Notes under the pieces: generated by a model | What the model was told of the DNA's origin: nothing | What the model saw: the letters and a program-made list of their open reading frames with translations, nothing else | Database searches by the model: none | Translations under genes and position numbers: made by a program | Virus record (IMG/VR): IMGVR_UViG_3300032050_000035 | Direction: 5' to 3' (one strand) | Length of the DNA: 50,148 bases | Origin: a virus | Taxonomy: Duplodnaviria > Heunggongvirae > Uroviricota > Caudoviricetes | Part shown: positions 1 to 50,148 of the stretch, piece by piece | How positions within the stretch are numbered: the stretch's first letter is position 1 | Layout: every line of letters starts with the position of its first letter

Positions 1-2
1 CA

Positions 3-140
3 GTAACTTTTATACAAATTGAGTCTTCTCATTTAATTCGACCAAATTTGATAGTTCAAACCATAGATGGTGTTGATTGGGTATTTGGTTCCGATGCTTT
101 TATGTTAGATAAAAATATTAACAATGATGAAAACAATTAA
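3..140 (+). CDS. 3' end of an ORF entering from the left edge (hypothetical)
   Basis: Open frame from nt 3 (VTFIQIESSHLIRPNLIVQTIDGVDWVFGSDAF...) to TAA 138-140, overlapping the next start; my translation. Confidence 0.35.
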   Translation, partial: VTFIQIESSHLIRPNLIVQTIDGVDWVFGSDAFMLDKNINNDENN

Positions 141-663
141 AACATACGAAGGTTTTTTTGACTTTTTCAAAAAGAAAAGATCTGAGGATGATAAAATCGT
201 AATGGATTATATCAAAAGATTAGAACGCCTAAAAAGTTATTTAGAAAAAGGTGGAGTTGCTCCTTATGATATAACAATTAATCTTAACGGTACTGAACCA
301 GGTGAACAATATTTTACAAGATATAGATTCCAATTTGATGATAGTCCTATAAGAATTGTTAAAGCTGAGGCTGATAGAAAATATAGACGAGGTTGGAGTG
401 AAGAAATTCAAAAACAATTTATTAACGATGATGGTGCGGTTAAGAAAAACAACAATGTATTTTATCAACTTTATATTGAGAATGCTGACGAATCGGTTAG
501 AGCTGATGTTGATCTTTTAGAAGAAATGCATGAGCTATCTGAATGGTGTTTTAAACAAAACAAAGAAAATAAAAGAATTAAAAAAATCAGAGGTAATATG
601 AATCCAGCAGCTGATTTATTAGATGATGATGTTTGGGGTAATACACCTTTAGATAAGAGATAA
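124..663 (+). CDS. Hypothetical protein with MKTIKTYEGFFDFFKKK leader (putative virion-internal protein)
   Basis: 179 aa ORF; N-terminus nearly identical to those of ORFs 3022 and 3660; start may be ATG 127. Confidence 0.8.
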   Translation: MMKTIKTYEGFFDFFKKKRSEDDKIVMDYIKRLERLKSYLEKGGVAPYDITINLNGTEPGEQYFTRYRFQFDDSPIRIVKAEADRKYRRGWSEEIQKQFINDDGAVKKNNNVFYQLYIENADESVRADVDLLEEMHELSEWCFKQNKENKRIKKIRGNMNPAADLLDDDVWGNTPLDKR

Positions 664-664
664 A

Positions 665-1027
665 CTAAATTAGTAAATCTCTTATCAATTTATCTCTCCT
701 TTTGGAAATATATCTACCATACCATTCATCATCTTCAAATTTTATAGTTGATTTTAATGTTAAGTTTATTTTATCTCCCTCAATCTCAATTTCTTTTGAA
801 TATATTTTATAAAATATTCTTTTCATTTTTATACCAAATCTACTTGAAATTTGACTATAATCAAATCTATCAGATTGACTCCAGCGAAAATCACAATCCG
901 GATCAAATTTTTTAGTCAATCGAATTAAAATTTCTACATCATCAATAAATATATCCTTATAAAATATAGGAACTTTATATTTAATATGATAAGTCTTATA
1001 ACTAACTTTATTTACCGTCAACTCCAC
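665..1027 (-). CDS. Hypothetical protein with C-terminal RDKLIRDLL motif
   Basis: 120 aa ORF, last of a minus-strand run; ends KRRDKLIRDLLI. Confidence 0.7.
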   Translation of the reverse strand: MELTVNKVSYKTYHIKYKVPIFYKDIFIDDVEILIRLTKKFDPDCDFRWSQSDRFDYSQISSRFGIKMKRIFYKIYSKEIEIEGDKINLTLKSTIKFEDDEWYGRYISKRRDKLIRDLLI

Positions 1028-1670
1028 TATCTATAGCACTTATTCTTGTTATTATATTCCACAAATCATTTATGTGTTTTCTATAAATGTCCTTTTCAAC
1101 AGGTCTTTGGTTTTCATCATACTTCTCGGCTAATTCTAACTTATGATGTATGATATCTAAGAAGTTATGAACTTTACAACCATTATGTATTGTATAATTT
1201 ATCTTTTCATCAGTTCCAATCAAGTCATAATCACAACTAAAACTATAACCTTTATAAACGCCATATGAATCATAACCTCTATAATTACCAGTATTTACAT
1301 TTATTGATAAAAAGTTTTTTTCATATACAACTTTATTTAAATTAAAAACACCACAAAACGAAATAAAGTTATCTCTACCTATAATAAAATCAAGATCATC
1401 CGGAACTCGACTAAATATATTTTGCCCTTTATATCTATAAGCCCTCAAAGCACTTGAACCAGTTAAAATAGAGTCCAGTTTCAATAAAGTATTTAAATAT
1501 TTTGCTCTCTTTGGATAAAATAATTTTTCAAAGAAATTATTGAAGTGACTAAATGGTAAATCACTTAATGTTATATTATTGTTGTTCTCTAATATTAACT
1601 TAAATTTAAGATCTCTTAAATAAGTTTTAACATCATTTAGTTTTTGTAAATCGCTCATATAAATATCCAA
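1008..1670 (-). CDS. Putative nucleotidyltransferase (Pol-beta superfamily-like)
   Basis: ILTGSSALRAY...RVPDDLDFII fits the hG[GS]...DxD NTase signature. Confidence 0.5.
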   Translation of the reverse strand: MDIYMSDLQKLNDVKTYLRDLKFKLILENNNNITLSDLPFSHFNNFFEKLFYPKRAKYLNTLLKLDSILTGSSALRAYRYKGQNIFSRVPDDLDFIIGRDNFISFCGVFNLNKVVYEKNFLSINVNTGNYRGYDSYGVYKGYSFSCDYDLIGTDEKINYTIHNGCKVHNFLDIIHHKLELAEKYDENQRPVEKDIYRKHINDLWNIITRISAIDSGVDGK

Positions 1671-2370
1671 TTATTATCCCAGTTAAAGCACCCGCAACGT
1701 GGGCTATATGTCCAATTCCATCTTTTTGGTGTCCTAATGAAATTATAAATTCATCTACAATAAAATAAAGTGGTATTAAAAAAGTCGGAAAGTTTATTTT
1801 ACCAATTTTATTGGTTATTTTCATTCCAACAAAAATACCCATTAGTCCATAAATAGAAGAAGAAGCTCCTGCTACAGTGGCTGTTAGTAAACCATCAAGA
1901 TATATTTGTAAAAAACCACCAATCGAACCACATATTAAATAAAAGATAATGAATTGTAAAGATTTCATTCTTCTTTCAATTGGTGGGCCAACTAAAAGTA
2001 ATACACACATATTATTTCTTAAATGTTCGGTACTGGCATGTATAAATTGATGTGTTATTAGTTTATCAAATGAAAACGAACCTAAACTCATTAGAAGTGG
2101 TTGAATTATTTGTGATGGTAGTAATAACTCACAATTAAATATAAAAAAGTTCATAGCAACTAAACCAATTACTATTGGAGTTATTGATCTTATACTTTTA
2201 TCGAAATTATCTACTTTTTTAGAAGTAAAGACAAATAGTGATGCGATAACAGGTGTTAATAACAAACTGATAAAGTATGTTATATTATAGCCTATCTTTC
2301 TCTTTTCACCTTCAAAACTTAATCTAACACAAAGAATTGAGTATAGAAAGGCTAATGTAAGTAAAATCAT
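1633..2370 (-). CDS. Rhomboid family intramembrane serine protease
   Basis: Multiple TM segments; HQFIHASTEHLRNNM (HxxxxHxxxN), GASS catalytic Ser, AHVAGALTG catalytic His. Confidence 0.88.
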   Translation of the reverse strand: MILLTLAFLYSILCVRLSFEGEKRKIGYNITYFISLLLTPVIASLFVFTSKKVDNFDKSIRSITPIVIGLVAMNFFIFNCELLLPSQIIQPLLMSLGSFSFDKLITHQFIHASTEHLRNNMCVLLLVGPPIERRMKSLQFIIFYLICGSIGGFLQIYLDGLLTATVAGASSSIYGLMGIFVGMKITNKIGKINFPTFLIPLYFIVDEFIISLGHQKDGIGHIAHVAGALTGIIIGYLYERFTKTK

Positions 2371-2534
2371 AAACCTCTTTCTCTATTATCAATAACTATT
2401 CTCATACAACCATGACAAACAACAACTGGTCCAGCTGGAGTCATAACTGGTTCTCTCTCACATTTAGATTCACACGGTTTTGTACCTTGTGGTGCGTAAT
2501 CTCTCAAAGATCTTCTTTTTTCTCTTTCTCTCAT
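2367..2534 (-). CDS. Small Cys-rich protein (55 aa), not in the ORF track
   Basis: My translation MREREKRRSLRDYAPQGTKPCESKCEREPVMTPAGPVVVCHGCMRIVIDNRERGL; TGA overlaps the rhomboid ATG (ATGA); promoter-like motif upstream. Confidence 0.65.
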   Translation of the reverse strand: MREREKRRSLRDYAPQGTKPCESKCEREPVMTPAGPVVVCHGCMRIVIDNRERGL

Positions 2535-2553
2535 GACTATAAGTTTTATTTTA

Positions 2554-2561
2554 CAAATATA
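2554..2561 (-). promoter_or_regulatory. Bacteroidota-type sigma-A -7 element (TATATTTG)
   Basis: Matches TAnnTTTG about 20 nt upstream of the 2534 start. Confidence 0.5.
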
Positions 2562-2599
2562 CGAATTTAATATATACGATAGAAAAAAAATATAATAAT

Positions 2600-3022
2600 A
2601 TGAAATACTTAAAGAAGTTTAATGAGAGTTTTGGTAGAACATTATTTGAGGACTTTGGTTCTAAAGACATTATTGATGATATAAAGAGTATATCATACAT
2701 ATTAGAAGATAAAGGATATGAATTAGGTGTTTATGAGTTTTCTCTTCATACGAATTGGGAAGATGTAATAACTATTAAAATAGAACTTTGGACTGAACAA
2801 TATGTAACTGGAGTTGGTGCTTTTACTGATAGCAGTCATGAAAATCTTATGAAAAAAGTGGAGTCTGATATTGATAACTACAAAACTCTTCTAATGGAAC
2901 ATTTAGACTATATACCATCAGATAAATTTCATGTAGGTAAAATAACTCATAGAATTGGGTCTCAAGTTTCATTTTCTAAAGAGAGTGTTCGTTTTGAATG
3001 TAAAATAAAAATAGATTTGTAA
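2600..3022 (+). CDS. Hypothetical protein with MKYLKKFNE leader
   Basis: 140 aa ORF; shares DIKSISYILEDKGY and EHLDYIPSD blocks with ORF 21373..22215. Confidence 0.8.
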   Translation: MKYLKKFNESFGRTLFEDFGSKDIIDDIKSISYILEDKGYELGVYEFSLHTNWEDVITIKIELWTEQYVTGVGAFTDSSHENLMKKVESDIDNYKTLLMEHLDYIPSDKFHVGKITHRIGSQVSFSKESVRFECKIKIDL

Positions 3023-3657
3023 TGAAAAATATTAAAACATATGAAGGTTTCTTTGACTTTTTTAAAAAGAAAAATAAAGAAGTAAGTAACGAACCTGTTT
3101 ATTTAGATGATATAAAAGAATGTCTTTATGATATAACAGAAGATACTAGATTTGATAATTCCTTAGATGGTACAATTGATGGAGTCTTCAACACTTATCG
3201 TGATGTTTTTAAAATTAAGAGTAATCTAAGTTTAGATTCTGATTATGAACAATTGGGTAATGATATAGAAGGATTACCTGAATATGTTAAAGATAATATG
3301 ATGGCTGTTAGAATTAGATATAAGAGAGAAGAAGAAGATGATAGATATTCGGGAGTAGATAAAGTTGGTGTATTAGATGATGATTTTAAGAGATTATTGG
3401 AAATTTGTGAATCCAAATTAAAAACATATAATTGTGAAGTTTCTTATTATGTTTGTATTGGTAATACACACTTAGTGAATGGTGCTAGTTGTATTCCGGA
3501 TGAGTTTAAATCAATTGATAAGTTATTTTATTTTTTACAAAATAGGAGAGAAATTTTAGGATCAGCTCGTCGTGATTCATCCGGTACTACATTTTTCATT
3601 CGAGGATCAATAAACTTAACTATGAAAATAACATCACCTTCAAAAATAATAGTATAA
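3022..3657 (+). CDS. Hypothetical protein with MKNIKTYEGFF leader; paralog of 3660..4178
   Basis: Shared EPVYLxDIKECLYDITED, KDNMxAVR, KRLLEICxSKLxTYxC, MKITxPSKIIV. Confidence 0.85.
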   Translation: MKNIKTYEGFFDFFKKKNKEVSNEPVYLDDIKECLYDITEDTRFDNSLDGTIDGVFNTYRDVFKIKSNLSLDSDYEQLGNDIEGLPEYVKDNMMAVRIRYKREEEDDRYSGVDKVGVLDDDFKRLLEICESKLKTYNCEVSYYVCIGNTHLVNGASCIPDEFKSIDKLFYFLQNRREILGSARRDSSGTTFFIRGSINLTMKITSPSKIIV

Positions 3658-3659
3658 AT

Positions 3660-4178
3660 ATGAAAAATATAAAAACATATGAAGGTTTCTTTGACTTCTT
3701 AAAAAAGAAAAAAAATTTAGAACCGGTGTATTTAGAGGATATAAAAGAATGTCTTTATGATATAACAGAAGATGAACCAAGAATTAAAAACTCTTTAGAT
3801 GGAAATGTTGATGGTATATTTAAAAGTTATGATGAGATATTTGGTATTAAAAATGGAAGAAGTATTGAATATTATGGGTCAATGGATCATATTAAAGATA
3901 ATATGATAGCGGTTAGACTTACTTATAATCTAAATGAAATTAGTAATGAAGAAGTTAAAAGATTATTAGAAATATGTTCTTCTAAATTAAGAACATATGA
4001 TTGTGTAGCAACTTTTTATTTATCATATGGTAGAGATGAAGGTAGAACAGATGATAAAGAATATAAATCAGTTGATAAATTATTCAATGCAATAAATAAA
4101 TATTACAGCTGGTCTGTTAGACAAAGAAATCCTAATATCGCAATGAAAATAACAGCACCTTCAAAAATAATAGTATAG
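3660..4178 (+). CDS. Hypothetical protein with MKNIKTYEGFF leader; paralog of 3022..3657
   Basis: Same conserved blocks as the upstream ORF; tandem arrangement. Confidence 0.85.
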   Translation: MKNIKTYEGFFDFLKKKKNLEPVYLEDIKECLYDITEDEPRIKNSLDGNVDGIFKSYDEIFGIKNGRSIEYYGSMDHIKDNMIAVRLTYNLNEISNEEVKRLLEICSSKLRTYDCVATFYLSYGRDEGRTDDKEYKSVDKLFNAINKYYSWSVRQRNPNIAMKITAPSKIIV

Positions 4179-4210
4179 TAAACCTAAATTACTTTTTTAA
4201 TATAATTATC

Positions 4211-4711
4211 ATGTATTTAAATAAAGATAGAAAAAATTGTACTCTATATTTTGTTAAATCAAACGATATAAATGATTTGATAAAAAGTAATAGTTTGGGG
4301 AGTGTGTATGATTTAGAGATTTTAAAAAGTGATTCAGATAGCATTAAATATGGTAGAGTTGAAACGCAGATAGTAGGTGCTCTTAGATATACAACCGATG
4401 AAGATATTAGTAGTTTTATCGAGAAAAGTGATATAATAGTTGAAGTAATTAAGAATAAAAGTAGTTATTCTTCTTTTCATTTAGAACCATCTTCTTCGAC
4501 AGAAGTTAGAATAATAATGTATGAACTTTTAAACTTTAGTGAGATAAAAGAATTTGAAAATATTGGTAGTATTGAAAGAAGACTTATAACAACAATTGAA
4601 ATTGAAATAAAACCAATAAAAGTAGTTGAAACGGAATCAAATAATATTTTAAGAGATATAAAGTCTTTAATACGTGATAATAAATTGGATAACTTATTAG
4701 GAAATTCCTAA
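4211..4711 (+). CDS. Hypothetical protein with C-terminal RDNKLDNLL motif
   Basis: 166 aa ORF ending SLIRDNKLDNLLGNS. Confidence 0.75.
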   Translation: MYLNKDRKNCTLYFVKSNDINDLIKSNSLGSVYDLEILKSDSDSIKYGRVETQIVGALRYTTDEDISSFIEKSDIIVEVIKNKSSYSSFHLEPSSSTEVRIIMYELLNFSEIKEFENIGSIERRLITTIEIEIKPIKVVETESNNILRDIKSLIRDNKLDNLLGNS

Positions 4712-5062
4712 ATTATTAAGTTTTTCGTCTCTTTCAGCAGATTTTAATAGATTTTCTATTTCAGAATCTTCAACACTAAGAAATTTTTTAAATGATTTTA
4801 TATTAGATATATTAACTACGAATTCATTTTCCCAAAAATCTTCTTCGTTATCAGGTCTTATAATATTTAAGGCTAAGCCTAATCTAGCTTTGTTAGCTCC
4901 ATATTGAACACCCCAATTTAAAATTGATAAAGTATTTACTTCACTACTTATAAACTTTTTAAAATCGGAAAAGTCTTTCATATACCAAGTCATTGGATGT
5001 ACGTTTAGAACCTCTCTAATACCGACAGTTCTTGATAATATGTTCAAAGATATGATTATCAT
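4697..5062 (-). CDS. Hypothetical protein with C-terminal RDEKLNNL motif
   Basis: 121 aa ORF ending SAERDEKLNNLGIS. Confidence 0.75.
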   Translation of the reverse strand: MIIISLNILSRTVGIREVLNVHPMTWYMKDFSDFKKFISSEVNTLSILNWGVQYGANKARLGLALNIIRPDNEEDFWENEFVVNISNIKSFKKFLSVEDSEIENLLKSAERDEKLNNLGIS

Positions 5063-5063
5063 A

Positions 5064-5429
5064 TTATATTATTTTATCTATATTAAAATTTCTTAATATG
5101 GCTTTTAATTCAGATACACTTTCTTGTATCTTTTCTGATTTAGTTATTCTACTAATATCTTGTTGTTTTTCAAACTCAGATTTAGCAAATCTCTCAGTTA
5201 AAACTTTTTTGTTATATTTAAACCATTCTTTTTGTAGAGTATTCGGCATACTACATATTTCAACTAGTTTATCCATAGTTTCAATTATATAGTAGTAGTT
5301 GTTATCTAATTCGAAAATTATATTACACTTTCTAACTATTGTATGATGTTCCCATGTATCGGAATAAGATACAATTCTCATTCCTTCTACTAAAAAACCA
5401 CCAGCTCCATTTTCGCCAATTAGTCCCAT
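5064..5429 (-). CDS. Hypothetical protein with C-terminal RNFNIDKII motif
   Basis: 121 aa ORF abutting the topoisomerase stop codon. Confidence 0.75.
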   Translation of the reverse strand: MGLIGENGAGGFLVEGMRIVSYSDTWEHHTIVRKCNIIFELDNNYYYIIETMDKLVEICSMPNTLQKEWFKYNKKVLTERFAKSEFEKQQDISRITKSEKIQESVSELKAILRNFNIDKII

Positions 5430-6769
5430 TACTTAAATTTCTTTTTTAATTCATTTAAGTCATCAAGATACATATCTTTAGGATCGGTTTCTTCTAACTT
5501 TTTAATATCTAACTTTTTATTTGTAAAATCTTCTTTCAATTTCTCAAATAATTCTTTAGTTAAAGAGTAGATTGGCATTCTTAATAAGTAGTCATAAGAA
5601 TCATCTATCTTATCCAACCCCATTTCTTCAATACCTTTTATGATATCTGGTTTAGAAACATTATTTACTTTTAACTTTTCATCTAAGATAGATTTAATAA
5701 ATCTACCTCTATTACTTAAAACTTTCAATTCGTGTTGCATTTTATCCAACATGAATTTCTTTCTTTTATGATAGTATGAAAGTCTGAAATTAACAAAGTA
5801 TTCAATTATATCAGATGAATTTTCAAATATCTTTAATTTACCCCATTCATCTAATGTTGAAAATATTTCAGTTGATGATTCTTCTAATTTTAAGAGTTTA
5901 ACTAATTTTTCATCGTCATATTTTTCTAAATCAGCTCTTGTAAACTTTATTGTATAATCAATGTTATCTTTACAATTATCATCATAAGAAACTATATCTT
6001 TATTATCACATAACTTATCTAATATTTCTTCATATTTCTCATAAGTCATTGACGGTGGTAATTCAGTAATTCTAACAGTTGATGTGTTAACTCTTTGAAA
6101 TTTTCCTTTTATAATCCATCTTCTATTGTTCTCTGGATCTTGTATAAACTCACCTGTAAACTCATTAAGTGATGGTTTTATTTCTTTTATAGATTTACCA
6201 TTTAATAAACTAATACAAGCATCTGTGACAGATTTAACATCTCTGTTTAATAGATTCGATGAGAATCCAACGGCAATACCAGAAGAACCATTTATTAAAA
6301 TAGTTGGTATAATTGGGAGAAAAAACTTAGGTTCAATTATTTCACCTTCTTCTTCTTTATATTCAAGTAGTTCAAAATCTTTATAAAGTAATTTAAAGTT
6401 ACCATTTAATTTAGTACCAATATATCTGGGAGCTCCAGCTTGTGGAGATCTCAATGAACCAAATTGACCAATCTCATCTAATAGAGGAGCATTGTTTTTG
6501 AATTTTTGGGCCATTGTAGTAATTGCGTTTTCTAACGATTGGTTACCGTGATGGTAGAAAGCGTCAGAAGCAACTTTACCGGCTAATTGGAATACTTTTA
6601 ATGGCTTCTCTGATCCTGTTTTCCATATTTGATTACAAACGTGTATAATCTTCCTGTGTGTTGGTTTAAAACCATCTACAACAGAAGGAATTGCTCTACC
6701 CTCAATAGAGTACATAGCGAATTCTTTATATTCGTTTGATAAAAATTCTGTAATACTTTTTTCAATCAT
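5429..6769 (-). CDS. Type IIA DNA topoisomerase, breakage-reunion subunit (T4 gp52-like, GyrA/ParC homolog)
   Basis: RAIPSVVDGFKPTHRKI, YHHG, GQFGS, AGAPRYI (catalytic Tyr), LPIIPTILINGSSGIAVGFS; 446 aa with no C-terminal pinwheel. Confidence 0.95.
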   Translation of the reverse strand: MIEKSITEFLSNEYKEFAMYSIEGRAIPSVVDGFKPTHRKIIHVCNQIWKTGSEKPLKVFQLAGKVASDAFYHHGNQSLENAITTMAQKFKNNAPLLDEIGQFGSLRSPQAGAPRYIGTKLNGNFKLLYKDFELLEYKEEEGEIIEPKFFLPIIPTILINGSSGIAVGFSSNLLNRDVKSVTDACISLLNGKSIKEIKPSLNEFTGEFIQDPENNRRWIIKGKFQRVNTSTVRITELPPSMTYEKYEEILDKLCDNKDIVSYDDNCKDNIDYTIKFTRADLEKYDDEKLVKLLKLEESSTEIFSTLDEWGKLKIFENSSDIIEYFVNFRLSYYHKRKKFMLDKMQHELKVLSNRGRFIKSILDEKLKVNNVSKPDIIKGIEEMGLDKIDDSYDYLLRMPIYSLTKELFEKLKEDFTNKKLDIKKLEETDPKDMYLDDLNELKKKFK

Positions 6770-6824
6770 AGAGTTATATATACAAAATCTTTTTTTTGTT
6801 TTCTATTTTTTTATATATAGAGTT

Positions 6825-7691
6825 ATGAAAAGAGTTAAAAATTATAACGAGTTTGTTAATGAAGGTATCTTCTTTAAGAAAGATGAATACTTGAGAGCTG
6901 AGTTAAATAAATTATATAATACTGATGAGAATAAAGTTAGATTACAAGAAATCATTAGTACTTTCAAGAATTTAAATAAATTACAATTAATTCATAAATT
7001 AAAAAGTTTAGGTTATTCAGAATATTTAATCGATGACAAGAAACTTTATAAAGAGTTTGAAAAGTTTAAAAAAACTGGTGAACCATTTGGTTTAGAAAAG
7101 TTATTATTAGGTGATGAGATACAAAGACAAATTGTTCTTTCCAAAAGAGGTCAGTTAAGTAGATACTTAATGGAACATGGTGAAGAATTCACTTTTGGTA
7201 TGTTAAGAGCTATTTTCAAAGATGCTAAAGACGCTAAAATCTTAATGGATACTAAAACAGCTTTTTATCAAGCACTTCCAAGAGCTATTCCTACAATCAT
7301 AGCACCTTTTTATCCAATTTTAGCAATTGTTGGTTTGGTTTTAGGAACATCCAGAACATTTAATAAGTTTTTGAAACCACTTTTTAAACATATTGATTCG
7401 GAATCTAAATATGTTGATTTCTTAAAGACGATGGTTAATTACTATATGAAAGTTCCGGAAGGTGATGTAAATGTAAAAGATCGTTTTTCGAGAGCTTTTG
7501 TTGTTACTGATAGATTAATAGATGCTGTTAAACCAGAAGTTATACAAGATTTTACAAATAAATTAATTATAAAAATGGATTCTGAACCGGATGATAAGCC
7601 GGTGCCAGATCACTATATTGAAAATCAATTGAAGACTTATCTGAATGATAATTTTGATGTTGATCCAGAAATACCATTAAAAATAGAATAA
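6825..7691 (+). CDS. Hypothetical protein with MKRVKNYNEFVNE leader and one hydrophobic segment
   Basis: 288 aa ORF; IPTIIAPFYPILAIVGLVLG hydrophobic stretch. Confidence 0.8.
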   Translation: MKRVKNYNEFVNEGIFFKKDEYLRAELNKLYNTDENKVRLQEIISTFKNLNKLQLIHKLKSLGYSEYLIDDKKLYKEFEKFKKTGEPFGLEKLLLGDEIQRQIVLSKRGQLSRYLMEHGEEFTFGMLRAIFKDAKDAKILMDTKTAFYQALPRAIPTIIAPFYPILAIVGLVLGTSRTFNKFLKPLFKHIDSESKYVDFLKTMVNYYMKVPEGDVNVKDRFSRAFVVTDRLIDAVKPEVIQDFTNKLIIKMDSEPDDKPVPDHYIENQLKTYLNDNFDVDPEIPLKIE

Positions 7692-7693
7692 TT

Positions 7694-8058
7694 ATGAAAT
7701 ATTTAAAGGGATATAATGAATCAATAAGGTTGTATGATTTGCAAGTCTTCAAAGGGAGAAAGAGAAATTATAAAACTTTTGAATAATTTAAATGTAAATT
7801 ATATACATCAAAAAAAAATTCAAAGATTGTAAATATTTATCAAATTTAATTTTTGATTTTTACTTACCAGATTATGATATTTGTATAGAGTATAATGGCG
7901 CACAGCATTATGAACCATTTGATTATTTTGGTGGAAAAGAATCTTTTGAATTAGTAGTTAAAAGAGATAAAATTAAAAAAAACTTTTGTAGAAAAAATAA
8001 TATTAAGTTATTTACAATATCATATAAAAAAAATATAGAAAAAGAGATAAAAAAATAA
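7694..8058 (+). pseudogene. Chimeric remnant: MKYLKGYNES leader joined to a frameshifted Vsr/DUF559-like endonuclease C-terminus
   Basis: 7694-7786 encodes a 30 aa peptide; 7728 onward reads GCMICKSSKGEREII...HQKK, then after a 9-A run (7810-7818) FKDCK...FDFYLPDYDICIEYNGAQHYEPFDYFGG...RDKIK...NNIKL to TAA 8058. Confidence 0.7.
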
Positions 8059-8065
8059 TAGAGAA

Positions 8066-9898
8066 ATGTCAGCTGATAAATATAAAAAATTAACAGATAG
8101 AGAACACGTACTACTTAGACCATCTATGTATTTGGGTTCGATGAAACCAAATATTTCAAATAAATGGGTTTTTGAAGATGGTAAAATATTAAAGAAAGAA
8201 ATTAATAATGTCCCGGCTTTTATAAAGTTATTTGATGAAATAATCACCAATTCCATAGATGAGAGTCGTAGAGATGGTAGTAGATTAAATGTTATTAAAA
8301 TAAATATAGATAATGATATTGTAACCGTTTGGGATAACGGGGGAATATCTGTTGTAAAAAATAAAGATGATGAGTGGATTCCAGAGATGGTATTCTCTAA
8401 TATGCGAGCAGGTTCTAATTTTTCAGATGATGAGAATAGAACTTGGGCAGGTACTAATGGTGTTGGGAGTTCTTGTGTGAATATATTTTCAGAAGAATTT
8501 AGAATATCAACTTGTGATGGTAAAAACCATTTTACTCAAGTTTTCTCTAAAAATATGAGTGAGAGATCTAATCCTATTATTAAGAAATCAAAAGCAAATC
8601 ATACTGAAATAACTTATAAACCAGATTATGAAAGATTTGGTTTAAATGGTATTGATGACGATCATTTTAAAATGATTGAGAAAAGAGTTTATGATTTAGC
8701 TGCCTGTAACACACATTTAAAAATATATTTTAATGACTTATTGCTAAATTTTAATACATTTGAAGATTATATTAAGTTATATACGAGTGAATACTTCTAT
8801 GAAAGTAATAAAGATAAAACATGGTCTATCGCAGTTGCACTTTCAGAAAACGGATTTCAACAAGTTAGTTTTGCTAACTCTACGGAGACTTATGATGGTG
8901 GTACACACGTTGACTACATAATGGGTCAGATAATCTCACAGATGAGAGAATTCTTCTTGAAAAAACACAAAGTTGATATTAAACCATCTGAGTTGAAAAA
9001 TCATATGACACTTTTCTTAAACTCAACCGTTATCAATCCTAGTTTCTCATCACAAACAAAAGAGAAATTAATTACTGAGGTTAAAGAATTTGGTTCTACA
9101 TTTGAAGTATCAACTAAGTTTATACAACAAATACTTAAATCCGAAATTGTAAACTCTATTTTAGATTGGATTCAACAAAAAAAGAATGCTGATGATAATA
9201 AATTACAAAGAGAGTTAAATAAAAAACTATCTAAGATTAAAGTGGATAAACTAATTGATGCTAAAGGTAAAGATAGATGGAAATGTTCATTGGCTCTTTT
9301 CGAGGGAGACTCTGCTTCTGGTGCTTTTAGAAAGTATAGAACTCCTGAAACAATGGGTGCTTTCTCATTAAGAGGTAAGTTTATAAATGTTTCTGAAATA
9401 TCTAATCAAAAATTAGTTCAGAATACAGAGGCTGTTAACTTAATGGCGGCAATTGGTTTGAAATTAGGTCAGAATATAGAACTTAAAACATTAAGATATG
9501 GTAGAGTATTGATTTACACTGATGCTGATGTTGATGGTAATTCGATATCTGGATTATTGATAAACTTTTTCTACAAGTATTGGCCTGATATGTTCGAAAG
9601 AAGAATGATTTATAAGGTTGAAACTCCGATAGTAGTAGCAACACCTAAAGATAAAAAGAAAAAGAAAGCTCTTTTCTATACTCAAAGTGAGTACAATGAT
9701 TGGGAATCTAAAACAGACTTAAAAGGTTGGGATGTTAGTTATAAAAAAGGTTTAGCAGCTTTGGTTGATGATGAGTATGGTGACATCATTAATAATCCAA
9801 AGTTAACACTTATAACTAAAGATGATGTCTCTGAAACTTCATTAGATGTTTGGTTTGGTAAGAATTCGGATTTAAGAAAGACTGAGTTATTAAAATGA
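8066..9898 (+). CDS. Type IIA DNA topoisomerase, ATPase/TOPRIM subunit (T4 gp39+gp60-like, GyrB/ParE homolog)
   Basis: REHVLLRPSMYLGS, DEIITNSID, DNG, GTNGVG (GHKL ATPase); FEGDSA, LRGK, TDADVDG (TOPRIM). Confidence 0.95.
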   Translation: MSADKYKKLTDREHVLLRPSMYLGSMKPNISNKWVFEDGKILKKEINNVPAFIKLFDEIITNSIDESRRDGSRLNVIKINIDNDIVTVWDNGGISVVKNKDDEWIPEMVFSNMRAGSNFSDDENRTWAGTNGVGSSCVNIFSEEFRISTCDGKNHFTQVFSKNMSERSNPIIKKSKANHTEITYKPDYERFGLNGIDDDHFKMIEKRVYDLAACNTHLKIYFNDLLLNFNTFEDYIKLYTSEYFYESNKDKTWSIAVALSENGFQQVSFANSTETYDGGTHVDYIMGQIISQMREFFLKKHKVDIKPSELKNHMTLFLNSTVINPSFSSQTKEKLITEVKEFGSTFEVSTKFIQQILKSEIVNSILDWIQQKKNADDNKLQRELNKKLSKIKVDKLIDAKGKDRWKCSLALFEGDSASGAFRKYRTPETMGAFSLRGKFINVSEISNQKLVQNTEAVNLMAAIGLKLGQNIELKTLRYGRVLIYTDADVDGNSISGLLINFFYKYWPDMFERRMIYKVETPIVVATPKDKKKKKALFYTQSEYNDWESKTDLKGWDVSYKKGLAALVDDEYGDIINNPKLTLITKDDVSETSLDVWFGKNSDLRKTELLK

Positions 9899-10278
9899 TG
9901 GAAGTTTTATTATATGGAGATTTCGGATATGAAATACTTTACATAAAATCACCAATTAGAGCAATTTATGATACAGTTGGTGATAATCACATGATAACTA
10001 TCGAAAAGTCATCTTTAAAATCAAATAGTTTGATAGAACTATCTAATGGATATTTGATTATTCGATATAATCAATATGATAGACTTGGTAATATCATAAG
10101 GTCTGTCATTTTTAATATAGTTGATTTTGGTGAAAATGATCTTAATTACTTTTTCAAATTCTCAAAAATAAAAGATGTGTATTTTGATAGAAAAGAATCT
10201 AAAAAAGATTTAATTGATTTGGATAATTACATCAAATCTTATATAAGAGATTATAGATTAGATGAGATATTTGATTAA
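9895..10278 (+). CDS. Hypothetical protein with C-terminal RDYRLDEIF motif
   Basis: 127 aa ORF with ATGA overlap to the topoisomerase stop. Confidence 0.75.
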   Translation: MMEVLLYGDFGYEILYIKSPIRAIYDTVGDNHMITIEKSSLKSNSLIELSNGYLIIRYNQYDRLGNIIRSVIFNIVDFGENDLNYFFKFSKIKDVYFDRKESKKDLIDLDNYIKSYIRDYRLDEIFD

Positions 10279-10327
10279 TCTGAATTATTGAAGTAGATTT
10301 TTTGATATATAAAAGAAAAATCTAATT

Positions 10328-11743
10328 ATGAGTTACACACCTACAACCTGGGACTACACAGTAAATTCAAAGAATGAAAAGATATATAAAGATCATATTT
10401 TAAATATTGTTCAAGAGAATTTATTAACCATTTCAAAGTTTATAGATGATTTTAGAGATGACGCTCGTTATGATATAACTATTGTTCAAGATAATGTTAA
10501 TGCTAAAACAGTTCATGATCCAAGTGTTTCAATTATCGGAATGTTTGTTTCTAAAATTATTGAAGGACTTGGAGTTATATTTCCAGCTGGAACAGCGGCT
10601 GCTATAATAACAACTATTGCTTGTAAAATTATAAGTGGTATAATATCAACTTTAACCACAGATAAATCAACTGATGTTTACAATAAAATCTTAGATGCTT
10701 CTAATGATTTAAGAGATGCTTTAGAACAAGTTTGTTTTGGTATTCAATTACAAATCGGTAGATGGCTTGATGATATGAGATCAAATTGGTTGGTTGAGTT
10801 TGAGTGCGATGGTAATAAATACCCTGAATTTAAAGGTAAAGTAAAATTAGCTGATTTTGCTGACACAGAAGAATACTTCCCTAAACCAGCATCGGCTGAT
10901 TATATCTTGATGAGAGAAAAGTTAAGTAAAGATTCTAAATATGAATCAGCGTCAATATTACTACCAGTTAGATGGAAAATAAGAGCTCATAGAGGATTTC
11001 CTGCTGATGGAATATCCAATTTTGTTAAAGGTTGGACAGTTTGTTTCTATAAAGTTAGAAACAGATCAACTTGGGATAAATGGCATTCAAGTCAAGAATT
11101 TCCTAATATCCCTAGTTACTTATCTGGAGATATTGAAGGTCCTTATGAATATACAGAGAAGGGTGATGATTCTACAAAACAAAGAATTATGGGTTGGGGT
11201 CAAGAGTATAAAGATTATCCTTGGTCAGATGGTCAACAATTTAGAGATTCGAGACAATGGAATGGAACTCGATGGATGGGTATTTCTGGTAATAATAAGC
11301 TAGAGTTGGAAGATAATAAAAACCTTAAAAGTGGAACATCTTTTAAAGATTGTGTAGATGATATATTAAATGGGTATTATAGTGGTTGGGAACAAAATAC
11401 AAAAAATTATCTTCCTAAAACGCCGTCATATTATCTTTGGTATAAAACAAAAAGAAATAATGAAAATATTGAAATAATCAATGATAGAAGAATTTGGACT
11501 TTAATGGGTAATGATTCTACAATAGATTGGGCTTATGACTCTTATGATATATTTCATTGGGGAAGAGCTTATAGAGGAATTACTTTTAATCACTATACAT
11601 TAGTTGATCAAGATAGTAATTACGCACCAAGTGTTTTATGTAAATGGTTATTCATTGATAATGGACATGGTAAAATCGTAAACGAACATGGAGTTGCTAA
11701 TATGGAAGATGTTTATCACAAATGGAATTTAAAATTTGAATAA
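10328..11743 (+). CDS. Hypothetical protein; helical N-terminal half with a long hydrophobic hairpin, Trp-rich C-terminal half
   Basis: 471 aa ORF; SIIGMFVSKIIEGLGVIFPAGTAAAIITTIACKIISGIISTL segment. Confidence 0.8.
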   Translation: MSYTPTTWDYTVNSKNEKIYKDHILNIVQENLLTISKFIDDFRDDARYDITIVQDNVNAKTVHDPSVSIIGMFVSKIIEGLGVIFPAGTAAAIITTIACKIISGIISTLTTDKSTDVYNKILDASNDLRDALEQVCFGIQLQIGRWLDDMRSNWLVEFECDGNKYPEFKGKVKLADFADTEEYFPKPASADYILMREKLSKDSKYESASILLPVRWKIRAHRGFPADGISNFVKGWTVCFYKVRNRSTWDKWHSSQEFPNIPSYLSGDIEGPYEYTEKGDDSTKQRIMGWGQEYKDYPWSDGQQFRDSRQWNGTRWMGISGNNKLELEDNKNLKSGTSFKDCVDDILNGYYSGWEQNTKNYLPKTPSYYLWYKTKRNNENIEIINDRRIWTLMGNDSTIDWAYDSYDIFHWGRAYRGITFNHYTLVDQDSNYAPSVLCKWLFIDNGHGKIVNEHGVANMEDVYHKWNLKFE

Positions 11744-11744
11744 T

Positions 11745-11774
11745 AAAAAAACCCTCAATTAAGAGGGTTTTTTT
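11745..11774. terminator. Bidirectional intrinsic terminator
   Basis: AAAAAAACCCTC-AATTAA-GAGGGTTTTTTT between convergent genes. Confidence 0.85.
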
Positions 11775-12756
11775 ATTTAAAGAAATCTTTTATTTTATCA
11801 AGTTGTTTATTTAAAATTTGATCATTAACACAATCAATTATATATCTTAATGTTTCTTCTCTTGAATCGTCCATTTCACTTCTATCTTGTTCATCTATAA
11901 TAAATTGAAGTCTAAGAAACTTATCTAGTGGTAATTGTTGGCATTCATAATCAACACATTTTGATGATGCTTGTAGCATAACCGTTGAAATAGGAACAGC
12001 CCAATTTAAAGCTCCCCACTTTTTAATTGGTCGGTGCCACCATTTTCTTCTATACCCTAACTTTTCGGAATGGAATCCGGTTCCTAATGAAAGTAATTGA
12101 ATATCCTCAACAGTTATATCTGGGTTTCCATATTTATATCTAAGTGTATCCGCAACAGCTGCCATGGCTGGATTGTTAATATAAATACCACCATCAACTA
12201 AAATTCTATCAACATCGTTATAGTTATATTCGAATGGTGATAAATATACAGGAGCCGCACTTGTTGCTCTACAAACATCTTTTAGTGGTAGATCAAATCC
12301 ATACTCATTAGTTCTTCTACTTTTAAACATAACAATTTCATTATGTATTATATCATATGATGTGACAATTATTGGTTTAAGAACTTCTGATAGTCTTATA
12401 TCACCAAAGTATTCAGATAATTGATCTTCTAAACCATTCTTTTTATATTTTGGTAAAAAAATTGATCTTATTCCTCTATATTTCTTTTTTAACCAAGTGT
12501 TTTGTTTTGGGAATATTTTATTACCATTGGTGTTGTAAAGATCTATTAGTTTATCAACTGTTAATACTGGTTTTCCATTTTTTGCCGCGGTTAATCCACA
12601 TGCTATTATACCACCAGTTGATGTACCAACTATCAAATCAAATAGTTCATAAATTCTTTTACCAGTTATATCTTCAATTCTCTTCAGAATAATTAATTCT
12701 GCTAATCCTCTCAAGCCTCCACCATCTAAGGATAAAATTTTAAACTTCTTTTTCAT
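11773..12756 (-). CDS. Patatin-like phospholipase
   Basis: LSLDGGGLRG (oxyanion), GTSTG (nucleophile GxSxG), ATSAAP, DGG (catalytic Asp). Confidence 0.93.
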   Translation of the reverse strand: MKKKFKILSLDGGGLRGLAELIILKRIEDITGKRIYELFDLIVGTSTGGIIACGLTAAKNGKPVLTVDKLIDLYNTNGNKIFPKQNTWLKKKYRGIRSIFLPKYKKNGLEDQLSEYFGDIRLSEVLKPIIVTSYDIIHNEIVMFKSRRTNEYGFDLPLKDVCRATSAAPVYLSPFEYNYNDVDRILVDGGIYINNPAMAAVADTLRYKYGNPDITVEDIQLLSLGTGFHSEKLGYRRKWWHRPIKKWGALNWAVPISTVMLQASSKCVDYECQQLPLDKFLRLQFIIDEQDRSEMDDSREETLRYIIDCVNDQILNKQLDKIKDFFK

Positions 12757-12809
12757 AAAATTATATATAAATAATTTACTTTTTCATATTTATTTTATAG
12801 TTTTGTATT

Positions 12810-13124
12810 ATGAGAGATCGTGCTTGGAGAAGATCAACTTATGAGAAAGTCACACTCAGAAGATTGAGAGAAAATTTGTATAAATCTTGGTGGTATTATA
12901 AAGATGCCAATGGGTATTATATACAAAATGCGGTCTTGCCTGATTATATAGGAACTGAGTATCATCGTAGTAAGAGATATATCGGTAACTATGGTAAAGA
13001 TAAATATTCTCCAAATAAAAGTAATAGAAGAAAAAGTTTTCCAAGACCTGGAGATACACCAAATACAAGAGAATGGAATAAGAGATATCTATTAAAAATA
13101 TTAAAAGAAAATGGAATTAAGTGA
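12810..13124 (+). CDS. Small basic hypothetical protein
   Basis: 104 aa Arg/Lys-rich ORF coupled to the next ORF. Confidence 0.7.
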   Translation: MRDRAWRRSTYEKVTLRRLRENLYKSWWYYKDANGYYIQNAVLPDYIGTEYHRSKRYIGNYGKDKYSPNKSNRRKSFPRPGDTPNTREWNKRYLLKILKENGIK

Positions 13125-13659
13125 TTTAATACCAAGAAAACCAGGATATTCTATAAGTGGAGATATTCTACATTTTAAGAAATTGATCAATATACCTATT
13201 TGTTATATTGATACTTATGATGTTGCTTATGTTTTCTTAGATATGAGAATAAAGAAAGAAGTAATTAGATTTGTTCAACATTTAATGAAAATTGGAATTG
13301 AATTTTATTTTGCTTATCCAGATAGTGCTAATCCATCGGGTGTTTTAAACTATAAGGAGAAAGTAATCTATCACTATTTAATTATCTATTTAGGTATCTT
13401 TGAACACGAAAGTAATGATAGAAGTTTATATCTTGGTTTAGAAAGAGTAGGTCTTGATTATTTTAAAAACTTAGTTAATTGGTGTTTAAAAGAAGATTGT
13501 TTACCAGTTTTGAAAAAGATTTACGATGAATTAAAACCAAAAGTTGAAGCTAATTTTTACGATTGGTATTCAAAAGATAAAAGATATAATTATACTGATG
13601 AAGTTAGAGAAGATTATAAAACACTTTGGAGAGAAATACAACTTAATATGATATTATAA
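13111..13659 (+). CDS. Hypothetical protein with C-terminal REIQLNMIL motif
   Basis: 182 aa ORF ending TLWREIQLNMIL immediately before a terminator. Confidence 0.75.
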   Translation: MELSDLIPRKPGYSISGDILHFKKLINIPICYIDTYDVAYVFLDMRIKKEVIRFVQHLMKIGIEFYFAYPDSANPSGVLNYKEKVIYHYLIIYLGIFEHESNDRSLYLGLERVGLDYFKNLVNWCLKEDCLPVLKKIYDELKPKVEANFYDWYSKDKRYNYTDEVREDYKTLWREIQLNMIL

Positions 13660-13687
13660 AAAAACCCACCAAATTTGGTGGGTTTTT
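13660..13687. terminator. Bidirectional intrinsic terminator
   Basis: AAAAACCCACCAAA-TTTGGTGGGTTTTT between convergent genes. Confidence 0.85.
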
Positions 13688-13705
13688 ATTTTGTTATTTT
13701 TCTAA

Positions 13706-14188
13706 TTAAGAAATTTTAACAGTTCTGTAATTAGTATTAGAAACACTTTTAGGGATCATAATTGTTAAGATACCATTATCATACTTAGCTCTTGTTTCAG
13801 ATGTTTCTGCGTTATTAGGAATATTAAATTCTCTTGTAAAAGAAGAATAGTTATATTCTCTGTATGAATAATTTGTAGGTCTTTCTGATTTATTTTCAGT
13901 AGCTTTAACAGTTAAAGTTTGATACATACTGTTGTTTGAGTAAGCAACCTCAAAAGATTCTTTTGTGTAACCAGGTGCTGCGATTTCAAATACGTAACTA
14001 TCAGAAGTTTCATAAGTGTTAACACTTGGTGTAGTTGGTGTGTAGTTTACCCAGTTAGTAACTGTGTTTAATGCTGGGTTGTTTGTGAATGGTGCTACAT
14101 TCCACAATGAAAATGGAGTTTCAAGTAGAATAGAATTAGTGTTGTTAGTGTTTTCCCAGTTGAATGGGAAGTTGTTAGGTTTGTTCAT
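13706..14188 (-). CDS. Small heat-shock protein (Hsp20/alpha-crystallin family)
   Basis: PSVNTYET..YVFEIAAPGYTKESF, REYNYSSFTREFNIP, AKYDNGILTIMIPK. Confidence 0.92.
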   Translation of the reverse strand: MNKPNNFPFNWENTNNTNSILLETPFSLWNVAPFTNNPALNTVTNWVNYTPTTPSVNTYETSDSYVFEIAAPGYTKESFEVAYSNNSMYQTLTVKATENKSERPTNYSYREYNYSSFTREFNIPNNAETSETRAKYDNGILTIMIPKSVSNTNYRTVKIS

Positions 14189-14298
14189 TTATTAGATTTA
14201 TTTTTTATTTTATATTATTGATAATTAAAATAGTTTAAAAACTATAAAACATAATAACATATTTATACTATATACATTATAAAAAATAATAACATGGA

Positions 14299-15270
14299 AT
14301 GTTAGTAGATTTAATTATTGATGGTAACTATATTTTAAGTCGTTTAGTTTTTACTTTACACAAAAATAATTTACTTTATGGTGCTTTACACCAATCATTA
14401 GAAAACACAATAAGAAATTACAGAAAATGGTTTCCTTTTGCGAACGTTTATTTAGTTTCTGACTCTAAAGAAAAATCTTGGAGAAAACAAATTATAAGTG
14501 AATATAAAGCCACTAGAAAAAAAGATTCAGATATAGATTGGAATTTTGTTTATCAAACATATGGAGAATTTAAAGAAGAGATTAAATCAATCTCTAAAAT
14601 TTTAGAAGCACCTCACGTAGAAGGTGATGACTGGATTTCTTTTTTAGTTGAAAAGGCAAACTCAGAAGGTCGTTCAACTGTGATTGTATCAAATGACTAT
14701 GATATTAAACAGATAGTTAATTTTGGTGTTGATCCTTTATACATTAATATTATGACTAATGAAATGTATAATAAAGAAAAACTTTTCTTACCTAAAAACT
14801 ATCAAATATTTTTAAACAAGTTATCTAAATTACCAAATGATGATATTTTTGATCTAAATGATAATAGTGAGTTTATTGGACTTTTGAATAGATTTCTTAA
14901 TAAATATGAGATTAATGAAATTAACTCAACAGAATCATTAATTATTAAGATTATATCAGGTGATACATCTGATAATATTGAATCTGTTTGGTCACAAGTT
15001 AAAAATGGTAAGAAAAGAGGAATTGGTGCGAAAGGCGCGAAAACTATTTATGATCAGTATATATCAGAGTTTGGTGAAGTAAATTTAAAAGATCCAGATT
15101 TATATGAGAATATAGCGGACTTAATTTGTGAGAAAAAGAAATTAAGTAAAACTAAAATTGAAGATATAGTTGATAATATTAAAAGTAATATGAAACTAAT
15201 TGATCTTAGAATAAATAACTTACCAACAGATATTGTTGATAAAATGTATAATGTTTATGATAAAATTTGA
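14299..15270 (+). CDS. 5'-3' exonuclease / T4-like RNase H (FEN/PIN fold)
   Basis: LIIDGNY, SWRKQIISEYKATRK, VEGDDWI, VSNDYDIKQ, GDTSDNI, NMKLIDL. Confidence 0.85.
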   Translation: MLVDLIIDGNYILSRLVFTLHKNNLLYGALHQSLENTIRNYRKWFPFANVYLVSDSKEKSWRKQIISEYKATRKKDSDIDWNFVYQTYGEFKEEIKSISKILEAPHVEGDDWISFLVEKANSEGRSTVIVSNDYDIKQIVNFGVDPLYINIMTNEMYNKEKLFLPKNYQIFLNKLSKLPNDDIFDLNDNSEFIGLLNRFLNKYEINEINSTESLIIKIISGDTSDNIESVWSQVKNGKKRGIGAKGAKTIYDQYISEFGEVNLKDPDLYENIADLICEKKKLSKTKIEDIVDNIKSNMKLIDLRINNLPTDIVDKMYNVYDKI

Positions 15271-15754
15271 TTTTGATAAAGCTATTTCAAAATGGTCTCC
15301 TGTAATAGAGAATACCATAATGAAACACAAATATACTTATTGTAGAGATTTAATTGAATCAATAAGTATATTTTGTGAATGGTTTTCTCGGAATGAAGAT
15401 CAAAAAATTAATCAATATAATCAATATGCCAGTACTTGTACTACATTAGGTCAGATACCTAATGGTACACCGGGTAGTGGTGATTATGAAAATCCATTAC
15501 CAGGTAAGCTTAAAGATATTTATGAAAAATTAAAATCAATTGATCTTAGAGTTGAAATAGTTGGTGAGTATTTGAATATGGCAACTGGACAAGTTGAATA
15601 TAAATTAGCTGATGGTAGGTATATACCAAAAGATTTTAAAAACTTTAAACCATCAGAGGATATTTATTTACAAGTTTTCGATCATGATTTCCTAACTTTT
15701 TGGAAACCGGATATTATAAGAGATTGGAAACTTAATAATATTTTAAATGGCTGA
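15233..15754 (+). CDS. Hypothetical protein with C-terminal RDWKLNNIL motif
   Basis: ORF between the exonuclease and the next gene; likely start ATG 15257. Confidence 0.7.
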   Translation: MLIKCIMFMIKFDFDKAISKWSPVIENTIMKHKYTYCRDLIESISIFCEWFSRNEDQKINQYNQYASTCTTLGQIPNGTPGSGDYENPLPGKLKDIYEKLKSIDLRVEIVGEYLNMATGQVEYKLADGRYIPKDFKNFKPSEDIYLQVFDHDFLTFWKPDIIRDWKLNNILNG

Positions 15755-16148
15755 GATAACTGATATTGCTAGAGCAATTTTTCAAAAAAGAAGTGAATGG
15801 TCAAATATAACGGATGAAGATAAAATCAAGTGGTTTTTTATATTCAATCGATATTTTTCTAAAATTTACCCTGATAAAGCACAACTTTTAAATCTAAAGA
15901 ATATAGACAAAGTAATGGCTATGGATATTTGGTATCATTTTATGAAAACTGAGCCTTATCCAGATAATTTTTGGAGTAAGACACCCAAAGTTGAAAAAGA
16001 TATTCCAGATAAAGATTGGAAGATGCTTAAAAAACATCTTAAAGTAAAAGAAGAAGATTTAGATTACTTAATCAATAAATTTCCAGATTTTATAAAAGAA
16101 GAGTTAAGTTATTCAAAGAAATTAGAAAAAGAATTTAAAAACAAATAA
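15747..16148 (+). CDS. Possible clamp-loader small subunit (T4 gp62-like)
   Basis: FFIFNRYFS...AQLLN...WYHF...WSKT pattern and size resemble gp62; replication context; weak recognition. Confidence 0.4.
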   Translation: MAEITDIARAIFQKRSEWSNITDEDKIKWFFIFNRYFSKIYPDKAQLLNLKNIDKVMAMDIWYHFMKTEPYPDNFWSKTPKVEKDIPDKDWKMLKKHLKVKEEDLDYLINKFPDFIKEELSYSKKLEKEFKNK

Positions 16149-16153
16149 TAGTT

Positions 16154-16711
16154 ATGGTTACAATAGAGAAAAAAACTAAAACAAATTGGTACGTAGTTAG
16201 AACAGCTACAAATAAAGAAAAATCAGTTGCTGAGAAAATTCAAAAGCAATCTGAGACAGGTGATCTTATGAATAAGGTTAGTCAAGTTATTGTTCCAACC
16301 GAAACATCATTTTATCTTAAAAATGGTAAAAAGGTTAAACGTGAGAAGGTTAAATTCCCAGGTTATATCTTTGTTCAAACAAACGCAATTGGTGAGTTAA
16401 AATACTTCTTAAAAGGTACAAATGGTGCTGGTGGGTTCTTAACCAACAGAGCGGGTGATGTAGTTCCTCTTTCAAATGCTGAAGTTAGTAGAATGATTGG
16501 TGAGTATGAAGAATCTAAAATTGAGAAACCAGAAGAAATGAGTAAATATTTACCAGGAGAAGAAGTTACTATTTTAGATGGTCCTTTTTCTAACTTTAAT
16601 GGTAAAGTTGAGTCAGTTAAAGGTGATAAAGTTAAGGTTGAAGTTTCTATCTTTGGAAGAGTTAATCTAATTGAATTGGGTACACTTCAAATTGATAAAA
16701 AGAGAGATTAA
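16154..16711 (+). CDS. nusG: Transcription termination/antitermination factor NusG
   Basis: NGN domain (WYVVRT..KEKSV, FPGYIFV) and KOW domain (GEEVTILDGPFSNFNGKV..KVEVSIFGR). Confidence 0.92.
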   Translation: MVTIEKKTKTNWYVVRTATNKEKSVAEKIQKQSETGDLMNKVSQVIVPTETSFYLKNGKKVKREKVKFPGYIFVQTNAIGELKYFLKGTNGAGGFLTNRAGDVVPLSNAEVSRMIGEYEESKIEKPEEMSKYLPGEEVTILDGPFSNFNGKVESVKGDKVKVEVSIFGRVNLIELGTLQIDKKRD

Positions 16712-17052
16712 TTATAAAGAAATTTTTCATATTTTTCTTCATCTTTTAAATTAATTTCCATTACAGTTTCTTTTAATGGTGTTGTGAAAGTTACTATAAC
16801 ATAAGTTAGGTAATCTGTTTCAACACCATTTAATAATTCATCTAATAAAATATCTCTTTCGGAATCTTTATCTAATCTTTCACCAGTATCAATCCTTAAA
16901 TTAATTTTCCAAGGTAATCTTTTATTAACATAACTAATAACAGATGTTTTGTAAACATTTGGCTGTCTCATTTGTCTTTTAAATAAGAATAAAGAAAATA
17001 TTACTATTCTAGTTATGTATTGGTGATAAACTTGATTAACATCTAATTTCAT
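16708..17052 (-). CDS. Hypothetical protein
   Basis: 114 aa ORF; internal SERDILLDELL resembles the C-terminal motif family. Confidence 0.65.
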   Translation of the reverse strand: MKLDVNQVYHQYITRIVIFSLFLFKRQMRQPNVYKTSVISYVNKRLPWKINLRIDTGERLDKDSERDILLDELLNGVETDYLTYVIVTFTTPLKETVMEINLKDEEKYEKFLYN

Positions 17053-17236
17053 AGCTTATTTATTAAACTATTTACCTTCTGTTTTATCAATTTTGATCAA
17101 TTTGAAAAGTCTTGGATAGTAAATATTTTGTTTTTAGTTTCATAATCAATAGTTTATATATTATCTAATAATAATAATTATTTCGGGAAGCTTTGATTTT
17201 ACTAAAAAAATGGTTATTATTGTAAAAATTTTTTTT

Positions 17237-17770
17237 ATGGCAAGAAGTTCGGAAAAATGGGAACACCAATTTATAATAGCAAAGACCCTATTAGAGTCAA
17301 TGGAGCCTTATAAGGATAATGATGATTTGATTAGATCTTTTTGTGTTGGGTTGAGAAATCCAATTGTTTTTGATAATCAAGTTACTGAAGCTTATCACTT
17401 TCTACCTTATAAATTAGAAGAATATGAAAATGTTAAAGGTCCTCTTACAGAAGATCATTTAATCGGTATTAGTAATATAGTTCTTTATATCTTTAAAAAT
17501 GAAATCTATAAAAGATGGAATACAGTTGAAGATTTTAAAAGAACTTTAAAAGCATTCCAAGTTTTACTTACAGTACCAAAGGCATTAAACGATAAAGGTT
17601 CTTATAAACATGGTTGGCAATTTAATGTTGATAATATTAACGAATGTATAAGTTGGGATGTTAAACTTAAAAATGAGAATATTAACTACCTAATTGATGA
17701 ATCTGGTAATCAAGTCTCTGTTGATGATGTTTGGAATGAATGGTATCAACAATACTCTGACTTTTTGTAA
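17237..17770 (+). CDS. Hypothetical protein, possibly degenerate HNH-like
   Basis: In-frame ATG 17237 chosen over 17210; TEDHLIG...LTVPKALN spacing is reminiscent of a beta-beta-alpha-metal core. Confidence 0.6.
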   Translation: MARSSEKWEHQFIIAKTLLESMEPYKDNDDLIRSFCVGLRNPIVFDNQVTEAYHFLPYKLEEYENVKGPLTEDHLIGISNIVLYIFKNEIYKRWNTVEDFKRTLKAFQVLLTVPKALNDKGSYKHGWQFNVDNINECISWDVKLKNENINYLIDESGNQVSVDDVWNEWYQQYSDFL

Positions 17771-17800
17771 ACAAAACTAGTTTTTAGTTATAAAATAGAC

Positions 17801-18013
17801 ATGTATAAAGAAATAGATGTTGATTTCATAGAATTCTATGTTAAGAAAAAATATAATCAAAATTTAGACAAATATTTTGAAGTTTCTAGACCCGCTCTAT
17901 CCGTTTGGAGAAAAAATGGAATTCCACAAATTCGCGTAGATGAATTTATGAGAAGAGAAAAATCTTTTGATATTATTGAATTATTTTCAAGAATTTATAA
18001 AAGGGAGAGTTAA
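17801..18013 (+). CDS. Small helix-turn-helix (Cro-like) DNA-binding protein
   Basis: LDKYFEVSRPALSVWRKNGIPQIR fits a Cro/CI HTH. Confidence 0.6.
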   Translation: MYKEIDVDFIEFYVKKKYNQNLDKYFEVSRPALSVWRKNGIPQIRVDEFMRREKSFDIIELFSRIYKRES

Positions 18014-18047
18014 CAATTTTATATATAATTATAAAATTGTTAATCTT

Positions 18048-18827
18048 ATGAAAGTATGTAGTAAATGTGGATTAGAAAAAGATTTTAGTGAGTATCATAA
18101 ATTTAAACATTCAAAAGATGGTTTAAAGTCACAATGTAAAGTTTGTATTCTTTTAAAAGAGAAAGAAAGAAGATCAACAGATGAATATAAATTAAATCAA
18201 AAAGAATATAATCAATCAATTCCAAAAGAAATTAAAAAATCAAATAGAAGAAAACACTATTTAAAAAACATAGAAAAAATATCCGAACAAAATAAAAAAT
18301 ATAGAGAAGATAACAAGGAATATTTTATTGAATATAATAAAAAATATAGAGAGGATAACAAAGAAAAAATATCTGATAAAAGTAAAAAATATAGAGAGAA
18401 TAACAAAGAATCTATTAAAGTATGGAGGGAAAATAATCCTGATAAAATTAAAGGATATAGAGAAAAATATTCAAAATCGGAATCTTGTAAAGAGCACCGA
18501 AAAAATTGGTATAGATCTATAAAAAAAAGAAGTCCACATGTTCTGGCTTGGCGTACAATATTAAATAATACATTAAAAAGATTTGGTAAACAAAAAGAAG
18601 ATGAAACTATTAAACTTCTTGGATATTCTGCTATACAATTAAAGGAATATATCGAAAGTTTATTTACAGAAGGTATGAGTTGGGACAATTATGGTGAGTG
18701 GCATATAGATCATATAAAACCAGTTTCATCATATGACTCAGATACACCAGTTGATGTTGTAAATTCTCTTGAAAATTTACAACCCTTATGGGCTTTTGAT
18801 AATCTAAGTAAAGGAAATAAAATATAA
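18048..18827 (+). CDS. HNH endonuclease (putative homing endonuclease)
   Basis: KVCSKC...QCKVC zinc ribbon, Lys-rich linker, WDNYGEWHIDHIKP...NLQPLWAFDNLSKG; start reassigned to ATG 18048. Confidence 0.88.
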   Translation: MKVCSKCGLEKDFSEYHKFKHSKDGLKSQCKVCILLKEKERRSTDEYKLNQKEYNQSIPKEIKKSNRRKHYLKNIEKISEQNKKYREDNKEYFIEYNKKYREDNKEKISDKSKKYRENNKESIKVWRENNPDKIKGYREKYSKSESCKEHRKNWYRSIKKRSPHVLAWRTILNNTLKRFGKQKEDETIKLLGYSAIQLKEYIESLFTEGMSWDNYGEWHIDHIKPVSSYDSDTPVDVVNSLENLQPLWAFDNLSKGNKI

Positions 18828-18845
18828 AAAATAATTCAAATAAAA

Positions 18846-19712
18846 ATGATTTCATACATGGGAGCCAAAGGCGGCGCAATGGGTAAGTGGATTGAAGAAT
18901 TTATACCAAAAGATATAAAAATATTTTCAGAACCATTTAGTGGTATGTTTAACGTATATTTAACAATGGATTTAGATAAATATACAAACTTAGAAAAAGT
19001 AATTTATAATGATTTTAATGTATTAAATGCCAATATATTTGCATGTGCTAGAAATTATAAAAAATTTTATTCATATTTAGAAAAACAAGAATGTCAACAA
19101 AAAAGAATTGATAACTCTCCAACAGATTCAAAATTTAAGGAATGGTTTAATCAGTATCAAAAAGAGATATTTACTAATCAACCAAAATTAGATATGGATA
19201 ATCCAGATTATGAGAGTGCTGTTAAATACTCGTATGTATTATCCCAAGTTTTTTCGGGTTCTAAACCAGAAACTAGTTCATTTATAGATTTAAAAGGTAA
19301 GTATAATTGTAAGTTTGAATCATTCAGAAAAAAAATGAATGGTACTAACCACGGAAAAAGTATATTAAAACATCTTGATGGTATTACAAATGTTGAAAGT
19401 ATGGACTTTGAAGATTTGATGTTAAAATATGATAGTCCAGAAACTTATTTTTATTTAGATCCTCCGTATTATAACTGTGAAACATATTATAGCAATCATG
19501 AATTTGGGTTGCAAACACATAAGAGGTTAGCTGATTGTATTAAAAAGTTAAAGGCTAAATGGTCTCTATCTTATTACTACTTCCCAGAATTAGAAGAGTG
19601 GTTTCCAAAAGATAAGTACCGCTGGGAAGAAAAAGAATTTAATAAAATATCAGGTGCTAAAAAAGGTCAAGAAACCAAAAAGGGTACTGAACTTTTAATT
19701 ATGAATTACTAA
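18846..19712 (+). CDS. DNA adenine methyltransferase (Dam/D12 class)
   Basis: SYMGAKG, EPFSG (motif I), YNDFN, FYLDPPYY (motif IV), ELLIMNY. Confidence 0.92.
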   Translation: MISYMGAKGGAMGKWIEEFIPKDIKIFSEPFSGMFNVYLTMDLDKYTNLEKVIYNDFNVLNANIFACARNYKKFYSYLEKQECQQKRIDNSPTDSKFKEWFNQYQKEIFTNQPKLDMDNPDYESAVKYSYVLSQVFSGSKPETSSFIDLKGKYNCKFESFRKKMNGTNHGKSILKHLDGITNVESMDFEDLMLKYDSPETYFYLDPPYYNCETYYSNHEFGLQTHKRLADCIKKLKAKWSLSYYYFPELEEWFPKDKYRWEEKEFNKISGAKKGQETKKGTELLIMNY

Positions 19713-19906
19713 TGAGTTATCAAATTGATAGTGATGGATTTGTAATATACAAAGGTGTTAAGTTGAGTTTAACGGTTGAACAGTTAAGTGATACTCGAAT
19801 AATAACTGGTATATCAAGTGAAAAGTTGATTGAATATCAATACAAAAGAGAGATTGTTGAGATAAGAGATAAGAAGATAGATGAAATAATAAAACCACTC
19901 GATTGA
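19712..19906 (+). CDS. Small hypothetical protein with C-terminal RDKKIDEII motif
   Basis: 64 aa ORF with TAATG coupling to the methylase. Confidence 0.7.
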   Translation: MSYQIDSDGFVIYKGVKLSLTVEQLSDTRIITGISSEKLIEYQYKREIVEIRDKKIDEIIKPLD

Positions 19907-19915
19907 GTGGTTTTA
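19890..19915. terminator. Bidirectional intrinsic terminator
   Basis: TAAAACCACTC-GATT-GAGTGGTTTTA between convergent genes. Confidence 0.8.
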
Positions 19916-19929
19916 TTTTAAGTTTAAAA

Positions 19930-21336
19930 TTAAATCCTCCTAATTCCAGGCACAAACCCATATTTAAAGTTTTTCTTTGCCCATTCATAATCATCTTTAT
20001 TCAATGGATTATCATCGTTGCAACTTCCAGCCCAATAATAACCTTTTACTTCTTTAGGACCTTCTTTTAATGATTTTATCCTATTTCTATCACAATTAAA
20101 ATTACCTCCTATTGATCTTGGTGATCCTTCTAAAGAAGTTAATATATTAAATGAACAATCAAAACTACCACTAACTTTTCCAAATTTAAGAGGAATTTTT
20201 TTCAAACCATTATTACTAATATTTACCGTTCCATCAACATCAACTGTTCCATCTGAGTTAATTTTATAATTCTTAATACCGAGTTCTGAACAAATTCCAT
20301 CAATACCAAGATCTTTTTCATCTAAATCAACAACATATTTATCTTCCTGATCATTATAAACTCTATTATTTAGACAGAAAGTTCCAATTGACTTATTAAA
20401 ATATTCATTTAATATATTATCAACCGTTTTTTTAAATTCACTTCTATTAACACCATACATATGTTTACTCGTATATAAATTAGTTATATCACGATCTAAA
20501 CCATCCTCGATGTATAATCCCTCTTCTTCATATTTTCTCTCCATTTCAGGACTTATTTCTTTATGAGTAGCTACAACTTTACCTGATCTATCTTTAACAG
20601 TATAAAGAGTAGGATGGTATGGTTTTATATTCAAAACACCCAATGGGTTATTAATGTTTTTATCATTTTTATTTATCAAATAAGATATTAGTGATCCTTC
20701 TTGAACTTCTTTAATTAAATACTTGACATTAACACCATCACTTTTATATTTCATTATCTTATCGTTAATTTCTCTTATTTTCTTATCATCATTAGATTTC
20801 TTAGCACTTTCTAATTCATCCATTAATTTAGTTAAACGATTAGATTTATCTGTTCCAATTGTCATACAATTTGTCCAATTTCTATCTGTATCGGATCCAG
20901 TAATATCATATGGGTGTCTTGATATAACAACTAAAAGATCTTCTTTTGAAGTAGATGTTAAGGCTTTTCTTTTCTCATCCTCGACAAACTTTTTATTTAA
21001 ATCTTCATTTTTAAATCTAGTTAACAACTTACCAATTGTGGTTTCGTTTTTAGAATTATTAAACTTAGCACTTCCTTTAACATAATCAACAATCTGACAA
21101 TCATTTTCTTTTAGAAATTTATCAATCTCTTCATGAATTTTTGAGACATATCCTTTTATTTCCTCTTTAACTAAAGGTATATAAATACGATAGTAATTTT
21201 TATCATGCTCATACTTATCACCAAGTTTCTTAAAAATATCTAAATATCTTTCCCTATCAAATTCTTTAACATATTCCCTAAATTGACTAGGTTTTAAAGC
21301 TTCGTTAAAATTTTTAAAACTATTTAAATGTTTCAT
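19930..21336 (-). CDS. Leader-bearing protein with C-terminal LRR-like repeats
   Basis: MKHLNSFKNFNE leader; VVISRHPYDI...WTNCM core; VSGSFDCSFNILTSLEGSPRSIGGNFNCDRNRIKSLKEGP repeats. Confidence 0.8.
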   Translation of the reverse strand: MKHLNSFKNFNEALKPSQFREYVKEFDRERYLDIFKKLGDKYEHDKNYYRIYIPLVKEEIKGYVSKIHEEIDKFLKENDCQIVDYVKGSAKFNNSKNETTIGKLLTRFKNEDLNKKFVEDEKRKALTSTSKEDLLVVISRHPYDITGSDTDRNWTNCMTIGTDKSNRLTKLMDELESAKKSNDDKKIREINDKIMKYKSDGVNVKYLIKEVQEGSLISYLINKNDKNINNPLGVLNIKPYHPTLYTVKDRSGKVVATHKEISPEMERKYEEEGLYIEDGLDRDITNLYTSKHMYGVNRSEFKKTVDNILNEYFNKSIGTFCLNNRVYNDQEDKYVVDLDEKDLGIDGICSELGIKNYKINSDGTVDVDGTVNISNNGLKKIPLKFGKVSGSFDCSFNILTSLEGSPRSIGGNFNCDRNRIKSLKEGPKEVKGYYWAGSCNDDNPLNKDDYEWAKKNFKYGFVPGIRRI

Positions 21337-21372
21337 ATTTTTATTTTTTTTTTATATTTTTATTTTTTTATA

Positions 21373-22215
21373 TTATAAACTAATTATAACTTTTTCACCT
21401 TCAGCTACTATATTTTCACTTGGTATATAATCTAAATGATCTCTTAAAAGATCAACAAATCTATCTAAGAATTCTTTAGATGCATCTTTTATATTTATTG
21501 AAATTCCAGATGTGTAAAGTTTATTATCTAATTCCAAACTTCCAAATAATTTAACTGAATTAAATAAAAGAAATGTATTATAACTAAAAGAATATCCTTC
21601 ATCTTCAATAAGATATGATATTGTGTTAATATCTTTTAATAAATCTTTAATTTCTTCATTATTTTTTTTGATATCCTCTTCACTTTTACCATCATTTATG
21701 TATTCTGATAATGAGAATAATTTATTTAAAAATTTACATTCTTTTTCATAATCATCTTTATCGATAACTTTCCATATATCCGAATTAGTTTCTACATATC
21801 CATTTGATTTCAAAAATCCATGTATAAAAGTCTTAATTTCATTATCATAACCTTTGAATTTATTACAATTAACATCTCGACCCATCTGTATGTCACTTCT
21901 AGTTGTGATTTTTCTCCTAATTTTACTTCTAAGTGTGTTTCTATCAAGTCCTCTGTTATTTATCTCATTCAAAAGTTGATCCATAAGTTCACTCAACTGA
22001 TTGAATGATGCTAATATTATTTTTGTGTATTGTTCATTAGTAAGATTTCTTCCTATATACTTACACTCATGTGTTATATCACTTACTCTAGGATCCCCAA
22101 TGGTCCAGTATTTATTGCTCTCACCTGCGTAATTAGCGCTAGTCAATTGAACTAAGAACTTATCGCTTATTACTGTTAAATCAGTTGCCTCATTAAAATT
22201 TTTTAAATATTTCAT
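21373..22215 (-). CDS. Hypothetical protein with MKYLKNFNE leader
   Basis: 280 aa; C-terminal domain similar to ORF 2600..3022. Confidence 0.8.
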   Translation of the reverse strand: MKYLKNFNEATDLTVISDKFLVQLTSANYAGESNKYWTIGDPRVSDITHECKYIGRNLTNEQYTKIILASFNQLSELMDQLLNEINNRGLDRNTLRSKIRRKITTRSDIQMGRDVNCNKFKGYDNEIKTFIHGFLKSNGYVETNSDIWKVIDKDDYEKECKFLNKLFSLSEYINDGKSEEDIKKNNEEIKDLLKDINTISYLIEDEGYSFSYNTFLLFNSVKLFGSLELDNKLYTSGISINIKDASKEFLDRFVDLLRDHLDYIPSENIVAEGEKVIISL

Positions 22216-22225
22216 ATTTTACTCT

Positions 22226-23188
22226 TTATTTCTTATAAAATTCTTCTATTTTATCAACTCTTATTAATAATACATTAGAGTCAGTCCAAATTTCATGTCC
22301 TGGAGTTGGTTCTTTTAAATCATAAATTTTTTCATCATCATTATATGTATTCCCTCTATATTCATATGATGGTAAATTTCCAAATGATTTTTTATATTCT
22401 AAATAACTCATTTTCTTAATACCCATAGATTCTGGTGAGAATAAAGTATTTAGAACATCAATAGTTAAAGGTTTTTTTGGATTTTCCGAGAAAACCCAAC
22501 TATCACCGGATGTATCAACTTTACTACAAAATTCTAAAACATCTTCCCAATCTTCAATGGAATCAGCAGCTCGATTGGTCGATGACCTCATCCATGATTC
22601 GAAATCAATAGGATCATCCGGATACATTAATTCATCTTTTGATTTTGGAATCCTTATAATATTCAGTTTTGATATATTATTAATATCAATATTTTGATTT
22701 ATTTTATTACCTATCAAAACATTTAATAATTTTGAAAACTCATGAGTCAACTCGACATTGTGCATATCAAAATTAGGAACTATTCCCCAATTAGATCCAT
22801 TAAAAGGGATAACCCTATATAAGTTATTTCTATATTCCATAAAAGTTCTCATTGAAGTTGAGCATATTAATTGTCTTTTTGGATAAGAACTCCAAGAGTT
22901 TAAATGATTTATAAGAGGAGTGTGTAGATAATTTTTACCAGAAACTCCTTGCATACTTTTTCTATAAGTAACACCATCATGTTTATATGAATTCCTAGGA
23001 CTCCAATATGATGAATTTACATAAAGATATGAATCATTAGATGAAATTGATCTGTATATGGGTCTATCTTCCCATTTAAAATCAGAACATTTTTCTTTTA
23101 AAATTCTTTCGAATTCTTCTTTAGTTAAACTTTTATTTTCATTTAAATTGAAATTTTCATAAAGTTTCAAATATTTTAAATATCTCAT
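22226..23188 (-). CDS. Leader-bearing protein, possible ADP-ribosyltransferase-like fold
   Basis: MRYLKYLKLYENF leader; PIYRS, LICSTS, HEIW in R-S-E order. Confidence 0.5.
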   Translation of the reverse strand: MRYLKYLKLYENFNLNENKSLTKEEFERILKEKCSDFKWEDRPIYRSISSNDSYLYVNSSYWSPRNSYKHDGVTYRKSMQGVSGKNYLHTPLINHLNSWSSYPKRQLICSTSMRTFMEYRNNLYRVIPFNGSNWGIVPNFDMHNVELTHEFSKLLNVLIGNKINQNIDINNISKLNIIRIPKSKDELMYPDDPIDFESWMRSSTNRAADSIEDWEDVLEFCSKVDTSGDSWVFSENPKKPLTIDVLNTLFSPESMGIKKMSYLEYKKSFGNLPSYEYRGNTYNDDEKIYDLKEPTPGHEIWTDSNVLLIRVDKIEEFYKK

Positions 23189-23219
23189 ATTAAAATTTTA
23201 TTTTTATATATATTTTTTT

Positions 23220-23576
23220 TCATTTATAAAATGAATAACTTGCTGAAGTTATTTTTTCTTCACCTTCATCCGTATCAGTACCAATCTCAAAATATGATAA
23301 TTGGTATCCGTTAGATTTCATATGACCAATTACTGATTTCATATGATAGTAAACCTTCTCTAAGTCTTTAAAATCATTAATAGGTATAATGATTTGAAAA
23401 TCATTTTTATCAAAATCGTCTATCTCATTATTATCAATAATATCTTGCATTGTTATTTCATCACCATCACCATGTAAATATATATCATAATGATCCATTA
23501 GATCTTGTAAATAATCAACTAAATCAATTAGCTGAAACTCTTCTGAACTTTCGTTAAATTTTTTTAAATGTTTCAT
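23220..23576 (-). CDS. Acidic hypothetical protein with MKHLKKFNE leader
   Basis: 118 aa ORF. Confidence 0.8.
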   Translation of the reverse strand: MKHLKKFNESSEEFQLIDLVDYLQDLMDHYDIYLHGDGDEITMQDIIDNNEIDDFDKNDFQIIIPINDFKDLEKVYYHMKSVIGHMKSNGYQLSYFEIGTDTDEGEEKITSASYSFYK

Positions 23577-23968
23577 AATTTATTTAATTTTATATTTATT
23601 TCCAAACTCGGTGATTTTGTTAATGTCTTTTTTATTTCATATTCTGGGTATTCATCTAATAATCTATTAATACTACTATCAACTCTTTGTGATATTTTTA
23701 ACCAATTTTCAAAAAACTCAGTTATCTCAGTATCATTACTATTATATTGACTTGGGTTATAATACCATTGATTAAATGGTTTGTCTATATCAAAACCAAT
23801 TGAACTTTTCAACCAAGTTGATATAACTAATCGATAATTAACACTCTTTTTATATGAATATTCACATCTGAAATTATCATCTTCTATTACTTCTCTGAAA
23901 CAACTTTCGATATACTCAATATCCAATTCGTTTTCACTACTTTCATTAAATTTCTTTAAATATTTCAT
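23573..23968 (-). CDS. Hypothetical protein with MKYLKKFNE leader
   Basis: 131 aa ORF, first of five consecutive leader-bearing genes. Confidence 0.8.
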   Translation of the reverse strand: MKYLKKFNESSENELDIEYIESCFREVIEDDNFRCEYSYKKSVNYRLVISTWLKSSIGFDIDKPFNQWYYNPSQYNSNDTEITEFFENWLKISQRVDSSINRLLDEYPEYEIKKTLTKSPSLEINIKLNKL

Positions 23969-24029
23969 AATTCTATATATTAATTCTCACTATTCAAAAT
24001 TAATTTCCTATATTTGTAAAAAGTATTTT

Positions 24030-24437
24030 ATGTTAAGAGAAGATAATTCAGGATTTGTAATATTTCCAACAAGAACCTCCACGAGGTTTAAAAGATTAGA
24101 AGCAGGTAAAACACTTGTTTATTTCGTTGCATTTGATATTGAAGATATTAATAGAGGTAAATACTGCCTTTCAAATCTTAACTTAGAATTACCTGGTGAA
24201 TTCGTCGCAGACGATATTTCAAAAAATAATATTTATTTTGATAAAGACGGTTTGTCAATTCAATTAACTACTTCTATTTGTGTTGGGTGGTCAAATTATT
24301 CTTATGAAGATAATGATGGATCTGATTGGGTTGCTACTTTTGATAAGTTAAGTAATGAGGGTAAGAAACTTTATTACTCTTTAAGAAAGTTACACAATAA
24401 CAAAGAAATAAGAATTTTAACATTTAATAATTACTAA
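24030..24437 (+). CDS. Hypothetical protein
   Basis: 135 aa ORF preceded by TATATTTG at 24009-24016. Confidence 0.75.
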   Translation: MLREDNSGFVIFPTRTSTRFKRLEAGKTLVYFVAFDIEDINRGKYCLSNLNLELPGEFVADDISKNNIYFDKDGLSIQLTTSICVGWSNYSYEDNDGSDWVATFDKLSNEGKKLYYSLRKLHNNKEIRILTFNNY

Positions 24438-24440
24438 AAA

Positions 24441-24472
24441 TTTGGTGATTTAGAATAAACTTATTATATTTG
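24441..24472 (+). promoter_or_regulatory. Bacteroidota-type sigma-A promoter (-33 TTTG, -7 TATATTTG)
   Basis: TTTG 24441-24444, 20-nt spacer, TATATTTG 24465-24472. Confidence 0.7.
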
Positions 24473-24496
24473 TTAAACAAATAAAAAATAGAAACA

Positions 24497-24670
24497 ATGG
24501 GAGACGCAATTTTAAACACTATAACATATATGATATTAATTATCTTTATGATTGGTTTTGGAGTTATTATAACTATTGGTCTTTATAAGTTTATTAATGA
24601 AGATTTATTGGGTAACAAACCAAAGAAAGATTTTAAAGTTACTAAACCTAACAGAAGTATAAGAAAATAA
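24497..24670 (+). CDS. Small single-pass membrane protein (57 aa), not in the ORF track
   Basis: MGDAILNTITYMILIIFMIGFGVIITIGLYKFINEDLLGNKPKK...; directly downstream of a promoter. Confidence 0.7.
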   Translation: MGDAILNTITYMILIIFMIGFGVIITIGLYKFINEDLLGNKPKKDFKVTKPNRSIRK

Positions 24671-24691
24671 AAATTTAAATTTATATAAATT

Positions 24692-26260
24692 ATGTCACAA
24701 AAAATTTACATTTCTCCTGAGTTAAAAGAAGTTTTACTTGAAATTCAAGATTCAGTTGTTGCTAAACTTTTATTACAAGATGATCACTCTGATGAAGAAT
24801 TGGCTACTGATTATGTAAACTTTATTTCTATTTCAAAGAAAGATGTAACTAAGATCTCTTATTTACCAAAAGAAAGATCTGAGGGTTTAACATTAGATGA
24901 ATGTTGGGCTACAACAAAACGAGTTATGGCTAAACCAGGTGGTTTTGTTTCTAAAGTGTTTGTTGGTATTTCTGAAAAAGAAGTTGAGAAATTCTCAACA
25001 CTTTTTAGAAGTGAGGTAACTAAACCTAAATTGAACTTTAAAGTTGTTAGTGGTGATGATATCAAAAAATACTACCATTATTCAACTTACTGTGAGAAAA
25101 ATGGTGGATCATTACACGCTTCTTGTATGAAGTATGATGGTTGTCAAAGATATTTAGATATCTATTCAAGAAATCCAGAGATTTGTAAAATGGTTGTTCT
25201 TTATGACAACGATGATACAAGACGAATTGTTGGTAGAGCACTTCTTTGGGAGTTAGATGGTTATAAAATCATGGATCGTATTTATACAATTAGTGATGAA
25301 ACTTACCAATTCTATTTTAAACAATGGGCTACTAAAAATGATTACTTGTTTAAATCAGAACAAAACTGGTTTAATACCAAAAAGTTCGAGAATTTAAATG
25401 GTGTTAAGGTTAACTTAGACTTAACTGTTAAGTTACCAGGAGTTAATAACTTAGATTATACTCCATATATGGATACCTTTAAGTTTTTAGATTATGATGG
25501 TAACCTACATAACGCTCAACCTAAAGGTAGAGACTACTATACTTTAACTACAACAGATGGTAGAAAACACGGTTATGATTACCTTGTAACTGATGTCTTA
25601 GATGATGTTTTGAGATATAGACACGACGCTTGTTACCTAAGATATTTAGAGGCTTGGACTTCACCAAACAACTGTAAATATTCTAACATTTTAGATACTT
25701 ATATCTTGGATAGAGATTGTGTTTATAATGATGAATTAAGAGACTATATCTTTAATGATGAGCACAAATCTCATAACAATGATGAAAGAATTAACTCTCA
25801 GTTAGAATATATCAGAGAAGAAAAAAGACAACGTGAAGAACGTGATGCTCGAAGAAGAGAAGAAAGACGATTGAGAGATGAACGCGAGGCTCAAGAAAGA
25901 GCTGAACGTGAAGCCAGAAGACAACAAATGATGAGTGAAGCTCAAGGTGACCAAGTTGAAGATATTCGATTATCCGATATTTATCCAAATGATTACCTTG
26001 GATTTGGTTTCGGTGGTGGTGATAGACTTGGTATGTTCGACGCTTATCGTGTTGTTATGGAAAGTATTGAGAGACTACCAGGTGACATAAACAGAGCTGA
26101 GTTTGCTCATACTGTTTTAGATAATTTCAATATGTTATCAAGAGATACTAGAACATTAGACGCATTAGAACACATTATGAACCGTTACATCAGAGGTGGT
26201 TATACTATCGAAAACAACCGAGACCGTTACGGTTATTACTACGATAGACCAAGATACTAA
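24692..26260 (+). CDS. Phage protein with SCM / GRALLW / MDRIY domain and a charged coiled-coil tail
   Basis: GSLHASCMKY...IVGRALLW...IMDRIY; Arg/Glu-rich segment near aa 375-415. Confidence 0.75.
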   Translation: MSQKIYISPELKEVLLEIQDSVVAKLLLQDDHSDEELATDYVNFISISKKDVTKISYLPKERSEGLTLDECWATTKRVMAKPGGFVSKVFVGISEKEVEKFSTLFRSEVTKPKLNFKVVSGDDIKKYYHYSTYCEKNGGSLHASCMKYDGCQRYLDIYSRNPEICKMVVLYDNDDTRRIVGRALLWELDGYKIMDRIYTISDETYQFYFKQWATKNDYLFKSEQNWFNTKKFENLNGVKVNLDLTVKLPGVNNLDYTPYMDTFKFLDYDGNLHNAQPKGRDYYTLTTTDGRKHGYDYLVTDVLDDVLRYRHDACYLRYLEAWTSPNNCKYSNILDTYILDRDCVYNDELRDYIFNDEHKSHNNDERINSQLEYIREEKRQREERDARRREERRLRDEREAQERAEREARRQQMMSEAQGDQVEDIRLSDIYPNDYLGFGFGGGDRLGMFDAYRVVMESIERLPGDINRAEFAHTVLDNFNMLSRDTRTLDALEHIMNRYIRGGYTIENNRDRYGYYYDRPRY

Positions 26261-26305
26261 GATAGACCATACTAAACATTTAGATCTCTCATTTATATAA
26301 ATTAA

Positions 26306-27052
26306 ATGAGAGATTTTTTTTTACAGAAATTAGAGTGCTTTAAAGATCCGGATTTTATATTTGACCCAGGTCTACACAAATATACCTATCATGGTGATGT
26401 ATTTCAATCTGTTACACAATTCTTAGGTGAGTTTCACCTTCCATTTGACACCGAAGAGAAATCAAAAAAGAAAGCAGATGATACTGGTTTTGATCAAGAA
26501 TGGATTAAAGCTGAGTGGAAAGAAACAAATAGGTATGCTAACGAAGTAGGAACTGCTACTCACGAATGGATTGAGAATTATTACAATAAGATTTGGCAAC
26601 CACTTCCAGAAAATCCAGACATTATACATCGTATAAATAAATTCAATAAGATTTTTTGTAAACAACTCCACAAACTTGATGAAGTTAAGTTTGAGATAAA
26701 AGTCTTTTCTAAAAAATGGAAAAAGGCTGGTACGATAGATGCTCTTTTCATGAAAGATGGTAAGTTATACATACTTGATTGGAAGACGAATAAGAAATTT
26801 ACGGATGATGATCATAAGGATGGTAAGTGGCAGAAGTTATTATGGCCCTTCCAGGACTTCTATAAAAATCATCATAATGAATATTCTATTCAGTTATCTA
26901 TGTATGCTTGTATTTTGGAAGAGTGGGGTTTTGAGGTTGCTGGAGCTTACTTAGTTTATATCAGTCCTGGTGAGGAAGAAGCGAGGTTGATTAAATGTAA
27001 AGACATGAGAAAATATATTAAACAATATTTTGATAGTGTTAATAAATATTAA
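26306..27052 (+). CDS. PD-(D/E)xK exonuclease (Cas4/RecB-like)
   Basis: SVTQFL, GTATHEWIE, AGTIDAL, ILDWKT, YSIQLSMYA. Confidence 0.85.
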   Translation: MRDFFLQKLECFKDPDFIFDPGLHKYTYHGDVFQSVTQFLGEFHLPFDTEEKSKKKADDTGFDQEWIKAEWKETNRYANEVGTATHEWIENYYNKIWQPLPENPDIIHRINKFNKIFCKQLHKLDEVKFEIKVFSKKWKKAGTIDALFMKDGKLYILDWKTNKKFTDDDHKDGKWQKLLWPFQDFYKNHHNEYSIQLSMYACILEEWGFEVAGAYLVYISPGEEEARLIKCKDMRKYIKQYFDSVNKY

Positions 27053-27104
27053 AAGATGGTCATCCAAATAATATTAGATTAATTAATGAAATTTTATTAT
27101 CTTT

Positions 27105-28094
27105 ATGAAAATAAAAAATAATATGCAATCAGAAAAAACCATACAATTCTTAAAAAAATTAAAAGAGAGTGGTAATTGGAATGATAATTATGATTACTCT
27201 GAAGTTAATTATATTTCAAACAGAGATAAAATAATTATAATTGATCAATATAATATAAAACATCTAATAACACCTTCAAATATACTTAAAGGTACTAATC
27301 TAAATATAACAAATTCATTAGATAAAAATCTATATCTGAAAAATAAATTTCAAGAAATACATAAGAATAAATATGATTACTCCAAAATTAATTACGTTAA
27401 CAACGAGACTCTTGTTGAAATAATATGTCCTGAACATGGTGTTTTTGAGCAAACACCCAATACACACACTAGTGGAAGCGGTTGTCCAAAGTGTGGAATT
27501 ATTAGAAATGGAGATAGTAAAAGAAAAAATATTAATGATTTCATAAAAGAGTCAAATGTTTCTCATAACAATAAATATGATTACTCACTAGTGAAATATA
27601 AAAACTCAACAACTAAAGTTAAAATAATATGTCCGGAACATGGAGAATTTGAGCAAACTCCAAGTAAACATATAAATGGACAAGGTTGTGTTAGATGTTC
27701 TAAGATAAACAATATTGAAGATTTTATAAAAAAATCAAATGATATACACCGTGGTAAATATAATTATTCACTTGTAGAATATAAAAACTCAACAACTAAA
27801 GTTAAAATAATATGTCCTGAACATGGTGAGTTTGAGCAGTCACCAAATACACATCATAATGGAGGTGGTTGTATTAAATGTTATGGTAATCAAAATACCA
27901 CAATTGAAGAATTCATTTCAAGGTCCAATAAAATACATCAAAGTAAATATAATTATTCTAAATCAGAATATAAAAATTCACACACAAAATTAACAATAAT
28001 ATGTCCAGAACATGGTGAGTTTGATTTGCTAGGAAATTGCCCCTCAATCACCAGCAAATCATTTAAGTGGGAAAGGATGTTATATATGCAATAA
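27105..28094 (+). CDS. Tandem Cys/His (putative zinc-binding) repeat protein; probably the N-terminal part of the downstream helicase gene
   Basis: Repeats of YxYS...IICPEHGxFEQxPxxHxxGxGCxxC; the last repeat is broken at 28026-28044 and continues in the +1 frame. Confidence 0.75.
   Translation: MKIKNNMQSEKTIQFLKKLKESGNWNDNYDYSEVNYISNRDKIIIIDQYNIKHLITPSNILKGTNLNITNSLDKNLYLKNKFQEIHKNKYDYSKINYVNNETLVEIICPEHGVFEQTPNTHTSGSGCPKCGIIRNGDSKRKNINDFIKESNVSHNNKYDYSLVKYKNSTTKVKIICPEHGEFEQTPSKHINGQGCVRCSKINNIEDFIKKSNDIHRGKYNYSLVEYKNSTTKVKIICPEHGEFEQSPNTHHNGGGCIKCYGNQNTTIEEFISRSNKIHQSKYNYSKSEYKNSHTKLTIICPEHGEFDLLGNCPSITSKSFKWERMLYMQ
27597..27817 (+). repeat. 38-nt exact direct repeat within the Cys/His-repeat gene
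   Basis: TATAAAAACTCAACAACTAAAGTTAAAATAATATGTCC at 27597-27634 and 27780-27817. Confidence 0.85.
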
Positions 28095-28158
28095 GGGATA
28101 TACTAATAAATTAAAATTAAATTTATTAAATACGTTAAGTGAGTCAGATCTATTATCA

Positions 28159-30675
28159 ATGGAACCATTTGAATTATTTATTATTATTGGTCAAGGTAAA
28201 CTACCAGATGATTTTAAATCAATTGCAAATACCGATGCTAACTCGGAAGAAAGACTTCTATCCATAAAAGAATTGAAAATGGAACTTGAAAGAGAAATTG
28301 AATTAGAAGATAATAACCTAGTGGAAGTTGTAAATGAAAAATCTACAAATGATAATAATTCTCTTTTAACAAATGAAATCAATCAAATCGATGATATTGA
28401 TGATGATATAATGAATTCTAAAAATGAAGATAAAAAATTACCATCAATGGTTGGTATGAATGATTTTCACACACTAGATAATGATTACTATGCAAGAATG
28501 GATGAAGAAGCATTCAACTCATTAATTAATTTTAAAACTCAAAGAATGTGGAATGGAGTTTTGAATAAAATTTTAAATGTTGATGATATTAAAAATGAGA
28601 GTGGTGGGAAATATTTTACTATAATAAAAAATAACTTTATAAATGAGTATAATGATGTTATTAAAATTAAAGTACCCAATGATTATAAAAATCACACACC
28701 CAATTTAATGCAAAAATTAACAATTCATAGACTATTAACATCAGATTCAAAATCTTTACTAAATCTATCCGGTACAGGAGCTGGTAAAACAATAGCTATG
28801 ATTTTAGCTAGTAGAATTATAAATTCTAAAATAAGTATTATAATTGCATTAAACTCAACAGTTGAACAAATATCAAATGAGATAGTAAAATCTTTTCCTA
28901 ATAGTTTAGTATTTACTGAACATGAGATCGGACGAGTTTATGATGTTAATGAACATAATTATTTAGTTTTAAATTATGAAAAATTTCAACAATCATATTC
29001 AGAAGAAGTTTATCAAGATTTGACAAATAAAAATATTATAGACTTTGTTGGTATTGATGAATTACAGAATGTTAAACAAAGAGGTGAAGATGAATCAGTA
29101 AGAAGAGGCGTTTTGAAGAAATTAATTGGTCGTGTTAGAGATAAAAATAAAAACTCATACATTTTAGGTATGTCAGCAACACCAGTTATAAATAATTTGA
29201 GTGAAGCTAAGTCTCTATTGGAGATTGTTACTTTAAAAGATTATAGTGACTTAAATACACATAAAAGTATATCAAATGCACTTAGAGTATATCAACAATT
29301 TTTATTAAATGGAATTAGATATCTACCACAGTATGAGATTGAATTAGATAAAAAGTATATCGAAATTGATGGTTCTGACTTAATCGATGATATATTAAAA
29401 CTACCAAAGAATGATTTTATCTCGTTAGAAAAATTACTCTTACCAAAGAAATTAGAATCCGTTAGAGAATTTCTAAAAAAAGGAGTATGTATTTATACAT
29501 ACTATGTTGACGGATTTAAGAACGAAATATATGATTTTGTGACAAAAAATGGATTTACTTGTGTTTGTTGCACTGGTGAAGAAAATGGAATTATAAATAT
29601 AGATGGTGTTGAAATGTCTATAAGAGAGTATAACTTAAAAAAGTTTATAAAAGGTGAAGTTGATATTATTATTGGTTCAAAACCAATAACAACCGGTGTT
29701 GATGGATTGCAAAATGTTTGCAATACCTTGATAGAAATCACACAACCTTGGACAAACTCAGATGAAAAACAGTTACATGGTAGATTTATTAGACAAGGAT
29801 CATCTTTTGATAAGGTAACTGTTATAATACCACAAGTTAAAATTGATATAGATGATAAAGTTTGGTCATGGGATAAACAGAGAACAAATTTAATAGAAAA
29901 TAAAAGAACTTTAGCTGATTTAGCAGTTGATGGTAAAATACCTTCAAAAATATTACCAAGTAGAGAAACTATGTTCAATAAGTCTATTGAATCATTACAA
30001 TCATGGAAAGACAGAGTTAACAAAGGTGATATAATTAATGGTGATAGAAGAAACATAAATATTAATTTATATCCAGAATTGGATGAAGAGAAAAGATTAA
30101 TAAAAATTGAATCAGAATTATCTGAATTTAATAGAAGAGGGAAAATAACTCGTTCATCTACAATGAATAAAGAATTCAACAACAATCCAGATTCTTGGTT
30201 TAGATATCATTCTCTTAGAAGAGAAAGTATGAAAGATTGGACTGAGATACCATATGAGTATATTGCTACTAAAATTAAAAACAAAAATCATCGTGTTGTT
30301 GATTTTGGATGTGGTGAAAATTTATTCAAAAATTTTATACCAAATAATGAGGTAATATCATTTGATCATATAGCAATAGATGATAATGTTATTGCATGTG
30401 ATATGAGTGATGTTAGTGAATATTTGAGTGATGAAAGTGTTGATGTTTGTGTTTTTAGTTTATCACTATGGGGTACAAATTATAAAGATTATATTAAAGA
30501 AGCTTATCGTGTTTTAAACTGGAATGGTAATATTTATATAGCAGAACCATCTAAAAATTATGAAACACAAGAGGATGAAAAGGAATTAATAGACTTAATA
30601 AAAGAATTTGGATTTGAAATTGTTGGTGGTATCGAAAAGAGAAGTAAGTTTATTTACATAAGAGGTATAAAATAA
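28159..30675 (+). CDS. Superfamily 2 helicase fused to a C-terminal Rrp8-like class I SAM methyltransferase
   Basis: SGTGAGKT, IDELQ, MSATP, TGVDGLQ, QLHGRFIRQG; then RYH, VVDFGCGE, VIACDM, DESVDVCVFSLSLWGTN, EAYRVL..IYIAE. Confidence 0.85.
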   Translation: MEPFELFIIIGQGKLPDDFKSIANTDANSEERLLSIKELKMELEREIELEDNNLVEVVNEKSTNDNNSLLTNEINQIDDIDDDIMNSKNEDKKLPSMVGMNDFHTLDNDYYARMDEEAFNSLINFKTQRMWNGVLNKILNVDDIKNESGGKYFTIIKNNFINEYNDVIKIKVPNDYKNHTPNLMQKLTIHRLLTSDSKSLLNLSGTGAGKTIAMILASRIINSKISIIIALNSTVEQISNEIVKSFPNSLVFTEHEIGRVYDVNEHNYLVLNYEKFQQSYSEEVYQDLTNKNIIDFVGIDELQNVKQRGEDESVRRGVLKKLIGRVRDKNKNSYILGMSATPVINNLSEAKSLLEIVTLKDYSDLNTHKSISNALRVYQQFLLNGIRYLPQYEIELDKKYIEIDGSDLIDDILKLPKNDFISLEKLLLPKKLESVREFLKKGVCIYTYYVDGFKNEIYDFVTKNGFTCVCCTGEENGIINIDGVEMSIREYNLKKFIKGEVDIIIGSKPITTGVDGLQNVCNTLIEITQPWTNSDEKQLHGRFIRQGSSFDKVTVIIPQVKIDIDDKVWSWDKQRTNLIENKRTLADLAVDGKIPSKILPSRETMFNKSIESLQSWKDRVNKGDIINGDRRNININLYPELDEEKRLIKIESELSEFNRRGKITRSSTMNKEFNNNPDSWFRYHSLRRESMKDWTEIPYEYIATKIKNKNHRVVDFGCGENLFKNFIPNNEVISFDHIAIDDNVIACDMSDVSEYLSDESVDVCVFSLSLWGTNYKDYIKEAYRVLNWNGNIYIAEPSKNYETQEDEKELIDLIKEFGFEIVGGIEKRSKFIYIRGIK

Positions 30676-30681
30676 AAAATT

Positions 30682-31401
30682 ATGAAAAAACAATATGTTT
30701 ACATTGGTCAGTTCTACCATATAAAAAATAAAGAACTACCACTTGATTATAAGTTTGGAGTTACTGATGATCTAGAACAAAGAGAATATTCGTTAGGTCG
30801 TACAAAATCACCTATAAAGTATATGATTTTAAAAGCTTGGGAATTACCATTAAACGTCAAAAGAGAAAAGGTTGAAAAGATGATTGCCTTAATTTTTGAT
30901 GAAAATAAGTATGATGGTTGTGAGTGGTATGATGTTGATGGTGAAACTTTTCAAGGTAAAATAAAGGAGTTATTTGAAATAATATCAGATATGATTGATG
31001 ACCTCAATTTCACTTTTGTTGAAGTAGATTTAGATAAAAATAGTGACGGTGATATTGTTGAAAAAGAAATTGAAAAAGAAATAAGAACTGGTAAAAAAGC
31101 ACCTTGGACAAATTTGGAGGTTAATATAGAAGGTAACCTAATAAAACTTGATAGTGCTAAATCAACATATGGTAAATCAATTGAAGAAATTTTAAAAACT
31201 ATTGATCCTGTACAGTTCTCTATTGATTTCCCAAGAATATTTAAATTGAATAAAAGTGATTATCCTGAGTATAAATGGTCTTCTCTTCTCAAAATTGGAG
31301 ATTTTTATTTAGATACATATACAAACACGGCTCAAAAGAAAAGAGATATTTGTAACGCTCTTACTAAATATAATATTAAAGGTGAAGTTCAAATTTATTA
31401 A
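30682..31401 (+). CDS. GIY-YIG-like (T5orf172-type) nuclease domain protein
   Basis: YVYIG...YKFGVTDDLEQREYSL...E...CEWY. Confidence 0.65.
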   Translation: MKKQYVYIGQFYHIKNKELPLDYKFGVTDDLEQREYSLGRTKSPIKYMILKAWELPLNVKREKVEKMIALIFDENKYDGCEWYDVDGETFQGKIKELFEIISDMIDDLNFTFVEVDLDKNSDGDIVEKEIEKEIRTGKKAPWTNLEVNIEGNLIKLDSAKSTYGKSIEEILKTIDPVQFSIDFPRIFKLNKSDYPEYKWSSLLKIGDFYLDTYTNTAQKKRDICNALTKYNIKGEVQIY

Positions 31402-31404
31402 AAT

Positions 31405-31434
31405 AAAAAAAGAGAGACTAAGTCTCTCTTTTTT
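31405..31434. terminator. Bidirectional intrinsic terminator
   Basis: AAAAAAAGAGAGACT-A-AGTCTCTCTTTTTT. Confidence 0.85.
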
Positions 31435-31753
31435 AACTTCTTAAAATTCAGCAAATCTCCCCCAACCTATACTATAAGAAATATTTTTATCTAAAGTTCC
31501 ATAAGTAGTTGTTAAATAAGCTATATTAATGCTGGATTTAGCTTATCAACATTAGGAACAATTTTATATGTTTCTCCGGTTATAACTAATTCTGAAATTG
31601 GTGGTAGCTCTGGTTCCATTGCTAATATATTTAGTTTTGGTTTAATTTTAGTTGGTTCGTTCTATATGGTGGAAAGTCATGTTCATGTTTATAGAGCTGG
31701 TATAATTCTAGATGAGAGAGGTGTTGGTTTATCTATACCAATAAATAAAAAAT

Positions 31754-31783
31754 AAAAAAGAGAGTTAAAAACTCTCTTTTTTT
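31754..31783. terminator. Bidirectional intrinsic terminator
   Basis: AAAAAAGAGAGT-TAAAA-ACTCTCTTTTTT. Confidence 0.8.
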
Positions 31784-32270
31784 ATGCTTCTGTTGTTGTT
31801 TCTACTTTTACTGTTTCTGTTTCAACTTCAAAATAAAGTTCTTTTTCTTTAAGAACTGAAACAATATTTTCAGTGATTTCGAATTTGTCAACTAAATAAA
31901 CAACTTCCATTTTACCAATCACTAAGTCAATTCCGTTTGATTTAGAATATTCCTCAATGATTTCTGATAATTCATCAAAAGTCTTTTTATTTAAATCTTC
32001 GTGCATTTTTTTCATCTCTACTTTAAATCTGTTATCAATTCCCATTGCTTGATCTTGTAGAGATCTAAATCTTTCTTCTTTTTCTTTTTGAGTTTTCTCG
32101 TCAATGATTAATCCAGAACTCATTTGAGAAATAATACTCTCCATTTCTTTTTTAACTGGATCTAAACTTTTAATAAATGAGTTTTTTTCCTCTTCAATTT
32201 TCTTAATACCTTCTTGATAATTCTTGTAATGTTTAGTTAGAATTTCAAAATCAACTACTCTAAATTCCAT
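31782..32270 (-). CDS. Skp/OmpH-like chaperone lacking a signal peptide
   Basis: FRVVDFEIL start, long coiled coil, IEEYSKSNGIDLVI...VYLVDKFEITENIV end, typical of OmpH. Confidence 0.75.
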   Translation of the reverse strand: MEFRVVDFEILTKHYKNYQEGIKKIEEEKNSFIKSLDPVKKEMESIISQMSSGLIIDEKTQKEKEERFRSLQDQAMGIDNRFKVEMKKMHEDLNKKTFDELSEIIEEYSKSNGIDLVIGKMEVVYLVDKFEITENIVSVLKEKELYFEVETETVKVETTTEA

Positions 32271-32314
32271 ATATAATAAATTTTTTATTATTATATATCA
32301 AAATACTTGTTTGT

Positions 32315-33628
32315 TTAGCTTATTAAATAGTTAACTGCGTTTCTATAACGATAGTATAAATTCATTTCTTCTGAAACATTAAAGTCAATACTCATAAACA
32401 AACTACTAACAGTAGATCCTCTTTTAGTTGCTTTTAAGAATGTTCTTTTTTTACCAAGTTTACGTGCTAAATCTGAGTTTCTGTAATAGATATTTATATC
32501 CTCTTCGAGTTGTTTTATATCACCTAAGTAAAAATCTATTTTATATGTTTGAGTTTGTGCTGATGTTTCATCCACATTTACTGATTTAGCAGTTACTATG
32601 TAACTTGTTCCAAACTCCGAGAAAGGATTTATAACAAGTGGTATTTTATACCCACCACCCATAAAATAACTATAAGTACCTGAATCTATTTGAGTGTAAT
32701 ATTCTAAATTAACAGGATTGCCATTGACATATTTAACCATTTGAAACTTTATGTCATATAAATATGGACCGGTTGCTCCAGTCACCAACGGATTATTAGT
32801 AAATTTCATAGCAACAACATTATTATAATAACTAAATGATAAGTAAGATTGGGTAGCAGATTCTACTGGACCTGAGTAAGTCATTGAAATATATTGATAA
32901 TAATCAGTTTCTCTATCTGTTAATACATCAATCTCTTCAATTTTACCAATAAAATTATCTTTACTTAAATTGAATGAGTATGTTTCTTTAACATAAGGAT
33001 CTCTTGCGTAAGTTGTTATTAAATAATCTGATCCATGATCAATTGGTATAGTTGTTTTGTATGATGATTGTGTTAAATAACTCCAAGTACCAGATGATAT
33101 TGAATGGTAATCAAAGAGGTCTATTGGACTTCTAGTTCCATTTTGAGATTGCCACTCAACTCTTTTAAGATCTATATTATATGTATTTGGGTTATCTATA
33201 TTTATATAAAGGTCATTGCTATAAGTAAATGAAATCTGAGATTGTGATCCAGATAATGAATAAGTTGATGTCAATGGACCTGAAAAAGTTAATGATAAAT
33301 ATTTAGGATCATCTGAGTAAACATCAAATCCATTCTGATAGACATTTTTTTGTTTATAAAATATTTTTAACTTTTGTTGTAAGGGTGTTATTGTTTGAAA
33401 GCAAATTGACTCCCAAGTAGCATTTTTCATTTCATTAACAGTTCTATAATTAGATACTTCAATATGATATCTAAGTAGTAGAGTTATTTTGAAATAATTA
33501 TAATCACCTTTAGCTACTATTTCATCTACCAATTTTTTATATTCCATAAAATTATCTCTACCTCCAATTGCTAAGGCATTGATAGTTCTATATATCTTGA
33601 ATATTTTATTTTTTTCGTTTTTAGTCAT
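32315..33628 (-). CDS. Hypothetical protein with an internal tandem duplication of a Ser/Tyr-rich beta domain
   Basis: LTFSGP...ISSGTWSY..YK vs MTYSGP...IDSGTYSY..YK. Confidence 0.75.
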   Translation of the reverse strand: MTKNEKNKIFKIYRTINALAIGGRDNFMEYKKLVDEIVAKGDYNYFKITLLLRYHIEVSNYRTVNEMKNATWESICFQTITPLQQKLKIFYKQKNVYQNGFDVYSDDPKYLSLTFSGPLTSTYSLSGSQSQISFTYSNDLYINIDNPNTYNIDLKRVEWQSQNGTRSPIDLFDYHSISSGTWSYLTQSSYKTTIPIDHGSDYLITTYARDPYVKETYSFNLSKDNFIGKIEEIDVLTDRETDYYQYISMTYSGPVESATQSYLSFSYYNNVVAMKFTNNPLVTGATGPYLYDIKFQMVKYVNGNPVNLEYYTQIDSGTYSYFMGGGYKIPLVINPFSEFGTSYIVTAKSVNVDETSAQTQTYKIDFYLGDIKQLEEDINIYYRNSDLARKLGKKRTFLKATKRGSTVSSLFMSIDFNVSEEMNLYYRYRNAVNYLIS

Positions 33629-33637
33629 TATAAACTA

Positions 33638-34729
33638 TTATTGTTCTGGTGTAATTATTTTATCAATTTCAGCTACTTTATCTTTGTTTTCTTCTTTACT
33701 TATGAAATCAACATAACTAGCAACTTTCTTAATATCATCTGGTTTTTTAGCTTTCAACTCACCTAATTTTTTAACTAAGTCTTCTTGTCCTTGAGCTTTA
33801 GCCTCTTCAAATTTATAAGAGTCAACTTCTTCACCTTTTTCGTTAACAATTCTTTCTAAGGCTCCAGTTTCGTATTCTTTCATCGGATCTGGTTGACCTT
33901 TTCTTAAAATCTCGGTTAATTTAACTTTGTCTCCTTTTTTAACTTCACCAGCAATTTTTGCTAAAACTTCTTCTCCTTCATCGACTACTAATTTTTTACT
34001 ACCAGATTTAACAACTTGTATATATCCTGGATGTTTAGTTAATAAATCACCTGTTAATTTCTTAATTTCAATTTCAACATCACCCCAATCTAAAACAATG
34101 TTACCACCTTCAGATTCTTCACCACCTTCAATTTTCTTTTCTTCTTTATATTTTTTGATTTGTTCATCAATATACTTGTCATCAGTAACTTTCTTTTTGA
34201 AGTCATCAACAATTGCTTTAATCTCAGCTACACGAGCAGCTTTCTTACCAGCTAAATCTTTAGCCGCTGCCACTTTTTTATCAAACTCCATTTTAAGTTC
34301 TGCCGCTTTTTGTTTAACCATACCTAACATTACACGACCAGCAATCATACCATCTTTGATAGCACCTTCGAGAATTAAATTAACATTAGACTCTTTAACA
34401 GCTTGAATTTCTTTATCAATCTCAACACATTTTTCGTCAAATTCTTTATGAAATTGATCTATTATTTGATTAAGTATTCCTTCGTCTTCAGCTTTGTTTA
34501 TATTGTCTGTTGTGGTTTTTAAAAGACTATCCAACATAGTAGTTAGTTTTTTCTTTAACTCTTCTCTTTTTAATCCTTTTTTGAAATCATCTTTTAGTGA
34601 TTTAAAAGGAGCTGCTATACCACTTAAAAAGTTTTTAAATGCTCCTTTAGCAGCCGCTAATAAAGAACCTAAAAACTCCTCATTTATTTGACTATCTTTA
34701 AATTGTTGATAATTGTTAATTCTCTTCAT
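33638..34729 (-). CDS. Lys/Glu/Ala-rich coiled-coil protein with MKRINNYQQF...INEE leader (putative virion protein)
   Basis: 363 aa ORF; ATATATA motif upstream. Confidence 0.8.
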   Translation of the reverse strand: MKRINNYQQFKDSQINEEFLGSLLAAAKGAFKNFLSGIAAPFKSLKDDFKKGLKREELKKKLTTMLDSLLKTTTDNINKAEDEGILNQIIDQFHKEFDEKCVEIDKEIQAVKESNVNLILEGAIKDGMIAGRVMLGMVKQKAAELKMEFDKKVAAAKDLAGKKAARVAEIKAIVDDFKKKVTDDKYIDEQIKKYKEEKKIEGGEESEGGNIVLDWGDVEIEIKKLTGDLLTKHPGYIQVVKSGSKKLVVDEGEEVLAKIAGEVKKGDKVKLTEILRKGQPDPMKEYETGALERIVNEKGEEVDSYKFEEAKAQGQEDLVKKLGELKAKKPDDIKKVASYVDFISKEENKDKVAEIDKIITPEQ

Positions 34730-34792
34730 AATAAATTTTTTGTTTTATAAACTATATATAAAATTCCACATATAAAAAATAAAATTTTTATC

Positions 34793-35257
34793 ATGAGTAA
34801 TTATTTAAAAGATGTATCAGAGTTTCATAAAACATTTGGAGCACCAATCTTAGATACACCACAAATACCATCTAAAGAAAGATGTGAGTTAAGAGTATCT
34901 TTATTACAAGAAGAACTAAATGAATTAAAAGAAGCAATTGAGAAAGGAGATGTAGTTGAGGTTGCTGACGCACTTGCTGATATTCAGTATGTTCTTTCTG
35001 GAGCTGTTTTAGAGTTTGGGTTAGGTGAAAAATTTGATACTTTATTTGATGAAGTACAAAGAAGTAATATGAGTAAGGCTTGTACATCTCAACAAGAAGC
35101 AATTGAAACATTACTACATTATAAACAAAAGGATGGTACTGAAGGTTTCTATAAAGAAGTTGATGGAAAATGGTTAGTTTATAGAACTGTTGATAACAAA
35201 GTTCTTAAATCTATTAACTACTCACCAGCAAACCTTTCTGATATAATTAATGGATAA
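34793..35257 (+). CDS. MazG-like / all-alpha NTP pyrophosphohydrolase
   Basis: LLQEELNELKEA...VEVADALADIQYV...FDEVQRSNMSK. Confidence 0.88.
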   Translation: MSNYLKDVSEFHKTFGAPILDTPQIPSKERCELRVSLLQEELNELKEAIEKGDVVEVADALADIQYVLSGAVLEFGLGEKFDTLFDEVQRSNMSKACTSQQEAIETLLHYKQKDGTEGFYKEVDGKWLVYRTVDNKVLKSINYSPANLSDIING

Positions 35258-35612
35258 AATTAATGGATATGTTATTCAAAAACTTAGAAATAAGTTAGAA
35301 ATAATTAAAGAACACGGTCAAGAATTGGATAATATAGATGAATTGATACAAAAAATAATTTATAATGAAGACTCAACTTATGGATTTAATGGATGGGGAA
35401 CTTATGAGGTTATTTGGACCACGGACTATAAAAATCCAATTGCAATAAATAAAATGAGTGATGATTGTGTTATAGAAGAAACTAATTCTGGTTATATAGT
35501 AAAAGACCATCTTAAATTCACAAAAATGTTATTTTGGTCACAGATAATTAGATTTGATATAGAAGAATGGAGAGAAGAAAGACTCAATTTAATATTAAAT
35601 GAGAAAGTTTGA
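35250..35612 (+). CDS. Hypothetical protein with C-terminal REERLNLIL motif
   Basis: 120 aa ORF coupled to its neighbours. Confidence 0.75.
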   Translation: MDKINGYVIQKLRNKLEIIKEHGQELDNIDELIQKIIYNEDSTYGFNGWGTYEVIWTTDYKNPIAINKMSDDCVIEETNSGYIVKDHLKFTKMLFWSQIIRFDIEEWREERLNLILNEKV

Positions 35613-35871
35613 TTATAAAAATCTTTTGGAGAGAGAGGCATTTGAATTAGGTGATTATTATGTTACTGGTTTAGATAGATTTAATGAGGGTGATATAGTT
35701 AAGATATATCAACATACTTATGTTAGATTATTAACATTTGATAAAAATGATGAACTATATGTAGTTCATCAAAATCAAATACATAAAAACTTTATAACAA
35801 AAAAACATTGGAGGGATGAGCAAATTAATAGAATTATTGAAAAAGATGACAACAAAGAAACCGGTAATTAA
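35599..35871 (+). CDS. Hypothetical protein with C-terminal RDEQINRII motif
   Basis: 90 aa ORF. Confidence 0.72.
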   Translation: MRKFDYKNLLEREAFELGDYYVTGLDRFNEGDIVKIYQHTYVRLLTFDKNDELYVVHQNQIHKNFITKKHWRDEQINRIIEKDDNKETGN

Positions 35872-36181
35872 TAAGTCTAAAATTGAAAAAGAATTCAAGT
35901 CTTTTAAAAATAAGTTTCATGGTCAAAATAAGATATGGTTTGATGCTCTCCCGGAAAAAAAACAATTAGATCTTCTTTATGATTGGAAAGAGTATAAATG
36001 GGCTAATAAGAATAACATAAGACGCACCAAAATTATTTCTAATGGATATTCAACAGTTAAAATCAAATCTTATCCTCCAAGTTTTAAGTATTTTATAATT
36101 GGTTGTAAGTCAACTTGGAAGTATAGAGTTAAAAAAGAAGATATGAGAGATAAAACAATTGATTTCTTACTCGGTAGATAA
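35816..36181 (+). CDS. Hypothetical protein with C-terminal RDKTIDFLL motif
   Basis: Basic ORF; the true start is probably an internal ATG (MTTKK). Confidence 0.7.
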   Translation: MSKLIELLKKMTTKKPVINKSKIEKEFKSFKNKFHGQNKIWFDALPEKKQLDLLYDWKEYKWANKNNIRRTKIISNGYSTVKIKSYPPSFKYFIIGCKSTWKYRVKKEDMRDKTIDFLLGR

Positions 36182-36244
36182 TTCAAAATTTATAAAATAT
36201 TATTATTACATGTAGTAGGAGGTTATGATATAAATAATATATAA

Positions 36245-37315
36245 TTGATGATATGTAAATTATGTAACAACTCTTTCGGTAGACAAGGAGGATCTTTTAA
36301 CAAACATTTATTAAAAGATCATAATATTGATAATTATAAAGATTATATCTTATTGGTTGATTATAACAACATACACCCATTATGTGATTGTGGTTGTAAT
36401 GAAGAAACAACATACTTTAATAATGAGTTTAAAAAGTTCAAACATGGACATAATAATTTTGTTAAAAGTATAGAAATTGAAAAAAATAGACCAATAGATG
36501 AAATTATTGGTTTGTACAATAGTGGTAAAACTGGTCAAGAAATATCGAATTTGTTAAATATAGAAAAGTCTTATATATTTAAAATCATTAAAAAGTATTC
36601 AAATACTAGGGATAATAGTAAGTGTAAATTAAAATATAAAATAGACGATAGTGTTTTTGAAAAAATCGATAGTGAAGAAAGTGCATATTGGTTAGGATTT
36701 TTATATGCTGATGGATATTTAAATAAAGATAAAAATTCAATAACACTTTCTTTATCGGATAAAGATATAAATATTTTAGAGAAATTTAAGATTTTTTTGA
36801 AAAGTGATAAAAATATTAGAAGAAATAAAAATAAGTCAAGTAAATTTGTAATAGAAAATAAAAAGATAACTAATGACTTGATAGATAAAGGTTTATTTCA
36901 AGCAAAAACGCATATTATAAAATTTCCAAATTTAGAAGACCATTTAAAAAGACATTTCATAAGAGGATATTTTGATGGAGATGGTTGTATAACATATGGT
37001 AAAGAAATTAATAAAAATGCAATAGTTAGCATTGTTTCAAACATAAACTTTTTAAATGAAATTGACAATAATATAGATGTTAAATTTTATTATACAAAGA
37101 GACATAAGTATAAAGATGATAAAATATTAACAATTTCATCTGGTGGTATATGTAATATAATGAAAATATATAGTTATTTATATAAAGAATCAAGTATTTA
37201 TATGGATAGAAAAAAAAATAAATTTGATAAATGGTTTGAATACTACTTCGATAATACCAATCTTAGTAATAAAACCTTAAAAATAAAAAATAGTTTAGGA
37301 TTATGGGGAAAATAA
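36245..37315 (+). CDS. Double-motif LAGLIDADG homing endonuclease with N-terminal Cys/His elements
   Basis: AYWLGFLYADG and FIRGYFDGDG motifs; CKLC...HLLKDH and PLCDCGC. Confidence 0.88.
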   Translation: MMICKLCNNSFGRQGGSFNKHLLKDHNIDNYKDYILLVDYNNIHPLCDCGCNEETTYFNNEFKKFKHGHNNFVKSIEIEKNRPIDEIIGLYNSGKTGQEISNLLNIEKSYIFKIIKKYSNTRDNSKCKLKYKIDDSVFEKIDSEESAYWLGFLYADGYLNKDKNSITLSLSDKDINILEKFKIFLKSDKNIRRNKNKSSKFVIENKKITNDLIDKGLFQAKTHIIKFPNLEDHLKRHFIRGYFDGDGCITYGKEINKNAIVSIVSNINFLNEIDNNIDVKFYYTKRHKYKDDKILTISSGGICNIMKIYSYLYKESSIYMDRKKNKFDKWFEYYFDNTNLSNKTLKIKNSLGLWGK

Positions 37316-37668
37316 TTTTATGTGATATTGACGGAACTATATGCTTTCCGGATATTAAAAATGAAGATTCACATCTTTATCCAACCGCTGAGGTTATAAA
37401 AGGTTCTAGAGAACAGTTAAACAAATGGTATGATGAAGGTCATCACATTACATTTTTTACTGCTAGAGAAGTTAAAGATAGAGATGTTACCATAAAATGG
37501 TTAGATGATAATGGTTTTAAATACCACGGTTTGATAACTGATAAACCAAGATGTATAAATCAAGATGATGAATACTTCTGGATTGATAATAGAAAGGTAA
37601 GAGGAATTACTTATGTCGGAAATTGGGGACCTCTTGTAGAAACAGTTGCGACAATAAAAACAATGTAA
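37303..37668 (+). CDS. HAD-superfamily phosphatase (capless)
   Basis: ILCDIDGTI (DxDxT), FFTAR, K, WIDN. Confidence 0.85.
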   Translation: MGKIILCDIDGTICFPDIKNEDSHLYPTAEVIKGSREQLNKWYDEGHHITFFTAREVKDRDVTIKWLDDNGFKYHGLITDKPRCINQDDEYFWIDNRKVRGITYVGNWGPLVETVATIKTM

Positions 37669-37672
37669 AATA

Positions 37673-39391
37673 ATGAAAGAATTAGTAGTCATATTATCAC
37701 ACGCTGACACAACAGATAAAGTTGATGTTCTTAAAGAATGCTTAGTCGAAATAAAAAAACAAAACTATCCGGTTTTGATTTCATCTCATATTGAAATTCC
37801 AAATGAAGTTAAAAATGAGATTGATTATTTTGTTTATGATAAAGAAAATCCGTTAATCTATCATTGGGAATATCCTAACTTATCACATGTTTATATATGG
37901 CAGACTTATCCTGGTTATAGTCAAACTTATGCTGTTGAATATAATCACTCGTATGCTGTATTAAGATTGATAAAAAATGCTTTAGGTGTGGCATTGGTTA
38001 ATGGATATGAAAAGGTTCATTTTGTTAATTATGATTATGTTTTATATGATTCTTATATTTTACAAAATCATTCAAATAAATTAAACGACTATGATCTATT
38101 TTCATATTACTATGATAAGTTTGAACAAAATAGAGAACATATAAATACCGGTTTATTTTCAGCCAGAACTGAGCCTTTGTTTAACATTTTTAAGAATGTG
38201 AATTCGAAAGAGGATTTTTTAAGATCTAACCAAGGTGTGTTTGAAAAGTATATGTATTATGAAACTATTAATAATGGTTTAACTATGGATAGAGAAGATC
38301 AAGAAATTTTATTAGCAACTCATAATCACATGAATAGTAAGTCAACATTGAAAAATGTTATTGATGATAAAATTCATGTTTATTTAACAAAAGAGAATAA
38401 TACTGATAACTATTATCTTTACATTAATTCAACTAAAGGTGATGTAATCAATGCCGAACTCACATTTAATGGTGAATTAAGAAATTGGAAACCTATTCCA
38501 TACAAAGTTAATCTTCTTAGGCTAGCAAATGATAAACTATCATCTGGTATTAAGTTATATATTCCAGAATATGATTTCACTGATTATTATAACTTAGAAT
38601 CACACCCAGCTAAGTGTGATATATCAGATCCATCATTAATACAAGAATTTGAAGATTGTGAATCAATTAATAGAAATGAAGATTTGAATGAAAAAAGTGT
38701 TTTATTAAATACAACAGAATTAGAAATAAAATCATTTAAAGAGTTAAGTGAATTATATGGAACAGATAAAGTAACATATCATGGATATCATTTCTTTTAT
38801 CCTAAATTTTTAGAATCATTAAGAAATGATGAATTTAATATGTTGGAAATTGGATGGGGTTCTGGTTCGTCTGTTAAGGTTTGGAATGATTATTTCCCAA
38901 AATCTAATATATTTGTTATGGATATAGACATTGAGTACGTAGATGGTCGTCAAAAAGTTATAAAAGGTGATCAATCAAAACAAGAAGACTTAATTAGAAT
39001 AAAAGAAGAAATAAAATCTGCTAAATTCATAATAGATGATGGTAGTCATAATCCAATACATCAATTTAATACATTTACATATCTATTTAAAAATTTATTA
39101 GAACCGGGTGGAATTTATATAATTGAAGATATTGAACTTAGCTATTGGAACCCCGAATCATCATTATATGGTTATGAATCTGGATATTTTAATCTAGTTA
39201 ATGGTTTTAAAAGTTTTCAAGAGATGATTAACTCTGAGTTTACAGGAGTTTCAAACTTTTTAGACATCTCTACCATAAATTATGGTCAAAACTGTATTAT
39301 AATAACTAAAAGAACAGATGAGGAAAAATCTTACTTTGAAAGATCTTATAGATTTTCAAATTGTATATCTAATATAAATCACCATGGATAA
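37673..39391 (+). CDS. Two-domain protein: glycosyltransferase-like N-terminus plus class I SAM O-methyltransferase
   Basis: C-terminal YGTDK..HGY, MLEIG.GSGSS, IIDDGSH, GGIYIIEDI; N-terminal HFVNYDY resembles a GT-A DxD region (weaker). Confidence 0.7.
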   Translation: MKELVVILSHADTTDKVDVLKECLVEIKKQNYPVLISSHIEIPNEVKNEIDYFVYDKENPLIYHWEYPNLSHVYIWQTYPGYSQTYAVEYNHSYAVLRLIKNALGVALVNGYEKVHFVNYDYVLYDSYILQNHSNKLNDYDLFSYYYDKFEQNREHINTGLFSARTEPLFNIFKNVNSKEDFLRSNQGVFEKYMYYETINNGLTMDREDQEILLATHNHMNSKSTLKNVIDDKIHVYLTKENNTDNYYLYINSTKGDVINAELTFNGELRNWKPIPYKVNLLRLANDKLSSGIKLYIPEYDFTDYYNLESHPAKCDISDPSLIQEFEDCESINRNEDLNEKSVLLNTTELEIKSFKELSELYGTDKVTYHGYHFFYPKFLESLRNDEFNMLEIGWGSGSSVKVWNDYFPKSNIFVMDIDIEYVDGRQKVIKGDQSKQEDLIRIKEEIKSAKFIIDDGSHNPIHQFNTFTYLFKNLLEPGGIYIIEDIELSYWNPESSLYGYESGYFNLVNGFKSFQEMINSEFTGVSNFLDISTINYGQNCIIITKRTDEEKSYFERSYRFSNCISNINHHG

Positions 39392-40268
39392 ATTATACAA
39401 AATACTAGACGGTAGAAAAGTATCTGATATAATGTTATCAGATGTAAAAGAAAAAATAAATTGTTTGTGTGAAAACAACGCAATCTCAAGACCGAGTATA
39501 GCAATTGTTATTGTTGGTAATAATCCAGCTTCTGAAACTTACGTTAAGGCTAAAATGAAAGCTTGTGAAAAAGCTGGAATAACCTCTAAACTAATAAGAT
39601 TTGATGATACAATAACAAACTTTGATCTTTATAATGAGATTATTAGACTTAATAAATCGAGTTTAGATGGTTTTATTGTACAACTACCACTACCAGATCA
39701 TATAGATAAAGATGCTATTATACACGCTATTTCTCCTGATAAAGATATAGATGGTTTTCATCCACTTAACTTTGGTAAAATGGCTATTGGTCAACCATCT
39801 ATGAGACCAGCAACACCATATGGAATACTTAAATTAATTCAATACTACAATATTGAAACTAAAGGTAAACACGTTGTTGTCATAGGTCGTTCTAACTTAG
39901 TTGGTAAACCAATTTCAATTATGTTAGGTAATGACTTTGGTATAGGACGATCTACCGTTACATCTTGTGATATAAACACACCAAAAGAATTATTAAAAAC
40001 ACAAACAAGAATGGCTGATATAATTATTGTTGCTGTTGGTAAACCAAATCTACTTACAGCTGATATGGTTAAAGAAGGATCGGTTATTATTGATGTTGGT
40101 ATCAATAGAACAGAAGATGGTAAACTAGTCGGAGATGTTGACTTTGAAAATGTTAGTAAAGTTGCCGGTTATATATCACCGGTTCCTGGTGGGGTTGGTC
40201 CAATGACCGTAGCCGGTCTTATTTTAAATACATTTGAATCTTGGAAGAAAAGAAACCTGATAAATTAG
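39384..40268 (+). CDS. folD: Bifunctional methylene-THF dehydrogenase / methenyl-THF cyclohydrolase
   Basis: VGNNPASETYVKAK, VQLPLP, KDIDGFHP, PATPYGI, GRSNLVGKP, IDVGINR, PVPGGVGPMTV. Confidence 0.96.
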   Translation: MDKLYKILDGRKVSDIMLSDVKEKINCLCENNAISRPSIAIVIVGNNPASETYVKAKMKACEKAGITSKLIRFDDTITNFDLYNEIIRLNKSSLDGFIVQLPLPDHIDKDAIIHAISPDKDIDGFHPLNFGKMAIGQPSMRPATPYGILKLIQYYNIETKGKHVVVIGRSNLVGKPISIMLGNDFGIGRSTVTSCDINTPKELLKTQTRMADIIIVAVGKPNLLTADMVKEGSVIIDVGINRTEDGKLVGDVDFENVSKVAGYISPVPGGVGPMTVAGLILNTFESWKKRNLIN

Positions 40269-40332
40269 TATGAACAATCACTTAACTAAAGAGGAATTGG
40301 AAAGATATAGAGAAATACTTAAATAAATTAAA

Positions 40333-41313
40333 ATGAATATAAACGATTATATTAAAGACTTATCAATTAAAGATAAGAAAACATTATCACAGAAAACATT
40401 AAAACTTGTAGAAGAAGTTGGTGAATTAGCAAGAGTTATTTTACCATACGATTCCGCTCATGGAACTAATCACAGATTCACTGATAGAGATGCTATCTTA
40501 GAAGAGTTGGTTGATGTTTACTTAACAAACATATCTATCTCACACTCACTAGGTTTTACGGATGAAGAGTTTAATGATATGTTGATTAAGAAAAGTGAGA
40601 AATGGGGCTCTCTTCAAGCGAAAGAAGAACAAGCGACCTTCCCTCTGCCATTTGAGATACACGTTACTATTGGTATTGATGAATCTGATAACCTTGATAA
40701 AGTAATTGAGATAGAAAACTTCAAAAGTAATTGTAAAGAAATAGGTGTCAAACCAATTGTAATAGATTTAGAAATAAACGATGGTTCTATACTTAAAGAT
40801 GTTATGACTAGTTCTAAACACTTTGGTGATAATAGAACGGCTTATGAAGAATCTGAAAGAATTTGTCAAGAATTAAGAAATAAAGGATATAAAGTTGTAA
40901 GAAACAAGATCGAAACTGTGCCTTGGCATCCAGCAGCTCCAGTAATTTCAACAGGGAAAGAAATTGAAAATGGTTGTTACTTTGAAGCTCATATCGGAGT
41001 TATTATAAATAATGATGAGAAGAGATCTCTTAACCATTTTGTAAATGATTTTCTTATGAATGATGAGAATGTTGAATTGAGTGGAACTGCTAAACTATCA
41101 CAAAACTTTTTCAAGAAATGTGATAATGGCAAGTTCGTGAATATGTTAACATACAGAAGTAACAATTGTGGTAAAATAAAATTCTTAACCGAAATTGAAA
41201 CAATAAAATATTTACTTGATGAGTATTGTTATGAATATGAAAAAGTAGAAACAGAGTATGCAGTTTATGATACAAATGTTACTCACGATTCAAAATGGAT
41301 ATCAGGCAAATAA
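40333..41313 (+). CDS. MazG-like pyrophosphohydrolase fused to an uncharacterised C-terminal domain
   Basis: KLVEEVGELA...EELVDV; then FEIHVT, RNKIETVPWHP, YFEAHI, EYAVYDTN. Confidence 0.75.
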   Translation: MNINDYIKDLSIKDKKTLSQKTLKLVEEVGELARVILPYDSAHGTNHRFTDRDAILEELVDVYLTNISISHSLGFTDEEFNDMLIKKSEKWGSLQAKEEQATFPLPFEIHVTIGIDESDNLDKVIEIENFKSNCKEIGVKPIVIDLEINDGSILKDVMTSSKHFGDNRTAYEESERICQELRNKGYKVVRNKIETVPWHPAAPVISTGKEIENGCYFEAHIGVIINNDEKRSLNHFVNDFLMNDENVELSGTAKLSQNFFKKCDNGKFVNMLTYRSNNCGKIKFLTEIETIKYLLDEYCYEYEKVETEYAVYDTNVTHDSKWISGK

Positions 41314-41359
41314 AACTTTATATTTATTTTAAATATAAAATAAAAAATAATATTATTTA

Positions 41360-42538
41360 ATGGGAAAATTAGCATTAAACTTCATCTGTAAAGATGAATC
41401 ACACGTAATCGAAACAATGCTTGAAAGTGCCAAAACAATAGTTGATTTAATTGTAGTTAATGATACAGGTTCAACTGATGGTACTCAACAAATTATAAAA
41501 AACTTTGGTGAAAAATACGGAATTCCAACATACGTCTTTGAAAGACCATTTGATGACTTTGAGAAGAGTAGAACTTTTGCTATGGAAAAACTTAGAGAGG
41601 TTGTTAATGAGTTAGGGTGGGATCCTACAAAAGTACACGGATTTTGGTTTGACTGTGATGAAACATTAGTTATTGATTCTAAATTTGATAAAAATCAATT
41701 TAAACATGACCTTTATATGATAAACACATATATTGGTAATATGAAATACACAAGAAATACTTTCTTTAGAGTTTCTTTACCATTTAGATGGTATGGTCCA
41801 GTTCACGAGTTCATCGTGTGTGACCAACAAAATATCACATCTGGTTTAGCTGAAAATATCCATGTTGATGTTAAAATGACGGGTTCTTCTTGGCAAGGTG
41901 ATATTTCACAAAAATATTTAAGTCATGCTCATAAACTTGAAGCTTATATTTCAGCAAATCGTCAAGATCCGAGATGGATTTTCTATACAGCTCAGTCTTA
42001 TCACGATTCAGCTTCAATGAAAGATAATAGAGAAGAGAATGATGAGAGATTGAGAAGAGCTTTAAAATATTATAAAGAGAGAACTCAAAGAAATGATGGT
42101 TATGCTGAGGAAATTTATTACTCTCAATATAGAGTTGGTGCTATTATGCGAATTCTAGAAGAACCTTGGGCTTTAACACATCAAGAACTTTTAAAAGCTT
42201 ATGCTATGGATCCACTAAGAGGTGAATCAATTAAAGTTATTATTGATTATTACTTACAGATGGGTGATTGGCATATGGGTTATCTTTATACTAAGTTTGC
42301 TAAAACAACATTCCATGGTAAAAATCCTTATCCAACAAGATTATTATTTGTTGATGAGGCAACCTATAATTGGAAATTTTTAGAAGCACATGCAGCAGCT
42401 TGTTTCTATACTAATAGATTAGATGAGGCGAAGTCTTGTTATCAAGAAATAGTAAAACTAACAAAAAGTCATCCTCAATATTTTACAGCAGAAGATCTTC
42501 AGAAAATTCAAATGAATGGACAATTCTTCAATAAATAA
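41360..42538 (+). CDS. GT2-family glycosyltransferase with C-terminal TPR-like helices
   Basis: ICKDE, VNDTGSTDGT, DDFEKSR, FDCDE (DxD), GPVHE; helical C-terminus. Confidence 0.85.
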   Translation: MGKLALNFICKDESHVIETMLESAKTIVDLIVVNDTGSTDGTQQIIKNFGEKYGIPTYVFERPFDDFEKSRTFAMEKLREVVNELGWDPTKVHGFWFDCDETLVIDSKFDKNQFKHDLYMINTYIGNMKYTRNTFFRVSLPFRWYGPVHEFIVCDQQNITSGLAENIHVDVKMTGSSWQGDISQKYLSHAHKLEAYISANRQDPRWIFYTAQSYHDSASMKDNREENDERLRRALKYYKERTQRNDGYAEEIYYSQYRVGAIMRILEEPWALTHQELLKAYAMDPLRGESIKVIIDYYLQMGDWHMGYLYTKFAKTTFHGKNPYPTRLLFVDEATYNWKFLEAHAAACFYTNRLDEAKSCYQEIVKLTKSHPQYFTAEDLQKIQMNGQFFNK

Positions 42539-42567
42539 AAAAAACCAGTCAATGACTGGTTTTTTTT
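42537..42567. terminator. Bidirectional intrinsic terminator
   Basis: AAAAAAAACCAGTC-AAT-GACTGGTTTTTTTT. Confidence 0.85.
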
Positions 42568-43267
42568 ATTTATAATCTAATTTATTTTTTTTTATATTTC
42601 TATTTATATACCCACATAAAGGTTGTAAATTTGTATAGTGATTTAGCTTTATAATCTGTTCTTCGTTTTCACCACTAGATATTGGTGTAATATGATCTAT
42701 ATCCCAACCGTAATTTAATTCACCATTATATAAACCATAATTATCCCAAGTCATCCAATTTTCGAATTTGGATTCTATATAAAGTCTAAACTCACTTATC
42801 GAGCATCCTAAAATTTCATTCGTCTTTGAAGTTTTTTTATATCCTTTGTATTTAATTGAATTTTTTATTAAACATTTTATATTACATTGAAATTTGTAGA
42901 TATTATCATTTTTAATTCTATTAAGATGATAATTAGATGAATATTTTATTAATTTTTCTCTATTTGTATTATAATAGTTCTTTTTATATTCTTTATATTT
43001 ATCTTTATTACTATCTCTATATTCTTTACTTCTTTTTAGAACATCTTCTCTATTATCAACATAATACTTTCTTTTTCGATTCTTCTCATTTATTATATCA
43101 TCTTCTGTATATACTCTATTTTTATATAAATCACTTTCTCTCCACTTTTTTGTAGATTTATTTCTACACTCTTTACAAACACCATGGTATCCGTCTTTTG
43201 AATCTTTTCTTTTTCCAAAATCCGTTATCAATTTATTTGATTTACATCTGCTACAAAACTTTTCCAT
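42566..43267 (-). CDS. HNH endonuclease (same family as 18048..18827)
   Basis: FCSRC...VCKEC, WDNYG...WDIDHITP...NHYTNLQPL. Confidence 0.85.
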   Translation of the reverse strand: MEKFCSRCKSNKLITDFGKRKDSKDGYHGVCKECRNKSTKKWRESDLYKNRVYTEDDIINEKNRKRKYYVDNREDVLKRSKEYRDSNKDKYKEYKKNYYNTNREKLIKYSSNYHLNRIKNDNIYKFQCNIKCLIKNSIKYKGYKKTSKTNEILGCSISEFRLYIESKFENWMTWDNYGLYNGELNYGWDIDHITPISSGENEEQIIKLNHYTNLQPLCGYINRNIKKNKLDYK

Positions 43268-43342
43268 GTTATATATATTATTTAATAAAAATGGAAATTT
43301 GACGGAAGCTCAACTTATTTATAATTATTTCATATAATTGAT

Positions 43343-43528
43343 ATGAATGAGGATGATTTAAAATATAAAACACCTGAAAAGATAGAAGAATATCATAAAG
43401 TTATTCAGAAATTAAAAGAAGCTCATGATATTTTTAGTAAGTGTCTTGATGGTAAAAATCGTAGAGGTATCTTAACTGATATCTCAAATACGATTTATAG
43501 AATAAAAAGAGAATATCTAAATGATTAA
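43343..43528 (+). CDS. Small hypothetical protein
   Basis: 61 aa ORF overlapping the DHFR start. Confidence 0.65.
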   Translation: MNEDDLKYKTPEKIEEYHKVIQKLKEAHDIFSKCLDGKNRRGILTDISNTIYRIKREYLND

Positions 43529-43988
43529 GATTATTGTAGCAATGTCAAGAAATAGGGTTATTGGTAATGCCAATACCCTAATCTGGCATTTACCAGAAGA
43601 TTTAAAAAGATTTAAAGAATTAACTACCGGTAACACAATAGTAATGGGTAGAAAAACTTACGAATCAATTGGAAGACCTTTGCCTAATAGAAGAAGTATT
43701 ATCATAACAAGAGATACTAACTATCAAGTAGAAGGTTGTGAAGTTGTAAACTCTTTAGAAGAAGCTTTACTTTTATCAAATAATGATTGCTTTATTATAG
43801 GTGGTGGTGAGATTTATAGACAAGCTTTAGATAAAGCTGATAGAATATACTTAACACTTATAGAAAAAAACTTTGAAGGTGATACAACATTTCCTGAAAT
43901 AAAAGATTGGTACGAATCAAACTGTGAGAATTTCAGTAATGAGCAGTTTAACTATTCATTTATACAATATGAGAGATTCGCATTTTAA
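43521..43988 (+). CDS. folA: Dihydrofolate reductase
   Basis: VIGNANTLIWHLPEDLKRFK, VMGRKTYESIGRPLPNR, IIGGGEIY, FEGDTTFP. Confidence 0.96.
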   Translation: MIKIIVAMSRNRVIGNANTLIWHLPEDLKRFKELTTGNTIVMGRKTYESIGRPLPNRRSIIITRDTNYQVEGCEVVNSLEEALLLSNNDCFIIGGGEIYRQALDKADRIYLTLIEKNFEGDTTFPEIKDWYESNCENFSNEQFNYSFIQYERFAF

Positions 43989-44235
43989 TGAGTTTATACT
44001 TTTTATACAATCTATTGGATTTGTCTATGATAAGTATTCTTTCAATAAAGAATATTATTTATTAGATCAGTATGAAATATATGTAACTATTAGTGGAATC
44101 TACTGTTTAACTGAGAAAGTACAACAAGGAGTTACTAGAACACTAACTACTGGTGCTGTTCAACATTTCAAAAATGATTTAAACTCATTTCGAAGTATAG
44201 TTAGAAATAAGAAACTAAAAGATTTGGGAATATGA
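43924..44235 (+). CDS. Hypothetical protein with C-terminal RNKKLKDL motif
   Basis: ORF ending SIVRNKKLKDLGI; the true start is probably the internal MRDSH. Confidence 0.65.
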   Translation: MRISVMSSLTIHLYNMRDSHFNEFILFIQSIGFVYDKYSFNKEYYLLDQYEIYVTISGIYCLTEKVQQGVTRTLTTGAVQHFKNDLNSFRSIVRNKKLKDLGI

Positions 44236-44273
44236 AAAAAAAACCTACTTTGATTAAAGAGTAGGTTTTTTTT
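44235..44273 (+). terminator. Intrinsic terminator
   Basis: AAAAAAAAACCTACT-TTGATTAAAG-AGTAGGTTTTTTT. Confidence 0.75.
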
Positions 44274-44275
44274 AT

Positions 44276-44283
44276 TATATTTG
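44276..44283 (+). promoter_or_regulatory. Bacteroidota-type -7 element (TATATTTG) upstream of lemA
   Basis: Matches TAnnTTTG 26 nt upstream of the ATG. Confidence 0.55.
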
Positions 44284-44309
44284 TATAAATAATTTTAAAA
44301 ATAGTATAA

Positions 44310-44915
44310 ATGAAAGCAGTAAATGATTTTTTGAAAGCTTACAAAGGATTGATTTTCCTTGTAGTATTAGCATTAGTTGGTCTTAATGGTTGTTCGTCTT
44401 ACAACACAATGGCTAAAATGAATGTAGATGTTGACGCTAAGTGGTCACAAGTTGAAAACGTTTATCAACGAAGATCTGACTTAATTCCAGCATTAGTTGA
44501 AACTGTTAAAGGTTACGCTAAACATGAGAAAGGAACATTAACAGATGTTATCTCAGCAAGAGCGAAAGCAACATCAATCAACATTGACGCATCTAAATTA
44601 GACGCAAATACTTTACAAAAGTTTGAACAAGCACAAGGTGGTTTAACACAAGCACTATCTAAATTGATGGTTGTATCAGAAAAATATCCTGAATTAAAAT
44701 CAGATAAACACTTTACTGAATTAATGACTGAGTTATCTGGAACTGAAAACCGAATTACTATTGAACGTATGAGGTTTAATGAATCGGTACAGTCTTATAA
44801 TGAGAAAATTGTGGTGATGCCACGTAAACTATGGGCTAACGCATTCGGTTTCAACACAAGAGCGTTCTTCAAGGCTGATAAAGGAGCCAACAAAGCACCA
44901 AAATTTAAGTTCTAA
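44310..44915 (+). CDS. lemA: LemA family protein
   Basis: N-terminal TM, WSQVENVYQRRSDLIPALVETVKGYAKHE, EKYPELKSD, ELSGTENRI, YNEKI. Confidence 0.93.
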   Translation: MKAVNDFLKAYKGLIFLVVLALVGLNGCSSYNTMAKMNVDVDAKWSQVENVYQRRSDLIPALVETVKGYAKHEKGTLTDVISARAKATSINIDASKLDANTLQKFEQAQGGLTQALSKLMVVSEKYPELKSDKHFTELMTELSGTENRITIERMRFNESVQSYNEKIVVMPRKLWANAFGFNTRAFFKADKGANKAPKFKF

Positions 44916-44918
44916 TAT

Positions 44919-44941
44919 AGGGGGTTTATCCCCCTTTTTTC
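44919..44941 (+). terminator. Intrinsic terminator or attenuator between lemA and the TPM gene
   Basis: AGGGGG-TTTAT-CCCCCTTTTTTT. Confidence 0.75.
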
Positions 44942-44973
44942 CTTATATTAGCATATATAAATCAAATTAAATT

Positions 44974-46704
44974 ATGAGAGTATTATTTTTATTACTGTTG
45001 TTAGTACCAACAATTTTGTTTGGTGGTATAACACCAACTGGATTTGTAAATGATTACGCAAATCTTTTAACTACTGAACAAGTTTCTCAATTAGAAAGTA
45101 AAGTTTCTGATTTTGAAAAGAAAACTGACATCGAAATCGCTGTTGCTATTGTTACTTCATTAGATGGTAATGATATAGACACGTATAAAAACTCACTTTT
45201 CAGACAATGGGGAGTTGGTAAAGCCGGTAGAAACAATGGTTTATTAGTTGTTATCTCACCTAATGATAGAAAATGGGGTATTGAGATTGGTTATGGTTTA
45301 GAACCATATTTAACTGACTATACTTCATATGATATGGCTGAAACTCACTTAGTTCCTAATTTCAAAGCAGGTAACTATTACCAAGGTTTAGACGAGTTAA
45401 TTTCAGTAATGACTAAACACTTAGGTACTTCTACTTGGAAAGATAGAGTTGCTTATACTAAAGCTCAAAAAGAAAAAGAACAAAGAGAACACGAAGAAAG
45501 TGTTAGAACTTTCTTTCAAGTCCTTTTATGGATTGTTGCTATAATTGGTTTAACCATTGCGTTTTTCTTTTTCAAAAGAAAACAAGAACGTGAGAAAGCG
45601 TTTAAGAAAAATCGTGAAGATAAAGCAAATAACTATAAAACAAAAGTATCCGAAGTTTCATCAGAACTTTATAAGTTAAGAGGTGAAAGTATTGAACTTG
45701 ATAAGAATATGGTTAATTTAATCAAATCTTCAACAGTTGAAAATCTTAATACAAATTATAATGTAGCTCTTGACTCTATTAGACCACAAGTTACATTAAT
45801 TAATACTATTAATAATATTAATGATAGTGTGTTCACTGCTATATCATTATTGAATGATATTACTAAACTTGAGAAAAAACATAATATTGAAAGTGGTAAT
45901 AAATTAGATTTTGATTTCAATCCTAAATCTGATATTCAAGAATTGGAAAACAGATTATATATTATAGATGGTATTAAATCTACATTTGAAACTAGAAAAA
46001 ATAAGTTAGAAAGATTTGACAACTTAGTATCATTACATCCACAAAGTTTGGTGAATGATATCGAAAGTTATAAATCAGAGTTTACTAATAAGTTTTATAA
46101 ACCAAGTAACAATGATTTGATCTCATTAGTTGAAAGATTGAATGACTCTATTAATGTTTTCAACCGTGTGGATGTTAGTTTTGGTAATCTATATAATTTA
46201 GAAAAATCACACAATGATATTAAAAAGTGTAAACAAGATATATCTAATCACTTAGATATCATTAGAAGTAGAAATACTGAACACGAGAAAATGGTTAGTG
46301 TGTTAAATGGATCAACTCAAAACTTATCATCAGTATCTTCTAAATTGAATAGTTATTTGAACAATAGCGATGTAAATAGTAGTACAAAAACAGCTATCAG
46401 AAGTATCTTACCTACTTTATTAGCATTCTCTGTTACATCAAACATACTTGACTCATTCAATAATTATAACTCACTTGTTTCAAAAGCAAACTCTTTACTT
46501 AAAAAGGCTAAGAGTGAAGTAGAAGAAGCTGAAGAAGATAGAGCAAGAGAAAGACGTAGATTAGCAGCAGCCGCGGCAGCCGCAGCTTCAAGTTACTCAA
46601 GCTCAAGTTCGAGTTCATCTTGGGGTTCATCTGATAGTGATTCATCTTGGGGTGGATTTGGAGGTGGTGACTCTGGTGGTGGTGGTTCATCAGGTGATTG
46701 GTAA
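44974..46704 (+). CDS. TPM-domain membrane protein with a long coiled coil and a Gly/Ser tail
   Basis: Signal peptide; VNDYANLL, WGVGKAGRNNGLL, IEIGYGLEPYLTD; TM helix; ends SSSSSWG...FGGGDSGGGGSSGDW. Confidence 0.88.
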   Translation: MRVLFLLLLLVPTILFGGITPTGFVNDYANLLTTEQVSQLESKVSDFEKKTDIEIAVAIVTSLDGNDIDTYKNSLFRQWGVGKAGRNNGLLVVISPNDRKWGIEIGYGLEPYLTDYTSYDMAETHLVPNFKAGNYYQGLDELISVMTKHLGTSTWKDRVAYTKAQKEKEQREHEESVRTFFQVLLWIVAIIGLTIAFFFFKRKQEREKAFKKNREDKANNYKTKVSEVSSELYKLRGESIELDKNMVNLIKSSTVENLNTNYNVALDSIRPQVTLINTINNINDSVFTAISLLNDITKLEKKHNIESGNKLDFDFNPKSDIQELENRLYIIDGIKSTFETRKNKLERFDNLVSLHPQSLVNDIESYKSEFTNKFYKPSNNDLISLVERLNDSINVFNRVDVSFGNLYNLEKSHNDIKKCKQDISNHLDIIRSRNTEHEKMVSVLNGSTQNLSSVSSKLNSYLNNSDVNSSTKTAIRSILPTLLAFSVTSNILDSFNNYNSLVSKANSLLKKAKSEVEEAEEDRARERRRLAAAAAAAASSYSSSSSSSSWGSSDSDSSWGGFGGGDSGGGGSSGDW

Positions 46705-46706
46705 AA

Positions 46707-46800
46707 TAAAAAGTCACGATTTCTCGTGACTTTTTTTATTTCTATAAAAAAGAAACCCAGAAATTTCTTTCTGGGTCAGTCTAAGAATACTCTTCTTAGA
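46707..46800. terminator. Back-to-back terminators plus an extra hairpin
   Basis: AAGTCACGA-TTTC-TCGTGACTTTTTT; ACCCAGAAA-TTTC-TTTCTGGGT (U-tract on the minus strand); TCTAAGA...TCTTAGA. Confidence 0.75.
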
Positions 46801-46809
46801 GTGGTAAAT

Positions 46810-47460
46810 TTATTTAGATAATAATTTAATTAAATCTTCTGTAATTTTAGTTATAAGTTTTTTACCATCAACTTCAACTGGAGTAATTCCTTTAATCATT
46901 GAGTATTTGTCATTACCATCTACATTTAATTTAGAGATAGCTTCACAAATTGTATTATTTCCTTTATATTTTGCTAAATAATAAGTTTTTAAGTCTCCTA
47001 CAAATTTAGATAAATCAACACCTTCATTATAGTTATACTTAACCATTTGTAATTCGTTCTCATCTTTTTCGATCATTAAATACCAAATAGATTTTTTAGA
47101 AATCTTAACATTTTCTAAAAAATTATAAGCTCTAGATGCTTTAACATTTTTAGGGAATTTAGCAACCTTACCAATAGTTTCAACCTTTTCGTTTTTATTA
47201 TCTTCAAAATCAATATCATTTACAAATTCATCATTGTCTGTATTAACATCAATATTTTGATCTTTTGGTATAACATTCTTTCTTGAAGCAACTCTTTCAC
47301 CTTTTTTAGTATCTTTTGGTAAATTAGGGTTCATTGGTAAAGATGAATCTGTATCAGGCATAATGTTTTCAGAAGGATTTACTTCTTCTAATTTATCACT
47401 CTTACTTTCATTTTTAAAGTCTGAAAACTTTTTAAATAATCTTTTTGAATTATCCGCCAT
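46810..47460 (-). CDS. Hypothetical protein with near-N-terminal FKKFSDFKNE motif (putative virion protein)
   Basis: Start reassigned from 47556 to ATG 47460; the intervening sequence is AT-rich and carries the TAATATATA motif. Confidence 0.75.
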   Translation of the reverse strand: MADNSKRLFKKFSDFKNESKSDKLEEVNPSENIMPDTDSSLPMNPNLPKDTKKGERVASRKNVIPKDQNIDVNTDNDEFVNDIDFEDNKNEKVETIGKVAKFPKNVKASRAYNFLENVKISKKSIWYLMIEKDENELQMVKYNYNEGVDLSKFVGDLKTYYLAKYKGNNTICEAISKLNVDGNDKYSMIKGITPVEVDGKKLITKITEDLIKLLSK

Positions 47461-47524
47461 TTTAATTTCTTTATGTTTTCTATTATATATTATTATTTTA
47501 TAATGGTTTTTTAATTTTAGGTAA

Positions 47525-47779
47525 TTATTTACTATATTTATAGTAATATTTATCAACTACTATATTTCTAAAGTTTCTTGCTATATTCATTTGATCGAAT
47601 AATGAAGCAATAAGTGGTTGTAATCTTTTTAAAAATCCATTCATAATATCATTTTGATACATATATGGTGATAATGTTTTATCTAATATTTGCTTTTCAT
47701 AATCAACAAAATCTTTATCATCATCATGTCGATGTTTCATGAAATAAATTTCTGGTAGTTCTTTATCTTCTATTAACAT
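47525..47779 (-). CDS. Small hypothetical protein next to the baseplate gene
   Basis: 84 aa ORF directly downstream of the gp6-like gene. Confidence 0.7.
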   Translation of the reverse strand: MLIEDKELPEIYFMKHRHDDDKDFVDYEKQILDKTLSPYMYQNDIMNGFLKRLQPLIASLFDQMNIARNFRNIVVDKYYYKYSK

Positions 47780-47780
47780 A

Positions 47781-49493
47781 TTACATAGGTTTATTTTTTA
47801 CGTCAACTGTTCCTCTTTTTATTATATTGACCGATTTCAATCCGCTTGATTTTATATCACTACTATAAAGAACGTCGTTTCTATTTGACCATCCACCTCT
47901 TATAATTGGTAATTCTGATGCGTCGTATATTATATCTCCAAGAATTGGATCTAATCCTAAAACAACACTAGAGTCATAATTTATAGGCGGCTTTGGTAAA
48001 GATGAACCGCCATTTACTATTGTAGGTGTCATTTGATTTTGTAAATTAATAATAGCTTCTTTATGATAATCTTCATTCTTCTTTGAAATGAATTGCAAAT
48101 CAACTGAGTGTATATCACTTATATTTGAAAGAGCTTTTATCAAATCTAATTTTGGTATTCTATCTATTCTATTTAGATTTAGAAAGTAATCGGATATAAC
48201 CTCATATATTTGATTGTTTAAAGAATCATCTGTAACATCAGAATATGGAATTACAAATATATTCATCACATAATATGATAAAGTTGGATTAACAATTGAA
48301 AAGTTTTTAGTTAATTGTATATTACCACCTGTTCTCAAATACTTTCCTATTTTATCGATTTCATAATCATCAAGTGAGAAAGCTGCTATATCTATATCAA
48401 AATAATTATTATTTTGATTTTTAAATAAATTTATATTAGGAGTTACAGCAACAAAAACAGTTCCGTTTCTTTCATACGCATTTACATGTGAGAAAACACC
48501 TAACTTTTTAATCTCATATGCGTATTGTTGGGGTAAAGCAAGTACATAGTTATTACTTACCATTGGTAATAAACTTCTTGTGAATAGTGAGGATTCTGCG
48601 TTTGCTCCAAAATTGATGTCGGTGTGAATATCAATATCAAATAGTTTACCCATATCTAAAGTTCCTCCAAATCCATCAAATACATCATCTACGAAGTTCC
48701 AATCATTTGGGGTTCTTCTGAATATATTACCATCAGCACCATCAGTCTTTAGATAGTTTACGGTTATTATAGATCCTAATTCTGGAATTGCTCCAAATCC
48801 ACCGTTACCAAATATAATATCCAAACCTTCATCAAATCCACTTTTAGTAACAACAGCTTTTTCATCGGGTAGTAAATCATAAATATGTTTTTTAATACTC
48901 CAAATCTCACCATTGACCAAAATCTCAACTCTAAAATTTTCAACATCTTTATTTCCACTTACATTAACATAAAGTGTTTGTAAAGGATCTCCGCTACCTG
49001 TATAAGTTTTAGTTTCCCATTTACCTTGAATAACAGGTATGAAAAAGTTATAGTTTTTTGATAGAATATGTGATACTCTATCTGTGCCTAAATCTAAACT
49101 ATAATCAAGTGAGTTAGTTTTGTTACTCAGTGTTGTTTTATTTAAAAAAATAACTTTTCCACCAGGTATTTCTTTTTCAATATCAACAGCGGTTTTTAAT
49201 GTGAATTTCAATGTTCCAGTAGCACTTATTGATCTAGTTGGATTATGTCCTGCAAATATAGCTGCATTTCTTATAATTCTCTTATTTGTTGAAGAAGCAT
49301 TACTTAGATCAAATTGATTAAGTGTACTTTTTAAGTATAGTAATGAGAGTTGTTGTAAATTTTCAATAACACCTAAAATTTGACCATATGGTGAGGCATT
49401 ACTAAAAAGAATACTAGCTTTATTGTACTCGGTTTTCAAGAAATCTTCAATTTCTTGTTTTATTCTATCAAAACTAATTTGTATAAATTTCAT
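47781..49493 (-). CDS. Baseplate wedge subunit (T4 gp6-like)
   Basis: SFDRIKQEIEDFL, NAAIFAGHNPTRSISATGTL, IIFGNGGFG.IP..GS.I.VNYLKT.G.DGN, FGANAES. Confidence 0.7.
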   Translation of the reverse strand: MKFIQISFDRIKQEIEDFLKTEYNKASILFSNASPYGQILGVIENLQQLSLLYLKSTLNQFDLSNASSTNKRIIRNAAIFAGHNPTRSISATGTLKFTLKTAVDIEKEIPGGKVIFLNKTTLSNKTNSLDYSLDLGTDRVSHILSKNYNFFIPVIQGKWETKTYTGSGDPLQTLYVNVSGNKDVENFRVEILVNGEIWSIKKHIYDLLPDEKAVVTKSGFDEGLDIIFGNGGFGAIPELGSIITVNYLKTDGADGNIFRRTPNDWNFVDDVFDGFGGTLDMGKLFDIDIHTDINFGANAESSLFTRSLLPMVSNNYVLALPQQYAYEIKKLGVFSHVNAYERNGTVFVAVTPNINLFKNQNNNYFDIDIAAFSLDDYEIDKIGKYLRTGGNIQLTKNFSIVNPTLSYYVMNIFVIPYSDVTDDSLNNQIYEVISDYFLNLNRIDRIPKLDLIKALSNISDIHSVDLQFISKKNEDYHKEAIINLQNQMTPTIVNGGSSLPKPPINYDSSVVLGLDPILGDIIYDASELPIIRGGWSNRNDVLYSSDIKSSGLKSVNIIKRGTVDVKNKPM

Positions 49494-49495
49494 AT

Positions 49496-49822
49496 TTAGT
49501 CAACTATTTTTAAATATTCTTCATCAAATCTATTTTTTTCAAAAATGTCTTTAATATCATTTGAAATATTTTCAATTGATGATTTTCTTTCAATTAAAAG
49601 AGATTTTTCATCTAATGGATTTGAAAAATATTTCCATTCAAATACTTGATTCTCAATTTCTTTTTTAGTTAAAATAATTCTAACTTCTTTCCCTTCGTTA
49701 ATACTTATTTCAAAGTAGTTACCGAATTCCATGCTTGATTTTTCGACAATTTTAACATCTGTAAAATCATTTAAAATTAAACCGTGTAATTTATTAATGT
49801 TATATTTCATTTCTGAGCTCAT
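49496..49822 (-). CDS. Hypothetical protein
   Basis: 108 aa ORF heading the baseplate operon. Confidence 0.7.
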   Translation of the reverse strand: MSSEMKYNINKLHGLILNDFTDVKIVEKSSMEFGNYFEISINEGKEVRIILTKKEIENQVFEWKYFSNPLDEKSLLIERKSSIENISNDIKDIFEKNRFDEEYLKIVD

Positions 49823-49912
49823 AAAATTTAATATTTTTTTATTATATATTAAAATATAATCACCACATCACATATTTTGTAAATATTAAAATTTCAAATT
49901 AATATATACATT

Positions 49913-50148
49913 ATGGAAGAAATTAAATATTTAGTTGAGATTTTTAAACAATATGGACTTATGGGTGTTATACTAGTTTCTATATTACTTTTAATAGTTA
50001 ATTCTATTAAAAAAGATTGGTTAAAAAAGTTATATTCAAAAACTCAGGAGTTTTTCATTTTTGTATTTCTTAAATCAAAGACTAAGGAAGTAACATCTAG
50101 TGATATATCCATAACAGAATCGGATGTTATTAATCATGATATTTTCAA
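49913..50148 (+). CDS. 5' part of a membrane protein running off the right edge (holin-like topology)
   Basis: MEEIKYLVEIFKQYGLMGVILVSILLLIVNSIKK...; open to the window end; TAATATATA upstream. Confidence 0.55.
   Translation, partial: MEEIKYLVEIFKQYGLMGVILVSILLLIVNSIKKDWLKKLYSKTQEFFIFVFLKSKTKEVTSSDISITESDVINHDIF

Follow-up and report, generated by a model that had tools for sequence, protein, structure and literature searches.

A short N-terminal leader on unrelated proteins of an uncultured megaphage resembles the capsid-targeting sequence of T4

Why do otherwise unrelated proteins of one phage begin with nearly the same ten residues? The question is raised by a 50,148-nucleotide stretch of DNA (hereafter, the window) from an AT-rich, uncultured megaphage. 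A first-pass annotation had listed about 12 proteins with such a start, likened it to the capsid-targeting sequence (CTS) of T4, and proposed that it is a portable tag for loading cargo into the head. All the ORF starts that it listed are present, as is the five-gene minus-strand block at 19930-23968. The membership held only in part: 11 genes are solid, with start codons at 127, 2600, 3022, 3660 and 6825 on the plus strand and at 21336, 22215, 23188, 23576, 23968 and 34729 on the minus strand, whereas the ORF at 47460(-) is no member and that at 7694 is a 30-residue stump. In the following list, a slash marks the junction between leader and body, and bits are scores on a leader profile HMM.

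127-663, plus strand: leader gene, 178 residues from the second Met of the ORF opening at 124; 13.7 bits
2600-3022, plus strand: leader gene, 140 residues, MKYLKKFNE/S; 18.3 bits
3022-3657, plus strand: leader gene, 211 residues, MKNIKTYE/G; 18.4 bits
3660-4178, plus strand: leader gene, 172 residues, MKNIKTYE/G; 18.4 bits
6825-7691, plus strand: leader gene, 288 residues, MKRVKNYNEFVNE/G, internal hydrophobic segment; 17.6 bits
7694-7786, plus strand: truncated ORF, 30 residues, start MKYLKGYNES
19930-21336, minus strand: leader gene, 468 residues, MKHLNSFKNFNE/ALKPSQFR
21373-22215, minus strand: leader gene, 280 residues, MKYLKNFNE/A; 18.1 bits
22226-23188, minus strand: leader gene, 320 residues, MRYLKYLKLYE/N
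23220-23576, minus strand: leader gene, 118 residues, MKHLKKFNE/S; 22.8 bits
23573-23968, minus strand: leader gene, 131 residues, MKYLKKFNE/S, heads the five-gene minus-strand block; 22.5 bits
33638-34729, minus strand: leader gene, 363 residues, long leader MKRINNYQQFKDSQINE/EF, body charged and helical; 11.8 bits
46810-47460, minus strand: non-member ORF, start MADNSKRLFKKFSDFKNES; 5.0 bits

The leader is a real and highly non-random feature. The strict pattern M[KR].[LIV][KN].[FY] (in its fuller written form, M-[KR]-x-[LIV]-[KN]-x-[FY]...E) opens 11 of the 63 genes called in the window by a simple greedy ORF method, whereas 2000 shuffles of residues 2-30 of each protein gave 0.045 such starts on average and never more than 2. 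This is the enrichment at N-termini over shuffled sequences by which the first-pass annotation had proposed to judge its claim of a leader shared by unrelated proteins, and the claim stands. None of the 238 internal Met residues of the window begins the pattern, and the profile HMM picks the same 11 genes, at 11.8-22.8 bits. The consensus reads M-K-[HY]-[LI]-K-x-[YF], then N-E, E-x-F or K-[IL]-F-E, and the next residue is usually Ser; the whole is roughly ten residues long and occurs in three length variants. No description of this leader of the megaphage clade was found in the literature searched.

Several candidates were rejected. The ORF at 47460(-) starts MADNSKRLFKKF and reaches only 5.0 bits, and its orthologue in the closest complete relative starts with MADK, a non-leader sequence. 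The ORF at 7694, which ends at 7786 and has a frameshifted endonuclease-like pseudogene behind it at 7734-8065, is probably the remnant of a leader gene. The start at 44310 fits a loose pattern, yet it is a lipoprotein signal peptide.

Is the leader separable from what follows it? The bodies were said to be mostly unrelated, and BLASTP agrees with two exceptions: 3022-3657 and 3660-4178 are paralogues (40% identity), and the C-terminal domain of the 22215 protein matches the body of 2600 (35% identity, E 1e-9). The 127 gene has the leader MKTIKTYE followed by GFFDFFKKK, common to 3022 and 3660, while the rest of its body differs. Since the bodies are unrelated, the domain common to 2600 and 22215 lies directly behind the leader in the one and 180 residues behind it in the other, and residues 1-11 are disordered in a model of the 23188 protein (pLDDT 84.7 and pTM 0.84 overall, below 50 pLDDT in the leader), the leader is portable, detachable from its bodies. 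It is also lineage-specific. In the family of the 21336 protein, whose N-terminal part is PcfJ-like and whose C-terminal part consists of leucine-rich repeats, the body begins at a conserved EALKPSQFR, and the piece ahead of it varies by lineage (MKHLNSFKNFN-, MKNIIHKILLQ-, MKKFIITEEDKKHILSLYNID-, MKKTL.LTESELKKVI.KMVN-, or none), with a junction that is always hydrophobic-x-E/A. On contigs of two other lineages, that lineage's own leader is reused on adjoining unrelated genes. These observations bear on the idea that the shared N-terminus is just what is still conserved of a single, fast-diverging superfamily of paralogues that spread by duplication, with no signalling role of its own. The clear paralogy of 3022 and 3660 and the tandem arrays of tagged genes would suit such a history; however, one body family carries different leaders across phage lineages and none in some, the leader lies outside the fold of the 23188 model, one domain sits at two distances from it, and such conservation across ~150 proteins is not expected without selection. 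We regard this origin as most improbable.

Selection acts on the leader peptide and not on the RNA, because in leader codons 2-11 synonymous codons are used in the same way as at other N-termini (AAA 0.75 versus 0.71, TAT 0.74 versus 0.73, GAA 0.67 versus 0.72) and because tail and baseplate genes have no leader even where the same motif stands upstream at the same spacing. Thus, the proposal of a portable, peptide-level tag on unrelated proteins is borne out by BLASTP, motif counts, codon use, junctions and the structural model.

The upstream motif in question, [AT]ATATATA, links the leader to a late-type promoter-like element. In LR756502.1, a 642-kb genome that is the closest complete relative of the window (topoisomerase 73% identical), it peaks ~15 nt upstream of start codons and precedes 55 of 102 leader genes versus 185 of 851 others (p = 5e-11); where the intergenic gap is at least 30 nt, the counts are 32/37 and 150/401. 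It also precedes the terminase, sheath, portal, gp25, gp5, protease and capsid genes, and the host-type motif TAnnTTTG is depleted at leader genes and found ahead of uvsW. The 8-mer is not enriched in the window as a whole (28 observed versus 31 expected in shuffles), so it counts as evidence only through where it stands with respect to start codons in LR756502.1. The following instances stand ahead of leader genes of the window.

2569-2576, plus strand: promoter-like motif AATATATA, ahead of the 2600-3022-3660 gene run
6812-6819, plus strand: promoter-like motif TATATATA, beginning 13 nt upstream of the 6825 start codon
23205-23214, minus strand: promoter-like motif, ahead of the 23188 start codon
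23974-23981, minus strand: promoter-like motif AATATATA, beginning 13 nt upstream of the 23968 start codon and heading the five-gene block
34753-34760, minus strand: promoter-like motif, ahead of the 34729 start codon

In many tagged genes only ~7 nt separate the motif from the start codon, so that their mRNAs may have next to no untranslated leader; Shine-Dalgarno sequences are not seen, and the leader codons are AT-rich. The conserved start might therefore be read as a translation element at the mRNA level, serving nearly leaderless late transcripts in a Bacteroidota-type host without Shine-Dalgarno pairing, the peptide being irrelevant. This reading is extremely unlikely: the synonymous sites of the leader are as free as those of other N-termini, the substitutions are conservative (L/I/V, F/Y, K/R) and fall at first or second codon positions, and structural genes with the same motif and spacing do without the leader.

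The T4 CTS of internal proteins was reportedly treated by Mullaney and Black in 1996. It is carried by IPI, IPII and IPIII (reviewed in PMC3012670 and PMC5694885) and, like the leader of the window, consists of 10-20 residues at the N-terminus of fast-evolving proteins that are otherwise unrelated. The resemblance claimed by the first-pass annotation extends position for position to the internal-protein leaders of the T4 record: M1, K2, a hydrophobic residue at 4, K/Q at 5, F/Y at 7, and Glu before a small residue. Specifically, MKTFKEF... and MKTYQEFIAE/A of T4 compare with MKYLKKFNE/S and MKHLK.YKIFE/S of the window, and both kinds end in hydrophobic-x-Glu plus a small residue. Unlike the T4 CTS, the leader is basic, has His/Tyr at position 3 and Tyr/Phe/Leu/Ile at P3, and comes in three length variants. 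Other jumbo phages offer a different precedent: phiKZ, 201phi2-1 and SPN3US package many head proteins whose propeptides are cut after Glu by the prohead protease and are believed to direct the proteins into the prohead (PMC5694885). Those propeptides are mostly 80-160 residues long, are not common to different proteins, and have the cleavage motif (S/A/G)-x-E (PMC5694885), whereas the present leader is T4-like, short and common to many proteins.

In LR756502.1, the genome in which the head module was studied, the module is of T4 type, with a portal (PHROG 213, E 4e-59), a gp21-family protease fused to a scaffold (PHROG 207, E 5e-28) and a gp23-like capsid protein. The protease matches T4 gp21 by BLASTP (E 5e-6), its GEFDHP and VSSRAAG aligning to GELNHP and VSSRGLG. 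Sequence comparison thus supports a T4-type protease, scaffold and capsid machinery in the clade as in T4, although in T4 the protease is not fused to a repeat scaffold. The scaffold repeat, Y-S-E-Y-[IL]-A-E/N (10-13 copies, across 120 homologues), is close to Y-Q-E-F-I-A-E/A of T4.

The scale in LR756502.1 exceeds the ~12 proteins first listed: 149 of its 953 N-termini reach 8 bits or more on the leader profile versus 2 of 754 control segments, and the leader proteins account for 25,571 of 199,291 coded residues. In other words, ~15% of genes (~150 proteins) carry the tag, against three to five in T4. Among the relative's genes, the leader is found on a homologue of T4 lysozyme that has a SAR-like hydrophobic segment, and a near-leader on an RnlA-type RNA ligase; for both, the place of action could be the cytoplasm and not the capsid.

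Whether such proteins reach the virion can be judged from two cultured jumbo phages, RsoM2USA and Atu_ph07, both of which have Peptidase_S77 above the Pfam cut-off. In RsoM2USA, the 21336 protein has a homologue in ORF132 (tblastn E 4e-26), whose start reads MKTFKQFLNTLME/AL; ORF89 starts MKTFKQFLSE/S, and no more than 3 of 479 ORFs have the MKTFKQFL-type start that these two share. Ten proteins were assigned to abundant virion bands, the ten strongest of the gel, and ORF132 and ORF89 are two of them (PMC8504454). Atu_ph07 gp394 is likewise a homologue of the 21336 protein (E 8e-33; start MQYTDLIE/ALKPS), with 18 peptides and 41% coverage in virions (PMC6102473 Table S5). The 23188 protein belongs to a large phage-only family whose profile matches Atu_ph07 gp53-64 and gp408 (E down to 2e-60), all in the virion proteome (PMC6102473). 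Homologues of two window cargo proteins are therefore mass-spectrometry-confirmed virion proteins of cultured jumbo phages, a new finding here and one that upholds the notion of tag-bearing families as virion cargo. Atu_ph07 has 131 virion proteins among ~714 annotated features; molecular weights and the order of the genes served to match its gp numbers to ORFs. Of the 19 ORFs that start M[RKQ][WLYF].[QDENH][LI].[ED], a pattern written after the virion list was seen, 18 are virion proteins, versus 113 of 791 others (p = 3e-14). A rule fixed beforehand from T4, [LI]-x-E with its end at residue 6-12, holds for 25% of virion versus 10% of other ORFs (p = 9e-6), and three control patterns in the same comparison were flat.

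These phages and the window thus have in common the 21336 and 23188 cargo families and a T4-type protease, and virion-detected proteins of both (gp53-64, gp381, gp394, gp408 and others; ORF89 and ORF132) have a short leader ending in [LI]-x-E. The leaders are lineage-specific (MRW.QLTE in Atu_ph07, MKTFKQFL in RsoM2USA), and tagged genes are far fewer, ~19 and ~3-6 respectively. The papers on the two phages do not describe the leaders as a tag (PMC6102473, PMC8504454).

The virion data also weigh on the suggestion that the leader is a degron or regulatory tag for a cytoplasmic protease or adaptor (e.g., phage ClpP-type), timing the destruction of small late proteins and unrelated to packaging. 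Some tagged proteins of the relative do resemble cytoplasmic enzymes (the lysozyme and the RnlA-like ligase). However, homologous families with equivalent leaders are found stably in virions purified from two cultured phages, the type of leader changes with phage lineage together with the head module, and no link to Clp recognition motifs appears. A degron is thus very unlikely. A tag for virion assembly or late proteins aimed elsewhere than the head interior (tail, whisker, baseplate or chaperone recruitment, cleaved or not) is unlikely too. Virion proteomes cannot separate head contents from other virion parts, those of Atu_ph07 and RsoM2USA are silent on where the tagged proteins lie, and the morphology of Atu_ph07 is complex and whiskered (PMC6102473). 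Yet sheath, gp25, gp5 and large fibre-like proteins lack the leader despite the same promoter motif, and the form of the leader with its hydrophobic-x-Glu junction fits the substrates of a gp21-type protease, active inside the prohead.

What might such cargo do? Alt of T4 is a head-packaged, injected ADP-ribosyltransferase with a cleaved N-terminal propeptide. The 23188 protein would likewise be a packaged enzyme, with a short leader, but has no sequence similarity to Alt. Its family has conserved Arg, Ser and Glu positions, and the weak fold matches of the model are mostly ADP-ribosyltransferases (best Arr, Z 4.6, rmsd 3.6 Å, 88 aligned residues, short of any reliable threshold); ADP-ribosyltransferase activity may be taken as only a lead.

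We consider it probable that the leader is a T4-type capsid-targeting sequence, a short, unstructured, portable propeptide. Late-expressed cargo proteins would use it to co-assemble with the prohead scaffolding core; the gp21-family protease, fused to the EY[IL]AE-repeat scaffold, probably removes it by a cut after the conserved Glu; and the mature cargo would remain in the head beside the DNA, presumably for delivery to the next host. For the megaphage clade, cleavage and packaging are predictions from gene sequences; for the window's phage, scaffold-core binding, the cut after Glu, location inside the head and injection are matters we infer. Against this explanation count the unlikeness of the basic, aromatic leader to the scaffold repeat, the frequent Tyr, Phe or Thr at P3 of the putative site versus Leu/Ile of the T4 consensus, and the tagging of ~15% of all genes, which to our knowledge far exceeds any characterised phage. 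The first-pass reading, a portable peptide that loads diverse cargo into the head for injection into the host, is partly supported; the leader has the look and behaviour of the tag by which T4 loads its head. Because relatives of two of its bearers are proven virion proteins, it is probable that very many packaged proteins are marked by this tag.

The short N-terminal leader borne by otherwise unrelated proteins of the window is real. The pattern M-[KR]-x-[LIV]-[KN]-x-[FY], with a Glu within a few residues after it, opens 11 of the 63 genes called in the window. When residues 2-30 were shuffled, the mean was 0.045 and the maximum 2 in 2000 trials, and the pattern occurs at none of the 238 internal Met residues of the window proteins. 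These counts go against the refuting outcome named in the first-pass annotation, a motif no commoner at N-termini than in shuffled AT-rich ORFs. On a profile HMM built from the leaders of LR756502.1, a complete uncultured phage of the same clade, the 11 window leaders score 11.8 to 22.8 bits. Their start codons are the following.

Plus strand: 127, 2600, 3022, 3660, 6825
Minus strand: 21336, 22215, 23188, 23576, 23968, 34729

The first-pass list of about 12 members is thus retained for these 11 starts and loses two others. The gene at 47460(-) reaches 5.0 bits on the profile and has an orthologue with a different N-terminus, and the ORF from 7694 is only 30 codons long, followed by a frameshifted endonuclease-like pseudogene. 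BLASTP agrees with the annotation that the bodies behind the leader are mostly unrelated; the exceptions are the paralogues 3022 and 3660 and a domain common to 2600 and the C-terminus of 22215. A Pfam scan of ten leader proteins gave no match, PHROGs gave marginal matches for two only, none of them usable, and megablast of the five-gene minus-strand block against cultured phages gave no match. The paralogues (3022-3657 and 3660-4178) have C-terminal ends that look identical, MKIT[SA]PSKIIV, and also share the extended leader MKNIKTYEGFFDF[FL]KKK. The 374 nt at 7692-8065 are without a called gene and contain the 30-codon leader ORF (7694-7786) together with pieces of an endonuclease-like gene in two other frames (SKGEREIIKLL... 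and ...IEYNGAQHYEPFDYFGG...), the second of which resembles the C-terminal part of a 238-aa LR756502.1 protein (E 8e-8). This stretch looks like a leader gene broken by a mobile endonuclease gene that has itself since decayed.

Gene calling throughout was by a greedy longest-ORF method. The window has a G+C content of about 27% and is densely coding under table 11, with ORFs of at least 80 codons covering 91% and TAA as the main stop; an alternative genetic code was considered and is unneeded, given this coverage and the use of TAG as a stop. Its genes include split T4-type topoisomerase II subunits, a helicase-methyltransferase and a TPM-domain protein. The large topoisomerase subunit is 73% identical to that of LR756502.1 (uncultured, 642,428 bp), and the next cultured relatives by this protein are the jumbo phages RsoM2USA and XacN1, at about 42% identity. 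An IMG/VR contig of 9 kb matches exactly, and a contig of about 172 kb is on record for the 21336 protein. LR756502.1 was reassembled from 33 overlapping pieces and used as the complete reference for the clade; the head module and promoter statistics derive from this relative.

The genome-wide motif count called for in the first-pass annotation was run in LR756502.1. With a threshold of 8 bits, the leader profile picks out 149 of 953 ORFs but just 2 of 754 internal control segments, and the simple leader pattern matches 102 of the 953. The 149 profile-positive proteins account for 25,571 of the 199,291 coded residues. The consensus M-K-[HY]-[LI]-K-x-[YF] continues in one of three ways: N-E, E-x-F or K-[IL]-F-E. 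Of 95 leaders, 88 have their first Glu between residues 8 and 13. In 77 of these 88 the Glu is followed (P1′) by Ser, Asn, Asp, Glu, Ala or Gly, with Ser alone in 38. In 71 of them Phe, Tyr, Leu or Ile stands at P3, which is aromatic more often than in T4.

In LR756502.1 the octamer [AT]ATATATA shows strong position specificity, with one peak about 15 nt ahead of the start codon and another near -30. It lies upstream of 55 of 102 leader genes against 185 of 851 others (p = 5e-11), and among genes with an upstream gap of 30 nt or more, of 32 of 37 leader genes against 150 of 401 others. If each same-strand run is judged by its first gene, 85 of the 102 leader genes belong to units headed by the motif. 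It also precedes the terminase, sheath, portal, gp25, gp5, protease and capsid genes, while the Bacteroidota-type TAnnTTTG stands ahead of uvsW and is depleted at leader genes. From these upstream sequences we infer that the leader genes would be expressed late, at the time of head assembly. In the window, the motif stands ahead of 2600, 6825, 23188, 23968 and 34729, and most of the remaining leader genes lie downstream in the same runs; the upstream region of 127 is mostly beyond the window edge. The total of the octamer in the window is at chance level, and therefore only its position carries weight. Two promoter-like classes can be seen in upstream regions of the window, for example at 2535-2560 (minus-strand gene 2367-2534), 23985-24029, 24470-24496 and 44270-44309. 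The TAnnTTTG class (seen as TATATTTG) precedes small non-leader genes, and the [AT]ATATATA class lies 8-35 nt before leader and other genes. Leader genes of the window are often back to back with TAnnTTTG genes across divergent intergenic regions.

The shared start could in principle be a translation element at the nucleic acid level. However, synonymous codon use in leader codons 2-11 is indistinguishable from that of other genes' N-termini, those substitutions that leaders tolerate (L/I/V, F/Y, K/R) are conservative amino-acid exchanges, and recognisable tail and baseplate genes have the same upstream motif at the same spacing without a leader. This reading was therefore rejected. A second alternative, that the common N-terminus is a remnant of paralogy, was also rejected: the leader lies outside the fold, and leaders differ among homologous bodies. 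Specifically, in an AlphaFold2 model of the 23188 protein (90-row alignment; pLDDT 84.7, pTM 0.84), leader residues 1-11 have a pLDDT below 50, which places the leader outside the predicted fold. The 21336 protein has 484 homologues, and all of their bodies begin at a conserved EALKPSQFR. The piece before it is the clade leader, MKNIIHKILLQ, MKKFIITEEDKKHILSLYNID, MKKTL.LTESELKKVI.KMVN, or nothing, and each leader type finishes in hydrophobic-x-Glu ahead of the conserved Ala. On contigs of two other leader types, neighbouring unrelated genes bear their own lineage's leader, and many non-megaphage members of the 23188 family start M[KR]...[FY][LI].E|GRS, the bar marking a putative cut after Glu. 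Since homologues of both proteins elsewhere carry the leader of their own lineage, the leader tracks the phage lineage and not the cargo.

Recurrent N-terminal leaders extend beyond one phage clade. On an 18-kb ENA metagenome contig four genes start M[KG]KF[IL]ITE.[DE]K.[HN]I..[LM]Y, and several further genes of the same contig start MK.IITES or MKK.IRLTE.DL..[IL]VKRV. A 50-kb contig of another lineage has the recurrent leader MKN[LI]I.KIL.E on many small genes.

A T4-type capsid-targeting propeptide, deployed on a very large scale, would best explain the leader. In T4, the internal proteins have only the capsid targeting sequence (CTS) in common; it brings them into the scaffolding core and is removed by the prohead protease gp21 (PMC3012670, PMC5694885). 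The megaphage leader is likewise a 10-20-residue N-terminal peptide shared by otherwise unrelated proteins, on 11 genes in the window and 149 of 953 in the relative. The resemblance to the T4 sequence claimed at first pass extends to the positional register, M1-K2-x-hydrophobic4-K5-x-F/Y7, which agrees with that of ipI-ipIII. As in the CTS, the pattern ends in hydrophobic-x-Glu followed by a small residue. According to the T4 record (NC_000866), ipI starts MKTFKEF...ITE|A, ipII and ipIII start MKTYQEFIAE|A, and the scaffold protein gp22 starts MLKEQLIAE|A. By these starts, the motif ...[FY]-I-A-E is common to the leader of T4, the start of its scaffold protein and the repeat of the megaphage scaffold.

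The clade also resembles T4 in its head machinery, as LR756502.1 encodes a gp21-family protease, a scaffolding core and a gp23-type capsid protein.

Genes of the T4-type head module of LR756502.1 (~222-231 kb)
Portal protein: PHROG 213, E 4e-59
225272-227371: protease-scaffold fusion of 699 residues, PHROG 207 "head maturation protease", E 4.8e-28
Major capsid protein: gp23-like
229975-231351: second peptidase, 458 aa, PHROG 4191 "peptidase", E 3e-64; ~800 nt downstream of the major capsid gene, with one small ORF between

The protease is weakly similar to Pfam Peptidase_S77 (PF03420; E 1.8e-5, under the cut-off), and several of its close homologues have a precomputed PF03420 assignment. By BLASTP it matches T4 gp21 (E 5e-6), with GEFDHP and VSSRAAG opposite T4 GELNHP and VSSRGLG. 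A phmmer search of the protease domain against PDB sequences gave no match, and public data hold 1,523 homologues of it. In the best 120 of these 1,523, the scaffold part consists of 10-13 tandem 14-residue repeats, N-I-A-Y-S-E-Y-[IL]-A-E-N-L-D-K. After the repeats, whose number differs between close relatives, come an acidic low-complexity stretch and then a conserved C-terminal domain. The hydrophobic-x-Glu junction kept across leader types and the [IL]-A-E of the scaffold repeats are consistent with a putative cleavage after Glu. Co-folding of residues 1-470 of the protease-scaffold protein (36-row alignment) with the 23220-23576 protein scored 0.00; run with no controls, this score has no weight either way.

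The same logic fits the published virion proteomes of two cultured jumbo phages, and the idea is therefore testable on existing mass-spectrometry data. RsoM2USA (344 kb) and Atu_ph07 (490 kb) both encode a Peptidase_S77 above the Pfam cut-off. In RsoM2USA, the 21336 protein matches ORF132 (tblastn E 4e-26), which starts MKTFKQFLNTLME|ALPLS and has a computed mass of 76.62 kDa against 76.64 published (PMC8504454). ORF132 and ORF89 (28.56 kDa; start MKTFKQFLSE|S) are among the ten proteins assigned to abundant bands of purified virions (PMC8504454). Only 3 of the 479 ORFs start MKTFK.FL, and two of the three are in this ten-protein list (rough hypergeometric ~1e-3). The 23188-family profile also matches three tandem RsoM2USA genes, with the starts MTFKAFLQE, MTTFKEYLTE and MKLEDLFE.

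In Atu_ph07, the counterpart of the 21336 protein is gp394 (tblastn E 8e-33), starting MQYTDLIE|ALKPS. Its mass of 55.10 kDa is an exact match in Table S5, its neighbour gp393 matches at 11.30 kDa (PMC6102473), and virions yielded 18 unique peptides of gp394, at 41% coverage (PMC6102473). The 23188-family profile matches gp53-64 and gp408 (E down to 2e-60), every one of which is in the published virion proteome (PMC6102473). The genes for gp53-63 (MF403008.1, 39484-50592) lie in tandem and encode about 11 paralogous virion proteins of 30 kDa, each starting M[RK]W.QL[TN]E, and this start is found on dispersed Atu_ph07 genes as well. These proteins were listed as hypothetical virion proteins, with their common start unremarked (PMC6102473). 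For a count over the whole phage, 140 Table S5 proteins were mapped to ORFs via molecular weight and gene order; the paper's own criteria give 131. Virion proteins make up 18 of the 19 ORFs that start M[RKQ][WLYF].[QDENH][LI].[ED], against 113 of 791 others (Fisher p = 3e-14), a pattern that was devised after the virion list had been seen. Therefore, a rule set beforehand from T4, that [LI]-x-E should end between residues 6 and 12, was tested as well, and it is obeyed by 25% of virion against 10% of other ORFs (p = 9e-6). The control patterns [LI]-x-D, [LI]-x-K and [AG]-x-E gave no difference between virion and other ORFs of Atu_ph07. When all LR756502.1 proteins were compared with Atu_ph07 by BLASTP, three leader-protein matches only were obtained, one virion-listed and two not, and this comparison therefore has no power. 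Since Atu_ph07 has 131 virion proteins (PMC6102473), a very large packaged set is plausible in a still larger phage.

Taken with the T4 likeness, these proteomes make it probable that the tag sends proteins into the virion through the head-assembly pathway. Virion proteomes give no location of proteins inside the particle; by analogy with T4, the tagged proteins would be cleaved after the leader Glu, lie inside the head and be injected.

What the candidate cargo does can be suggested for a few proteins. An Atlas look-up offers, as a lead only, a PcfJ-like N-terminal part plus leucine-rich repeats for the 21336 family. The C-terminal 120 residues of the 21336 protein, after the PcfJ-like region, carry phage-type leucine-rich repeats (G.F.C..N.L.SLEG.P), and several homologues have a precomputed IF3_N (PF05198) hit. 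For the 23188 protein, the same kind of look-up gave DUF2441, likewise a lead only; conserved positions of its family are R46, R76, S78, W99, P-K-R105, P128, D141 and E299, of which R46, R76, S78 and E299 are candidates for the Arg/Ser/Glu catalytic constellation of an ADP-ribosyltransferase. Foldseek comparison of its model with the PDB gave no match at E 0.001 or better, and AlphaFold DB clusters returned unnamed proteins only. The best VIA-align row was the rifampin ADP-ribosyltransferase Arr (Z 4.6, rmsd 3.6 Å, 88 aligned), below the reliable level. Many further rows, at Z 2.5-3.4 and all below that level too, were ADP-ribosyltransferases such as DarT, PARPs, CteC, scabin and diphtheria toxin, mixed with cyclic-nucleotide-binding domains. 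From the model, an Alt-like packaged ADP-ribosyltransferase may be considered for this family as a lead, not a finding. In LR756502.1, a T4-lysozyme homologue with the leader (489926-490687, minus strand) lies next to an RnlA-type RNA ligase with a near-leader (491690-492961, plus strand). The former has the leader and then an extension of about 100 residues with a hydrophobic segment, and the latter exceeds T4 RnlA at the N-terminus by a leader-like stretch of 22 residues. Both may be enzymes that are packaged; alternatively, they may point to a wider role for the tag.

In the full-text literature we found no link between the CTS and megaphages or T4-like jumbo phages of the Rak2, Atu_ph07 and XacN1 kind. 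If the tag works as in T4, the head cargo that uncultured giant phages deliver at infection would be predictable from sequence alone, probably including anti-defence and takeover factors, and the packaged set would be an order of magnitude above that of any studied phage. The leader would also allow orphan megaphage genes, in their hundreds, to be divided by whether their products are packaged, and the lineage-specific leaders would be a natural toolbox of packaging tags. Whether all phages that build their heads with a gp21-family protease, from T4 via jumbo phages to megaphages, use CTS-type leaders as a general, lineage-specific address code is in our judgement evenly balanced. If they do, sequence alone would reveal which proteins uncultured giant phages package and inject, and in this clade about 13-15% of the coding capacity (~150 proteins, a large ART-like family among them) would go to proteins delivered together with the DNA.

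What the first reader, a model, noticed from the sequence alone, without database searches (positions are those of the whole stretch)
665..44235. Second portable tag: C-terminal R(D/E/N)xx(L/I)xx(L/I)(L/I/G) helix on about 12 small orphan proteins
Seen: C-termini RRDKLIRDLLI (665), IRDNKLDNLLG (4211), ERDEKLNNLGI (4697), LRNFNIDKII (5064), IRDYRLDEIFD (9895), WREIQLNMIL (13111), IRDWKLNNILN (15233), IRDKKIDEII (19712), WREERLNLIL (35250), WRDEQINRII (35599), MRDKTIDFLL (35816), VRNKKLKDLGI (43924). The upstream bodies share nothing obvious. Inference: an amphipathic docking helix through which many small proteins bind one common hub (an oligomeric scaffold, chaperone, protease adaptor or export/localisation machinery). 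I do not recognise a named family for it.
Basis: partly seen in the sequence, partly recalled or inferred. Interest (0 to 1): 0.78.

Follow-up and report, generated by a model that had tools for sequence, protein, structure and literature searches.

The report
Shared C-terminal tag, early megaphage proteins
About one gene in six of this giant freshwater bacteriophage ends in the same short helical peptide on otherwise unrelated small proteins. The peptide looks like an undescribed address or docking label for proteins made early in infection, and its reader is still unknown.

Summary
All 12 peptides sit at the ends of real ORFs. The motif R-[D/N/E]-x-K-[L/I]-[N/D]-x-[L/I]-[L/G]-[I/x] is strongly confined to C-termini: 12 of 15 matches in the window, and 139 of 175 in the 642-kb relative LR756502.1, where a profile tags 151 of about 1001 genes.

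The protein bodies are unrelated (151 bodies fall into 146 BLAST groups) and include a riboflavin-kinase fold and a BtpA-like fold. All synonymous codons are used, and 20 of 20 ortholog pairs keep the tag, so this is a portable peptide under protein-level selection.

New here:
- The tag never co-occurs with the T4-like capsid-targeting N-terminal leader found on 60 other genes.
- Tagged genes are almost absent from units behind the late promoter box TAATATATA, which precedes the portal, capsid and baseplate genes. They make up 3% of genes there, against 24% of genes behind a Bacteroidota-type host promoter box (TATATTTGT).
- The relative's DNA polymerase carries a T4-like clamp tail, not this tag.

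Capsid loading and clamp binding are therefore unlikely. The best reading is a docking handle on pre-replicative accessory proteins, read by one clade-specific partner that I could not identify. This scan has already noted the same tag on other DNA, including elsewhere in this genome. I found no published description.

The parts
665..826 (-). Tagged small ORF (53 aa from the ATG; up to 120 aa from the GTG at 1027). Tag RRDKLIRDLLI at 668-700. Last gene of a minus-strand unit headed by a host-type box upstream of 2534.
   Evidence: (7.2 bits)
4211..4711 (+). Tagged ORF, 166 aa. Tag IRDNKLDNLLG at 4670-4702. It follows three N-leader genes and is the one window member that may sit behind a late-like box.
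   Evidence: (14.8 bits)
4697..5062 (-). Tagged ORF, 121 aa. Tag ERDEKLNNLGI at 4703-4735. Convergent with the previous gene and overlaps it by 15 nt.
   Evidence: 13.0 bits
5064..5429 (-). Tagged ORF, 121 aa, directly downstream of the topoisomerase II medium subunit. Tag LRNFNIDKII at 5067-5096. The ortholog in LR756502.1 and most metagenomic homologs keep the tag.
9895..10278 (+). Tagged ORF, 127 aa, overlapping the stop of the topoisomerase II large subunit. Tag IRDYRLDEIFD at 10243-10275.
   Evidence: 16.6 bits
13111..13659 (+). Tagged ORF, 182 aa. Tag WREIQLNMIL at 13627-13656, followed by a terminator-like hairpin.
   Evidence: 9.0 bits
15251..15754 (+). Tagged ORF, 167 aa, overlapping the end of the RNase H/FEN gene. 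Tag IRDWKLNNILN at 15716-15748. In 15 of the 16 aligned homologs the tag is kept, and the remaining one is truncated before it. The tail is predicted as a helix, residues 153-166.
19712..19906 (+). Tagged ORF, 64 aa, downstream of the Dam methylase. Tag IRDKKIDEII at 19862-19891. The ortholog in LR756502.1 keeps the tag.
35250..35612 (+). Tagged ORF, 120 aa, first of three consecutive tagged genes after a MazG/PRA-PH-like gene. Tag WREERLNLIL at 35568-35597.
   Evidence: (9.2 bits)
35599..35871 (+). Tagged ORF, 90 aa. Tag WRDEQINRII at 35809-35838, with 10 residues after the core motif.
   Evidence: 12.9 bits
35816..36181 (+). Tagged ORF, 121 aa. Tag MRDKTIDFLL(GR) at 36143-36172.
   Evidence: 8.1 bits
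43939..44235 (+). Tagged ORF (98 aa from the ATG, 103 aa from the GTG at 43924), downstream of DHFR. Tag VRNKKLKDLGI at 44200-44232, followed by a terminator-like hairpin.
   Evidence: (14.3 bits)

Best explanation
The peptide is a portable tag of 10 to 18 residues that forms a short amphipathic helix: (S/D at -3) h-R-[D/N/E]-x-K-[L/I]-[N/D]-x-[L/I]-[L/G]-[I/x], usually 0-3 residues from the stop. A subclade of freshwater, Bacteroidota-infecting huge T4-related phages appends it to about 15% of its proteins.

The carriers are small (mostly 74-180 aa), mostly soluble, fast-evolving accessory proteins with unrelated bodies. They are encoded in host-promoter-driven and replication-gene units, not in late or virion units. 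I therefore read them as pre-replicative, host-takeover-type proteins.

Mechanism I commit to: the helix presents one hydrophobic face (positions -1, +4, +7, +8) flanked by the invariant Arg and the Asp/Asn-Lys pair. One common partner reads it in trans, so that many different bodies can be docked, gathered or handed on by a single machine.

The tag is absent from LR756504.1, a more distant 636-kb phage that is also assigned to Bacteroidetes hosts. For that reason I think the partner is more likely clade-specific and phage-encoded than a universal host hub.

Shown: the tag exists, is C-terminal, portable, under peptide-level selection, kept in orthologs, never shares a protein with the capsid-targeting-like N-leader, and is depleted from late units.

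Inferred: early timing, trans reading, the nature of the partner, and what docking achieves. My split within this reading is scaffold or co-localisation about 25%, hand-over to a protease or unfoldase about 15%, and other about 10%.
For: - C-terminal specificity in the window and in an independent genome.
- Extra conserved positions outside the search regex.
- Synonymous codon variety.
- Bodies unrelated: 146 BLAST components for 151 proteins. Flavokinase and BtpA-like domains carry the tag.
- All three window-versus-LR756502.1 ortholog pairs keep the tag at about 30% body identity. 20 of 20 IMG/VR-versus-LR756502.1 ortholog pairs keep it or a degenerate form. Homolog families A1 and A3 keep it.
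- None of the 60 N-leader proteins carries the C-tag (hypergeometric p = 4e-5).
- The late-type box AATATATA precedes the portal, the major capsid protein and the baseplate operon. 58% of N-leader genes have it directly upstream, against 1 of 151 C-tag genes.
- By transcription unit, the C-tag share of genes is 24-25% behind the host-type box TATATTTG and 3% behind the late box (odds ratio 11, p = 1e-16).
- The host-type box matches the Bacteroidota -7 consensus TANNTTTGY (PMC12632263).
- In the window, 10 of the 12 tagged genes lie co-directionally behind topoisomerase II, RNase H, Dam, MazG-like or DHFR genes, or in a host-box unit.
- The tail is predicted as a helix.
- Clade restriction: core-pattern counts are LR756502.1 39, LR745206.1 35, LR756504.1 3, XacN1 0 and T4 0, with reversed-pattern controls of 0-2.
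- Tagged arrays occur in many IMG/VR contigs of up to 476 kb.
Against: - No partner was identified, and no experiment exists.
- More than half of the tagged genes (79-88 of 151) lie in units with no recognised promoter box, so early timing is direct for only about a third.
- 12-13 tagged genes lie downstream inside late-headed units. One window gene (4211-4711) follows three N-leader genes behind a late-like box.
- The structure models are of low confidence (pLDDT 58 and 64.5), so whether the helix is free or packed on the body is not settled.
- A helix this short could also be an intrinsic stabilising or self-associating element.
Confidence: 0.5

Rival explanations
1. No common reader exists. 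The helix is an intrinsic element, such as a C-terminal cap that stabilises small, newly born proteins, or a weak self- or cross-association helix. It spreads because it makes new small proteins viable.
For: Carriers are small orphan proteins in hyperplastic arrays. The motif has helix-capping features: S/D at -3, D/N at +1, and G at +8 followed by a hydrophobic residue.
Against: The invariant Arg and the conserved K(+3) and N/D(+5) on an otherwise variable helix suggest specific recognition. The same tag sits on long proteins and on known, stable folds (Flavokinase, BtpA-like, a 622-aa protein). Its strict avoidance of N-leader proteins and of late units is hard to explain by folding alone.
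Confidence: 0.15
2. The tag is a degradation signal. A host protease or unfoldase, or one controlled by the phage, recognises it and clears the early proteins at the switch to late development.
For: The tag is at the C-terminus, many different substrates share it, and the carriers are not late. It is excluded from proteins meant to persist in the capsid.
Against: The residues after the motif and the last residue vary freely, with 0-10 trailing residues. This does not fit ssrA- or ClpX-type recognition of the free C-terminus. Metabolic enzymes also carry the tag. I did not search for a phage protease or unfoldase.
Confidence: 0.12
3. The tag is a second capsid- or virion-loading signal, a C-terminal counterpart of the T4 capsid targeting sequence or of encapsulin cargo-loading peptides. 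Tagged proteins would then be packaged and injected.
For: T4-type phages do use a portable terminal tag for head loading (PMC3012670, PMC9026906). Encapsulin cargo peptides are C-terminal and one contains LGI (from memory). 28% of the tags have G at +8, typically ending in LGI. Two alternative tags for one destination would also not need to co-occur.
Against: Tagged genes make up 3% of genes in late units, against 24% in host-box units. Only 1 of 151 has its own late box, against 58% of N-leader genes. No conserved (L/I)xE protease site lies before the tag. Tagged genes sit among replication and nucleotide-metabolism genes in the window.
Confidence: 0.08
4. The tag is a sliding-clamp-binding tail, like the T4 gp43 and gp55 tails or a PIP box.
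For: It lies at the extreme C-terminus, with the spacing h-x-x-h-h as in PIP boxes. One window protein ends in IDFLLGR, close to T4 SLDFLFG.
Against: T4 tails read SLDFL[F/Y], and the relative's DNA polymerase ends in VVMDIFGGSGF, a T4-like tail without the tag's Arg/Lys frame. The tag has a polar residue where clamp tails have a hydrophobic one. 150 competitors for the clamp are implausible.
Confidence: 0.03
5. The conservation reflects a signal in the nucleic acid or in translation at gene ends (a promoter, coupling to the next gene, or a nascent-peptide effect) and not a function of the finished protein.
For: 71% of tagged genes abut or overlap the gene upstream of them. TGA stops are enriched (26% against 15%).
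Against: All synonymous codons are used at the conserved positions. The downstream context varies: convergent genes, terminators, overlaps and 50-nt gaps. The distance to the stop varies from 0 to 10 residues.
Confidence: 0.02

Closest known systems
Capsid targeting sequence (CTS) of phage T4 internal proteins IPI-III and Alt
   Same: It is a short portable terminal peptide shared by highly diverse, fast-evolving accessory proteins of a T4-related phage, with only the tag conserved (PMC3012670, PMC9026906).
   Different: The CTS is N-terminal, is followed by a prohead-protease site and acts in late head assembly. This tag is C-terminal, has no conserved cleavage site, avoids late units and never shares a protein with the CTS-like N-leader that the same genomes also carry.
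Clamp-binding C-terminal tails (T4 gp43 and gp55 SLDFL[F/Y]; PIP box)
   Same: It is a hydrophobic motif at the extreme C-terminus that lets many clients share one hub.
   Different: The consensus differs, and the relative's own polymerase carries a T4-like tail instead of this tag.
Adaptor-tethering and degron tails of bacterial AAA+ proteases (SspB XB tail, ssrA tag)
   Same: These are short C-terminal peptides that connect many substrates or adaptors to one machine.
   Different: The known tags depend on the last residues and the free carboxylate, or on a basic-hydrophobic pentapeptide. Here the conserved part is a helix followed by variable trailing residues. This comparison rests on my own knowledge and was not tested.
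Encapsulin cargo-loading peptides
   Same: It is a C-terminal portable peptide on unrelated cargo, and some contain LGI-like cores (from memory).
   Different: Encapsulin cargo is co-expressed with an HK97-fold shell. Here the carriers are not expressed with the capsid genes.
Poxvirus ankyrin/PRANC and other viral F-box-type adaptor families
   Same: The architecture is a variable target-binding body plus a constant C-terminal module that plugs into one shared machine.
   Different: Those use a folded domain and the host ubiquitin system. Here there is a roughly 10-residue helix in a bacterial virus and no known machine. This is an analogy only.

Membership tests
T4 capsid targeting sequence | N-terminal position (first ~10 residues) | tested here: not met
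   The tag lies within the last 19 residues.
T4 capsid targeting sequence | Adjacent prohead-protease site (L/I)-x-E | tested here: not met
   No upstream column exceeds 0.82 bits, and no conserved (L/I)xE appears. By contrast the N-leader reads ...K[IL]FE.
T4 capsid targeting sequence | Expression with head-assembly (late) genes | tested here: not met
   Tagged genes make up 3% of genes in late-box units, and 1 of 151 has its own late box. Timing is inferred from promoter boxes.
Clamp-binding tail (T4 type / PIP) | Consensus S-L-D-F-L-[F/Y], or Qxx[LIM]xx[FY][FY] | tested here: not met
   T4 tails were read from NC_000866. The tag has a polar residue at +6 and aliphatic, not aromatic, residues.
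Clamp-binding tail (T4 type / PIP) | Present on the phage's own replicative polymerase | tested here: not met
   The LR756502.1 polymerase ends in VVMDIFGGSGF.
Clamp-binding tail (T4 type / PIP) | A clamp encoded by the phage | tested here: inconclusive
   PF09116, PF02916 and phmmer/jackhmmer with T4 gp45 found nothing in LR756502.1. A divergent clamp may have been missed.
ssrA/ClpX-type C-terminal degron | Conserved last residues next to the free carboxylate | tested here: not met
   0-10 variable trailing residues follow the motif, and the last residue is not conserved.
MinD/FtsA-type membrane-targeting helix | C-terminal amphipathic helix, basic plus hydrophobic, without conserved acidic residues | tested here: not met
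   It is helical and C-terminal, but D/N/E at +1 and N/D at +5 are conserved. Membrane binding cannot be tested here.
Mimic of the C-terminal helix of the host primary sigma factor | Matches the Bacteroidota sigma-A tail (...RSKALKPYLG) | tested here: not met
   Six sigma-A tails were retrieved from five Bacteroidota genomes. The tail profile gives no hit at their C-termini.
   146 BLAST components for 151 bodies. No shared Pfam or PHROG family. Different known domains carry the tag.
Encapsulin cargo-loading peptide | Binds the lumen of an HK97-fold shell that is co-expressed with the cargo | not testable with these tools
   Only the expression class could be examined, and it argues against this reading.

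The most novel reading that the evidence does not exclude
These megaphages sort a quarter of their proteome with two mutually exclusive address peptides. A T4-like N-terminal leader sends late-made proteins into the capsid. The C-terminal helix plugs early-made, rapidly evolving effectors into one phage-encoded machine, for example an unfoldase/protease or a scaffold. That machine would either clear the effectors on schedule or use them as interchangeable adaptors that deliver host (defence) proteins for destruction. This would be a bacterial-virus counterpart of the F-box/PRANC adaptor families of eukaryotic viruses.
Probability: 0.12. Interest if true: 0.9.

Novelty: new variant of a known kind. 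Interest (0 to 1): 0.66.

Why it matters
If one partner reads this peptide, then about 150 orphan proteins per genome, and thousands across the clade, gain a common functional handle. A single pull-down with a synthetic peptide could name the hub and place a large block of viral dark matter into one pathway. The separation from the capsid-targeting leader would also let the injected and the early-made effector sets of uncultured giant phages be read straight from sequence. A short, portable, phage-specific docking peptide could also serve as an engineering part.

Tried and rejected
- Pfam and PHROGs on 10 tagged window proteins: nothing above the cut-offs.
- Profile of the 17-residue tail against PDB sequences: no match at E <= 10.
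- ESM Atlas look-up of a tail: only generic helices.
- Clamp search in the relative (PF09116, PF02916, phmmer/jackhmmer with T4 gp45): nothing.
- Mimicry of the host sigma-factor tail: a superficial resemblance (R0, L4, L8, G9), but no profile hit.
- Strict two-box Bacteroidota promoter regex: real (42% of hits fall in the 6% of the genome that is non-coding), but it heads too few units to classify the genes.
- Untagged genes embedded in tagged arrays of IMG/VR loci: no recurrent candidate reader.
- Complex prediction of two unrelated tagged proteins (families A3 and A1), to test tag-to-tag binding: no answer, score 0.27 below the mark.
- No RNA holder is listed among the public runs.
- The AF2 models are of low confidence, so I made no fold searches.


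Full report
**What the window is.**
The 50-kb window has 27% G+C and no tRNA genes. Its genes include T4-type topoisomerase II subunits, a baseplate wedge protein, RNase H/FEN, Dam, DHFR, FolD, MazG-like proteins, an Hsp20, a rhomboid protease, a patatin-like lipase and a NusG-like protein.

The nearest public genomes are LR756502.1 (642 kb) and LR745206.1 (635 kb), with 73% and 72% identity in the topoisomerase large subunit. These are among the complete circular "Mahaphage" genomes assigned to Bacteroidetes hosts by Al-Shayeb et al. 2020 (PMC7162821). The phage FolD is closest to Bacteroidota enzymes. The window's DNA is held by lake and freshwater metagenomes.

All 12 peptides are present, in frame, at the ends of ORFs. 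The coordinates in the finding are ORF low coordinates. The true tag positions are listed under parts.

- As an independent test I fetched the whole of LR756502.1. There the regex matches 175 times, 139 at C-termini (p = 1e-137). A tail profile tags 151 of 1001 genes. Only 9 of 3787 non-gene frames end in the motif.
- Positions that were not searched for are conserved too: K at +3, N/D at +5, S at -3.
- All synonymous codons occur at the conserved positions, so selection acts on the peptide.

**Is it one family?**
No.

- With the tails removed, 151 bodies fall into 146 BLAST components.
- Tagged proteins of the relative include a Flavokinase domain and a BtpA-like domain.
- Nine of the 12 window carriers have no homolog even in LR756502.1, although core genes there are 60-75% identical.
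- Where orthologs exist, the tag is kept: 3 of 3 window pairs, 20 of 20 IMG/VR-versus-LR756502.1 pairs counting degenerate forms, and two homolog families from metagenomes.
- A DNA-pattern scan of IMG/VR found tagged arrays on many contigs of up to 476 kb, with as many as 11 of 20 genes tagged.
- Core-pattern counts are 39 and 35 in the two close relatives, 3 in LR756504.1 (control 2), and 0 in XacN1 and T4. The tag is therefore clade-specific.

**What kind of proteins carry it?**
They are small (10th to 90th percentile 74-179 aa) and have an unremarkable pI. Only 8% have a membrane-like segment. They are concentrated in two divergent arrays that are adjacent on the circular map.

**Relation to the N-terminal leader.**
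The same genomes carry a second tag, the N-terminal leader MK[HY][LI]KxYK[IL]FE. It sits on 60 genes in LR756502.1 and 11 in the window. It resembles the T4 capsid targeting sequence with its (L/I)xE protease site. The CTS concept is confirmed in PMC3012670 and PMC9026906. The T4 sequence itself I quote from memory and from earlier scan notes.

No protein carries both tags (p = 4e-5).

**Timing, inferred from promoter boxes.**
Two upstream boxes dominate.

- TAATATATA lies about 10 nt before the start codon. It precedes the portal, the prohead protease candidate, the major capsid protein and the baseplate operon, so I read it as the late promoter.
- TATATTTGT matches the Bacteroidota -7 consensus TANNTTTGY (PMC12632263), so I read it as a host-polymerase, early promoter.
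- 58% of N-leader genes have their own late box, against 1 of 151 C-tag genes.
- By transcription unit, C-tag genes are 24-25% of genes behind the host box, 12% behind an intermediate TATATA box, 26% in unassigned units and 3% behind the late box (odds ratio 11, p = 1e-16).
- In the window the tagged genes trail topoisomerase II, RNase H, Dam, MazG-like and DHFR genes. One exception (4211-4711) follows three leader genes.

**Hypotheses tested.**

- Clamp binding: T4 gp43 and gp55 end in SLDFL[F/Y], and the relative's polymerase ends in VVMDIFGGSGF. That is a T4-like tail, not this tag.
- Capsid loading: disfavoured by the expression class and by the lack of a cleavage site.
- ssrA-type degron: disfavoured by the variable trailing residues.
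- Host sigma-tail mimicry: no profile hit.
- Structure: AF2 predicts the tail as a helix, but at low confidence.

**Conclusion.**
The tag is real, portable and clade-specific, and it marks pre-replicative accessory proteins. It is complementary to the capsid-targeting leader. It most likely works as a docking handle read by one partner, probably phage-encoded (confidence 0.5). The partner and the purpose of docking remain unknown.

This scan has noted the same tag before, including elsewhere in this genome. I found no description in the papers searched.

Noticed in passing
window 124-663, 2600-3022, 3022-3657, 3660-4178, 6825-7691 (+); 19930-21336, 21373-22215, 22226-23188, 23220-23576, 23573-23968, 33638-34729 (-): Eleven otherwise different proteins start with MK(x)[IL]K(x)[YF](x)(x)F, for example MKNIKTYEGFF and MKYLKKFNES. 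This resembles the T4 capsid targeting sequence. In LR756502.1, 60 genes have it, usually as ...K[IL]FE, which fits the (L/I)xE prohead-protease site, and 53-55 of them lie in late-box units.
   Followed up: partly
window upstream of 49822 (baseplate operon), 47460, 43267, 36248, 23968, 23188, 2600; LR756502.1 upstream of the portal, major capsid protein and others: The promoter-like box (T)TAATATATA ends only about 5-15 nt before the start codon of about 20% of genes. This implies very short or absent leaders. It is probably the late promoter of this clade.
   Followed up: partly
window upstream of 2534(-), 24030(+), 24497(+), 44310(+): The box TATATTTGT(A), often preceded by TTCC, matches the Bacteroidota -7 element TANNTTTGY. 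It also lies only a few bases before the start codon. This supports a Bacteroidota host and marks early units.
   Followed up: partly
window 4697-4711: Two convergent tagged genes overlap by 15 nt on the near-palindrome TTAGGAAATTCCTAA. It encodes LGNS-stop on one strand and LGIS-stop on the other.
   Followed up: no
window 1633-2370(-), 11773-12756(-), 13706-14188(-), 16154-16711(+): The phage encodes a rhomboid protease, a patatin-like phospholipase, an Hsp20 and a NusG-like protein with a KOW domain. The rhomboid and the NusG-like protein are conserved in LR756502.1.
   Followed up: no
window 16708-17052(-): A conserved 114-aa protein (54% identical in LR756502.1) carries a tag-like sequence, SERDILLDELLNG, in its middle (residues 61-75) and not at its end. 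LR756502.1 has about 17 such internal copies.
   Followed up: no
LR756502.1 120483-123620 (loci L015, L017): The family B DNA polymerase match is spread over more than one ORF, with stop codons inside the match (1 TAG, 1 TAA). The gene may be split or interrupted.
   Followed up: no
window 44974-46704(+): A 576-aa protein has a signal-peptide-like start, a TPM domain and a Gly/Ser-rich C-terminus.
   Followed up: no
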